Source: Malacoraja senta
Lineage: Eukaryota
Assembly: GCA_038087875.1 (NCBI GenBank)
Contig: CM075991.1
Span: forward strand, 13,518,001-13,582,000
Direction: 5' to 3'
DNA length: 64,000 nucleotides
The notes beneath the pieces are model-generated. The model saw only the letters and a list, made by a program, of their open reading frames with translations, had not been told where the DNA came from and searched no databases. Below are positions 1 to 64,000 of the stretch, one piece after another (within the stretch, counting starts at the first letter, position 1; every line of letters starts with the position of its first letter). Made by a program: the position numbers and the translations under genes.

Positions 1-660
1 AATTAATGAACAATAAAGAATACGGAGTGATTTGTAATCCAGAGCTTGCTTGGCTTTGTATAATACAGAGATACTTTTTGACAATTTTAATTTTACATGT
101 TTAATATGTGATTTCCAGCTTATTTTATCGTCAATTATAACCCCAAGAAATTTATTTTCATGCACTATTATGGTTTAATAATAGCAAAAAAACTAATACT
201 TAAATTCTGGAAAAATACACCAATACCAACGCTTAAAATGTGGATTTCAAGTATGTTGGACACCGCACATCTTGAGGAAATGCGATTCCTCCTAATAGAT
301 AAATCAGACCAATTCTTAACGAGTTGGTCTCCATTTGTCGTCTTTTTGGAATCATATGTTGCAACGCAATTGTAGAAATTAACTGTTCCAGGACTGGGTG
401 AGGGATGGTCAAGATTAAAAATAATGATCTCCTTACTTTTCTTTTTTTTATTTCCTACTCTCTTTTTTCTATTTTCTCTTCTTCAATTTTCCTCTTTCAC
501 TCTTTTTTTTTCTTTTTCACACACAATATACCTCATGTTTTTCTATCTTTTACTATCTACTTTCTTTTTCTTGTTTTTTATTATAATTTAAAAATTGGTG
601 CCATATGATTGCACTTACTTCAAATAAAATAAAAATATATTTTTTTAAATTAAAAAAAAG
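1..660 (+). mobile_element. 3' end of an L1-clade LINE (ORF2 C-terminus, pyrimidine-rich 3' UTR, A-rich tail)
   Basis: ORF 160-375 (LIIAKKLILKFWK...P.LKMW...FLTSWSPF) resembles L1 ORF2 C-termini; AATAAA and an A-rich tail follow at about 622-659. Confidence 0.7.
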
Positions 661-1104
661 TTTCCATCATGTCTGCTTGCACCACAGTGTGTTCCAGGCA
701 CCACCATCACTGTTTTAAACATCTTGCTCCACACATTAACTTTCCCCCTTCTAGCCATGCCCTCTAGCCTTTGACATTTGCATCCTGGGGGTTAAGAGGT
801 TCTGACCTTCCACCCTATCCATGTCTTTCATAATTTTATCAACCAGTCGAGTTTTTTCTCAGCGTCTGAAGCTCCAGAGAACCCAGTCCATGCTTGTCCA
901 ACCTCACCTTGTAACCCATGGACAGATGCCATGAGTTGGAATCAGACCAGCTTGTCTTGTGTCTTGCCCCAAAATAATCGGGACTGAAACTCGCAGTAAT
1001 CTCTCCTGATGATGAAGAAATAAAGTAAAGATCCACATTTTGCTGTTGTGACAAACTCCACAAACTAAATGTTGGTTGGCAGATTATGAACTTGGCTATT
1101 CTAG

Positions 1105-1675
1105 ATTGAGTTTAGTTTATTATGATCACGTGTACTGAAGTATATTTTGTTGTGTGCTATCCAGTCAGCGGAAAGACTATACATGATACATAGTGTACTG
1201 ATAAAGGGAATAATGTTTAGTGCAAGGTAATGTCCAATTAAAGATAGTCCATGGGTCACCAATGAGGTAGATGGGAGGTCAGGACCACTCTCTAGTTGGT
1301 GAGAAGACGGTTCAGTTGCCTGATAACAGCCGGGAAGAAACTGTCCCTGAATCTGGAGGTGAGTGTTTTCACACTTCTGTACCTCTTGCCTGATGGGAGA
1401 GGGAGGAAGTGGGAGTGACCAGGGTGAGACTGGTCCTTGATGTGGCTGCTGGCCTTGCCGAGGCAGCGTGAGGTGTAGATGGACTCAGTGGAAGGGAGGT
1501 TGGTTTGTGTGATGGTCTGGGCTGCGTCCACAATTTCTTGTGGTGGAGCTGTTTCCAAACCAAGCTGTGATGCGTCCCAATAAAATGCTTTCTATGGTGC
1601 ATCTGTATAAGTTGGTGAGGGTTGTTGGGGACATGCTGAACTTCCTAAGTCTTCTGAGGAAGTAGAGGCCTTGGA
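1105..1675 (-). mobile_element. Rex1/Babar-type LINE 3' fragment
   Basis: ORF 1292-1558 has HPGHSHFLPLPSGKRYRS...RFRDSFFPAVIRQLN, the same C-terminal motif as the element at 24064-25890. Confidence 0.75.
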
Positions 1676-2599
1676 TAGCTGTCGATTTCCTGTCTCAGTG
1701 GAAATGAAACCAAATATTTCCTGAGATTATTCAGTGCCACCATGTTAAACCCACCCCGCACTGACCAGCTGGACAGGAGCCATGGTTACCTGCTGACCAT
1801 TCACATCTGGTGCTGAGGGTGTGGTCCAATCCGAGGGAGGAAAAATCTCTTCTGTAGCAGGTGTAACGATCAACAACCTGCATTTACATAGCGCCTGAGG
1901 CAGAGCAAAGCATCCCATGGTCCTTGATAGGAATGTATAACACCAGGCATGTGAGATGGCCCAGAGGTTGGTCAAAGTGCCAGCTTTCAGGAGAGTTTAT
2001 AGCGGATGGACTTCTAGAGTGTGCGAAACCGGAACACCTGGAGAAAACCCACGTGGTCACAGAGATTGGCACAGATACAGGATAAAGGAAATAATGTTTT
2101 GAGCACGATAAAGTCCAGTAAAGTAAACAATGTTGCTGTTGGAGTAGAGGTTTAAAAGAGTGGAGCGATTGAATGAATGATTGAAGACCAGCACGCACAG
2201 AGTAGCCTGGCCTAGGTGCTATTGGGAGAGGCAAAGGGCCTGTTCCTGTGTTGTGTTGTTCTGTTTCAAATAGAAGATTGCAACAACTTGCTGAAGATTT
2301 GACTTCCCCTGTCAATACTGGTTCATTCTCCGTCACGCTTCACGTTCTAACAAAAGCCCTACCCAACCGTCTGAATGACTAAAGACAAGTGAAACTATAA
2401 CACCCAGTCCCTGGAGAGAAGGAGCAAATCAATCTTGTGCCTTCAGATAGATATTGGTCCTTAATTTAGTTCAAATTTATAAGCAAGTGTCTATGCGGTC
2501 CGTAAAAGACCATTTCCAAAAGTGAACTTTCTGGTTGTTGGAAGAATATCTCGCAATACAAGTTGTAAGACCATCCCAGAAGGTGAACAGTAGGTAATA

Positions 2600-2872
2600 A
2601 AAAGGAACTGCTGATGCCGTTTTAAACCACAGAAAGACACAAAATGCTGGAGTAACTCAGCAGGTCTGGCAGCATCTGTAGAAAAGGAATGGGTGATGTT
2701 TCGAGCTGGGACCCTTCCTCAGACTGAAGAAATCTGAAGAAAGGTCCTAACTCAAAGTCACCTATCCATGTTCTCCAGAGATGCTGCCTGACCCGCTGAG
2801 TTACTCCAGCACTCTGTGAAACGTCACCTATCCATGTTCTCCAGAGATGCTGCCTGACCCGCTGAGTTACTC
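2600..2872. mobile_element. Penelope-like pseudo-LTR copies in inverted (tail-to-tail) and tandem arrangement
   Basis: TGCTGGAGTAACTCAGCAGG... is followed by its reverse complement GATGCTGCCTGACCCGCTGAGTTACTC twice; degenerate hammerhead-like cores sit at the junction. Confidence 0.7.
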
Positions 2873-4610
2873 GGTGGGGTCGAGCAGGAATATGAATGTG
2901 GAATGCTGGAATAGAAGCAGGAAATGGTTGTTTCACCTCCGTTCATGCTTTCAGTGGGATAAGGCCATGGATATTTGGATCATTGATGCCCAGAGTATTG
3001 CCTCATAGCTGGTCCTCCCACATTCCATGCCACAGACAGATGGGGCATTCAGCCCATTGGCTCCGAATGCCCCAAATTCCCCTGTATCAATGGAGACACA
3101 AGCAACTGCAGATGCTGTTGAGTAAAAGACAAAGTGCTGGAGTAACTCAGCGGGTCTGGCGCGCAGCTTGCTCTGTCTCATCGTGCCCTCCACCCTGGTT
3201 CCTTGGTCATTCACCTACACGGGGTCATGACGCCATCGCCCCACAGGTATCCAGACGGTTGCCGAGGGAACGTACAAATCCACTGCAAGGCACCCAAAGC
3301 AAAGGCAGCAGCTACAAAGGAACACCAATGTTCAGACCAGTCACCCTCAGGATCAACTTCTTCCCCTCTGTTATCAGGCTTCAGCATGGAACTTCCATTA
3401 GCTGGGGTACTGTCCGATTCACCTCGACCCCATTGTAGACATTGGACTTTGTCTCTGGAACTGATGCGCTACAATGCTGAGAACTAAATTCTGCACTCTG
3501 TATCTTCCCTTTGCTCCACCTATTGGATGAGTTTGTCTTGATTGTATTTATGTATTGTACGTCTGATTTGATTGGCCTCGGTTCACGTAACAATAATGAA
3601 CCTGAACCAACCTGACTTTAACTTGGCCTCTGTTCCTTGTGAGCACTGGGTCTGTCACCACAACAGCAGCTCTGAGGGCTAACGGGATCAAGGGATATGG
3701 GGAGAAAGCAGGAACGGGGAACTGGTTTTGGATGATCAGCCATGATCGTATTGAGTGGCGGTGCTGGCTCGAAGGGCTGAATGGCCTCCTCCTGCACCTA
3801 TTGTCTATGTTTCTGTGTTTCTACGACCACACGCACCAGAAGGTAGTCCTGGTGGATCATCTCTCCTCACGGCTTCTCAAGGGCATCGAAGGATGTAACA
3901 CCTGGCCTCACATGATGCCCACAGTCTGTGAAGGAATGGTGGAGATTTAGTGCCTGGTCAAGTTGACTTGTCCAGAGATTGATTATCAGGTAGAGGCCAG
4001 ATGTTATAGACAATAGACAATAGGTGCAGGAGTAGGCCATTTGGCCCTTCGAGCCAGCATCGCCATTCAATGTGATCATGGCTGATCATTCACAATCAGT
4101 ACCCCCTTCCTGCCTTCTCCCCATATCCCCTGACTCCGCTATCTTTAAGAGCCCTATCTTGCTCTTGCTTGAAAGCATCCAGGAATAATAATCCGATTAA
4201 TTATAGCAGGGAAAGGGTGGTTGTTTTTCTTGCGCGGGCTCAAATTGCCTAATTGCATTTCCCGAAGGCTTCGGAGTGAACTTGGACTGACCAAACTGTT
4301 CCCTGACAGCAGAAACAACGTAAAGCCAAGTCAAGTGAGATACAGGAATGATTATTTTGTTACCAAGGAGTGGGCGCCTCGTTGGACGAACGGAGACAGC
4401 GACCGCTCCACTCCTGGGCTCTAGGAGTCGCCGACACAAGCAGGCGGGTGAAGTAGACTGGCATCTTTCACAAGGCATTTGCGGACAGCTTGTCAAATGT
4501 AATTTGCGAAATATATTAGATATAATTTAAATCAGCTATCAGCTGGGCTTTAGACCTCCCGGGATAACAATCCTATAAATACACAAAAATATTGCCCTGG
4601 GAACAACATA

Positions 4611-4627
4611 CACGCGATTCACACGTT
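4611..4627. promoter_or_regulatory. Candidate ChoRE/HRE composite: CACGCG-attca-CACGTT
   Basis: Two E-box-like half-sites separated by exactly 5 nt, inside a unique, CpG-richer segment of intron 1. Confidence 0.3.
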
Positions 4628-4775
4628 GACGGGGATAAACCTGTGACCTGTCCATGAAATAAATCCTTCCCATCGCCCTGCTCGATCCTCAAAGACCAGG
4701 TTCCCGCTGCACCTCCACCCCTAAACCCCTCAGTCAGTCCCAGTCGGTGTCCCTCCTCTCCGGACTCGCGTTCGG

Positions 4776-5348
4776 TTGCCCACACCAGCCAACATGTCCC
4801 AGCTACACTAGTCATAGAGTGATACTGTGTGGAAACAGGCACATCGGCACAACTTGCCCACACCGGCCAACATGTCCCAGCTACACTAGTCATAGAGTGA
4901 TACTGTGTGGAAACAGGCCCTTCAGCCCAACTTGCCCACACCGGCCAACATGTCCCAGCTACACTAGTCATAGAGTGATACTGTGTGGAAACAGGCCCAT
5001 CGGCCCAACTTGCCCACACCGGCCAACATGTCCCAGCTACACTAGTCATAGAGTGATACTGTGTGGAAACAGGCACATCGGCACAACTTGCCCACACCGG
5101 CCAACATGTCCCAGCTACACTAGTCATAGAGTGATACTGTGTGGAAACAGGCCCTTCAGCCCAACTTGCCCACACCGGCCAACATGTCCCAGCTACACTA
5201 GTCATAGAGTGATACTGTGTGGAAACAGGCCCATCGGCCCAACTTGCCCACACCGGCCAACATGTCCCAGCTACACTAGTCATAGAGTGATACTGTGTGG
5301 AAACAGGCCCATCGGCCCAACTTGCCCACACCGGCCAACATGTCCCAG
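4776..5348. repeat. 78-bp minisatellite (~7.3 copies) derived from a CR1 3' UTR
   Basis: Unit GTCATAGAGTGATACTGTGTGGAAACAGGC...CCAGCTACACTA; 26-aa periodicity in the ORF track; single copies of the same sequence are CR1 ends at about 11274-11350 and 42930-43002. Confidence 0.92.
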
Positions 5349-5571
5349 TTGCCTTGGAATAGTTCCTCTCTCACCGTAAACCTGTGCCCTTGGGTTGTGG
5401 GCTCCTCTGGGAGGAAGCCTATGGCCATCCACCATATCCATGCGCCTCATAATTTTAGCTCGATAACTCAGCCTCCGTCTCCTCATAAATCAAGCCTGCC
5501 AGTTCCCACCAACATCCTTGTGAATCATCTCTGCAGCCTCTCGAGCTGAATCATATGTCGGGTGATTATAG

Positions 5572-5784
5572 GGTTTAAGAAGGAACTGCAGATGCTGGAA
5601 AATCGAAAGTAGACAAAAGTGCTGGAGAAACTCAGCGGGTGCGGCAGCATCTATGGAGCGAAGGAAATAGGCGACGTTTCGGGCCGAAACCCTGAAGGAA
5701 ATAGGCAATGTTTCGGGCCGAAACCCTGGAGGAAATAGGCAATGTTTCGGGCCGAAACCCTAAAGGAAATAGGCAACGTTTCGG
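5572..5784 (-). mobile_element. PLE pseudo-LTR fragment ending in a 34-bp tandem repeat (3.6 copies)
   Basis: AAGGAAATAGGC(G/A)A(C/T)GTTTCGGGCCGAAACCCT units start at 5661, 5695, 5729 and 5763. Confidence 0.8.
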
Positions 5785-6289
5785 AACAAAATGACTTGGC
5801 CTCCACATCCGCCTGTGGCACGAGAAAGGGTTGAGTAGTTTTGGCCATTTGGGAGATTGAAGGTGATCTTGTGGAAACAGCAGGAGTTCACTGACAAAAG
5901 AGTCTAGAACTACAGGCAACAGTCCCAAAATAAAGGTTAAGCCATTTAGGAATCGTGTTCAGTGGGGATGGTGAATCTTTGCAATACTTTATTCTGGAGA
6001 AAGCAGTGACTCAATAGACAATAGACAATAGGTGCCAGGAGCAGGCCATTTGCCCATTCGAGCCAGCACCGCCATTCAATGTGATCATGGCTGATCATCC
6101 CCAATCAGTACCCCGTTCCTGCCTTCTCCCCATATCCCCTGACTCCGCTATTTTTAAGAGCCCTATCTAGCTCTCTCTTGAAAGCATCCAGAGAACCTGC
6201 CTCTACCGCAATTGACTCGGCCATTGATTTTTTTTTTCACAATTAAGATCAATAGCTTTATGTATAAATGGAAGAGAGGACCCGGCGGC

Positions 6290-6588
6290 GCTGGAGATCG
6301 GACGAGGATGGGTCAGTGGTGGGTATCGGAGGTTGGTCGCGGAGGCACCGCCGAGATCGAAGGGGGACCCAGTGTGGGGGGTGGGTGGGCGAGAATGAAG
6401 GGGGACCTGGCCTTGGGAGAAGGGGGGAGGCGCTGAGAACAAAGGGGGACCATTGGGGATTAGATGGAATACTTTGTAACGTTGTCGGCACCCTATATGT
6501 TGCGACTCTTTGCATACTTGTGCAAAACCAAATATCTCACTGTGACATGCCACAAGTGACAATAATGTATCATTCATTCATTCATTCA
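6290..6588 (+). mobile_element. SINE-like non-autonomous retroelement 3' part with (CATT)n tail
   Basis: GC-rich body, then CACTGTGAC...GTGACAATAA and a CATT repeat tail. Confidence 0.5.
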
Positions 6589-7371
6589 GGATTACCCATT
6601 ATCTTGATGAATGATGGGACAGATCTCCTCCTATTTTATATGTTCTAAGTTCCCCCAGCCCAGGGGTCATGTGTCCTGGCCCGTATGCAGAACAAAGTTG
6701 TCCACCCCTGCCCTCGCCCAAGGGGAAACCCATTGTTTCCCCCACTGTATCCATGTTATTGCATCTAATGATTGTTGTCAATCTCTTCTCTATCCCAGCC
6801 TGTTTCACGTCCTTCAATTACATTTAACTGTAACACTTCAATGTAAAGTTCCAACATTAAAACCAGTATAATACAGCCAATCTTGTCTGAGGAAGGGTCC
6901 CAACCTGAAACATCACCTGTCCATTCCCTCTAGGGATGTTACCGGACCCGCTGAGTTCCTCCAGCACTTCGTCTTTTGCCAATTATAAATCGACTATTTA
7001 TATTCCCAGAAACAACCCGTCTCTCGACTATTGTCCTATTTTGAAAATCTTAGTTCTAAATAGAACAAACTATGCTTCTTGAATCTCGGCGCGAAATGGA
7101 ATATTTTAGCGTTGGCATCACCTAACCAGCCTACCTTGCCTGAAGCCTTTCTGAAGTCTCCCCTGTCCTTGTCATGACAAAGTTTTAAATACGTTGATCA
7201 TTTAGGTTATGTCGTGTTCTTGCATATTGTTGAAAGTACTTCACCAACATTGAATTGTGTCTGCTTGCCTGACACAATGGCTTAAATCAACATGAAACAC
7301 AGCATGAACATTTAAATGGTCTAAAACCAAACAAGTACTTGGGGAGAGAAGGTTTTTTTGTTGTGCACCTG

Positions 7372-7495
7372 GTATGTTGAAATTGCAACACTTTATTCTG
7401 AGCAGAAAGTGTTGGTATCACCTAACCAGCTAAAGCTATTGAAGTCCTGCAAATTTACTTCCTGCTCAGAATAAAGTGTTGCAATTTCAACATAC
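7372..7495. repeat. Inverted repeat, 39-bp arms (1 mismatch), 46-nt spacer
   Basis: GTATGTTGAAATTGCAACACTTTATTCTGAGCAGAAAGT (7372-7410) pairs with 7457-7495. Confidence 0.9.
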
Positions 7496-9424
7496 ATTAA
7501 TCCCATTTTATTCTCTGCAGTCCCATCAGTTCCTCCCAGTTCCTCCCAGATCCTACCACTCACCTACCTCACTACGTACAATTTATACTGATTGATTAAC
7601 CTACCAACCTGCGCGCCTTTAGGACATGGCAACAGATAGGAACGCTTGGTGAAAACCCATGCGTACAAACTCCACACAGGTCAGGATTAAACTCGGGTCT
7701 CTGGCGCTGTGAGGTATCGATTCTACTAGTTACACTATTGTTGCTGCACTCTGCTTCCTTAACTATATAATGTTCAGAATGAAGGGCAGAAGCAATTCTG
7801 TTTCTTAGACACTAAATTGCTGCAAATCTCTTCAGAAGAATATTCGTTGCGTCAGTTTTGTCGCAGGCTGGCTTTGTTGTCAGTACACACAAACGTTCTT
7901 TGCTTATGGTTGCAGAGTCATGCAGTACAGAACAGGCCTTTCGGCCCATCATGCCCACGTGTTCACCATGTTTTTCAGGGACCAGCCCAAACTATTCAAT
8001 AAATGAATGAGTATTGACAACGGAATCAATGTATATGGGGAGAAAGCAGGAACAGGGTGCTGATTTTGGTTGAGCAACTATGATCATCTATGGCGGTGCT
8101 GGCTCGAAGGGCCGAATGGCCTGCACCTATTTTCTATGTTTTATGTGCCTTCAGGTGGCTGGGCCACAGGTACTGGAAAATACCTCTTTCTCTGTCTCCC
8201 ATTTTCTGTTTCCTCTCTCTCTCCACCTCTCTCCCTCTCCCTCTTCTATCCATCTTCACCTTTTCCCTCCCCCCCTCTCCGCCTTGTTCCCCCCCCTCCC
8301 CCTCCCCCTCCCCCTCCCCCTCCCCCTCTCTGCTTTTCCCCTTAAAACCTGAAACTTCCCTGCTAACTGGGAGCTCTAAGCATTTCCTTATGTAGCTTAA
8401 AGTCACATTTTCTTTGAGAAGACGTGTGAAATGCTCCAGGAGGTATCACTTCATTAAAGATGCTATATAAACACAGGTTGAAAGAATATCCATTTGCCTC
8501 AGAAAAGATTTGTAAATTGCATGTTTATTCTCCTGCCACTCAGCACCCAAGTCAAGAGGTCACATGCATCTCTTTGTCCCTGACCCGAATGATGCTGAAG
8601 ATTTTTCTACTTTACCTCGTTCGATCACCAGTCCATTTTATTTCCCACACCAGATACTTCACTCATATCAGATTATTACTCAATTGCAAACTAACTGGGA
8701 GATGATTAAAACAAAATGTATTGCTGCACAAGGAAACAAGTGTGGCACAGAGGATCTGTTAACAATGGGGTGATTGATTCGGGAAACAATAACAGGTGCT
8801 GTCCCAGATTTAGGTTACCTCAGAGAGGTATTTTGTCAGTGGATGTCACTGGTGTAGATTAGCTGTGATCCATTCAAAATGTTTTGCTTACTTTCAAACA
8901 TGCTGGTGGAAGGCAGTCTTCTCCTGGCAGTTGATGTGGTTCTTGTACAAAGGAAGCTACTGCGTAGCCTTGCCTGTATGGAATGTCGTTTACAACAGAA
9001 ATTGAGCTCCGTTTATTCCTTCGCTCCATAGATGCTGCCTCTCCCGCTGAGTTTCTCCAGCATTTTTGTCTACCTTTGAGATCCGTTTGATTGGAATGAT
9101 GCACCTGCCATGATTCAGTGGAAGTCCAGGTGTGAATGGAAGCCCAATATGCTGCCACTTATCACATAAGCCATTTTGGTGATTTTTTAACTGGTGAATG
9201 CTGTCTTCAGTATCTGATGTTTTGTATCAGCAGCACATTGCATCAGAACTACTAGTTTTTAGCAACTTTACCATTTCAATATTATTTTAAAATCAGGCCA
9301 GGAGTACTTCCAGAATAGGAGTCAAAATTCTTGCTCAGCCAACATTTAATTAACTGAAATAAAATATTGTCATTTAAATATCTCCCAATCAGAAACATAA
9401 AACATCGCTAGCCCTTGCTGTCTG

Positions 9425-9652
9425 AACATTGAATTCTCCCAATTTTGCTAGCCCTTGCTGTCTCCTCCCCTTCCTCAGCCCTCGGGCTGTCTCCTCCCAT
9501 CCCTCAGCCCTCGGGCTCCTCCTCCGCCTTTTTCCTTTCTTCTCCCCACCCCCCATTAGTCTGAAGAAGGGTTTCGGACCGAAACGTTGCCAATTTCCTT
9601 CGCTCCATAGATGCTGCTGCACCCGCTGAGTTTCTCCAGCATTTTTGTGTAC
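9425..9652 (+). mobile_element. PLE 3' fragment: end of GIY-YIG ORF plus pseudo-LTR with hammerhead motif
   Basis: AACATTGAATTCTCC (NIEFS, cf. NIDFSNFR* at 35964); CTGAAGA 9561-9567, GAAAC-GTT 9581-9588. Confidence 0.8.
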
Positions 9653-11273
9653 CGTCATTCTTCCATCACTTGGAATCATTGAAAGTTCCGACTCAATCAA
9701 TTTCCAACCTGCCGCAACAAACCAATAACCTCTAGAGATACAAGAAACTGCAAATGCGAGAATCTTGAGAAAAACACAGTGCTGGAGTAATTCAGTGGTT
9801 CAGGCAGCATCTGTGGAGGAGGTGACAAATCAGGTCGAGACTCTCGCTCAGACTGACAAACTCTGTTCCATTTACTCAGCAACTTTCATGGTAGTAAAAT
9901 GATTATGACATTCACTAGCTTAAACTAAAATAGACTCAATATCTAGAGAACATGAGTTCAAATCCTATCCTGGGATTTAAATGGAAAAAGGAAGTTTGAC
10001 TGGTGGAGAGAGCTGGGATTTAGGTCAAAACTGGCAGTTTAATTCCTTGTTTGGAAGAAAACTGGTCCTCTTTATTTGATCCGATCTCTTGTCACTGACA
10101 AGATATTGAGGCATTATTTTTAAAGCGGAAACTACAGATATCTAAAATCTATAATTAAATCAGAATATGTTGGAAACACGCACCAGGTCCAATGGCATCT
10201 TTGAAGGGAATGACAAAACGTGTCAATGCTCTGAGGTGGTGCACTTTTGCCTTTACCACTCGCCTGCTGAGATTCTATCCTTCACATTTCACATCCACCC
10301 ATGAGTACAGATATGTGTAAGATATTCAAAGTTTCTTGAGTCACTGTTTTCCTGGCATGTGTAATGCACAATGCCCAATAGAAGGGTCTCGACCCAAAAC
10401 GTCACCCATTCCTTCACTCCAGAGATGCTGCCTGTCCCGCTGAGTTACTCCACCATTTTGTGTCTATCTTCAGTTTAAACCAGCATCTGCAGTTTCTTGC
10501 TACACAAGCTTTTGAACTCTCTGTTTAATAGCGTTAATTCACTCCACCTTACACCTGCCCTGGCTTACATTTCCACTTCATCCCCTTTCTGCTTCAATGA
10601 TATACCTCTTACCTTTTGGGTAACAAAGCTTGCAGATCTTCCCTCTCTAGTCCTTGTCGGAGGCTAGCATCATTCCCCTCAATCCCCATCTCCAAGAACT
10701 CCAAGCCCAGGCTGTTGTTGACTGTTATTCTGTCGCATTAGACATGACCTCTCGCCCCATATTGTGGATTGATGTTACTTGCTCTCATACAGAACTAGTG
10801 GTTCATTCCCACTGACCATTTCCACATGTCCCTTATCCGTGTCTTCCCTTTCCTTTCCACAATTCTCCAACTTCACCTTGGAACTCAACTTTATCTTTCG
10901 AATTCCCTTCACTTCTGCTCTCAGCCCTATTCCCACCCAGAGCGGAAACAGGGGTACCTATGGTCCTCGCATTCCACACCCCATCAGCCTTAATATTCAA
11001 TGGATCATCCCTGGTCATTTCTACCGGTTTCAGAATGCGGATACACAGGGCACATCTTCCCCACCCGCACCGTTCAAGATTCTGCAGAAAAAGTTCTCTC
11101 TAACACCCTGTTTCCCTCTTCCTTCTTCCACACCGCACTCCATTTCAATCACCTTCCCATGTAATTGTATCAGCTGCAATGCCTAGCCATATTCCATTCC
11201 ATTTCCACCATTCCGGGACCCAAGAACCATGCAAGATAAAGCAGCAATTGACTTGTGCTTCTTCCAGTCTAAT

Positions 11274-11815
11274 AGTCATAGAGTGATACAGTGTTGAAAC
11301 AGGCCCTTCGACCCAACTTGCCCACACCGGCCAACATGTCCAGCTACACTGGTCCCACCTGCCAGCATTTGGTCCATATCCCTCTTCTTCTTCTTTCGTG
11401 TGGCGTGCACAGCCTAAAGTTGTTGGATAACTTGTTCTATTTGATCTTCCATTTGTGCACGTCGAGTTGATTGCATTAGTCGAAACAGGGCGGTTGCAAT
11501 CTTCCAACCCGTCCATATCCCTCCACACCTGTCCTATCCATGTACCTGTCTAAGTGTTTCTTAGATGTTGGGATAGTTCCTGCCTCAACTACCTCCTCTG
11601 GCAGCTTGTTCCATACACCCACCACCCTTTGTGTGAAAAAGTTACCTCTCAGATTCCTATTAAATCTTTCCCCCTTCATCTTAAACTTGAATTTGATCCT
11701 TGATTCCCCTACTCTGGGCAAGAGACTCTGCATCTACCCAATCTATTCCTCTCATGATTTTATATACCTCAATAAGATCACCCCTCATCCTCCTGTGCTC
11801 CAAGGAATAGAGTTC
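11274..11815 (-). mobile_element. CR1 LINE 3' fragment
   Basis: ORF 11476-11733 [29 protein letters not shown]1 3' UTR with (TCTATGAC) tail. Confidence 0.88.
11385..11510 (-). mobile_element. 126-bp short retroelement with (GAA)n tail, Vingi/Ingi-like, nested in CR1
   Basis: 13-bp TSD GTCCATATCCCTC at 11372-11384 and 11511-11523; the minus strand ends ...GCACGCCACACGAAAGAAGAAGAAG. Confidence 0.7.
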
Positions 11816-12366
11816 TAGTAATATTTTGCATTATTGTTCACAATATGCAATAAATGTAGTAGCATATGGAAACATGCCCATTGCCAAGAGATTTTTATAA
11901 TTGTCATGGACTGAAAACGTTGTTACACTTGGTGACAGCAAAGGACGTATTTTTATTCCTGTCCATTTAACACAATCACTACCAGGGTGATTCCTGGGAA
12001 GGACAGCCTGCAGCTGCCAGTCATTTATGCTGAATTAAGCTTCTAATTAATGCATTCTGATTAAATGAACATTACCATTTCATACTTGAGCTCAGTTTGA
12101 CAATGTACTGCTTTCAAATTCTCATTATAATCATCCAGCTTCTATTCAAACATGATAACTTGGGCAGATTAACACTGGATTCCTTCTTTCACCACCACCC
12201 GCACGGCAATTGGTTCATGTCTCGCCACACGTACCACAGCAGCCCATTCTACACAGCGGTCTGCTCTCCTGTCCTGTCCTCCCTCAGGAAACTTCCGACA
12301 CATAATTTAACCATCTGACTCTGAATGTTCTCAGGATTTCTATTACGAATGACATTGCCCAGTTAC

Positions 12367-12761
12367 ATAGAAACATAGACAATAGGTGCAGGAGGAGGCC
12401 ATTCGGCCCTTCAAGCCAGCACCGCCATTCAACGTTTTCACACAGAGAGTGGTGAATCTCTGGAACTCTCTGCCACAGAGGGTAGTTGAGGCCAGTTCAT
12501 TGGCTATATTTAAGAGGGAGTTAGATGTGGCCCTTGTGGCTAAAGGGATCAGGGGGTATGGAGAGAAGGCAGGTACGGGATACTGAGTTGGATGATCAGC
12601 CATGACCATATTGAATGGCGGTGCAGGCTCGAAGGGCCGAATGGCCTACTCCTGCACCTATTTTCTATGTATCTATGTGTCTATGTAATATGATCATGGC
12701 TGATCATCCAAAATCAGTACCCCGTTCCGGCTTTTCCCATTATCCATTGATTCCCTTAGCC
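12367..12761. mobile_element. Sense CR1 3' end (12433-12686) nested in an antisense CR1 3' end
   Basis: [19 protein letters not shown] on +; the flanking minus-strand CR1 tail resumes at about 12688 and again after the MITE at 13443. Confidence 0.8.
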
Positions 12762-12764
12762 TTA

Positions 12765-13439
12765 AGCCCCTGTTCCACGATGCGAGTTTACCCAAGAGCT
12801 CTTCCGAGTAAAAAAAAATCAAACTTGTGGTATTCTGCAAACTCCTACGACCTTCCACGAGTATGTTCACGAGTATGTTCACGAGTATGTTCACGAGTAT
12901 GTCCACGAGTATGTCCACGAGTATGTTCACGAGTATGTTCACGAGTATGTCAACGAGTATGTCTACGAGTATGTCTACGAGTATGTTCACGAGTATGTTC
13001 ACGAGTATGTTCACGAGTATGTTCACGAGTATGTCCACGAGTATGTCCACGAGTATGTCCACGAGTATGTTCACGAGTATGTTCACGAGTATGTCCACGA
13101 GTATGTTCACGAGTATGTTCACGAGTATGTCCACGAGTATGTTCACGAGCTCCTACGAGTAAAAATTAACAATTTTTTCATCACGAGTATTTTTTTACTC
13201 GCGGACATTTTTCACAGTTTTGAAAAAGCTGCACGAGTAAAAAAATACTCGTGATGAAAAAATGGTTACGTTTTACTCGAAGGAGCTCGTAGGAGCTTGT
13301 GAACATACTCGTGAACATACTCGTGAACATACTCGTGAACATACTCGTGGAAGGTCGTAGGAGTTCGTAGAATACCACGAGTTTGATTTTTTTTAAACTC
13401 GGGTGAACTTGGGTAAACTCGCATCGTGGGACAGGGCCT
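12765..13439. mobile_element. Non-autonomous foldback DNA transposon (PIF/Harbinger-like MITE) with internal 12-bp tandem arrays
   Basis: Termini AGCCCCTGTTCCACGATGCGAGTTTACCCAAG / CTTGGGTAAACTCGCATCGTGGGACAGGGCCT; flanks TTA and TCA; CACGAGTATGT(T/C) x24 on the left arm and x4 inverted on the right arm. Confidence 0.85.
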
Positions 13440-14734
13440 TCAAGAGCTAAATCTACTGTAACTCTCTAGAAAACAACGCTGAGAAGACTTTGCTCACTAT
13501 AACCTCACAATGTTTATATTTCAATGTGACAGAATCTAAACTATAATGGAAGGGTTTGGTGGTTTTAGCTGAGCTGAATGAATCCTCTTTGCATCTCATC
13601 CTTGACTCTCTCTCTCACTGCAACTAATGAGCCATTTGTGCTACCTGCTGACGGGTTTCTATTGACGGGATTGATGTTCCCACCACTCTGCTCCCGTTGT
13701 TATTTATCTGACACCCTTTCGAGTCCTTTTCATCTCTAGCCTTTGTCCACCTATCTTCCAATCAAAACCGTCTGAAGTATCCATCCATCACTTGCCAGGC
13801 TTTGTTCCACCCCATCTCTTTTCTGCTTTCTCCCACTACAACAATCAGTCTGAAGAAATGCCCCAACCCCAAACGTCACCTAATCATTCCCTCCACAGAT
13901 GCTGCCTGACCTCCTGAGTTCTTCTAGTACTTTGGTTTTTGCTCCAGATTCTTGTGTCTTCAGATATTACTGGAAACATAAGAACATAAGAAATAGGAAA
14001 AGGAAGATGTCATTTGGTCTGTTGACCCTGCTCCACCATTCATCAAAAGATGATGGCCCATCTGTGTTTCAAGCGACTTTCCTGCCGCGGCAATCACGTT
14101 TGGAACAAAGGACAAACCATCATATTTGAAATCTTAAAGTTTATCAATTTCTGTTTTGAATGAACTTGGTGACTTTGTTGTAGAATCTGTTGTAGATTCC
14201 AAAAATCACCAATGTGAAGAAGTTTCTCCTCATGAATGGCTTATTCTTTATCCTCTAATAATTGTGTATGTTTGAATGAGGTCACTTTTAATTCTTTTAA
14301 ATTTCAGAGAATAGATGGTTATCCAACTTAATCTCTCCACACATTACAGAACCATTGTCCGAGGAACCAATGAAGAGATTACCTCTTAGCACCCTCCCGG
14401 CTTCACCGAAGGCAGCCCTCATTATAAGTTAAAGCTGCTTCAGCTGCACTTCCTCCAAGACCAATATTTAAAGTAAGCAACATTTCTAAAAGAGGTCTAA
14501 ATGGACTGATCTGGTAGGTTTGGTGATCAATACTAAAATTGCCTCTTCACCACTTGATTAATTTATTCGATTATGAATTAAATTGAATGGCTTGTTTCTA
14601 TGACTCTGTTTAACTGGAGCAAAACCTCCTTACTTTTATATTTAACATCCTAGCAATAAACAATGAGAGGGTAGACAAAAATACTGGAGAAACTCAGCGG
14701 GTGAGGTAGCATCTATGGAGCGAAGGAAAAAGGA

Positions 14735-14764
14735 AACGTTTCGGGCCGAAACCCTTCTTCAGAC
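14735..14764 (-). ncRNA. Minimal hammerhead ribozyme motif in a PLE pseudo-LTR
   Basis: Minus strand reads gtCTGAAGAaGGGTTtcGGCCCGAAACGTT. Confidence 0.65.
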
Positions 14765-16104
14765 AAATGAGATGCTGTTTGCTTTCCTGATTTATTTTAT
14801 GACTATGTGGGGGATGAATGCAGTTGTTGAGTCGGTGAGCTGGTGAGCATCTGTCACTGTGGGTCTTTCCAGCAGTTTCTGATTCATTTATGAAATACAC
14901 TTCATGATCAGCCTTCAATAAATAATGTATCACGTACGTTGGCCTCGACTAATTCTGCTGATATAATGCTGATGTAAATGTGGGGAAACTGGTTTTGATG
15001 AGGAATGTATGACTCAAACAGTAAATGGATATTGCATCAGTATCAGGATTGCTTTGTGGAAAGTCATGTGGATTTGTAAGAATTATTCACGTATGCAGTG
15101 AAATGCCTTTCTTAGTTACTGAATCACTATGATGTCAATATAAATAGTCAGGAACTTTATGCTTGTTTTGCAAGCAAGGTGTCAGCTCAGCTGGGTTGAC
15201 TTCTGAGCAGACTCTCTCCTGCATGCTTCCGAGCAAGTCACTGGCAGTGATTTCCCAGCTGTTATCCACAGTCTGGACACCGACCATCTGAAGGCAGAGT
15301 GAACATCATCTTTATCATGTGACACCTCCAGTATAAATGGAGGGACAAACAGCATCAGCCTTTGAAAATGCACACATCCCGATTCAGGGACAGTTTCTCC
15401 CTATACTAGCTGTAATCAGGCAACTAAACTGTCCTCACATCAGCGAGAGTGTGGTCCTGACTGACCTCCCATCCACCTCACAGGAGACCTTTGAACTATC
15501 TTTAATCAGACTTTATTGGACTTTATCTCGCCCTACATGGTATACACGTTATCATTGTGGACGATGATTGTAATCATGTATAGTCTTTCCATTGAATGGA
15601 TAGCACGCAACAAAAAAGATTATCATTGTACACGTGACAATCATAAACTAATCTAAATAAACTAAACTCCTCTAATGTGACGTTTATCTCCAAGTCATGT
15701 TTGCTCCATTAGCCATGCTAGTAGCCAACTTAGTTACGAAAGAACCATTCTTGGTAAAGATCGTTGCCAATCAGGTTGATTCACCATCCAATACATTTCT
15801 CCACAGACCTAATCTCAAGTATAAATGGGAAGGTGTTCAGCCTGTGGCCATCAAAGTTATATACAGCTCAACAATTAGGTTGTGGTATGCAGTTTAATGC
15901 TTTGCTCGCCCAGAGGCTGAGGTCCTGGTTTTTTGTTGCGAGTTACTAAAACATAAGAGAGGCCTTTTCACTCAGGACAAACACATCTCTGTTGCACCAA
16001 CTCTATTGCTGCCGTCCAACACCAAGGTTTACGGTGAGACCCTGGTGAACCATTTCCCACATCTTGAGAGACACCTCTTGGTAAAAATGTTAATGTTGAG
16101 GTAA

Positions 16105-16770
16105 AAATGTTGAAAAGAAAGCAAACTCAATGCTAGCATTTATTTCATGAGGGCTTGTATACAAAAACAGGGATGTAATGCTGAGGCTCTTTAAGGTGCT
16201 GGCAGGCCGCATTTGGAATATTGTGAGCAATTTTGGGCACCATATCTAAGGAACAATGTGCTGGCTCTGGAAAGGGTCCAGAGGAGGTTTACACGAATGA
16301 TCCCAGGAATGAGTAGGTTAATATATGATGAGCGTTTGAGAGCCTGTACTCTCTGGAGTTTAGAAGAACGAGGGGGACCTCATTGAAACATACAGAATAG
16401 TGAAAGGCCTGGATAGAGTGGATGTGGAGAGGATGTTTCCACTAGTGGGAGAGTCTAGGACTATTGGTCATAGCCTCGGAATTAAAGGACATTCTTTTAG
16501 GAGGGAGAGAAGAAGAAATGTCTTTAGTCAGAGGATGGTGAATCTGTGGAATTCTTTGCCACAGAAGGCTGTGGAGGTAAAGTCAGTGGATATATTTAAG
16601 GCAGAGATAGATAGATTCTTGATTAGTACAAGTGTCAGAGGTAATGTGGAGGGCAGGAGAATGGGGTTGGGAGGGAGAGATAGATCAGCCATGATTGAAT
16701 GGCGGAGTAGACTTGATGGGCTGAATGGCCTAATTCTGCTCCTATCAATGATGATTTTATGATCTTATGA
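16105..16770 (+). mobile_element. CR1 LINE 3' fragment (degenerate)
   Basis: KGLDRVDVERMFPLVGESRT...[18 protein letters not shown] plus CR1 3' UTR. Confidence 0.88.
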
Positions 16771-16799
16771 TGTTGAGATTTATTACCATTTGCAATGCA

Positions 16800-16990
16800 C
16801 TGGTCACAGCTTCAGACGAATGAGGAAAAGGGTGTTTGAAGATATTTGGACCTTGGATCTGGTTGCAAAATCTCTGGTCTACCGGGCAGCAGTGATCACT
16901 ACCTATATGTTCAATCTGGAGCGGGACTACCTACAGCAAGCACCTCATGGGGCAGCGTCTGCAAGATTCTTCAAATACACTGGGCATGCC
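16800..16990 (+). mobile_element. RTE-clade LINE fragment
   Basis: FRRMRKRVFED...LVYRAAVI..., then KILQIHW in another frame, typical of RTE ORF C-terminal regions. Confidence 0.55.
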
Positions 16991-17444
16991 ACATTGTAGA
17001 GATTAGTTAAACACCATTTCACAAACTAATCCCTTGTTAGCTACCACTTGCTCCATTGTAGAGGAGTCTTCAATTCCTACTTTAGCCTCATCAGCCACCT
17101 TAGAAACCCGCAAGGCTGGATTTCAAGCCAGCTTTGTTCCCAAGGTTCTGCCTGAGAAGAAGAGAGCTAAAGGACTTCAGCAAATTCGGTCCTAAAGATG
17201 GTAACTGACTTGAAACATTAACTCTGTTTCTGTATCTGAAGGTGCAACCTGAATGGTTGAATATTTCTTGTGCCCATTATCTTAGTTACAGTATTTCTTG
17301 TTTGATTTTCACTAAGAACAGGTGTGATGATTTTTATAGTTTGCTTTGAATTATATAAAATTTACAATGTCATTTGTCAGCAGGTTTATGCTGCCTTGTG
17401 GTCTCTATTCCACATCTTTTAATCTTTACTCTCAGTAGTTTATT

Positions 17445-17826
17445 GCAGCAGGTCTGGTCGCCTCATTATAGGAAGGTGTACGCTTTGGAAAGTGTGAAGA
17501 GGAGGTTTACCAGAATTATAACTGGATTAGAGGGCATTAGCTATAGGGAGAGGTTGAACAGATTTGGATTGTTTTGTCTGGAATGTCAGAGGTTGCTGGG
17601 AGACCTGGTGGATGTATATAAAATTATGAGAGGCATAGATAGTGTAGACACTCAGAACATATTTCCCAGGATGGAAATACCAAACACTAGAAGGCATAGT
17701 TTTAAGGTGAGGGGAGCAAAGTTTAAAGGAGACTAGACCAAGTGCAGACCCGTTGGGTCTGTTCCGCAACGCGCGGTTGCGAGGGGAGGGGGCGGCCTGA
17801 GGCGTCACACACACACTAACCAACCT

Positions 17827-17880
<54 letters not shown>

Positions 17881-18580
17881 CCACCCCTCACACTAACCAC
17901 CCCCATTGATATTATATTAAGAAGGGAGGGAGGAGAGGGGTAGGGCCGCCCAGCAGCCGTCGGCCTCAGAGTGAGCCTCAGCTCCATGGCCTCACATCCT
18001 CGGCGCTTCAGACCCCGAGTACGGAGCGGGCGGGCGGGCGTGATCCCGAGTGAGCCTGCGGGCCGCTAGCGAGGACGGCGAAAAGCAACGGGGGGAGCAG
18101 CCGATCTGTGGCTTCCGCCAGGTGACAGAGCCGGGCCGGAAGTGGAAGTGGAGGAGAGCTGGGCGGCAGCAGCCGTTATGGTCGCGCGGGGCACGCGATG
18201 AGAAGGTGGCCAGCGGGAGGCGAAAAAATGACTGAGTGGGGGGGGGTGAAGGATTTTATTAAAAATGTGTACAGAAAAATGACTAAATTAATGAGGAGTG
18301 GATTTGCGAATGTAAAAGTAAAATCGCTAATGGTAAAAATCTCGGCGTTTTTGCGTCTGGTTTTCGCGGAGTAACGAATCAAAGGCAAAATCAAAGGCAA
18401 ATCAAAATGACGCACCCACACACACACACACACACACACACAGAGTTTTAAAAGTATATAGATATGATATGTAGTGAGTTTTTAAATACATAGGGTGGTA
18501 AGCTCCTGGAACATGCTTGCTGCGAGGCATAGTGGTGGATATAGATGCAATAGTGGGCCTGTTCCTGGGCTTTACCTTCT
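17445..18580 (+). mobile_element. CR1 3' fragment split by a Helitron
   Basis: QVWSPHYRK...RRFTRII...HSFKVRGAKFKGD, with CR1 sequence resuming after 18463. Confidence 0.8.
17733..18462 (-). mobile_element. Non-autonomous Helitron with (CA)n tracts
   Basis: Minus strand begins TC (TCTATATAC) and ends CTAG; subterminal hairpin CAGACCC-GTT-GGGTCTG at 17745-17761; inserted between A and T with no TSD. Confidence 0.85.
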
Positions 18581-19384
18581 CTATTTATTTATATATATGT
18601 TATTCCTTGCTCCCTCAGGTATTTATCCACTGACCAGAGAACCAGGAAGTCAAACCTGAAAGATAACCCTAACCCTAACGAATGAACATGCAATACTTCC
18701 TCAGATACACACCGAGGGGCTCAGGCTATGCTGCTGGGTCTGGTAACTGATACCACTGCACAATAGCCAACATCTTGGACCTTTTCATGAAAGAATACAA
18801 GCTCACCTTCACTTACTATTGCATGCAGTTTTAGTTATTACTTTGAAGAAATTCATTCATTTTTTCATCTCTCATCCCATTTACCTGTGCATTTAGATGT
18901 CAGCCAAGCTTCTTTGTCACCTAGTTACGAGATGGGAAAGTATAAAAATATAATCACATCCCCAAAAAAGTGCAATTTGCTCCATTCATTTATATTTAAG
19001 ACCCTCAACATCAGTGGCAGTGCTGTAAGGTCTTCTTTCATGTTCATCTTCCATGTTTCAAATGATGACGTCGCTGTCATCGTCCGTCCTGGAATCGACG
19101 CGAGCTTCCGGCGACAATCAGTGGGAGCCATCACTTGTTGCAATAGATGATGCTGGCAGCAGAATTAGTTCGGGATACTTCCAGTTTCCAGTCCCGCGAC
19201 GTGGACGCTTCTGCTGTGGGGTCGCTATAAGGTTAACAACCCTCTCTTGGAAAAGCTCCTCAGTCAGTCTGCGTCTATAAGGAGGATTTCAACGCTATCA
19301 GGAGTTCGCCAGTGCACGCTCCATTCAAGAGACATCGGCGTAATGTAGACTGATGCCTCTGTCAGATTTTTAGGGAGTGCCTAT

Positions 19385-19535
19385 TTTTTGGAAGTTAAAA
19401 AAAGTTTTTTAAACTTCCAAAAAGTGGTCAGACCACAGGGCTTATTTATACCCTGCTCTATATCAAAATAAATGCATATAAAATACATTTTACTTTGATA
19501 TAGAGCAAGGTATAATCCCTATGGTCTGACCACTT
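19385..19535. repeat. Two abutting hairpins (palindrome 19385-19423; ~42-bp-arm inverted repeat 19422-19535)
   Basis: TTTTTGGAAGTT...AACTTCCAAAAA; AAGTGGTCAGACCA..CTATATCAAA / TTTGATATAG..TGGTCTGACCACTT. Confidence 0.85.
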
Positions 19536-19975
19536 ACATTGGGTTTCCACCCTCGAGAACAAATTAAACAATGATTCTGCTGAATGTTGTTTTTGTGGGG
19601 TTAAGTGTTTCTCAGATTGGCTCCCCAATAATGAGATATTTTATGGACTGTAGGAAGCTTTGAGATATCTCCAGGTTTCTCCAATTTTAATCAAGGTTAT
19701 TACACATGGTTATTTATTACACATGCTGGCATTTGTCTTGGCTCGTAGTAAGCTGAGTGCTTCTAATTGATTTTTTAGTGGATGGATATTCACCAGCCAA
19801 AGCAGGAATAAATATACATCAGGTTATTCCCTCCCCGAGAGGAAGGTGGTGTTGGGAGTGGTGTTGGTAATACCATTCGCCTAGAGAATCATGTGTTTTA
19901 GTGAGCAACATGGATCTATTCTTTCTGTTAAAATACCAGTTCCATCAGATGAAAATGACTCTTCTTTGATTCCAG

Positions 19976-20138
19976 ACAGACAAATTCCTCTACCACATGC
20001 GGCTGTCAGATGAAGTTCTGCATGATATATCTGAACGCTTTCTAAAAGAGATGAAGCGAGGACTTGGCAAAGATACCAATCCGACATCATCGGTCAAGAT
20101 GCTGCCTAGCTTTGTCAGGTCAACTCCTGATGGGACAG
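19976..20138 (+). CDS. HK2: HK2 exon 2 ([15 protein letters not shown]...[15 protein letters not shown])
   Basis: ttccag|ACA...ACAG|gtaagg; 163 nt. Confidence 0.96.
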
Positions 20139-23100
20139 GTAAGGTCAAGTTTGGAAGGCGTATTGCACTAGCACTCAACCCCCTTCCTTGGTGTTGGTCT
20201 TCCTTTAAACTAATAGCCTAAATCCATTCTTTTAGATTGACTTCTACATAAAATGAATTTGGTAAATAGTACACATAGTTGCAAATTGGTGAGGGTGTTA
20301 GCCCACGATTGGCTAATGTCCACAAAAAAACGCAGTTGGCAGATGGCAATCCGTCGGCCATTTGATGCCAGTCCCAGTTAATAGTTTGTAAATGACACAT
20401 TGCCTGGTAGCAAGCTTGATCCCAGATGTGACCAAGGCAGTTGGAGTTTCACATGGTGTGCAGCGTGCAGGATGAATGTGCAGAAAATACCGCAGTGCAT
20501 CCAGAGACGAGGAATGAGAGAAGCTTCAGCAAGAAGGCATATTCACCCAGGGGGATTCAAAGGGACAATTGTCCAAGCTTGGTGTGCAGGACATCTGTGT
20601 ACTTGTTGCTGCTTGTCATCCTCTCTATTCACAGCTGCATGGTGAGGATCGCATTGCCCATTGCTGTTACACTAAACTACATGATCAATACTGGGCTACA
20701 AGTTCTCCACTCTGATCTCTTTATGCAGTATTCTATTTACCAAGATCATTTTACACAGAAGACACAATGGTGGAAGGGTTTAGTGCCCAACAACAACATG
20801 CATACCCACACACACAGGCATGCATACAAACACCTACAGCAAGACATCCACCCCTCTTGACCGGTGTGGAAGTCCTGTACTAACATGGTGTCTTATTGGT
20901 GTTGAGTCATGTCTCATGAATCGGGGAGTCATGTCCACTCTGTTATTGTCACTACTGCAGCCACAGAAATGTTTGCAAAAGTCCAGATTGCCTGACTATA
21001 AGATATTTTGAACACTGAACATCTTATTCATATAATGACCTGAGCATCATGTCAGGTGGTGAACTTTTTTTTTGACTATCAGAGAGGCCAAAGTCCCCAA
21101 AATGTCAACAAATTATGGCCATCAGCCTCTTTCAGTGGGTTAATATTCTCAGAATCCTCTGGTGCAGAACTTGTGTGCGACATCTAGATCTGTGTTTTCA
21201 CCTTCACTTTTGCCTGGTTCTCCCCTTGCCACAGACACCTTTGCATAAAAGTTCTGAAAGATTAGCATCTGTTCCCTGGTCTTTTAGTTCCTCCCATTGG
21301 TGCTAGCAGATGAACAATCCAGTACGGAATGACAAAGACTATTTCTAAGTTCCTCATGGCAAAAGTTAAAAAGACAACAGTATACACTGTCCTTGGCAAG
21401 TATGGAGAATATCACAGGTACACCTGCTCCAGGTGAGAAGAGTCTGTCTGCTCCCAGATAGAGTTCCTCAACAAAAAACCCACCAATGTCATATGGTCAT
21501 AAGTGATAGGAGCAGAATTAGGCCATTCACCCCCTCAAGTCTACCCTGCCATTTAATCATGGCTAATCTATCTCTCCTTACTAACCCCATTCTCCAGCCT
21601 TCTCCCCATAACCCCTCTCATCCATACTAATCAAGAATCTATCTATTTCTGCCTTTAAAATATCCATTGATGGCCTTCTGTGGTAAAGAAATTCCTTGTC
21701 CTCTCCTGAATCATCCTTGTAAACTCCAGCGAGTACAGGCCCAGAACCATCAAACCCTCATCACACGTTAACCCAATTATTGCTGAAATGTTTTCTGCAA
21801 ATGTAGCGTTTACTTCATTTCCTGCCTTCATGAACACTCCGATCTCCTCAAAAACCCATGGAGGTTAGTCAAACATATCGAAGGTAGACACAAAATGCTG
21901 GAGTAAATCATTGGGTCAGAAGCAGCATCTCCGGAGAGAAGGAATGGGTGATGTTTTGGGTCGACACCCTTCAGACAAACATGTCTTTCCTTTAAAAAAT
22001 CACTATGGGCTCCCCCTTATTGACTAACATTTCTCTGAGTGTCTGTTAATGTTCCCCTAATTATTACTTCTGAAAGTTTTGAGGTTGGACTGACTAACCT
22101 ATATTTGCAGGCCATGAACTTACACCTCATTTTGAAGCAATTTCACGTATCATATGCTCCTGACCTCTGGCACTTCCCTGGTGCCCAAGAGGAACAGAAA
22201 GACCATGACAAGCAATTTTGTGACCCCCCCCCCCCCCCCCACTCCCACTTCCTTCAGATGACTTGCTACGTGCAAGCATAAATACTCTCTTATAAATACT
22301 TTAACCTCAACCATTATTCTCAACTATCTCCTTTTCTACTGAGACTTGGTGACGGACTTTTTCTTCAATCTGGAAGGTACATTTCTGGAGTTCTGCAGTG
22401 TAGTCTCGTAGTTTTCATCCTTTTCCTTAAATACAATTTATTCATTTAATTTTCGCTTTACTCCCCACTTCTGTGTGCTGATCACTTTCTTGTCCTCCTT
22501 CACCTCACCCCTCACACAATTATATATTGTTCATGTCTCTAAATCTGGATCCTTTCTTTGCAAGTCTTAATGTTCAGTATACATCTCAATGGAAGGATAT
22601 GATCATTGTGGTGGCAGACGAGATTAGTTTATCTTCGCATCATATTCGACGCAGACATTGTGGGTCGAAGGGCCTGTCGCCATGCTGTACTGTTGTATAT
22701 TTCATTTTAATATCAAGAATGGCTATGCAGCACGCTCCTGCATTGGAAATGTTTCTGATCTCTAGCACTGCCATGCTGTTGTGCTGTTTGGATATTTATC
22801 CTGTTGTCCCACATGCCCTACAGCAGCCGTTGCTGTCCACTGCACAAATGCTCCTTCAGCACAGTGGACATTAAATACGTGAAATGTGCTGTGTTAGATA
22901 GATTTGTAACAATCACATCTCACCCTGTGAGCATTGCCACACAATGGAATTACTGTAATCAAAAAGCAGATGTAATCGAGCTTAGGCCAGTGCACTGAAA
23001 GTCTCAATACAGCTCGACTCCATTCACATTTTGGTTCCTGAATCTTGTGCCTTTTGAAGTCAGTTGTAAGATTAATACAGTGAATGGTCATCCTCACAAG

Positions 23101-26100
23101 AATGTTGTTGAACAGTGGGACTTTTGGTTCAGGCCCATGGTTTCCTGAAAGAAGCAATGCAGGCAGGTAGGTGGTGAAGAAGGCTGATGGCTTGCTTGCC
23201 TTGACAGGTTAGGGCATAGAATAACAGTTGGGATGTTATGTTGCAAAATGCTGCTGAGACAGCACTTGGAGTATAGTGTTGCAGTTCAGGTCACCATAGT
23301 GTAGGAAGGATGTGATTGTTCTGGAGAAATTGCACGTGAGATTCACCAGGATAATAGACAATAGGTGCAGGAGAGGCCATTCGGCCCTTTGACATTCAAT
23401 GTGATCATGGCTGTAGCCTGAGTGGCAGACTTTAGTTATGGGGAGAGATTGGATAGGCTAGGATAGGCTGGATTTGTTTTCCCTTGAGTGAAGGAAGCTG
23501 AAAGGTGATCTGATGGAGGTATATACAGTAAAATGGTAAGAACTGTAGATGGGGTATATAGTCAGCTGTTTTATGGCAGGATTATCAAAAACAAGAGCGC
23601 ATATGTTTAAAATGTGAGGATGGAGGCTTAAAAGAGATTTGTGGTGGAGTCAGATACAATTTTTGAGACATTTAGCCTGGCACTTCAATACACAAGGCAT
23701 AGAAAGGTGGGCAAAAGGGATTCATGTAGATGGGCAATAAAGATTGCCATGGTGGTGGGTGGAAGGACTCATTTCTATGCTGGACTACAAGCATTATGAC
23801 TATTTCACCAAACCTGTGCAATAATGAAATCAATGGGAATCGAGGACAAAATTCTCCACTGCTTGGAGAATGTAGAGAATAGGCATGGGCCATTCTACCA
23901 TTCCAGCTTGCTTAACATTCAATATGCTCCCAGTTGATCATCCAAATTTATTAACCTGATCATGTTTTCTTCCCATATCTCTGATTCTTTTTGCCCTAAG
24001 AATAATTCCGCACTCCTTGGTTATGTTTATTGATTTCTCTTCAACTGCTTTCTATGGGAGAGAATCACCAACTACAAAGGAAACTCACCTGTGACTGACG
24101 GTGCTAATGCCTTGCTAGCGGAGGAACTAAACCATTTCTTTGCTCGCTTTGAGGCAAAGAGGCCCCATGTAGTCACGCTGCCCCCACCGACCTCCAGCTC
24201 CCATTCGCTCACTCTCCTGGAACACCAAGTGAGGCGTGCGCTCAAGTTGGTGAACACAAGGAAAGCCGCTGGACCCGATAGTGTACTCGGCAAAGTACTT
24301 AAAGCTTGTGCAGACCAGCTATCAGGGGTCTTTACCAAGATCTTCAATCTTTCCCTGACACAAGCCACCATACCACCTTGTCTGAAGTCGGCTACCATCA
24401 TCCCTGTCCCTAAGAAGCCAGTCATAAACAGTCTCAGTGACTACAGACCAATTGCATTAACATCAGGAGTCATGAAATGCTTTGAAGGATTAATTTCACA
24501 GCACATTAAAACCAGCCTCCCAACAAACCTTGACCCTAATCAGTTTGCTTATAGAGCAAACCGATCGACAGAGGACGCCATCGCCACTGCCCTCCACACT
24601 GCACTGAGCTATCTGGAACACCTGGGGAGCTATGTAAGGACTATATGTATTGACTATAGCTCAGCTTTCAATACAATCATCCCTGACATACTAGTCAACA
24701 AGCTGTCGGACTTAGACTTCCCCCCTCTCACCTGCGCCTGGATAAAGGACTTTCTCACTAACCGCCCACAAACAGTCAAAATGGGGCCCCCACTGCTCCT
24801 CCACCCTCACACTCAGCACTGGTTCTCCACAGGGCTGTGTGCTGAGTCCACTCCTCTATGCTCTGTACACTTATGACTGCACTCTCATCCACTCCACAAA
24901 CTCCAGTATTAAATTCGCGGATGACACCACAGTGGTCGGACTCATATCAGGAGGAGACGAGGCAGCGTACAGAGATGAGGTCCTGAAGCTGTCAGAGTGG
25001 TGTTCTGCGAATAACCTGGCACTCAATATCAGCAAAACAAAGGAAATGGTCATGGACAACAGGGGGCACAGAGCAGACCCTGCCGCGCTCTACATCAACG
25101 GGGACTGTGTCGAGAGGGTTTCCACCTTCAAATTCCTGGGAACGCACATCGCGGAGGACCTCTCCTGGTCTGCCAACACTTCAGCGGTTGTAAAAAAGAC
25201 CCAGCAGCGATTGCACTTCCTGAGAGTGCTAAGGAAGAACAGTCTAGAGGAGAAGCTGCTGGTGGCCTTCTACTGCTCCACCATCGAGAGTGTGCTGGCA
25301 TATTGTATCACGGTGCGGTATGCCGGCTGCTCAGCAGCAGACAGGAGAGCCCTGCAGAGAGTGATCAAAACTGCCCAGAAAATCATCGGCTGCCCTCTGC
25401 CTTCCCTGGAAGACATCTCCAGCTCTCGGTGCCTCTGCAGAGCCAGGAAAATAATCAAAGACCCCTCCCATTCTGGACAATCCCTGTTCAACCTCCTGCC
25501 CTCTGGTAGGCGGTACAGGTGCGTCAAAAGCCAAACAAACAGACAGAACAGTTTCTTTCCCTGGGCCATCAGAACTCTAAATTCCTCAAATATCCACACA
25601 ACATGAGAATGCTGTCATCCATTCCACTATAAATCAGACCACTCAGCTATTATTTCTTTTTTTAAATTCTTTTAACGTACTTATTAAATTTTAAAGTGTA
25701 ATATTCTCCCAGTGCAAAGTTCTACCTAGGTGTGATCATTATAATTTATCTACTATTTTAAGCTACTATTGGATGTGTTTTTGTCTTGTTTGGACATGTT
25801 TTGGTTGCACTGACCAGGAGGAGCTCTCCTAATTTCGTTGTATTTCTAAGTACAATGACAATAAAGGCATTATTATTATTATTATTATTATAGAATGTTT
25901 CAGGTTTTCCATTCCCTGGGGAAAGAAAGTTCTCCTTATCTCATTCTTAAATGGCATCTTCCTTGTGCTTATACTGCAACCCTTGGCTGTGGACTCCCAG
26001 TCATCGGGAATATCCTTCCTGCATCTGATCTGTAATAGAATGGACAATGCTTGTCGGCCAACAGAGAACAGTTACTGGTGCCCTAAGATATAATGGCAAG

Positions 26101-29100
26101 AGTAGTTCATTCACGACTCTCTTGAACTGCTGCATCACTGATCCTCCCTCCATACTGTCAACGATGGGGTTTGCTGAATATAGTCCACTGTACAACTCCA
26201 TTCACAACGTTTCAAATGATGAAGCTGTTCCTGCCCACGTGAGCTAATAGGTGGCAAGTGATGTTTGCGGTACACAAAAGCCACATAATCACAATCTCCA
26301 AGAAAATGAAGCATGACCATGTTACATTGACATCCCAATAGCATTGCATCAGTGCCTGTGACCATGGTGCCAGCAGCATTAACCAAACTAACCCCTTGAT
26401 CGTATAATGAGCCAGAATGAATGGATGATGGAATGCAACTTCTCCCAAATCCCATCAAACATCTCATGCCCAGATGTTGAAGAGTTTGTGCATTCCACAA
26501 TGGCCTCGTGTCAGGATGCACAACCAGGAGTGGAAGCACGTTATCCTACCAGGGGATTTTCTAAGTAAAAGAGTGGCTCCAAAAGGTGATTTCCCATCAC
26601 TACCTCTAACATAATTGTGTTGGAAGATAAATACTAGTCAGGCTCAAATTAATGCTTTGAAAATAACACGGGATTAGTTTGCAAAAATCTGTTGGGCCTG
26701 TTAGAATGAAGTGTTTTCTTCTGAAAATACTGACTCATTTTTTTGATACTAGAGAATGTTGTCTGCATACCTGTACCTCTGTAAGGTGCGTGTACCTCTG
26801 TGAATCTGGCGAGGGAATGTTGGCTGACTGCCCGACTTTGGGTGAATCACAGACTAGTTTGGCCATTTTCAATAATGTAACAAATGCAGTTTCTGTCAGG
26901 TGGCATTGCAGGGTGCTCAAGGTGCATCTTCACAGTGAGACATTGACGTCAATCTTCATGTCCATGGTGCCAATCTGAATAAAATTTGCTAACTTGGCAT
27001 AGATCAGGGATTGAGAAACGTTATGGCAGGTTAGATATGAATCATGAAGTATTGCTCATTGAGTTTTGTTACAATAAACAGTGCTGTGAATTAAATGTGA
27101 AATCCTTTCACAGCTAAACCCATAATCAAGGTCAGTGTTGACACTGGACAACTATCTGCTGCTCAAATAGTCATTATTCTGACAAGGAGGCAAAAGCCTC
27201 TTTGCTGGAAGTTAGCAACAACAATCAATTCTCTCTGCTAAGCTGGCTGCTTGCCAAGAAATACAAATGTATTCTCTGGTCTACTCCAATGTTAGGAAGC
27301 ACGGGTTATTGTTCAGTAGCAAAATGTTACTCAGCGACATAGACTAACTGAATTTTGAGGAGGCAGTAGGAGGAGCAAATGGATTTGTATGTCTGGTGAG
27401 CGAGACACAAAAAGACAGCCAATGTGGAGGTAGTAAAGTCCATAGTACTTCACTAAGAAATAATAAGACAAAATGTCTTTGAACTTAGCTTGGCCATGGA
27501 AGATGTAGATGGGTGTATCTCTCTCTGACTGGCGGTCTGTGATAATTGTAGTACATTTGCAGATGACACAAACATTGGTGGAGTTTGTGTGGAATTCTCC
27601 CTGTAACCACGTTTGTTTCCTAAAGGCGTGCGGATTTGTAAATTGATTGGCCTCTGTAAACCGAATGAAAAGGGAACAAGTGAGAAAGTGGAATTACATG
27701 GAATTAGTGTGAATTTGTCATCGATATTTTTGTTTACTATGGTGTGTTCAGAGTATTATTTTTACATATCGTTTGTGCTGCTGCAAGAATGTCATTGTTC
27801 CGTCTTGGGACATATAACAATAAATCACTCTGGACTCAATGGTTGGTGTGGACTCAGTGGGCTGAAGGACCCGATTCTATGCTGTATCTCTAAACAAAAC
27901 TTAACTAAATTGAACGTATTTTTCTTTTGTTTTTGTGAGAATAGGCTCCTTGTCCTTGCTGCGTGTGAAATGTGTTATTGAGAATGTGTAATATAGTTGC
28001 AACAGTAGAAGAAGAAGAAGAAGTAGAAGAAAGAAAGAAAATGCTACCTTTATTGTCATTCAGACCTTTCGGTCTGAACGAAATTTCGTGCCTGCAGTCA
28101 TACATATAATAAAAAACAAAACACACAATAAACACATATTTAACATCCACCACAGTGAGTTCACTAGGGATCTCCTCACTGTGATGGAAGGCAAAAGTCT
28201 TAAAGTCTGTGTCTTCTTCCCTCCTCTTTCTCCCTCTGCGCTGAGGCGATCCAGGCCTCCGATGTTGTCGTCCACTGGGCCCGCGGCCGAGCCTTCGAAG
28301 CCGGGCCGCCGCCGCCGGAACGCCGGAACACCGCCACAGCTCTGAAGCCGGGTCCGCCGCCGGAACGTCGGAACTCCGCCACAGCTCTGAAGCCGGGCCG
28401 CCGCCGCCGCCGGAACGCCGGAACACCGCCACAGCTCTGAAGCCGAGTCCGCCGCCGGAACGCTGGAACGCTGCCACAGCTCCGAGGCCGCCAGCTCCGC
28501 CATTAGGCCTCAGCACAGACAGCACAACAAGAAAACGTTGTATCCTCCCGAAGGGAGAGACTAAAACCCTGTTTCTCCCACCACCCCACCCCCCCACACA
28601 CACATACACAGCCTAATAAACTAAATTTAACTAAAATAGACAAAAGAAAACAACAACAAAAAAGAAACAAACAGACGGTCTGCAGGCGAGCCGCAGCTGC
28701 CAGGCAGCTCTGGCAACACCAGCGTTTGAAAGGTTGAAATACAAGGACGGATGATGTGTCCTAAATGGCTTTACGTTTGGCAGGCTGAGGGATCTTACAA
28801 TCTTAGATGATTGTTAGATCACATTGCAATAAGATTACAATTTTAGATGCAAGAAGATGTTCTACCAATCGGTGGAAGCCAGTGCCATCTTCTTTGCTGC
28901 TGTGTCCTAGGGTAGCAGGGCGAAGGCCGTGGAAGCCAACAGAATTAACAAATTCATCAGGAAGGCTGGCACCGTCCTGGGGACGTAGTTGGATTCACTG
29001 GAGATGGTCTTGGAGGGGAGGATGCTCCTCAAACTGCACAGCATCTTGGACAATACAGCTCACCCCCTCCATGACACACTGGTCAACCTGAGGAGTACCT

Positions 29101-32100
29101 TCAGCAACAGACTGGTTCCACCAAGATGCAGTACAGAACGCCACAGGAGATCCTTCTTCCCTGTGGCTATCAAACTGTACAACTCCTCCCCCTTCTGTCA
29201 TGGGGTAGACTGAGACTGACTCCACCCCCCCCCCCCACCCCTTCCCCAATCTTTGCACATCCCCTAATCTTTTCCACTCATCACTTTAATTTCATGTTTC
29301 AGATATCTTGTGCTTTTATGACTGTTGGCAGATCAATTCCCCCCCTGGGATAAATAAAGTTCTATCGTGTCATATCGTATCGTATCGATTAAAATGTTAG
29401 AGATTCAATAGATTGATATTTTGATACTCAGATTACTTTTATCATGCAAACTAAGATACGGGTTAACACTGGCGAACGAGGGCCCAGGAGACTGTCCCTG
29501 TCCCTTGATACTTGTTTGTGTCCATGTTTGTTTCAGATCAATTAATAAATTCACAACGAATTACCTATGTTCAGTATGGTGAGCTAAGGGTATTGGATCA
29601 ACATTGATTTATTTTAATTAATTTTATAGCAAAATGATTGTAAAACATACAGAATTCAAGCTTCAAGGATAATTCAAGGATAAAATGGTAACTCCATAAA
29701 TAAAGCTTACGTTAGCTTCTCGCTTTTGTGAAATCAGCCAAGCTAAGACCAGGGTTAGACTCAGTTCCTGAATCCTTACTTCTCGTTTTGCTTTGTACTT
29801 CAGCTTCAGTTCAGTTTCAGTTCAGTTCTGTTTATTGTCACATGTTCCGTGGTACAGTGAAAAGCTTTTGTGACGGGCTGACCAGTCGGCATAAAGACAA
29901 TAAAGCTTGGTTTCTATGAGGAGATTTCCGCTGCTTCCATTATCACGATTGACACAACATTAACTGGTAGAGAGTGACTGTGTGTGAGTGCTTTTTGAAA
30001 ACTTCAGATCTAATACTCCTGTTCTACCATATCACCTCCGCAGTGTGCTCGCTATCTAATCATGTGAAAGTGTACCCTAAGGGAAGTGACAGTAGATAGA
30101 CACAAAATGCTGGAGTAACTCAGTGGGACAGGCAGCATCTCTGGAGAGAAGGAATGAGTGACGTTTCAGGTCGTGACCCTTCTTCAGTAACAGCAACAGT
30201 CGTACAGCTCACATGCACTTGCATTCTCTGGCTATCGTGCTGTCAACAAACAGATGTGTCAATTAGAAATCAAAACTCTCTTAATTTTTATAATGCGAAT
30301 AAAATAAAATTAAAACATGCAACACTGTCCCAGGTATAATAAAATCATTGGAGATGGCAGCGTTTAACTTGTCTCCGCGTTTAATAATAGACCAATGGTT
30401 GATTGCCTTTCAATTGACCATTCAGACTTAACTAGCCTCAAATTTGGGCTTCTCTTTTCCTCTTTTACTTTCCACAGCAGCAGGTGATTAGGCTCTGTGA
30501 TCTCTTTCACTGCAGCACACTATCTGGGCTGAGCTGGGCTGGAGTGAGGTGTTGACTCCTCTGTCAGATGGAGGAAAGGACCCCTTGTACAATATGAGAC
30601 GGACCAGAACAGTTAGATTAGATTAGATTAGATTAGATTTTATTACTTGTCATTTCAACCTCAGAGAGGCTCAAACGAAACTCCGTTTCTACAGCCATAC
30701 AAACAAAACAATTCCTACAAGACACACAAACAATTCAATTTACAGAAAAACATCCATCACAGTGAATCTCTCCTCACTGTGATGGAAGGCAAAGTCTTTT
30801 CTCTCCCCTGCACCATTTCCCTCCCGATGTTGAAGCCCCAGGCGGGCGATGGTGAGTCCCACGGCCATTTAAGGCGCGCCGGGCGATGTACGGCCCCGCT
30901 CCGGGTTGTTCCAACCCCGCGACTGCTAGCGGGCGATCATCCCTCAGTGAATGCGTTGAGCCAAGTTATTTGATCCCTTTTCTCATTGCAGGTGGTGGTC
31001 ACCTGCTGAATGAAACACTTTGGCCCTGAATTCAAGAAGGGTGATAGGTTTTCATCATTATCACTCTCACTTCAATCCTGCAGGCTTTGCTCTATCCTTC
31101 CTTGTCTTCCTCCTTCAATGCCATATTGACCTCGAACTGCTTGTTCTTCTGATGAAAGACCATTGGGCTGAAATGTAAACTCTTTCTCTCACAATTAATA
31201 CCTGCTAGATATTTCACAGCATTACCCAATCACATTTTCAGATTTCAGAATTTACCATATTTTTATTTTCTTCTATAAGTAGGTTCAGTCCTCACGGTTT
31301 CCTTGAAGAACAATCAAAGAATCTCAGCATGTATCCACTGATGAATGGCCATCTAGAATGAGCTGTTAGAAACAAAATCCCCTGATGTAGCTTTGCCACT
31401 CTAATGTGCGTTAGGATGTTCTGCTGGGTTAAATATGATTTGTTGAAGTCTGATTGTAAAAAGATTTTAGGTCTTTGTGTCAATTAAGAGCTTAAAATAT
31501 TTTAGGCAGAAATGCTGAGGTTAGCAGAAGCAATTCAGAATGATGTCATTAAATGTAAGATTAAACTGAGTAAGTTCATTGCCCTCACATATGTCCCTGA
31601 ATAAACACTGAGCTATTTCACAGATAAGGGACGTGGATACATTGACATATGTTTCAAACCTAGAATCACCTTTACTGCTATCTGCTGCATCAGTCCAATC
31701 GACTATGGAGGCCAAGGACTGTCTCACAGAGACGACCAGTTATTCTGTGTGCTCAAATTTTGGCAATGCTGGTTCAAGATTAAAATTAAATGTCTCCTCT
31801 CCATGTCTTTTGGATTAATCAATTAGGAATATAATCAATAAAATGAGTGATTTGTGCACATACACTCACACACACATTTATACACACACATTTTTACACA
31901 CACACACACATTTACACACACACTCAAAGTGGTCTAAGCTGTTTGACTGACACCATGTTCATTCATCTTGGCAGAGAGTGGAGAGTTCCTAGCTCTAGAC
32001 CTGGGTGGCACTAACTTCCGTGTGCTGAGAGTGAAAGTTTCGGATAATGGCAAGCAAAAGGTGGTGATTGAGAATCGGATTTGTTCCATTCCAGAGGAAG

Positions 32101-35100
32101 TCATGCACGGCACGGGCACACAGGTGGGAGCTCTCGATGCGGCTCGTTTAAAGTCCTGGCAAGTTTCCCATCTTCCATAAACTTCAGCTTATTTGAGTGA
32201 TTCCCAGCTTTGCACCAGGTCCTATTAATTCATCACTCTAACATCCTGGGCAACATAAATCTCTGGTGTCCCTACACCGTTGATGTTAAATTGTTAGGCC
32301 TTTATTTAAGCCCCTTTACGATACTGACAATCTCTGGCACCACATCTTTGGCATGTACCTCTGACTCTGAGCCAACCCAACAAAGCCTCTAGGTCTGAAG
32401 GGTCTTGACCCGAAACATCACCCATTCTTCTCCAGAGATGCTGTCTGGCCCACTGAGTTACTCCTGCATTTTGTGTCAACCTAACATAGCCTCTAACTTT
32501 AATCATCAGTTTTATACCCCTCCTACCTCGCTCACCCATTGAGTCTGCATTCTTTCCCAGAACAGTTCTCCTTTGTCAACCACTAAATCACACCCACTCA
32601 TTTGCACTCGTCTGCGAAGCTTTTCGTCATTAACCAAGGTTTGATCACCTCTGAATTTCATCTGTTTTCATCTTCATTTTCATTAGATTATACATATAAG
32701 AAACACCTAAATAAAAGACACTTTAAATTGACAAACTTGGCATATCAATTATTGTTATCAATTAAAAGAGAACAAATGATCTAATTGCTTCAAGACACTT
32801 AATATGAATCTAACATATGTTTATGATGTTCCGATCATCTTCAGAATCCATGCACCACAGCACCATATTGAAAGCATTAATGGGCATTAATGATGCTACA
32901 TAGGAGGATATGGGAAGTTGCTAAGAATCTCGTCTTTGTTCATAGTGTTATCATAACGTCATAGAGAGTCGTAGAGAATAGTTATTCAGCACATAAGCAG
33001 GCCCTTTGGCCCATCTTGCTGACCTAAATCTACATAAGTTGCACCTGCCCACATTTGGCCCATGCCCCTATAATCGTTCCGTCCATGTAGCTGTCCAAAT
33101 GTATTTAAATGGTCTTATAGTACCAAAGCACATGGAAACCCATACACTGCCTGCCCCCTGGTGGCAGCGCTTGCAAATCTCACATTGTCCTCATAACCCT
33201 CTTCCACATCCACTCTCAACACTGAGAGGATATTCAGAAACAGAGAGTGACAGAATTCTGTAGTAAAAATATATCCAATGTCATTTCTCTTCTACACGTT
33301 TTCTGCAACTCTCATTAGCATTGATAACCTACAGTAAGTGACATAAGTAGGGTCTTGAACCAAAACATCCCCATTCCTTCACTCCAGAGATGCTGCCTGG
33401 CCCGCTGAATTACTCCAGCTTTCTGTGTCTATCTTCGACATACAACTATTGTTTTGTGCAGAAAGAGTCACCATAAGGTTCAGCTGTCAATATTTTGCCA
33501 TTGGGAACTCTTAAGTTTGATGGGGATGCTATATGTAAATAGAATATTAGAAGGAAAAGCTGTGCCATTAATTATTGTAAAAATAGACAATAGGTGCAGG
33601 AATAGGCCATTCGGTGCGATCATGGCTGATCATCCCCAATGCCACTCTTCTATGAATAACACATCATTACTAAAAGTGTTTTTTTTTTAAGTTGAGAAGG
33701 GCAGGAAAAGGTTGATGATTTGAATTGTAAGACAAAACTGACTTTGAAAGGGGGTGCCATAGAAAGTGAGTTAATTTAAGAAAACTAGATTCACTTTCCT
33801 AGTTTGGAAGGTGATCAATAAGGGGAATCTTAGAAATTGAATTAGGAGTAGGGAATTTGGTGTCCTGACAGTAAAGGCTGAAGGACTCAACAACAATTTG
33901 TTCTCCATCTCAAATCTCTTGAATCGCTTAGTGCTGAAGAATAAACTCAATTACTGAATATCCACATGATTCTGCGATGGAAAATTCCAAAGATTCACAA
34001 CACCATGAGTGGTCAATTCCCAATCCTATACATCTAATCCCAATCCCAATATAACGGTCCCTGGGTCCTCATTCTCCAATCAGAGGAAGCCACCTCTCCT
34101 CGCATCCTTTCAGGCCCTGGAATAACTTTTAACCTATTATTCTATCTATTTTTTGTACTTCAAACTCCAAAAAGTATATTATATTTTAAATCTGATGCCT
34201 GCTGTCTCTGCACCTAAAAATTGCAGGATCGATTTTATGTAATAACTGCTGCAGATCACTTTTATCTGCTACATCGATTACTTCTGCACCTGTTATTCTG
34301 GCTCCTCTCTCCCCTAACTCCATCCACCAATCTACCCAGTGCCAGTGCCTGCCCCCTCTATTAATATTTTATTTCTCCTCCACTCAGAGGAACGGCTCAA
34401 CCCAAAACATTGATCCTTTTTTCTTTCCTTCTCCCCACCCCCTATCAGTCTGAAGAAGGGTTTCGGCCCGAAACGTTGCCTATTTCCTTCGCTCCATAGA
34501 TGCTGCTGCACCCGCTGAGTTTCTCCAGCATTTTTGTGTACCTCCAAAACATTGATCGTTCATTTTCCTCCTCAGACACTGCCTGACCTGTTGATTTCCT
34601 CCAGAATATTATCTTTTGCTCTAGTTTCCAGCATTTACATCTTGTCTATCTCAATTTATTAGAATGTGGTTTTGCCTCTTTGCCTCAAAGAAAATGCCGG
34701 ATCTGGCTACTAATTATGTTCACACTTGGGCATCAAATTTTATAGGTCAGCATGGTGAAATACTGAGAACTTCACAACAAGATTAATATATTCTTTTATG
34801 AGAAATATGTATTTTATTCTGGACTAACAGCGACAAGATGTGAATCATATGATGATGTCATTACACCTGCTGTCACGTCAACTATTTACACGGATATGGT
34901 TACTCCACAGCTGTTTGTCATCTACATCAATGATTTGGATGAGAACACACAGGGCAAGATTAGCAAGTTTGTTGATGATACAAAAGTGAGTGGTTTTGCA
35001 GATAGTGAAGATGGTTGTGAAAGATTGCAGCAGGATCTGGATCGATTGGCCAGGTGGGCGGAGGAATGGTTGATGGAATTTAATACAGAGAAGTGTGAGG

Positions 35101-38100
35101 TGTTGCATTTTGGGACGTCGAACAAGGGCAAGACCTACACAGTGAATGGTAGGCCTCTGGGGAGTGTTGTAGAGCTGAGGGATCTAGGAATACTGGTGCA
35201 TGGTTCCTTGAAGGTCAAGTCGCAGGTGGATAAGGTGGTCAAAAAGGCTTTTGGCACTTTGGCCGTCATCAGTTAGAGGATTGAGTATAGAAGTTGGGAG
35301 GTCATGTTGCAGTTGTATAAGACGTTGGTGAGACCGTAATTAGAATATTGTGTTCACTTCTGGCCACCATGTTATAGGAAGATATTGTCAAGCTTGAAAG
35401 GGTTCAGGAAATATTTCTGAGGATGTTGCTAGGAACTAAAGGGTGTGAGCTATAAGGAGAGGTTGCGTAGGCTGGGTCTCTGTTCCATGGAGCGCAGGAG
35501 GATGAGGGGTGATCTTATAGAGGTGTACAAAATCATGAGAGGAATAGATCAGGTAGATGCACAGGGTGTCTTGCCCAGAGTAGGAAAATTGAGGACTAGA
35601 GGACATAGATTCAAGGTGAAGAGGAAAAGATTTAATAAGAATCTGAGGGGTAACCTTTTCACACAAAGGGTGGTGAGTGTATGGAACAAGCTGCCAGAGT
35701 AGGTAGTTGAGGCTGGGATTAAAAATGGTTAGACAGGTATGTGTAAGAAAGAGCTGCAGATGCTGGTTTAAATCGAAGGTAGACACAAAATGCTGGAGTA
35801 ACTCAGCCGGTGAGGCAGCATCTCTGGAGAGAAGGAATGGGCAATGTTTCGGGTCCAGACTGATGTCAGGGGAGCGGGCAGGACAAAGATAGAATGTAGG
35901 CGTAGACAGTAAGACTAGTGGGAGAACTGGGAAGGGGAAGGGGATGGAGAGAGAAAGCAAGGGCTACCTGAAGTTAGAGAAGTCAATGTTCATACCGCTG
36001 GGGTGTAAACTACCCAAGCGAAATATGAGGTGCTGTTCCTCCAATTTGCGCTGGGCCTCACTCTGACAATGGAGGAGGCCCAGGACAGAAAGGTCAGATT
36101 GGGAATGGGAGGGGGAGCTGAAGTGCTGAGCCACCGGGAGATCAGGTAGGTTAAGACGGACCGAACAGAGGTGTTCAGTGAAACGATCGCCGAGCCTGCG
36201 CTTGGTCTCGCCGATGTAGAGAAGTTGACACCTGGAACAGCGGATACAGTAGATGAGGTTGGAGGAGGTGCAAGTGAACCTCTGCCTCACCTGGAAAGAC
36301 TGTTTGGGTCCTTGGATGGAATCGAGGAGGGAGGTAAAGGGACAGGTGTTGCATCTCCTGCGGTTGCAGGGGAAAGTACCTGGGGAAGGGATGGTTTAGG
36401 TTGGATGGGACGAGTTAACCAGGGAGTTTCGGAGGGAACGGTCTCTGCGGAAAGCAGAAAGGGGTGGAGATGGGAAGATGTGGCCAGTAGTGGGATCCCA
36501 TTGGAGGTGGCGAAAATTTTGGAGGATTATATGCTGTATGCGAAAGTGTTTTTAGGCTGATGGGGTGGAAGGTGAGGACAAGGGGGACTTTGTCCTTGTT
36601 ACGAATGGGGGAGGGCGGGAGTAAGAGCGGAGCTGCGGGATACTTTTTTGTGAGGGCCTCATATATAATGGAAGAGGGGAACCCCAGTTTCCTAAAGAAG
36701 TTAGACAGGTACATGGATAGGACAGGTTTGGAGGGATATGGACCAAGCGCAGGGAAGTTGGACTAGTGTAGCTGGGACATTGTTGCCGGTGTGGGCGAGT
36801 TGGGCCGAAGGGCTTGTTTCCACACTGTTTCACTCTATGACTCTATGGAAGGCAGAATTTGTGGAAAAAAAGAACATTTCAGGTCCATGATCCAGGCCTG
36901 TTAACTGCTGAGTGTTAACGGTTTCTCTTTCCATAGATGCTGCTTGACCAACTCGGTGTTCCGGCATTTTGTTTTTAGGCCACAACAGAGCATTTGCAGT
37001 GGCCAAACATTGTATCATTTCTATTGCTTCCCTCATGATGCGATGTTATTAACAATTATTTTCTGTTTAGCTGTTTGATCACATTGCAAAGTGCCTAGCG
37101 GATGTCATGCGTGAACTGGACATCAAGGATACAAAGCTTCCTCTGGGCTTCACATTTTCGTTTCCCTGCCAACAGTCCAAGCTTGATGAGGTGAGCTCAC
37201 AATTTTAGCATTTGCATGAAGTTTGTTTCATTTTGTGACCCACATCCCATATCTACCTGTATTTATAATGTATTCATTAAATACAAGTTGGTGGTGGTTT
37301 GTTGAAGCAGCATCAGTGTCTACATCAACAGAGATTTTTGCATCATAGTTCATCTGAGTATACAACAGCAATTGGAGCAATTTCCCTGCCTTTTTTTCAG
37401 TAAAGGAACAGAAGAGTAAAATATATGAACAAAAAATTAAAGACTTTGAATATATAACATAATTCTGTTGGTGGAGACTTTGTTTTTGGATCTAACTTTA
37501 TTATTTAAATCTTGGTCCATTGCCCTGGTATGTTTTATATTATCCAATTTTCTTTTCTTATTTTCTGCTGCAGAGTATTTTGCTTTCTTGGACCAAAGGA
37601 TTTAAGGCGAGCGGTGTTGAAGGACAAGACGTAGTCAGCCTATTGCATAAAGCTATCGAGAGGCGAGGGGTATGTATCAGTATTGAGCCAACCACCAGGT
37701 GGTTTTCCTGAAACATGGACAAATGTACATATCGGTGAGCCGTCCTTCCAGGGAAAGCGTTGAACTGTTTGGTGTCTTTTTGTTTTTTGGACAGGATTTT
37801 GATATCGATATTGTTGCTGTGGTGAATGACACAGTGGGCACCATGATGTCTTGTGGCTATGAAGACCACAACTGTGAGATAGGACTCATTGTTGGTAGGT
37901 AGACATGTTTAATGTTAACTGGGTGTGGTTAGGGTTGTTTGTGGTTGAATGTGGCTTTGCACTTGCAGTCTGTCAGGACACAGTTCTGTCAAAGCTCAAG
38001 ATTTTGTCTGTGTGATGGGTAGAGGAAAAATGTAAATGAAACTAGTTGAGTCAATTTGTCCTTCATCTCGAATGGGAAGGCTGGAGGAGACCATGTGGTT

Positions 38101-41100
38101 TATGGCTCACTGCAAGGGCTGTTTTATTTGCCACAATCCTCCGCAATATAAAACTTGCAAGTTTATCTCCTTCACAGATTTATTGATTTCATTTTTTTTA
38201 ATGTATTGGTAGCCTTCATGATCATTAATGCCAATTGCCTAATTGCTTCCCAACTCTCCTCGGCTTGCTTTGATCTTTTATAATTCCCCCACAAATTTTC
38301 TTCATGATAGTGAGTTGGTGCACAGGAAGTGTGTACGAAGGATGCTGATTCACACTGAAGATAGACACAAAATGCCAGAGTAACTCAGTGGGTCAGCATC
38401 TCTAAAGAAAAGGAATAGGTAATGTTTCGGGTTGAGACCCTTCATCAGACCGAAACGTCACATAGGAAGTATCAGTATTAACCTGTTTAAGAAGGAACTG
38501 CAGATGATGGAAAATCAAAGGTAGACAAAAATGCTGGAGAAACTCAGCGGGTGAGGCAGCATCTATGGAGCGAATGTCGCCTATTTCTTTCGCTCCATAG
38601 ATGCTGCCTCACCCGCTGAGTTTCTCCAGTATTAACCTGTTTCATAGAAACATAGAACAAAGAAAATAGGTGCAGGAGTAGGCCATTCGGCCCTTCGAGC
38701 CTGCACCGCCATTCAATATGATCATGGCTGATCATCCAACTCAGTATCCTGTACCTGCCTTCTCTCCATACCCCCTGATCCCCTTAGCCACAAGGGCCAC
38801 ATCTAACTCCCTCTTAAATATAGCCAATGAACTGGCCTCAACTACCTTCTGTGGCAGAGAATTCCACAGATTCACCACTCTCTGTGTGAAAAATGATTTT
38901 CTCATCTTGGTCCTAAAAGACTTCCCCCTTATCCTTAAACTGTGACCCCTTGTTCTGAACTTCCCCAACATCGGGAACAATCTTCCTGCATCTAGCCTGT
39001 CCAACCCCTTAAGAATCTTGTAAGTTTCTATAAGATCCCCCCTCAATCTTCTAAATTCTAGCGAGTACAAGCCGAGTCTATCCAGTCTTTCTTCATATGA
39101 AAGTCCTGACATCCCAGGAATCAGTCTGGTGAACCTTCTCTGTACTCCCTCTATGGCAAGAATGTCTTTCCTCAGATTTGGTGACCACAACTGTACGCAA
39201 TACTCCAGGTGTGGCCTCACCAAGACCCTGTACAACTGCAGTAGAACCTCCCTGCTCTTATACTCAAATCCTTTTGCTATGAATGCTAACATACCATTCG
39301 CTTTCTTCACTGCCTGCTGCACCTGCATGCCTACTTTCAATGACTGGTGTACCATGACACACAGATCTCGTTGCATCTCCCCTTTTCCTATTCAGCCACC
39401 ATTCAGATAATAGTCTACTTTCCTGTTTTTGCCACCAAAGTGGATAACCTCACATTTATCCACATTATACTGCATCTGCCATGCATTTGCCCACTCACCC
39501 AACCTATCTAAGTCACCTTGCAGCCTCCTAGCATCCTCCTCACAGCTAACACTGCCCCCAGCTTTGTGTCATCTGCAAACTTGGAGATGTTGCATTCAAT
39601 TCCCTCATCCAGATCATTAATATATATTGTAAATAGCTGGGGTCCCAGCACTGAGCCTTGCGGTACCCCACTAGTCACTGCCTGCCATTCTGAAAAGGAC
39701 CCGTTTACTCCTACTCTTTGCTTCCTGTCTGCCAGCCAGTTCTCTATCCACATTAATACTGAACCCCCAATACCGTGTGCTTTAAGTTTGCATACTAATC
39801 TCTTATGTGGGACCTTGTCGAAAGCCTTCTGAAAGTCCAGATATAACACATACACTGGTTCTCCCTTATCCACTCTACTAGTTACATCCTCGAAAAATTC
39901 TAGAAGATTCGTCAGACATGATTTACCTTTCATAAATCCATGCTGACTTTGTCCAATGATTTCACCACTTTCCAAATGTGCTGCTATCCCATCTTTAATA
40001 ACTGACTCCTGACTCTAGCATTTTCCCCACTACCGATGTTAGACTAACTTGTCTGTAATTCCCCGTTTTCTCTCTCCCTCCCTTTTTAAAAAGTGGGGTT
40101 TCATTAGCTACCCTCCAATCCTCAGGAACTACTCCAGAATCTAAAGAGTTCTGATAAATTATCACTAATGCATCCACTATTTCTGGGGCTACTTCCTTTA
40201 GTACTCTGGGATGCAGCCTGTCTGGCCCTGGTGATTTATCGGCCTTTAATCCATTCAATTTACCTAACACCACTTCCCGGCTAACCGGGATTTCACTCAG
40301 TTCCTCCATCTCATTTGACCCCCGGTCCCCTGCTATTTCCGGCAGATTATTTATGTCTTCCTTAGTGAAGACAGAACCAATGTAGTTATTCAATTGGTCT
40401 GCCATATCCTTGTTCCCCATGATCAATTCACCTGTTTCTGACTGCAAGGGACCTACATTTGTTTTAACTAATCTTTTTCTCTTCACATATCTATAAAAAA
40501 ACGTTTGCAGTCAGCTTTTATGTTCCCTGCCAGTTTTTTTTCATGATCTATTTTCCCTTTCCTAATTAAGCCCTTTGTCCTCCTCTGCCGACTATGAATT
40601 TCTCCCAGTCCTCTGGTAGGCTGCTTTTTCTGGCTAATTTGTATGCTTCATCTTTTGTTTTGATACTATCCCTGATTTCCTTTGTTATCCACGGATGCGC
40701 TACCTTCCCTGATTTATTCTTTTGCCATACTGGGATGAACAATTGTTGTAGTTCATCCATGCAGTCTTTAAATGCCTTCCATTGCATATCCACCGTCAAC
40801 CCTTTAAGAATCACTTGCCAGTCTATCTTGGCCAATTCACATCTCATACCCTCAAAGTTACCCTTCTTTAAGTTCAGAACCCTTGTTTCTGAATTAACAA
40901 TGTCACTCTCCATCCTAATGAAGAACTCAACCATATTATGGTCACTCTTGCCCAAGGGGCCACGCACAACAAGACTGCTAAAGGCTCTGTCTCACGGTGT
41001 TGCGGTCATCGGCGGTGAAGCGCGGCTTCGCCTGTAGAGGGGACCGCACGGCAACGGCGAGAGCGCCGAGCCTATGCCACGGGAGCGCCGCACGGATGCT

Positions 41101-44100
41101 GCGCGGGGGCCGAGTGATTTAAATACGGCTGGTCCCACGTGCTTGCGGTAAGTAAAAAAAAAGGGTGGGCCGACTGCGATGACGTCATTTTGGATCTGCG
41201 GGGCTGTGGCGGCGGCCGTGCTGATTGTGGCGCTGTGCGGTGGCTGTCGCCACGGCCGTGCCGCACACGTGACTCACTAGCGGCGGCTGTGGCGGCGGCG
41301 GCGCTGTAGCGGTGGCTGTGGCGGCGGCCGTGCCGGCGGTCGTGCCTCACTGGCGGAGGCTGTGGCAGTGCAAGTTCGACGCACGGCGCTCGTGCCACAC
41401 TGGCGGCGGCTGTGGCGGCGGCCGTGCCGCACTCGTGCCTCACTGGCGGAGGCTGTGCGGTAGGGACATATTTTTGAACAGTGTTGGTTTTATTTTAGCA
41501 CCGTGCGATGTTGTGAACAACGCCGCACGGCCCCGGAATTGTGCGTTTGACCGAGTGCGCGGTCTATGGCGGCCCAGGAGCGGTAGATTCTTCCTGTTTC
41601 GCCGCCAATGACCGCAGACTCGTGAGACAGGCCTTTTACCAACCCTTCCTCATTACTCAATACCCAGTCTAGAATAGCCTGTTCTCTCGTTGGTTCCTCT
41701 GCATGTTGGTTTATAAAACTATCCCGCATACATTCCAAGAAACCCTCTTCCTCAGCACCCCTGCCAATTTGATTCACCCAATCTATATGTAGATTGAAGT
41801 CACCCATTATAACTGTTTTACCTTTGTTGCACGCATTTCTAATATCCTGTTTGATGCCATCCCCAACTCCACTACTACTGTTAGGTGGCCTGTACACAAC
41901 TCCCACTAGCGTTTTCTGCCCCTTAGTTTTTCGCAGCTCTACCCATATCGATTCCACATCCTCGAAGCTAATGTCCTTCCTTTCTATTGCGTTAATCTCC
42001 TCTCTAACCAGCAACGCTACGCCACCTCCTTTTCCTTTCTGTCTATCCCTCCTGAATATTGAATATCCCTGGATGTTCAGCTCCCAGCCTTGGTCACCCT
42101 GGAGCCATGTCTCCGTGATCCCAACTATATCATATTCATTAATAACTATCTGCATCTCACTTGACTGTTAGGTTGTGATCGAGTCATGCAGCACTGATAC
42201 AAGCCCTTTGGCCCATCATAATCATGCTGACCATCAAGTACCTATCCATACCATGCCATTTATCAACATTTGATCATTGCCTTGACCATTCCAGTGCTTG
42301 TCCAGTTACATCCATTCAAGCAGTGTGTTCCAGATTCTAAATGTTCTCTGGGTGAAATAGTTTTTCCTATAACCTCTTACCCCTAACCCTAAATTCATGC
42401 TTCTGGTTTAAGATATCTCTTCTATGAGCAAAAGTTTTATTTTATCTTTCCTCCCCATGCCTCAGAATTTTGTGCATCTTTATCAAGTTGCTGCACAGCC
42501 TGCTCGGCTCCAAGGAAACACCATCTATCCAGTCTCTCCTCATAAGTGAAATGCTCCACCCAGGCAACGTTCTCCCCAGTGTTATCACATCATTCCCATT
42601 ATGTGGTGACCAGAACTGTACACAGTACTCCAGCTCTGGCCTACCAGACATTTTATAAAGTTTATCATGGTCTCCATGCTATCATATTTTATGCCCTGTC
42701 TAATGAAGGGAAAGATCACGTTCCTTACTACCTGTACTGCCACTTTCACGCAACCTTGGACTTGTACAATAAAAATGGAATTCATGTTTAATTTTAGAGA
42801 CATTTTGTTTTATACCTCAGCAAATCTTCAGTACCTCAACCAAACTATCATGTTCTTATAGCTTCCTCCTCCCATGAGCTAATTGAGTAGATGTGGCAAG
42901 ACTGCGTATCTTTGATAGAGTCAGAGTCGTAGAGAGATACAACGTGGAAACAGGCCCTTCGGCCCAACTTGCCCACACCGGCCAACATGTCCCAGCTACA
43001 CTAATCCCACCTGCCTCTGCTTGATCCATATCCCTCCAAACCTGTCCTATCCATAAATCTGGATCTGATCTGATGTTGGCTGGGAGATGGCTTTGTTTTG
43101 TCCATTACAGTCTCTTCCAGTTCACATGTTGCCACCTAGTTTATTTTAGGTACAGCTGATGTTGCTCCTGTCATATCCTCTGAGCTCACTGCTCCAGCCT
43201 TAACCCACAAGCTCTACATCACCTCCCAACCTCTTGCTATGTCCACCTTTCCTTTCCCTGCATGACTGTTACCCACCAGCCAACCTCCCCCCACTTCATT
43301 CTGGTTACTTCCCCTGCAATCCTAGTCGAAATGAAGGATTGCGACTTGAAACAGCAACTTCCCTCCACAAATGCTGCCTGACCCACTGAATTCCTCCAGC
43401 TGCTCTTCCATTTTTTTGCTACAGATTCCAACATCTGCATTTCCTTGTGCTTAAATTAATTCACAAGGTTACTACCTATATAGTAGAGTTAGGGGTGTGC
43501 TGGGCCATAGCATTATAGATGTATTACTTACAGTGTGTTCTCACAACTTAGAGGAGCACTAATTCATCATTTGAGGGAACATAGGAGGTGGTAATCAGAT
43601 GAAGCTGTCCATACTCACATTTGACCAGATGCCATGAGATTTCATGTATCTAGCATCAACACTGTTCACTCCCATCTGTATGCAGTCTTGTGATGAGCTG
43701 GCACATTGAGTAAAGGTTTAACTCTATGAGCACAGCTATATCAAGCTATTGAGGTAATTGTCTCAAATTAGACACCTCTTCCTGCTGGGTCTGCTCCAAG
43801 TCACACTCCTCCTTGCCTTACCGAGCCTTTGTCATTGCTAAACCAAAACACTGGGATTCCCTTCCCAAATGTCCTGTGATCCAGAGTCATGTATCGGCTG
43901 TACTATCCTCCTCTGAAGGAAGGGCATGTGAGCTTGATATTTACAACAGTGCCAAGGGCTGTGGAACTCAGATAGTGTTTAAAACAGACCAATACATTTC
44001 TGGATATTATAGAACTTATTGCCTCTGGGTTTCAGTAGATGACATGGGGAAGCAGTTTAAAGTGGTGCAGTGATAATCTTGATATATATGTTCATGAATC

Positions 44101-47100
44101 TGGACAGTCTCCACATCTGACAATAAAACATCTTGACTCTTTGGGAAGAGCTGGTCTCTTCCTGCCCAGCATTCTCCTGATTATATGAATTGCAAGAATG
44201 ACTTTTATGGAGACAATGCAGGGAAATCATGGTCAGCCATATCTACATTGTCTATGTGGAATGGTGCAGCAGGCTCAAGGGCTAATGGCTTAACCTCATT
44301 ATAATGTTTAAGATCGTGAACTGTGCGCCACCATTAAAAAAAATAAAATTAATTTCTTTGAATCCCAAGTTTTTGACTGAATTCAAATTCTGCGAATAGA
44401 CTTGGGATTTAAAATCATTTATCTGAATTGATAGCCCAGGGTTCTAGGATACTATCCTGGTAATTTAATCACTGTAGCTCAGGATCTTCTGTTACTGTGT
44501 TGTGTTTATAATGTGCATTGTGGTATTTTCTGTGTAACATTTTGCTTGTATTTCTACAGGTACTGGCACAAATGCTTGTTACATGGAAGAGATGCGGCAC
44601 ATTGACTTGGTAGAAGGAGACGAAGGGAGGATGTGCATCAATATGGAGTGGGGCGCGTTTGGTGATCAGGGAGAACTGGATGATATTAGAACAGATTTTG
44701 ACATGGAGATTGACAGTGGGTCCATCAATCCAGGAAAACAGCTGTAAGTCATAAACATAGTTACTCTTAAGATGCAGGGAAGGAAACATTTGTTACCCAT
44801 TGCATCTGTGTTTTGGCTACATGTCACTGAAGTCCATGCGATGAACATGGATCTCACTTTTGGTGTTAATTGGGGAATAGCATTTTGACACCGGGACAAT
44901 CATGGGGAATGTGATCCAACTGATTGGTGTGACTTAGAAGCCAGCCTTGGTACCAGCAATAACGTCTGTAGTTCTATTGAGCGGCTCTTTCCATTCCATT
45001 ATCTTGATCACCACAAGGATTCATAAGAAACTGAATGAAATCTATGAGAAGTCATAATATCAGTCATGGTGATATGGTTATCCTCTCTGTATCTCTGAAG
45101 GTGTGAACCTCTTGTCATGCCATCAGGGACATGTCGATAGGTCGGTGGGCTTTGTACCTACCTCTATAACATCCAATGTCTAGATTAGCGCATGAACATT
45201 AGCTGAAGCAATGCTTATTAGTGATGCTGGTGCGTTTCAAAATTCACCTCTGCACCCAAGACAACAAGGCTGAGCCTGCAGAAGTTAAATAAACTGTAAG
45301 TTTAAAGTCAGAACTGATTCTTGCCAAATGGTTGCACATAGGATGAAGCACTTTTTTAATGTTCTGATTCATAATGGAATATTTGAAAGAAAGTGCATAA
45401 AGCTCAGAACTTAAATGCTAAATCACCCTGGCCATTTTCCATGTTGGTTTAGGGTTTCTTTCCTGTCTCATGGAGCAGCAGGTAAAGTGAAGTTGTGGCA
45501 TAGGAAGGATGTTGCTATTATCACAATGTAAGTCTTGATGAAAATGGACAGGCTTATTGGGACACCTAGTCTTTTCCTACCTGGCATTTTTCTGCTGATA
45601 TTAATTACAAGTATAAAAATGTGGCCCTAGCTTAAACAAAGAATCCAATACTGTATGGCCAGAACAAACATGTGCTTTCAAACTGTCTTATTTCTGCAGG
45701 TTTGAGAAGATGATTAGTGGAATGTATATGGGCGAACTTGTTCGACTTATCTTAGTGAAGATGGCAAAGGATGGTCTGCTGTTTAGGGGAAAACTCACGC
45801 CAGAACTACTTGTCAAAGACAACTTTGAAACCCAATTTGTCTCAGCAATAGAGAAGTAAGCAAAACCTTTCTTGTAAACAGCTGTCAGTTGGTGAGGCTG
45901 AGGAACTATCTGCCAGATGATTCACAGATTATTTTTATATATTGATTTGAGGAATTGAGGAAGGAATTAACAAAATTAACTTGAACATTTTTTTACCAAT
46001 GGAAGCAGATCAAATAACTAAGCACATCAAAACAAGACTGATCAAGAAACAAAACAAAATGTTTTTTCCAGCAGTTTGTTTTGTGCTCGAGATTCCAGCA
46101 ACTGCACTCTTGTATCTCAAAAACAACATTATTGGGAAATTAAAGAGAAAAACAGGAGAATATTTGTTAATCCATGTCAAACTAATTTGTAGAAAAGTCA
46201 TCACAGAAAACCATAGAATAAGAAATATCTTGCAGCTAGATACATTTGAAGAAACTCTGGCAGTTGTGTGTGTCACTGGTAGGTCCAGCATTTATTGCCC
46301 ATTGCTAGCTCCTATTGGCCCTTCACAGAACATGGTAGTCAACCATATTGGGACATATGCCAGGCTTATTTCTTTAAAAAGTTATCGTGAACCAAGTGAG
46401 TTATGCAAATTAAAGATATTTGAGTTCACATTCTCATTTCAACGTTATCCATCTGACGTTATCAATTAAGATTTAAATCTGAATCACAGACTAATATATT
46501 GCCACATCAAATTCTAATGAGAAAAGACATTGAAGGTAAGGCAAGACACTAAATGCTGACATTTTTTGTGAGAAACAATGTGCTGGAGGAACAGTGGATT
46601 CTGCAGCATCTGGAGAGGGAATGGACAGACAGCGTTTTGGATTGCTGCCCTTTTTCAGACTGATGGGGTTCCAACTTGAAAAGTCCATTCCCTCCACAGA
46701 TGTTGTTTGACCTGCTGAGTTCTTCAAGCACTTTGCTTTTGCTCAAGAAACAAATGCACCATTCTCAAAAATTCTTAAGTGGAAGTTAAATTTATTGAAT
46801 TAAAAAGTAAAATCTTGGGAGTAATTAATATTTAACAACTTCCTCTCTGCCTATCATTTCAGGGACTCTGATGGACTGCAGAGGGCACATGGTATTCTAA
46901 ACAAACTGGGTCTGGAGCCAACATCAGATGACTGTATAGCATTACGCCGGATTTGTAGCATAGTATCGACCCGGTCGTCCGATCTCTGTGCTGCCACACT
47001 TGCCGCTGTGCTGAGGCGTATCCAAGAAAACAAAGGGCTCCAGAGAATGCAGACCACGATTGGTGTGGATGGGACTGTGTACAAGATGCACCCCCAGTGA

Positions 47101-50100
47101 GAATAGTTTGTGCTTACTTTATGCCACACTACAAACGTTAAAAATGGTTGAAAGGAATGGACCGAATTTCAGCTCTTACAACATCATGAGCATGATGCTC
47201 GATTATGCAGTGAGAGTACAGGGCTGATCGGAATTTTCATCCCTTTTCAACAGGTTTGCCAGACGGTTAAACAAGGCAGTGAGAAGATTGGTCCCCTCCT
47301 GTGAAGTTCGTTTCCTGCTCTCTGAAGATGGCAGTGGAAAAGGTGCTGCCATGGTAACAGCAGTGGCCCACAGGCTTGCTAAGCAACAAAAGATGAGGGA
47401 GGAGAGTCTGTCCGCATTCAAACTGAGTGAGAAGCAACTACTGGAGGTGAAGAGTAGGATGAAGTTGGAAATGGAACGGGGCCTGAAGAAAGAAACTCAC
47501 TCTACTGCAACTGTAAAAATGTTGGCAACTTATGTGCGGGCAACACCGGATGGAACAGGTACACAGTTTGAAAAGCCTGAATTCTATATTGGTTAAGTGT
47601 ACTGTCCTCAGGATTTGACCAAAGTCCAATATTTTCCCATCTTTCTGTGGGCTGTAATTGTCATAATTTGAATCACTTCAGTTTACTTGTTCCGCAAGGT
47701 TTGTAGGTTAAATGGCTTGGTATAAATGTAAAATTTGTCCCTAGTGTGCGTAGGGTAATGTAAGTGTGTGGGGATCGCTGGCCGGTGCGGATTCAATGGG
47801 CCGAAGGGCCTGTTTCTGCACTGTATCTCTAAAAGTAAATAAACTAAACTAGAAGAACAGTTGTTACATTGGCAGTGTTCCGATTCTCTTCTTCAAAATC
47901 TCTAAGGATTTTTGGAAGATTGCAACCAATGTCTAGAAACTCATGAAACATAGTGAGAGTAGTTGATTCCACCACTTCTCAGGCTGTGTATTTCAACCAT
48001 CCTCTGGGTGAAAACAATGAATTCAGATCCTTTCTAAACCTTTTACTCCTCACATTAAACCTACGCCCTCTGATTTTGCATACATGCTTAGGAGAAAGAT
48101 TCTTGTCCCCTGCCATAAAACATGGGATCAGAATTCAACCCTTCGAGTCTGCTCTGCCATTCGATCATGGCTGGTCCATTTTTCCCTGCTGCCTTTTCCC
48201 CTTAACCTTTGACTCCCTTACAAATCAAGAACCCATCAATCTCTCCTTTAAAAATACCTGATGACGTCCTCCACCACCATCTGTGTCTATGAATTCACAT
48301 ATTCACCCCTCTCTGATCAAATAAATTCCTTCTCATCTCTTTCCTCTTTCCAGAAAAGGGTGATTTCTTGGCACTGGACCTTGGGGGTACAAATTTCCGT
48401 GTGCTGCTTGTGAAGATTCGTGATGCGAACCGTCGAGTTGTGGAATTGCACAACAAGATCTACACTATTCCTAAGCATGCAATGGAAGGAACAGGGGAGG
48501 AGGTGAGCAAATCAAAAGGCCACTGTGTGTAAAAGGTACTCTGCGGATGGTGGATTTGCTGTGTGAGGGGTGATTGAGTGGACAGACTGTAGTCTCTTGA
48601 ATTTAGATGCAATTCTTGTGGGTTTGACAGGCTGTACATGGAGGGTGATTGAGGAATCTAGGAAAAGGGGCACAGTTTCTGAATCAGAGATCGTCCATTT
48701 ACGACTGAAATAAGAAGAAATGTCCATTCCAGATTGTAAAACTTTAGAATCTCTAACTCCAGGGAGATTGGAGGTTCATCAGTGTGTTCATTCAAAACAG
48801 AGATTGATGTCTTTCTGGATACCAAGGGTATTAAGGGTTATAACATATGTATTACAACACAGAGACTATTTAGCCCAGGGGTGGGGAACCTTTTCATGTT
48901 GGAATGCCGCATTAAGTTAGCTGTAATCTAATAAGGCCGCATCCAAGAAACTTCAATTAGATATATATCTTGAAAGTTGTTGAAAGAATCTATTCCTCGT
49001 GTTCTACCTGTAAGAATGCCCAAAGCGAGTAACTCTTTGTGGCAATAAAATATCCTTCATGACTTACTAATGTTTTAATTGTGGCCATCAGTCGGGGGAG
49101 ATTATTTTGTTGAATCTTCTTTTACTCTTTGGTATTTTAAATACGTTCATTTTAAGATTAAAATAAAAATAATAAAAGACGAACTAAAACATATTAATAA
49201 AAATAAAAGGATTTGTTCTACAAAATTTGGATTCATTCAAAACGCTGCAATTAAAGGTTAGGAGTGGGGGAGTAGGAGGATAGAGGGAGAGGAGGGGGCG
49301 GTAGGGAGGGAGAGGGAGGGGAAGTTGGGGAGATTGGGGAACGAGGGGGGATAGAGGGAGAGGAGGGAGAGTGGGGGGTGGGATAGGGGAGTGGTGAGTG
49401 TGGGAGCAGGGGGTTAGAGGGAGACAGGGAGGGGAGAGGGGTTATGGAGGGAGGGAGGGAGTGGGGGAGGGGAGGGAGTGCTGGGGGGTGAGGGGGAATG
49501 GAGGAGGATAGGGGTAGGAATAGGGATGGCAAGGTAATGGAGGCGGGGAGTGGGGAGAGAGAGGAGGGGAGGGAGGGGTGTGGGGAGGAAGCAGAGCAGT
49601 GTTGGTGGAGGGTGGAGGAGGGGAATAGGGGACTGAAGAGGGAGAGTGAGATGCATTCACATTGATCTCATATTTTTCAAAGTATTGCCATTTTAAACTT
49701 TAAAAACATCACAGTCGCGCTCCCACTTGCTGGCTGCACCTGTGCTGTTAGGTGAGGGTTGCCGTGACCCGCGTCACAACGGGAACCTGTCAGCCGCCCC
49801 TGCACAGTTGGGGGCTATGGGTGAGTGGTGGAATATTGCGTTGGGGGAACGGGCTTGGTCTAGTAAGTATATAAATGTAGATTGTTTATTAAGGAATTGA
49901 CCATAAGTGCATACAGATTGTAATACTTTTGGCTATTGTTTTGTTTAATAGCTCTTTGATCACATTGTTCAGTGTATTGCTGATTTCCTGAAGTATATGG
50001 GGATACAGCGCTCCAGGCTTCCACTGGGCTTCACCTTCTCTTTCCCGTGCGAGCAAAGGACCTTGGATCAGGTCAGTACTGTGGGCGGTGCACCCAGACA

Positions 50101-53100
50101 TGACTGTACAGCAGAATATTGTAGACCAAGACTAAATGGGCAAATCAACTCCCTTCGGTCCTATCAGCTGCAAATGAACCAGATAGCACAAGAGTCCTGT
50201 GCACCGAATACTTTCCTGACTTTATTCATCTATACATCTTGGTTTAAATTCAAATTTATAAATGAAAATGTCCTATTGGCATAAAGATCCTAAGTGAAAT
50301 GAATCTGAAAAATCGCAGCCTAATTAAAAGTAGTCTGTAAAGAATATTATCAGTGTTGTGCAGTTAGTGACTGCTTCAGTTCTCCATTTTGAGTGAGATC
50401 ACTAACTGTGGTACTCTGATAATATTGTTTTGCAGATTAAAATGTCCGTCAAACAAAAACACAACATCTCATTGAAAGCAAATTTCAGCTTTCTCCCATC
50501 TATATTTTGATGAAAATTTGTGTTTTTGCTTGATGGAGGCTAGTTTTTCTCTGCTTCTGATCCAAAGTTGATATGAATGTGATAGTTTGGGTGGCCAGAT
50601 AAATATCTCTCTTAACTTGTTTTGAATCATGGCCAATGTCAGAATACTCTTAGGGCTGATGATTTAATTCAAAATTATAATTTGAAGGCAATAACTTTGT
50701 TTCTAATCTGCAGAATGATAGGAGATGAGGGAAGATGGGTGAGGGCATGGATTTATCTAGATGAGAAACATGTTTGTGTGTGGCAGTGTATTCTGTGAAT
50801 CGATGGCTACCTGTGCACTAATGTTCATATGTTTACATTTTGCAGGGAATTCTTTTAAATTGGACGAAAGGATTTAAAGCTACTGGCTGTGAAGGTAAAG
50901 ATGTGGTAACCCTCCTTCGAGAAGCCATCACGAGAAGAGCGGTAAGGAAGCAGTTAGAACCTGTTGCTTTTGGCCGCTCTTTTGATCGTTGTAGTCTGAA
51001 GACCCAAGAAAGAAATTAATTTAAATACATTGCCATAAATAGGAGGAGGGGAAGACATTTCACTCCTTAGAAGCTGAGATTTGCCATTTGTTCAGCTCAA
51101 GGCTAATCATGTTGATAAGTTGTAGCAGCAGAATTAGGTAATTCGCTCCATCGTCTACTCCACCATTCAATCGCGGCTGATCTATGTTTCCCTCTCAATC
51201 CCATTCTCCTGCCTTCTCCCCTTAACCCTGATAACCAGTCAAGTGCCATCAGCATGGACTCATTTGGGCAAAGAGCATGTTTCCACGCTGTGTCTTTCAA
51301 TCACTCAGTCATTGTTAAAATTCACAATTTAACTAAATTTAACTAAAAGATCCAAGTAACAGTTTTAATTCTTGTTTCATTGGCTGGATGGATGATTGGC
51401 AAAGATCTGTAATTTTTAACGTAATAAATATATAAAAGGTTGAAAAGGAATCCCAATCTCCTCTCTGATTTTCAGTTTCTTTCTGTGCTTTTACACATTC
51501 ATCTAATGGCTGCAAGTTGTGATGCAAATAAGTTTGTTTCATGATCCCATCCAGGAGTTTGAGTTGGATGTTGTGGCAATCGTTAATGACACAGTGGGAA
51601 CAATGATGTCCTGTGGCTATGATGATCCCCTCTGTGAAGTTGGCCTCATTGTAGGTGAGTACTGGACAGGAGCAAAGCTTCCAGTTGCCGCTGTTGAAGA
51701 AACGTCAGCCACCTGACTGACAATAGACAATAGACAATATGTGTAGGAGTAGGCCATTCGGTCCATCGAGCCAGCAAGGACTAGCAAACGTTGAGCTATT
51801 TAAAGAAGTTAGTTTGTATCTTGTGCTTTCACCAATTATCTGTCCAGTGTTCTGTCAATAAATTTCTGGGAAATGTTGTGTCTCTATTCAAGATGGGCTG
51901 CAGGGAAAATGTTGGGAACTATAGGCCAGTGATCTTAACATCTGTAGTTGGAAAGTTACTAGAGGGTATTCTGAGGGATAGATATACAGGCATTTAGACA
52001 GACAAGCGCTGATTAGTGATAGTCGGCATGGTTTTGTATGTGGGAGGTCGTGCCTCACAAATCTGAGTTTTTGAAGACGTGACCAAAAGGTTGATGAGGA
52101 CAGAGCTCTAGATGTATATATATAGACTTCAGCAAAGCGTTCAATAAGGTTTCACATGGTGGGCTGCTCTGGAAGGTTAGATCGCATGGGATCCAAGGTG
52201 AGATAGTTGTATGGATAGAAAATTGGCTGACGGAAGGAAGCAGAGAGTGAAGGTTGCTTCTCGGACTGGAGGCCTGTGACAAGTGGTGTGCCTCAGGATT
52301 CGGTGCGAGGCCCATTATTGTTTGTCATTTACAGTGCCCTCCAAGATGTTTGGGACAATGACCCATCATTTATTTATTTGCCTCTGTACTCCACAATTTG
52401 AGATATGTAATAGAAAAAAAAATCACATGTGGTTAAACTGCACATTGTCAGATTTTAATAAAGGCCATTTTTATACATTTTGGTTTCACCATGTAGAAAT
52501 TACAGCAGTGTTTATACATTGTTCTCCCATTTCAGGGCACCATAATGTTTGGGACACAGCAATGTCATGTAAATGAAAGTATATTTTAAAGAAAAAACTG
52601 CAGATGCTGGAAAAATCGAAGGTAGACAAAATGCTGGAGAAACTCAGCGGGTGAGGCAGCATCTATGGAGAGAAGGAAATGGGTGATGTTTCGGGTCGAG
52701 ACTGATGTGGGGGTGGGGGGGGGGGGCGGGAAGAAGAAAGGAAGAGGCGGAGACAGTAGGCTGTGGGAGAGCTGGGAAGGGGAGGGGAAGGAGGGGGAGA
52801 AAGCAAGGACTACCTGCAATTGGAGAAGTCAATGTTCATACCGCTGGGGTGTATACTACCCAAGCGAAATATGAGGTGCTGCTCCTTCAATTTGCGGTGG
52901 GACTCATTCTGGCCATGGAGGAGGCCCAGGACAGAAAGTTCGGAATGGAAGGGGGAAGTTGAAGTGCTGAGCCACCGGGAGATCAGGTTGGTTATATGAA
53001 ATGAAATGAAAGTAAATGAAAGTAGTCATTTTTAGTATTTTGTTGCATATCCTTTGCATGCAATGACTGCTTGAAGTCTGTGATTCATGGACATCACCAG

Positions 53101-56100
53101 TTGCTGGGTGTCTTCTCTGGTGATGCTCTGCCAGGCCTGTAATACAGCCATCTTTAGCTTATGCTTGTTTTGGGGGCTAGTCCCCTTCAGTTTTCTCTTC
53201 AGCATATAAAAGGCATGCTCAATTGGATTCAGATCGGGCGATTAACTTGGCCACTCAAGAATTGACCATTTATTAGCTTTGAAAAACTCCTTGTTGCTTT
53301 AGCAGTATGTTTGGGATCATTGTCCTGCTGTAGAATGAACCGCCGGTCAATGAGTTTTGAGGCATTTGTTTGAACTTGAGCAGATAGGATGTGTCTATAC
53401 ACTTCAGAATTCATTATTCTACTACCATCAGCAGTTGTATCATCAATGAAGATAAGTGAACCAGTACCAGCAGCCATACATGCCCAGGCCATAACATCCC
53501 ACCACCGTGTTTCACAGATGAGGTGGATACTTTGGAGCAGTTCTTTCTCTCCTCCATACTTTGCTCTTGCCATCTCTATGATATGTTAATCTTCATCTCA
53601 TCTGTCCACAAGACCTTTTTCCAGAATTGTGGTTTATCTTTTAAGTACTTCTTGGCAAACTGTAACCTGGCCATCCTATTTTTGTGGCTAACCAGTGGTT
53701 TGCATCTTGCAGCGTAGCCTCTGTATTTCTGTTCATGAAGTCTTCTGCGGACAGTGGTCATTGACAAATCCACACCTGACTCCTGAAGGGTGTTTCTCTG
53801 ATCTGTCATAGAAACATAGAAAATAGGTGCAGGAGGAGGCCATTTGGCCCTTCGAGCCAGCACCGCCATTCATTGTGATCATGGCTGATCATCCCCAATC
53901 AATAACCCGTGCCTGCCTTCTCCCCATATCCCTTGATTCCACTAGCCCCTAGAGCTCTATCCAACTCTCTCTTAAATCCATCCAGTGACTTGGCCTCCAC
54001 TGCCCTCTGTGGCAGGGAATTCCACAAATTCACAACTCTCTGGGTGAAAAAGTTTTTTCTCACCTCAGTCTTAAATGGCTTCCCCTTTATTCTAAGACTG
54101 TGGCCCCTGGTTCTGGACTCGCCCAACATTGGGAACATTTTTCCTGCATCCAGCTTGTCCAGTCCTTTTATAATTTTATATGTTTCTATAAGATGTCCCC
54201 TCATCCTTCTATACTCCAGTGAATACAAGCCTAGTCTTTTCAATCTTTTCCCATATGACAGTCCCGCTATCCCAGGGATCAATCTCGTGAACCTACGCTG
54301 CACTGCCTCAATCACAAGGATGTCCTTCCTCAAATTAGGAGACCAAAACTGTACACAATACTCCAGATGTGGTCTCACCATAGCTATATACAACTGCAGA
54401 AGAACCTCTTTACACCTATACTGAAATCCTCTTGTTGTGAGGAAGGTACTATAATAACATTTAAAATATGTTTGGGAAGGTTAGGAGGGATATGGGCCAA
54501 ATGCAGGTAGGTGGGACTAGTGTAGATGGGGCATCTAGGTCGGTGTGGGCAATTTGGGCCAAAGGGCCTGTTTTCATGCTCATGAGAAGGAGGCTTAGGG
54601 TTAAGGTGAGAGGGGGAAGATTTAAAGGGGATCCGTGGGACAAAGTCTTCCCACAGTGTGTGAAATGTACAACCAGAGGAAGTGGTTGTGACTGTCGGAC
54701 AGGTGTTTGGGGATTTTTCTTTATTATAGAGAGAAATCTTCTGTCATCAGCTGTGGAGGTCTTGGCCTGCCTGTCCCTTTGCGATTAGTAAGTTCACCAA
54801 TGCTCTATTTCTTCTTAATGATGTTCCAAACAGTTGACTTTGGTAAGCCTAAGGTTTGGCTGATGACTCTTACAGTTTTATTCTTGTTTCTCAGTCTCAT
54901 AATGGCTTCTTTGACTTTCATTGGCACAACTTTGGTCCTCATGTTGATAATTGATAAACAGCAATAAAAGTTTCCAAATGTGATGGAAAGACTGGAGGAA
55001 AGTCTAGGTGCTGAGAGTTCTCTTATACCTGCATTAAGGAGGCAATTAAACACACCTGAGCAATTTAAAATACCTGTAAAGCCATGTGTCCTAAACATTA
55101 TGGTGCCCTGAAAAGGGGGGACCATGTATAAACACAGCTGTAATTTCTACATGGTGAAACCAAAATGTATAAAAATGGCCTTTAATAAAATCTGACAATG
55201 TGCACTTTAACCACATGTGATTTTTTTCTATTACATATCTCAAATTGTGCAGAGGCAAATAAATTAATCATGGGTCTTTGTCGCAAACATTATGGAGGGC
55301 ACTGTATGTCAATGATTTGGATGAGAACATAAACAGCAAGATTAGCAAGTTTGCAGATAATACAAAGGTGGGTGGTTTTGCAGATAGTGAAGATGGTTGT
55401 GAAAAATTGCAGCAGGACCTTAATTGATTGGCCAGGTGGGTTAGGAATGGTTGATGGAATTTAATACACAGAAATGTGAGGTGTTGCATTTGGGAAGTCT
55501 AACGAGGGAAGGACCTACACAATGAATGGTAGGGTCTGGGATTTTTGTAGTGCAGAGGGATCTAGGGGTGCAGGTGCATGGTTCTGAAGGTGGAGTCGCA
55601 GGTAGATAGAGTGGTCAAAGGGCTTTAGGCACATTGGTCGTCATCAGTCAGAGTATTGAGTCTAAAAGTTGGGAGGTCATGTGGCAGTTGTATAAGATGT
55701 TGGTGAGTCCGCATTTAGAGTATGGTGTTCAGTTCTGGGCAACATGTTATAGGAAAGATGTTGTCAAGCTGGAAAGAGTACAGAGAAGATTTACGAGGAT
55801 GTTGCCAGGACTAGAGGGTCTGATCTTTTGGGAGAGGTTTTTGTAGACTGGGTCTCTATTCCTGGGTGATCTTATAGAGGTATATCAAATCATGAGAGGA
55901 ATAGATCGGGTAAATGCACAGAGTATCTTGCCCAGAGTAGGTGAATCGAGGCCCAGGTGACATAGCTTTAAGGTGAAGGGGAAAAGATTTAACAGGAATT
56001 TGAGGGGTAACCTTTTCACTCAAAGGGTGGCAGGTGTATGGAGTAAGTTGTCAGAGGAGGTAGTTGAGGCAGGAACTATCTCAACATTTAAGGAACAGTT

Positions 56101-59100
56101 AGACAGGTACATGGATACAGTCTGAAGAAGGCTTTCGGCCCGAAACGTTGCCTATTTCCTTCGCTCCATAGATGCTGCTGCACCCGCTGAGTTTCTCCAG
56201 CATTTTTGTGTACATGGATAGGACAGGTTTGGTGGGATATGGACCAAATGTGGGCAGATGGGACTAGTATAGCTGGGACATGTTGGTCAGTATGGACACG
56301 TGGGCCGAAGGACCTGTTTCCACCCAGTATCACTATGTCTCTATGACTTTAAATGATGAATAGTTTATGGGAGTCATTTGCAGCCCATCTGCTCAGTATA
56401 ACAAGGAGGTGACTGAATCCAAGGTAAATACACCTGTTAAGGTTCAATAAGTGGAAGATTAGAATTCACTGATCAACAACATTTTGTACTTTAAATCAGA
56501 AATTGAGATCAGTTTTACTGTGAATCTAAAGCTGGACCATGATTCCTAATGCCCTGATCGATGCGACAAAGACAGGATTTTAAACTGCACTTGGAGAGTG
56601 GGCAATCTCAACCCAGGGAAATAAATAAACAGAGTATTAAATAATGGTGGTATATGAAACTACCAGCATGTGGTAAAAATCCCAGCTCATATTTTAGCTC
56701 GGGAAAGCTGTCATCTTTGGCTTTGTTATCATCTGAGCATTTGTGATCTATATTCTCCATTATAACAATGCCAGAATCTCTCATTTCCCCGTCTATAAAC
56801 TTTAGGTCATCCCAAACTCCATCGCCCGCATGCTGCCTTCCATCTTAGCTTGGTTCACATCATGTGATTATCCTTTTCTGCAGGAACTGGGAGTAATGCC
56901 TGTTACATGGAGGAAATGAAGAACGTGGAGATGGTTGACGGAGATGAAGGAAGGATGTGTGTTAACATGGAGTGGGGAGCATTTGGTGACAATGACTGCT
57001 TGGATGACATCAGGACTGAATTTGATCTGGAAGTGGATAAAAATTCACTCTACGCTGGGAAGCAGAGGTATTTTCCAGGCACTCAAACCTCTGTAACTGA
57101 CTGTTGGTGGTGGGACATCAGATAAACTGTAGCGCTATGAGACCAGGGACACCAGTTGCCAGGGAGTTCAGATACATGGGTTCAGGACTCTTATTTGCAT
57201 CCAATTGCTGTTGAAAAGCATGGACTATGTGTATACACATAGCTGGGTTCAGTTACCTGTGCACACATGGTGCTACTCTATGAAGAATTATTACTTGCGG
57301 TGTGGTGTTGCAAGATCACTGGAAGAAAGGAAAATGGGAAAATATTTTAAAATGGCAAACTGAGAGCTGCCTCATAGATATTGAAACCAACATGCAATTG
57401 TTGTGCTCTGGAGAGGTGAACTAATGTAAAGTACAACATTGGGTTTTTGAGTCGACTATGACCTCTGTCCATTCTAGTTCAGTTTGGTTACACTTATGTT
57501 TGAAAGTCATTTGTGAATTCACAAATTGCAGTATAACCGGGCTTAACTTCTAAACTTGATATGAGGTTGAGCATTTCTTTCATTGCTATCCTCACTCCTG
57601 ACTATGGATTATTGCTCCTGCCTTCACATTCTTCTCCTCTGGCCCCATGTTCTCTCCAGATCTATTCTCTGCTTACTTACTGTGTTACATTGTCTATCTC
57701 AATCTTCCATTGTCGTTATTCACTCCATTTCTGTCCCCTGCTCTAAACTTGAGGCAATCCTCAAACTAAGGACTGTCATCAGACCTAGGTAGACGCAACA
57801 TTTTGGAGTAACTCAGCGGGATAGGCAGCATCTCTGGTGTGAAGGAATGGATGACGTTTCGGGTCGAGACCCTTCTTCAGATAGAGCATTGCTGATGAAG
57901 CTGACCTGCTGACAAGGGCGATACTGGTGTTGTTTAGCAAGTTGACCCTTGGTTTACAGAAGTTGGATGTTAGTTCACAGGCAGGGTATTGGAAATGCTT
58001 GTTACAGGCAATGGACTACACTTTTTCAATGGTATTTGTGTAAATTCTCTTTCATGGAGATATCTGATTTTGATTGTTCTCCAGATTTGAAAAGATGATC
58101 AGTGGGATGTATTTGGGAGAGATTGTCCGGAACATCCTAATCAAATTCACAAAGCAAGGTCTGCTGTTTCGAGGGAAGATCTCAGAAAGGCTCAAGACGC
58201 AAGGCATTTTTGAAACCAAATTCTTGTCTCAGATTGAGAGGTATGCTATATGTGAACAGTTGTATCATTGTCAATAAATGTACCGTTGCCAATTCACCAT
58301 GAGTTGTACAATTCCTAGAACCCAGTCATGAAGACACTGTCTCTGCATAGCAGATGGTGCTTTGAAGAAACTAGATGAGGGGCAGCAGAATGGACAAGTG
58401 GATGGTACATATATCATAACCCGGTTGGACTTTTAACAGTTAGTCACACGACTCTTCCCAAATCCGATGTCAATCCTTACACCCTGCCCCCCCACACCCC
58501 ACTCCCAGTCCGAGACTGATGTTTACACCTAGAATAAGCTTATCTCTCGTCATAACTGTAATTGTCCTACCCTGGTACATCTGTGTAAGATTCCCTTGTA
58601 CTTTTTGTACCTCTATTAACGCCTTCCTGAAGCCTGACCAGAATATATCCACTGCTTTAGCTGTGGCCTAACTAGTGCTTTATACAGAACGTGCACAACT
58701 CCTGCTTGTTTTACACTTGATCCCTTTCTGTCAGACCTGCCATCTTCAACAATGTGTGGACATGCGCTCCAAGGCCCCTCTGCACATCTTGCAAGCTTAC
58801 CATTTATTGTGCATGGCTGTTCCTTGTTTACTCTTCCCAAATGTGTTACCTTGTTTTACGTATATTTCCTCACAAAATAGAAAAAGCTCTTATTTATATT
58901 TAGAACATTCTGAACAAACTGGACAAAATAAATGCTGGGATTATTCCCTTTTGTGGAGGAGTATAAAACCAAAGGGAATAATCACAGAATAATGTGGTGC
59001 CTATTTGGCACTGAGATAAGGAAACATTTCTTCTCTTTTTATATTTATTTGTGCCACCAAGCTGTGGAGACTGAATCCTTGAATGTATTCAGGGTCAAAT

Positions 59101-60917
59101 TTTATTCAGTGGGCATATTGAGGGTTGGAGATAATACAGAAAAGTGGACGTGAACAAATTTGGATCAGCTATGATTTTATTGTAACGACGCATCAGGCTC
59201 GAAGGGCTGAATGAAAGGTTTGCTCTTCTCATAGAGGGTGGCAAATCTCTGGAATTCTCTCCCTTGGTGGGTGGTGGGAGTTGGATCATTGAAAGTATTT
59301 AAAGTGGGGTGTGCAGAAATGAGTTGTGGTTCAAATCCTCCACTTTCTTCTAAAATTAGCTGCATATTTGCTCGTCAAAACTGGTTGATGGTCAGGGAGC
59401 CAGTGGTATAGCAATAATATAACAATGCGATTGCTCATATTTGTGTTCCCTAATTCTGTTTTGTATGGCTTTATCTATTGATCATGTAAGTATTGTAATC
59501 AAGGATCTCATCATCAAGCCCTCCCTCAACAATGACATTGTGTCCTCAGACTATTTTCTGGACTATATATTAACCTATAAATAATTAAGGTCCATTATAA
59601 AACGTTATTTTCTTTTCTCAGTGCCTCCAAGCTAGTATTCCCAAGACTATACCTTCCACGTCCAATTTAGTTTCTCTCTCTTCTGAAGCTACAGTCACTT
59701 TTGGTGCTGTCTGTAATCTCTGGCTTCCTTTGTTGCTATATTCTGGTCATGCTCTTGTTCTGGATTCATTGTTCTTTATATTACCTAGACTGGACACTTT
59801 ACTATATGTACAGTAACGCCTTCACTCTGCCTTCCTGCTTCTCCAGCGATCGACTGGCATTGCTTCAGGTCCGAGCCATTCTGCAACAGTTGGGGCTTGA
59901 GAGCACCTGTGACGACAGCATCATCGTCAAGGAGGTGTGTGGGGTAGTCTCACGTAGAGCGGCTCAACTCTGTGGTATTGGATTGGCGGCAATCGTCGAC
60001 AAGATCAGAGTGAACCGTAACTTGGACAACCTCAAGGTCACTGTCGGAATTGATGGGACGTTGTACAAACTGCATCCGCAGTAAGTCATACTGGAAAAGG
60101 GGTTCTGTGTGCAGATTCCTTGATAGGTCAATCTCAGATTGGGTAAAGCCGCTGCTTGACAGCACCAGACACCCATTTACGATTCTGAACTTCAGTGCTG
60201 TTTACTTGAAGTTTGCACGTTCTCCTTGTCATTGTATGGGCTTCCACTGGGGGCTCAGATTTCCTGCCACATCTGAAAGACATGTGGGTTTGTAGGTTAA
60301 TTGTCCCCCAGTGTGTAGGGAATAGATGCAAAAGTGGGATAACATTGAGCTAGTATGAACGGATAGTCGGCATGGACTCAATGGGCTGAAAGTCCTGTTT
60401 CCATGTGGTATGTTTCAAATCAATTTGTGACACTAACACTTGATCTTAAACTAATATCAGCCACATCCTGGCTTAATGATTTAATTGATGTTCAAAATCA
60501 CAGCTGTTCTCACTTATTCAGTTCCCCAAAAGAAAACATTTGAGATGAGAGTGTAACTTAAATTGTTATGTTATTTCTTAGTATATAAAGCAGATTACAA
60601 TAGTAGGTTGGGAACAAATAGGTTGCATGCTGTAGGTTGGGCACAAATTGAATGTCCATTTAATTCATCCATAAAAGGGATATAGGCTGGAAATACCTGA
60701 GCCCATTTAGTTTTAACATTCATCTTGCAGATTCTTGTTTAACTAATGTATTTTGCTCTTCATTGTTTGCAGCTTCTCTACAATAATGCACGAGACAGTC
60801 GAACGCCTGTCCCCCAAGTGTAAGGTGTTGTTCGTGCAGTCAGAAGATGGCAGTGGCAAGGGAGCGGCTCTGATCACTGCGGTTGCCTGTCGCCTCCGGG
60901 AGGCCGGCCAACACTAA
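19976..60917 (+). CDS. HK2: Hexokinase-2 gene, coding exons 2-18 (exon 1 not in window); 2691 nt spliced = 896 aa + stop
   Basis: 17 exons with GT-AG sites splice in frame. Sizes 163/149/120/96/100/184/156/234/305/149/120/96/100/184/156/234/145 match the vertebrate 100-kDa hexokinase structure. Both halves have [34 protein letters not shown] and [10 protein letters not shown]. The C-terminus [17 protein letters not shown] in exon 6 and RSTPDGT favour HK2 over HK1/HKDC1. Confidence 0.93.
23165..23800 (+). mobile_element. Degenerate CR1 3' fragment with a nested antisense CR1 tail
   Basis: CACTTGGAGTA..GCAGTTC.GGTCACC..AGGAAGGATGTG..GATTCACCAGGAT matches other CR1 copies in the window. Confidence 0.65.
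24064..25890 (+). mobile_element. 5'-truncated Rex1/Babar-clade LINE; RT ORF split by one frameshift near 24790
   Basis: ORFs 24091-24876 and 24839-25606: [61 protein letters not shown] and a (TTA)n tail. Confidence 0.92.
28005..28720 (-). mobile_element. Non-autonomous GC-rich retroelement with a Rex1-like 3' end and internal ~40-45-bp tandem repeats
   Basis: Minus 3' end AATTTCGTTCAGACCGAAAGGTCTGAATGACAATAAAGG with a (TTC)n-like tail; repeats GCCGCCGGAACG..CCGCCACAGCTCTGAAGCC at about 28300-28490; a related copy lies at 30612-30930. Confidence 0.65.
28850..29388 (+). mobile_element. Rex1/Babar-type LINE 3' fragment with (ATCGT)n tail
   Basis: [11 protein letters not shown]...[34 protein letters not shown] then ATCGT repeats. 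Confidence 0.78.
30160..30187 (-). ncRNA. Minimal hammerhead ribozyme motif in a PLE pseudo-LTR
   Basis: Minus strand reads CTGAAGAaGGGTCacGACCTGAAACGTC. Confidence 0.55.
30612..30930 (-). mobile_element. Second copy of the 28005-type non-autonomous element, with (TCTAA)n tail
   Basis: Shares CATCCA.CACAGTGA...CTCCTCACTGTGATGGAAGGCAAA.GTCTT with 28144-28201. Confidence 0.65.
31975..32123 (+). CDS. HK2: HK2 exon 3 ([18 protein letters not shown]...MHGTGTQ)
   Basis: ggcag|AG...CAG|gtggga; 149 nt; phosphate-1 ATP-binding motif. Confidence 0.96.
34416..34543 (+). mobile_element. Short hammerhead-bearing PLE derivative with a 14-bp TSD
   Basis: TSD CCAAAACATTGATC at 34402-34415 and 34544-34557; CTGAAGA 34450-34456, GAAAC-GTT 34470-34477. 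Confidence 0.85.
34896..36847 (+). mobile_element. CR1 LINE 3' half (RT domain to 3' UTR), interrupted by a Penelope insertion
   Basis: [11 protein letters not shown]...ISKFVDDTK...[28 protein letters not shown]; (CTCTATGA) tail. Confidence 0.92.
35740..36699 (-). mobile_element. 5'-truncated Penelope-like element: GIY-YIG endonuclease domain plus pseudo-LTR
   Basis: ORF 35964-36290 [36 protein letters not shown]...[10 protein letters not shown]; 12-bp TSD GTTAGACAGGTA at 35728-35739 and 36700-36711. Confidence 0.92.
37071..37190 (+). CDS. HK2: HK2 exon 4 (LFDHIAKCL...[18 protein letters not shown])
   Basis: tttag|CTG...GAG|gtgagc; 120 nt. Confidence 0.96.
37574..37669 (+). CDS. HK2: HK2 exon 5 ([17 protein letters not shown]...IERRG)
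   Basis: tgcag|AGT...GGG|gtatgt; 96 nt. Confidence 0.96.
37795..37894 (+). CDS. HK2: HK2 exon 6 ([24 protein letters not shown]...GLIV)
   Basis: gacag|GAT...GTTG|gtaggt; 100 nt; N-half catalytic Asp (VND). Confidence 0.96.
38421..38450 (-). ncRNA. Hammerhead-like motif (CTGATGA core, ATT triplet) in a PLE pseudo-LTR
   Basis: Minus strand reads gtCTGATGAaGGGTCtcAACCCGAAACATT. Confidence 0.45.
38489..38629. mobile_element. Foldback PLE pseudo-LTR insertion forming a perfect 41-bp hairpin
   Basis: Arms 38534-38574 and 38589-38629; 16-bp direct repeat CAGTATTAACCTGTTT at 38473-38488 and 38627-38642. Confidence 0.85.
38643..42155 (-). mobile_element. Near-complete CR1 ORF2 (APE endonuclease + RT + 3' UTR), frameshifted and interrupted by a MITE
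   Basis: [88 protein letters not shown] tail. Confidence 0.95.
40982..41635. mobile_element. GC-rich PIF/Harbinger-like MITE inserted in the CR1 endonuclease region
   Basis: Termini AGGCTCTGTCTCACGGTGTTGCGGTCATCGGCGG / CCGCCAATGACCGCAGACTCGTGAGACAGGCCTT; flanks TAA and TTA; internal GGCGGCTGTGGCGGCGGCCGTGCC repeats. Confidence 0.85.
42180..42760 (-). mobile_element. Degenerate CR1 3' fragment
   Basis: [14 protein letters not shown]...LIKMHKIL on the minus strand. Confidence 0.75.
44560..44743 (+). CDS. HK2: HK2 exon 7 ([11 protein letters not shown]...NMEWGAFGD...NPGKQL)
   Basis: ctacag|GT...GCT|gtaagt; 184 nt. Confidence 0.96.
45700..45855 (+). CDS. HK2: HK2 exon 8 ([18 protein letters not shown]...VSAIEK)
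   Basis: ctgcag|G...GAA|gtaagc; 156 nt. Confidence 0.96.
46863..47096 (+). CDS. HK2: HK2 exon 9 (DSDGLQRAH...[13 protein letters not shown])
   Basis: tttcag|G...CCA|gtgaga; 234 nt. Confidence 0.96.
47254..47558 (+). CDS. HK2: HK2 exon 10 (FARRLNKAV...[12 protein letters not shown]...linker helix...[15 protein letters not shown])
   Basis: caacag|G...ACAG|gtacac; 305 nt; joins the N- and C-terminal halves. Confidence 0.96.
48113..48340 (-). mobile_element. CR1 3' fragment abutting the exon 11 acceptor
   Basis: CCCTTCGAGTCTGCTCTGCCATTCGATCATGGCTG...ATTCACCCCTCTCTG..AAATTCCTTCTCATCTC matches CR1 ends at 21495-21700 and 38690-38910. Confidence 0.75.
48354..48502 (+). CDS. HK2: HK2 exon 11 ([18 protein letters not shown]...MEGTGEE)
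   Basis: ttccag|AA...GAG|gtgagc; 149 nt. Confidence 0.96.
48875..49259. mobile_element. hAT-like non-autonomous DNA transposon fragment
   Basis: Starts CAGGGGTGGGGAACCTTTT, a typical hAT terminus; the matching right end is cut after AAGGTT by a G-rich insertion. Confidence 0.5.
49260..49863 (+). mobile_element. Probable Helitron 3' portion with a G-rich low-complexity tract
   Basis: Ends ...CTTGGTCTAG|T, identical to the 3' terminus of the Helitron at 17733; the subterminal hairpin is apparently deleted. Confidence 0.55.
49952..50071 (+). CDS. HK2: HK2 exon 12 ([12 protein letters not shown]...[15 protein letters not shown])
   Basis: aatag|CTC...CAG|gtcagt; 120 nt. Confidence 0.96.
50846..50941 (+). 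CDS. HK2: HK2 exon 13 ([17 protein letters not shown]...ITRRA)
   Basis: ttgcag|GGA...GCG|gtaagg; 96 nt. Confidence 0.96.
51555..51654 (+). CDS. HK2: HK2 exon 14 ([21 protein letters not shown]...GLIV)
   Basis: atccag|GAG...GTAG|gtgagt; 100 nt; C-half catalytic Asp. Confidence 0.96.
52582..53011 (-). mobile_element. PLE 3' fragment (GIY-YIG C-terminus + pseudo-LTR) nested in the Tc1
   Basis: Same sequence as 35940-36150; TSD GTAAATGAAAGTA at 52569-52581 and 53012-53024. Confidence 0.85.
53807..54440 (-). mobile_element. CR1 3' fragment nested in the Tc1 transposase
   Basis: ORF 53899-54393 [13 protein letters not shown]...[22 protein letters not shown] tail; further CR1 scraps on + at 54440-54690. 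Confidence 0.92.
56118..56209 (+). mobile_element. 92-bp hammerhead-bearing mini-PLE with an 11-bp TSD
   Basis: TSD GTACATGGATA at 56107-56117 and 56210-56220; CTGAAGA 56122-56128, GAAAC-GTT 56142-56149. Confidence 0.85.
56884..57067 (+). CDS. HK2: HK2 exon 15 ([11 protein letters not shown]...NMEWGAFGD...GKQR)
   Basis: ctgcag|GA...GAG|gtattt; 184 nt. Confidence 0.96.
57853..57880 (-). ncRNA. Best-preserved minimal hammerhead motif in the window
   Basis: Minus strand reads CTGAAGA-A-GGGTC-tc-GACCC-GAAAC-GTC: perfect stem II and a GUC triplet. Confidence 0.7.
58085..58240 (+). CDS. HK2: HK2 exon 16 ([18 protein letters not shown]...LSQIES)
   Basis: ctccag|A...GAG|gtatgc; 156 nt. Confidence 0.96.
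59847..60080 (+). CDS. HK2: HK2 exon 17 ([12 protein letters not shown]...[13 protein letters not shown])
   Basis: ctccag|C...GCA|gtaagt; 234 nt. Confidence 0.96.
60135..60422 (+). mobile_element. tRNA-derived SINE with a CR1-type 3' tail (HE1-like)
   Basis: tRNA-like head, central GTTTGCACGTTCTCC...GGG..TCC segment and tail GGGCTGAAAGTCCTGTTTCCATG; partial relatives at 7580-7745(-), 27585-27905 and 47690-47850. Confidence 0.65.
60773..60917 (+). CDS. HK2: HK2 exon 18 coding part (FSTIMHETV...[25 protein letters not shown])
   Basis: ttgcag|C; TAA at 60915-60917; 145 nt. Confidence 0.96.
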
Positions 60918-62200
60918 ACGTAAATGAGATGTTTCTGCTCCATCTGCACTAGGAACATCCCCTCCTTTTTTCCAAACCATGTCTCTTAAAAATATTACTG
61001 AGCGCAGTTGAGGTGTGCAGTTTGTACTGTATGTCAGAATGGAATTACAATTGCTGGTGTCATTCTCTTACGCATCAACACTTGGCGAATGAGGGATGCT
61101 GACTAGAAGCTGCTCCCCCTCTCCACCCAGATCTCAGCCTCCTTCATCAAGTCAATACCAATTTCATTTTGACCTTCTCTTTGTAGTGAAGAGCTAAACA
61201 TGATTGTGACTTTGCAGTCACTACTTTTAGCTAAACAGAACTGGTTTTGGGTAATAAGTTATAAATATTTCAGATCTACACTCATTATGAATGGGAAAGG
61301 GGTGGGTGAGGGAACAGTGATAGTGGGAAGTGTGCTCATAGGACCATGTTCTGCATAAGGCAGCTCTGGAGTTTAAGAATAATACAAAGGTAATCTTTTT
61401 GAAAATAATTTGTTTGTAAGGTATGAAATTGTATTTTAGTTCCTGATGATGCACATTGGTTCTGAACATAAATAGCGTCATCGGCAGGTTCAGAAGATGA
61501 GGGACTTTCTTGGATAGACTCTCAAATTACATTCTATCTTCCACATTGTTGCGTCAAACATTGATGGCTAATCGAAGTCGATTGTTAATTAATCTCCCAT
61601 TCTTACTTGTTTTCATTAACAACCTATTGTTTTGAATAGGTTGATTCCAAAGATCATTATGTTCAATAAGTGCAAACATGTGTGGAATCATCCTCAGCTA
61701 GGCACAACTTTCTCTGTTATAACCACAGTATCTTTTCATGTGATTGTAACTGATGCAATGGAACTTCAACTGTGCTTGTGTATGCAGTGAGATATCACTG
61801 ACTCACTTGAGTTTGAGCATTGCACGTTTACAATTCTAGTGCATTGTATTTAAATCCAAAGGATCTCAGCTATACATGTCTTTCATCAGCAATTGATTTC
61901 TTACATTATGATCAACCAGTTTTTTGATTTTTGTTGATGTATTGAAGGCAGTTTTGAATTTCAAGGACTTGATTTACAAAAGGGAGAAAAAAGTATACAT
62001 GTATTTTTGTACCAATGCAAAATCATTGTTAATTCCTTGCATGAACCTGTATGAGGTATGTTATCGAAATATTACCACTGTAGCCAGCAGTTGAGCTTGC
62101 TGAAAACTCATGTAAAGTTTGTACATTGTTGTTAAGTAAATCCTGTTTCTATGTGGCAACTTGGCACAAATAATACTACCCACATGGGAAAGAGGCAATC
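60918..62200 (+). other. HK2: Probable HK2 3' UTR (end uncertain)
   Basis: Repeat-free, AT/TGTA-rich sequence after the stop. No canonical AATAAA was seen; a variant AGTAAA lies near 62135. Confidence 0.45.
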
Positions 62201-63299
62201 CATTAGTCCATTTAAAAACGTGTTAATAATTCCAAAATAGATGTTGTATTTTGTCTGGTGCTGGCTGTGTATATAAAACAAGTGCAGGCAACTGAGGGCA
62301 GTTGAACAGATAGTGATTCAATCCTTGTCAGTTTGAAAACCCTGGTATATTTATTTACCATATAAAGGATATTTCTACAATACAATATGTACAAGAATCT
62401 GTTAGTAGCTATCTAGGAACAAAATTTTAACCACCCACCCATCATTGTCAAAATTCTCTTAAGCTTCTCTGTATAAATGGATCTACACAACTACATTAAA
62501 TTACTATGCAATTGTAGCCGAGGGTTGCAGATTGTGCTTGTGTGCGGAAGGTGATGCCAAGGTACATATTCCCATCTGTATAAAGTGCCCGTTCAGATGT
62601 TAAGTCAGTGAATTCTAAATCTTAACTCGATTGTACAGAAAATGTTATTGGAGATGAAAAGTTCCTTCCACCCACAGTCACTGCTTTTCTTTCTGACCTG
62701 CTGGTCAGCAATCTATGCCCAAAGAAAGTACCACTATTTCAAATTCTTCAAAACAGAGATTGTTTGAAAGAATGAATTGAATTAAATTGAATAAATGTTA
62801 TTTGCCAAGTAGGTATACATACAAGGAATTTACCTTGGTGCTTTGCTCGCGAGTAACAACACGATATACAGTCGACAAGTGAACCGTATCAAAGAAAATG
62901 CATGTACATTTGTACAATGACATCTTCAGGTGGTTTTACTGTTTTTGTATTATTTTGTTCCAAGAATCTTTTCATTGATTTCCTATGGTTGCTTTGTGGA
63001 TAACTTGGAATATTTTATTTTGTTATTTTTTGATTGAGATAAAACTGCCACCTTCTCTGGTTATACCTGTTGGATCCTGAAGAGGGATAAAAAAATCATC
63101 TCTTCAGAATCTGTGCTGGTATCGTGTCACAGGAACATGACAGTGGGGGTGGGGAGGGAGGTTTTCAGTGCCATGATATATCTTTTGAATGCATTGGCAG
63201 TAGTGTTGTTTTGATTGCACCTTTAACCACCGTTAGAATAATGAGTCGAATGCAGGGGCACATAATTAATGCAGAAATAAAAAAGATCTTGAAACCAGT

Positions 63300-64000
63300 G
63301 AATACCAAAATTGTCAAATTTAGTAATACATTATTTAGTGAGAAAAGATAGATTGGGGGGGGGGAAGAGTATTATTCCTTGGATAGAACTATTGTGCAAT
63401 GTAAGGGTAATGCACTTTGGTGAAAAAAGGCAATTGCTTTTAAATTGGGGAGTGATTGAAGATAGTTGTTCCAACACCTGGGTGCTGGAACAACTTTGGA
63501 TACAAATCACTGGAATTTATCATCCAGGTGCAACAAGTAATTACAGATGAAAACAGTTTCTTGCTCGTTTTTGCAAGAGTATTTGATTGCAAGGGCAGAG
63601 TTGTCTGGTTCCAAGTATGTTGGGCATGGGTGATATTGCATCTGGAATACTACGCATGGGTTGATTACCCAAACAGAAATATTCTGACGTAAAGGGAACT
63701 CATCAAATTGATTCCTAGTAGACAATAGGTGCAGGAGTAGGCCATTCGGCCCTTTGAGCCAGCACTGCCATTCAATGTGATCATGGCTGATCAACCACAA
63801 TCAGTACCCCGTTCCTGCCTTCTCCCCATATCCCCTGACAGCTATCTTTAATAGTCCTATCTAACTCTCTATGGAAAGTATCCGGAGAACCGGCCTCCAC
63901 CGCCCTCTGAGGCAGAGAATACCACACTCACAACTCTCTGTGTGAAAAAATGTTTCTTCATCTCCGTTCTAAATGGCTTATCCCTTATTCTTAAACCGTG
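63300..64000. mobile_element. CR1 fragments downstream of HK2 (degenerate + strand piece, then a minus-strand 3' end from 63717)
   Basis: TAGACAATAGGTGCAGGAGTAGGCCATTCGGCCC tail; GCATCTGGAATAC (HLEY) motif. Confidence 0.75.

Follow-up and report, generated by a model that had tools for sequence, protein, structure and literature searches.

The short hammerhead-bearing repeats of the window, a 64,000-nt stretch of the Malacoraja senta genome (GCA_038087875.1, contig CM075991.1, positions 13,518,001 to 13,582,000), are probably insertions of the end module of an autonomous Neptune-like Penelope element; the reverse transcriptase (RT) of that element itself is their likely source, with uncut RNA as template, and they are likely inactive once inserted. 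An origin from uncut RNA is suggested by the 5' ends of the short copies, which most often lie just before the motif and not at the predicted cut site (+28).

The hammerhead motif and its copies in the window

A strict core-plus-stem pattern matched the window nine times, as against a mean of 0.015 and a maximum of 1 in 200 first-order Markov simulations, and a profile search recovered 31 pieces, 16 on the plus and 15 on the minus strand. The seven near-intact copies listed in the initial annotation are all correct in place and strand, with CTGANGA, the extra A, stem II, GAAA and C(G/A)T(C/T) present, and every degenerate copy named there is found among the 31 profile matches. The core, stem II and stem III are intact in four of the seven, 14762(-), 30187(-), 34450(+) and 57880(-), but the other three are damaged, those at 9561 and 56122 by one stem II mismatch each and that at 38448 by the loss of the stem III pair. 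When the 2-bp stem I is required as well, only 34450 and 57880 are left.

The anatomy of a minimal type I hammerhead is borne out by the core and stem pattern: the CUGANGA and GAAA boxes, the NUH triplet, the extra base at 9/10.1 and G10.1-C11.1 are all present, and in master-like copies stem III is a loopless palindrome, A-C-G-U, which permits dimers. CpG decay has destroyed the stem III pair in about a fifth to a quarter of the copies. Helix I consists of 2 bp only; among 71 copies, nearly all continue with A-C and C-Y mismatches, and the 4-5 bp expected of this hammerhead type were not found. Stem II, previously drawn as 5 bp with a 2-nt loop, fits better as 4 bp closed by a tetraloop (UUCG, CUCG or CCCA). 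Its difference between subfamilies is a one-sided U-A/U-G change and not covariation; two-sided change was seen in none of the four stem II pairs (score 0.253 versus 0.240 shuffled, 149/500), in subfamilies that are related and vary little.

The Rfam search proposed for these loci returned no hammerhead among 18 hits in the window (E up to 10), and no hammerhead model matched in L173 or L266 either; a form as minimal as this evidently escapes the models. Folding of five copies (z -0.29 to +0.83) lends no support to a stable monomer ribozyme; in the best predicted folds the core is paired to the run of pyrimidines that follows the cut site, and the active form is not favoured. Core CpG sites are as decayed as those outside (19-27% versus 14-24%). 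Non-CpG core positions diverge less than the rest (3.6% versus 5.8%), which may reflect either sample selection bias or real constraint.

The copies and the larger fragments are listed in Table 1. The fully intact copy at 34415..34543 has a pyrimidine tract from -37, followed by CAGT, in its upstream part, and resembles the terminal repeat of the full-length elements L171 and L173 at 99-100%. The unit said to follow the ORF in the larger Penelope fragments is indeed present there, but at 35740 and 52582 its core has been lost by internal deletion. The GIY-YIG end in the former of these matches Pfam PF01541 above the cut-off (E 5e-05, 24 bits). In the copy at 5570..5784, the tandemly repeated 34-nt piece begins at stem II and ends a little beyond the cut site. 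Target duplications belonging to the short copies themselves were substantiated in part: exact flanking repeats of at least 7 nt surround 8 of the 18 window copies tested, while the rest are without, and none of this length was found at 57786-57884, 30093-30188 or 38341-38452.

Table 1. Module copies, Penelope fragments and host-gene features of the window.
Feature	Position	Strand	Details
Fully intact copy, young subfamily B	34415..34543	+	core 34450-34477; 14-nt flanking repeat; stops at first 3' end site
Short copy starting at -1; core and stems I (2 bp), II, III intact	57786..57882	-	
Short copy starting at -3; core, stems II, III intact; first stem I pair broken	14667..14764	-	7-nt flanking repeat
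Short copy, first core base is the start; stem I lost	30093..30187	-	
Short copy inserted within another repeat, start at -4; one mismatch in stem II	56118..56213	+	11-nt target duplication
Tailed short copy, start at -2; CpG decay has removed the stem III pair	38329..38452	-	
Longer 5'-truncated copy: last ORF codons, 3' UTR, hammerhead at 9561 with stem II mismatch	9417..9654	+	start -140
5'-truncated Penelope: GIY-YIG end (35967-36395), 3' UTR, tailed end module, core deleted	35737..36460	-	
5'-truncated Penelope: ORF end, 3' UTR, tailed end module, core deleted	52582..52994	-	11-nt flanking repeat
Head-to-head pair: minus copy with full core (2699-2722) and tail; plus copy with partial tandem	2598..2872	.	
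Head-to-head pair of core-less pieces	38484..38633	.	single 16-nt target duplication around both
Old head-to-head pair	46571..46735	.	
Copy starting at about +7; no CUGANGA; 3.7 tandem repeats of 34-nt piece	5570..5784	-	
Older short copy with full core, start at -2; no stem III pair left	6885..6975	+	
Core-less piece, start near cut-site region	9013..9080	+	7-nt flanking repeat
Tailed copy starting at +4; incomplete core	10380..10510	+	
Old copy, upstream pyrimidine tract, decayed core	13846..13960	+	
Short copy, core minus 3 nt	21875..21974	-	7-nt flanking repeat
Short copy, core minus 3 nt	32393..32482	+	8-nt flanking repeat
Short copy starting at about +4	33345..33442	+	
Old decayed copy	43331..43448	+	profile match
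Old decayed copy with tail	9738..9855	-	profile match
HK2-like hexokinase host gene	19974..60081	+	exon 2 at 19974-20138
Further HK2-like exons	near 31974, 37059, 37571, 37798, 46825, 47228, 48353, 49949, 50834, 51561, 59671	+	

The parent element and its subfamilies

The Penelope origin of the motif was confirmed: it is part of the terminal-repeat module of young Neptune-like Penelope elements. The module comprises the minimal hammerhead, about 65 nt and an optional 33-nt tail; it forms the 3' part of the terminal repeat in full-length elements and lies at both ends, as direct terminal repeats, in L173, L175, L185 and L189. The full-length L173, located elsewhere in the genome, has one repeat at 3572-3853, a second extending to 7759 and an 11-nt target duplication. 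Its open frame of 1233 aa, the first ATG of which lies about 160 nt downstream of the hammerhead core, encodes RT followed by GIY-YIG at its C-terminus, with domain matches that are both under the Pfam cut-offs (RVT_1 at 717-886, E 5.9e-06; GIY-YIG at 1137-1170, E 0.0022), and a CX2-5CxxC linker is visible before the GIY-YIG in the translation. The nearest named proteins come from sharks and rays. In 19 of the 20 long copies examined, the 3' end shares 93-100% identity with the module of subfamily B. Judged by these structural features, the element appears to be a Neptune-like EN+ Penelope.

Copies were sampled from 120 evenly spaced 10-kb stretches (1,198,200 bases), where 487 matches correspond to an estimated ~0.8 million copies genome-wide; 385 scorable copies underlie the 5'- and 3'-end counts given below. 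Boundaries were scored with a library of 48 upstream references, from which upstream group 5, made up of 7 segmental copies that are nearly identical, was excluded and in which families may be missing. This scoring replaced an earlier all-against-all BLAST estimate, in which head-to-head pairs had inflated the long class.

The notion of a separate non-autonomous family is not supported, as six of the nine sequence clusters contain short and long copies with identical diagnostic sites, and a separate master is thus not needed. We consider it unlikely that the short copies represent a self-propagating, SINE-like element with its own promoter and RT-start sites, re-copied in trans. Such an element would agree with the defined 5' edge, the two defined 3' ends, the target duplications and the very high copy number, as well as with subfamily D, in which 75 edge copies stand against 7 long ones, and with the three clusters without a long member (13, 11 and 5 copies). 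These three clusters, however, are the oldest, 16-19% divergent, whereas the young ones mix short and long copies, and the edge reappears in each subfamily. Nor was there a clear excess of re-mobilised host flank: in 9 of 116 copies, versus 2.5 expected, a duplication lies over 30 nt upstream, and at least five of these nine are pieces of neighbouring modules.

Ends of the copies

The shared 5' boundary anticipated for the short copies proved real, with a clustering at the core edge that random truncation does not explain. Of the 226 copies that extend as far as the 5' edge of the core, two thirds (152) end in the 11 nt around it, at -6..+4, and such ends occur in every subfamily, the stop rate per nt being 0.097 there versus 0.0105 in +10..+49. 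The 3' ends are bimodal, with 204 and 160 of the 385 copies ending at sites about 33 nt apart, which confirms two size classes of short copies with target duplications; the latter measure 7-15 nt. Head-to-head pairs account for 139 of the 385 copies, and in 43 of the 139 a single duplication surrounds the whole unit, versus 2.7 expected.

It is very improbable that the copies arose by plain random 5' truncation, with the peak being a misalignment artefact in the fast-changing pyrimidine tract, even if the upstream library may lack families. Duplications of at least 7 nt abut 22 of 116 non-inverted edge copies (19%, versus 1.7% of shuffled pairs), with ends at -5..+4, and they adjoin the edge regardless of alignment, by which this reading is largely refuted. 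Furthermore, the upstream pyrimidine content of edge copies equals the background (0.49 in both), so the edge copies are not unrecognised long copies. Assembled RNA contigs of relatives have loose ends at the hammerhead edge too, although contigs cannot show starts or levels.

The designation "retrozyme-like" does not suit the window copies, which are solo or head-to-head and carry the whole core at their 5' end, and among which no hammerhead tandem with a ribozyme per unit was found. Were they monomers or circles released by self-cleavage from tandem precursors and then reverse transcribed, they should begin at +28 with the core at the 3' end, yet 376 of the 385 sampled copies do not begin there, and none of 56 intact sampled copies has an intact same-strand neighbour within 1 kb. 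Tandem arrays do exist elsewhere in the genome, with units of 384, 254 and 275 nt, each holding a whole hammerhead, and two further arrays, with units of 138 and 165 nt and different 3' ends, start exactly at the predicted cut site. A mild enrichment of +28 starts also speaks for the retrozyme reading, both in the sample (9 of 331 at risk versus 3.5 expected, p 0.009) and genome-wide (290 versus 95 pattern matches, about 1.9-fold after correction for pattern probability). However, six of the nine +28 starts lie in head-to-head pairs and many of the genome-wide matches resemble small deletions or palindromic junctions; as proof of cleavage the +28 peak is weak and confounded by microhomology. 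For the window copies the retrozyme reading is already largely refuted, and we give it hardly any credence. Animal non-LTR retrozymes (PMC7229834; bioRxiv 10.64898/2026.07.22.740005) do share the type I hammerhead and the derivation from Penelope terminal repeats, and solo "monomers" are spread along chromosomes as they are here, the arrays elsewhere in this genome being comparable; but retrozymes are tandem repeats with a ribozyme per unit, mostly of canonical type, in contrast to the solo or head-to-head window copies with their minimal motif and ends away from the cut sites.

In the preferred explanation, copying by the Penelope RT, the two 3' ends would correspond to RT-start sites within the element, of the kind determined in vitro for the green anole element. 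Priming at the copy of these sites at the front of the transcript would yield a cDNA of 90-135 nt, which would stop at -6 to +4, where the template begins or is blocked, and priming on both target strands would produce the head-to-head pairs within one target duplication. The stop itself may most readily be attributed to a 5' end of the RNA, set by a transcription start at the TCAGT of the module edge, a motif that resembles the initiator consensus. Transcripts all starting at -3 would also stop the long copies there, yet 13 of 15 complete long copies with an ORF leader extend upstream beyond the edge, so longer transcripts of a second class, or else template switching, would be needed. No excess of a cap-derived extra G was seen at the 5' junctions (in 95 copies, G stood at -4 in 17% and at -5 in 7%).

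A possible, if rather doubtful, variant keeps the same origin and has the 5' ends mark a block, i.e. RT stalling or a 5' exonuclease stopping at proteins or splicing factors bound to the hammerhead, the pyrimidine tract and CAG. The stop rate climbs as a ramp between +10 and -3 and drops again further upstream, with a spread of about 11 nt rather than one base, which is compatible with a protein footprint or RT stall as well as with a start site. A pyrimidine tract with CAG(T) ends all but one of the upstream groups listed, though their remaining upstream sequence differs, and the CAG with its tract can equally well be read as a splice acceptor. According to PMC4209133 the intron in D. virilis has its 3' end at the 5' end of a 2-bp helix I, and according to PMC11167929 the anole ribozyme cuts only when protein-bound. 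A stop fixed by sequence should, however, also be seen at the front repeats of the long copies. Of the 15 simple ORF-leader loci covered, out of 472 matches, only 2 stop at the edge, versus 13 of the 22 copies that belong to subfamily B (p 0.007), which counts against a stop set by sequence alone. The one candidate spliced junction sought in the genome had 0 matches, and no GT-AG ends were found at the joints among those listed in the relatives' contigs.

The ribozyme would cut a minority of the RNAs only, probably as a protein-assisted dimer. Taken further, and tentatively, the data can be read as follows: in a cartilaginous-fish Penelope, RNA may start at the hammerhead, giving a 90-135 nt cDNA of "strong-stop" type which, like retroviral minus-strand DNA, would either integrate (~0.8 million times) or jump to the 3' repeat to make long and partial-tandem copies, while a minority of RNAs would be cut in vivo and circularised into the arrays starting at the cut site. 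On the preferred explanation, about 4% of the genome preserves, like a fossil record, what the RT of the element once produced; in it most in vivo templates appear uncut, cDNAs end at a fixed ribozyme edge and a few arrays begin exactly at the cut site. Each of these points can be tested directly with the young full-length element now available.

The host gene and related elements

The host gene is HK2-like, as had been stated. The motif of exon 1 taken from relatives' contigs is absent from the window at 3 mismatches; with exon 1 not found there, positions 1-19973 presumably belong to intron 1. Minimal hammerheads of this type are reported to require a partner. Cleavage sites had been envisaged within the HK2 pre-mRNA, but the only fully intact sense copy is 34450(+), located in an HK2 intron, with no partner near. 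From these results it does not follow that the repeats form a new class of mobile element or that HK2 is regulated by self-cleavage.

Neptune EN+ elements (PMC8557442) likewise have a single ORF with RT and C-terminal GIY-YIG, a CX2-5CxxC linker, strong 5' truncation, partial tandems, an adjacent inverted copy and a 30-40 bp tail; here, in contrast, truncation is tightly clustered at the ribozyme edge. The green anole Poseidon element PAc, according to PMC11167929, also has a hammerhead at the junction of repeat and ORF, a pair of internal RT-start sites by which an optional tail is defined, a main substrate of uncut RNA and extension on both target strands, and shortening of its template at the 5' end gave a shorter product. 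Its ORF begins within stem II, unlike the first ATG described above, our element has, as a further difference, the cysteine linker of Neptune type, and a 5'-end hot spot is not described for PAc in the text consulted. The role of the hammerhead in Penelope and the origin of partial tandems and tails are called unresolved in both sources.

The metazoan Penelope hammerheads of PMC4209133 have the same core with an extra base between 9 and 10.1, G10.1-C11.1 and a loopless palindromic stem III. They too are located in terminal repeats, and their mostly solo copies genome-wide are ascribed to truncated elements; no mapping of 5' ends is described in the part consulted. The 2-bp helix I is matched by its D. 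virilis variant, whereas helix II, of 4 bp here, has 7-8 bp in the Schistosoma families. Intact motifs number about 70,000-90,000 in the present genome by our estimate, versus ~4,000 in the coelacanth and ~9,000 in Xenopus as given there.

Hammerhead module and its parent element

Pattern and profile searches of the window bore out the motif positions given in the initial annotation. A strict pattern yielded nine matches (0.015 in simulations), nine of the 17 matches to a loose pattern were the hammerhead motif, and a profile made from 43 natural copies detected 31 module pieces, 16 on the plus and 15 on the minus strand. The Rfam search proposed for these loci was run and matched no hammerhead model. 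Core, stem II and stem III are kept in four of the seven copies described as near-intact, two of which also keep stem I.

According to the available text of PMC4209133, the minimal Penelope hammerhead has in common with this motif an extra base at 9/10.1, the G10.1-C11.1 pair and a palindromic stem III, and stem I, which comprises 2 bp here, is reported to have the same length in D. virilis. Stem II consists of 4 bp and a tetraloop. Its only common variant is U-A versus U-G (173 and 35 of 225) and no pair is changed on both sides, so that the still-pairing difference claimed between subfamilies comes down to a one-sided change. In predicted folds the core is taken up into another hairpin, with -10.6 vs -4.5 kcal/mol for the copy at 34415-34543(+). 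CpG decay is alike inside and outside the core, which is the expected picture where selection on the copies is weak or absent. Minimal motifs described in the literature had no activity as monomers and low activity as dimers (available text of PMC4209133), and the anole motif was cleaved only with protein present (PMC11167929).

At locus L173 lies a full-length element in which a 1233-aa frame (RT, cysteine linker, GIY-YIG) stands between two repeats, together with a target duplication of 11 nt. Its protein has its closest named relatives in sharks and rays, which makes a cartilaginous fish the likely host. The module is the last part of this type of terminal repeat (hammerhead, then ~65 nt and, optionally, a ~33-nt tail), and in tandem context it continues straight into the ORF leader. 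The 140 long copies, which reach further upstream, fell into 13 groups by upstream sequence, and a pyrimidine tract with CAG(T) directly 5' of the core closes all groups shown except one segmental-copy set. In L173, an upstream frame of 41 codons (3774-3900) starts within the module and, read in a different frame, extends into the beginning of the long ORF, at whose first ATG lies a donor-like AG/GT.

An exact 28-mer of the unit occurs 18,728 times in the 1.94-Gb genome (reversed control, 0). The GIY-YIG piece (window 35967-36395) gave 106,904 first-look candidates and an upstream part of the ORF 5,826, which points to strong 5' truncation of the Penelope element. In 120 evenly spaced 10-kb stretches of the 18 largest contigs, 487 module hits, between 0 and 15 in a single stretch, were found to make up 4.0% of the 1,198,200 called bases, which scales from these contigs to about 790,000 copies genome-wide. 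Core, stem II and stem III are kept in 56 of the 487 hits, stem I as well in 42.

Boundaries of the short copies

Ends were scorable in 385 of the 487 hits, the others being without the 3' part, low-scoring or at a stretch edge, and these copies were extended upstream against 48 natural references. With the first C of CUGANGA as position 0 (predicted cut between +27 and +28), 152 of the 226 copies reaching +4 stop in -6..+4, at a rate of 0.097 per nt, compared with 0.0105 across +10..+49 and with rates of 0.006-0.010 in the stretch upstream of -15; 54 of the 385 extend beyond -15. Exact 7-15 nt duplications, ending at -5..+4, adjoin 22 of 116 non-inverted copies stopping at this edge vs 1.7% of shuffled pairs, and an alignment artefact was therefore rejected as the cause of the peak. 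Pyrimidine content upstream of edge copies equals background. Shared ends and target duplications, proposed earlier as a test, are thus present. The 3' ends fall into two peaks, holding 204 and 160 of the 385 copies, which explains the two size classes noted initially. Head-to-head pairs hold 139 of the 385 copies; since a single duplication encloses the whole unit for 43 of these (2.7 expected), such pairs are single events.

The initial annotation had called the family retrozyme-like and suggested that the short copies represent a non-autonomous element. Retrozymes, in the available text of PMC7229834 and bioRxiv 10.64898/2026.07.22.740005, consist of tandemly repeated units, each containing a ribozyme. 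The retrozyme reading of the short copies was rejected, as nine of 385 start at +28, six of these belonging to head-to-head pairs, and for none of the 56 intact sampled copies does another intact copy lie on the same strand within 1 kb. Edge copies occur in all nine clusters of 323 copies, long copies share diagnostic sites with them in six, and the three clusters lacking long copies are small and 16-19% divergent. Judged from these sites, no separate master is needed.

In the anole Penelope, reverse transcription begins at two internal positions that lie one tail length apart, the product extends as far as the template's 5' end, uncut RNA serves as the main substrate, and both strands of the target are extended (PMC11167929). 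Applied here, this scheme would account for the two 3' ends by the two start sites, for the retained core by the uncut template and for the head-to-head pairs by extension of both strands; the 5' peak would then mark a template end or a block. The stop at the edge is far rarer in ORF-leader loci, where it occurs in 2 of the 15 simple ones and, when two complex ones are added, in 4 of 17; hence it is not set by sequence alone. We favour a putative RNA start at TCAGT, which we take to resemble an initiator, the main rival being a protein footprint or a stall at the acceptor-like CAG. For D. virilis, the available texts describe a start that precedes a 75-bp intron by 46 bp (PMC2377424), which would place it well upstream of the ribozyme and counts against a TCAGT start should the present element have the same layout; the end of the intron maps there to the 5' side of helix I (PMC4209133).

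Earlier publications already describe hammerheads in Penelope repeats as well as solo copies, tails and inverted copies (available texts of PMC4209133, PMC8557442 and PMC6765202). In the main texts searched, few of them from subscription journals, nothing was found on a clustering of 5' ends at the edge of the ribozyme, nor on these motifs in sharks or rays save for one chondrichthyan in the above preprint; the present sequences may already be included in the motif tables of PMC4209133 and in the preprint's family tables. The element is of a known kind, its short product being unusually abundant and sharply bounded.

Tandem arrays and the predicted cut site

The tail-leader junction gave 472 matches, with at least five perfect tandem arrays among the 100 examined. 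Two arrays begin exactly at +28, one of 138-nt units (27.817 Mb of contig C1; 11 junction matches) and one of 165-nt units (381.271 Mb; 4 matches), the units ending at different places in the ORF leader. In the three others (L266-L278, L282, L283), whose units measure 384 nt (13 matches), 254 nt and 275 nt, every unit includes a complete hammerhead, and these arrays fit the published retrozyme definition. Genome-wide, 290 pattern matches start at +28 and 95 at +29 (~1.9-fold after correction), and many of the former resemble small deletions or palindromic junctions. The +28 starts and cut-site arrays are only suggestive of ribozyme cutting in vivo. At 247.04 Mb of contig C1, three successive units end at one leader position, a short A run follows one of them and the next unit twice begins at -4, an arrangement resembling end-to-end template jumping from one short RNA to another.

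Host gene and other repeats

The host gene is HK2-like (223.6 bits to HK2 vs 201.5 to HK1), with plus-strand exons from 19974 to at least 60081. No exon 1 was detected within the window, so all plus-strand copies probably lie in sense orientation in the pre-mRNA. Sense copies, proposed initially as potential cleavage sites, are thus present, but the only fully intact one is that with its core at 34450-34477. As the nearest full-core sense copies lie ~22 and 25 kb away, both with stem II mismatches, and the module strands are balanced (16 and 15), hammerhead cleavage of the HK2 pre-mRNA is unlikely.

Other repeats in the window
Feature	Position	Strand	Remarks
Tandem repeat, 78-bp unit	4776-5348		7.3 copies, 96% alike
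Long imperfect hairpins	7372-7495; 19385-19535		~110-150 bp
Tandem repeat, 12-bp unit	12365-13450		24.5 copies plus inverted second block; within LINE-tail sequence
Near-perfect hairpin	13160-13275		116 bp; within the 12365-13450 block
Broken LINE piece	24034-25606	-	reverse transcriptase RVT_1, E 1.7e-14
Broken LINE piece	38640-42167	-	endonuclease domain, E 8.4e-11
Tc1-type transposase fragment (presumed)	53229-53869	-	resemblance of frames

The 78-bp unit is related to dispersed repeats at 11273, 36701, 42923, 54478 and 56200. The LINE piece with the endonuclease domain is presumably CR1-like, and the frames which we take to be Tc1-type gave no Pfam match in a scan of one of them. The long imperfect hairpins are possibly miniature inverted-repeat elements.

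The minus strand at 19158-19235 matches the Rfam mammalian CPEB3 (HDV-like) ribozyme with 27.7 bits (gathering score 35; local-search E 8.9e-06), and the core agrees in 24 of 25 letters. Among the literature entries listed, none dealt with a CPEB3-like ribozyme in fish. The sequence belongs to a dispersed repeat (357 exact 22-mers genome-wide, 0 for the control), a 92% copy of which, at 8694-8812 of locus L213, begins at the 5' edge of the motif. It is possibly a ribozyme heading another mobile element, relevant to the origin of the CPEB3 ribozyme.
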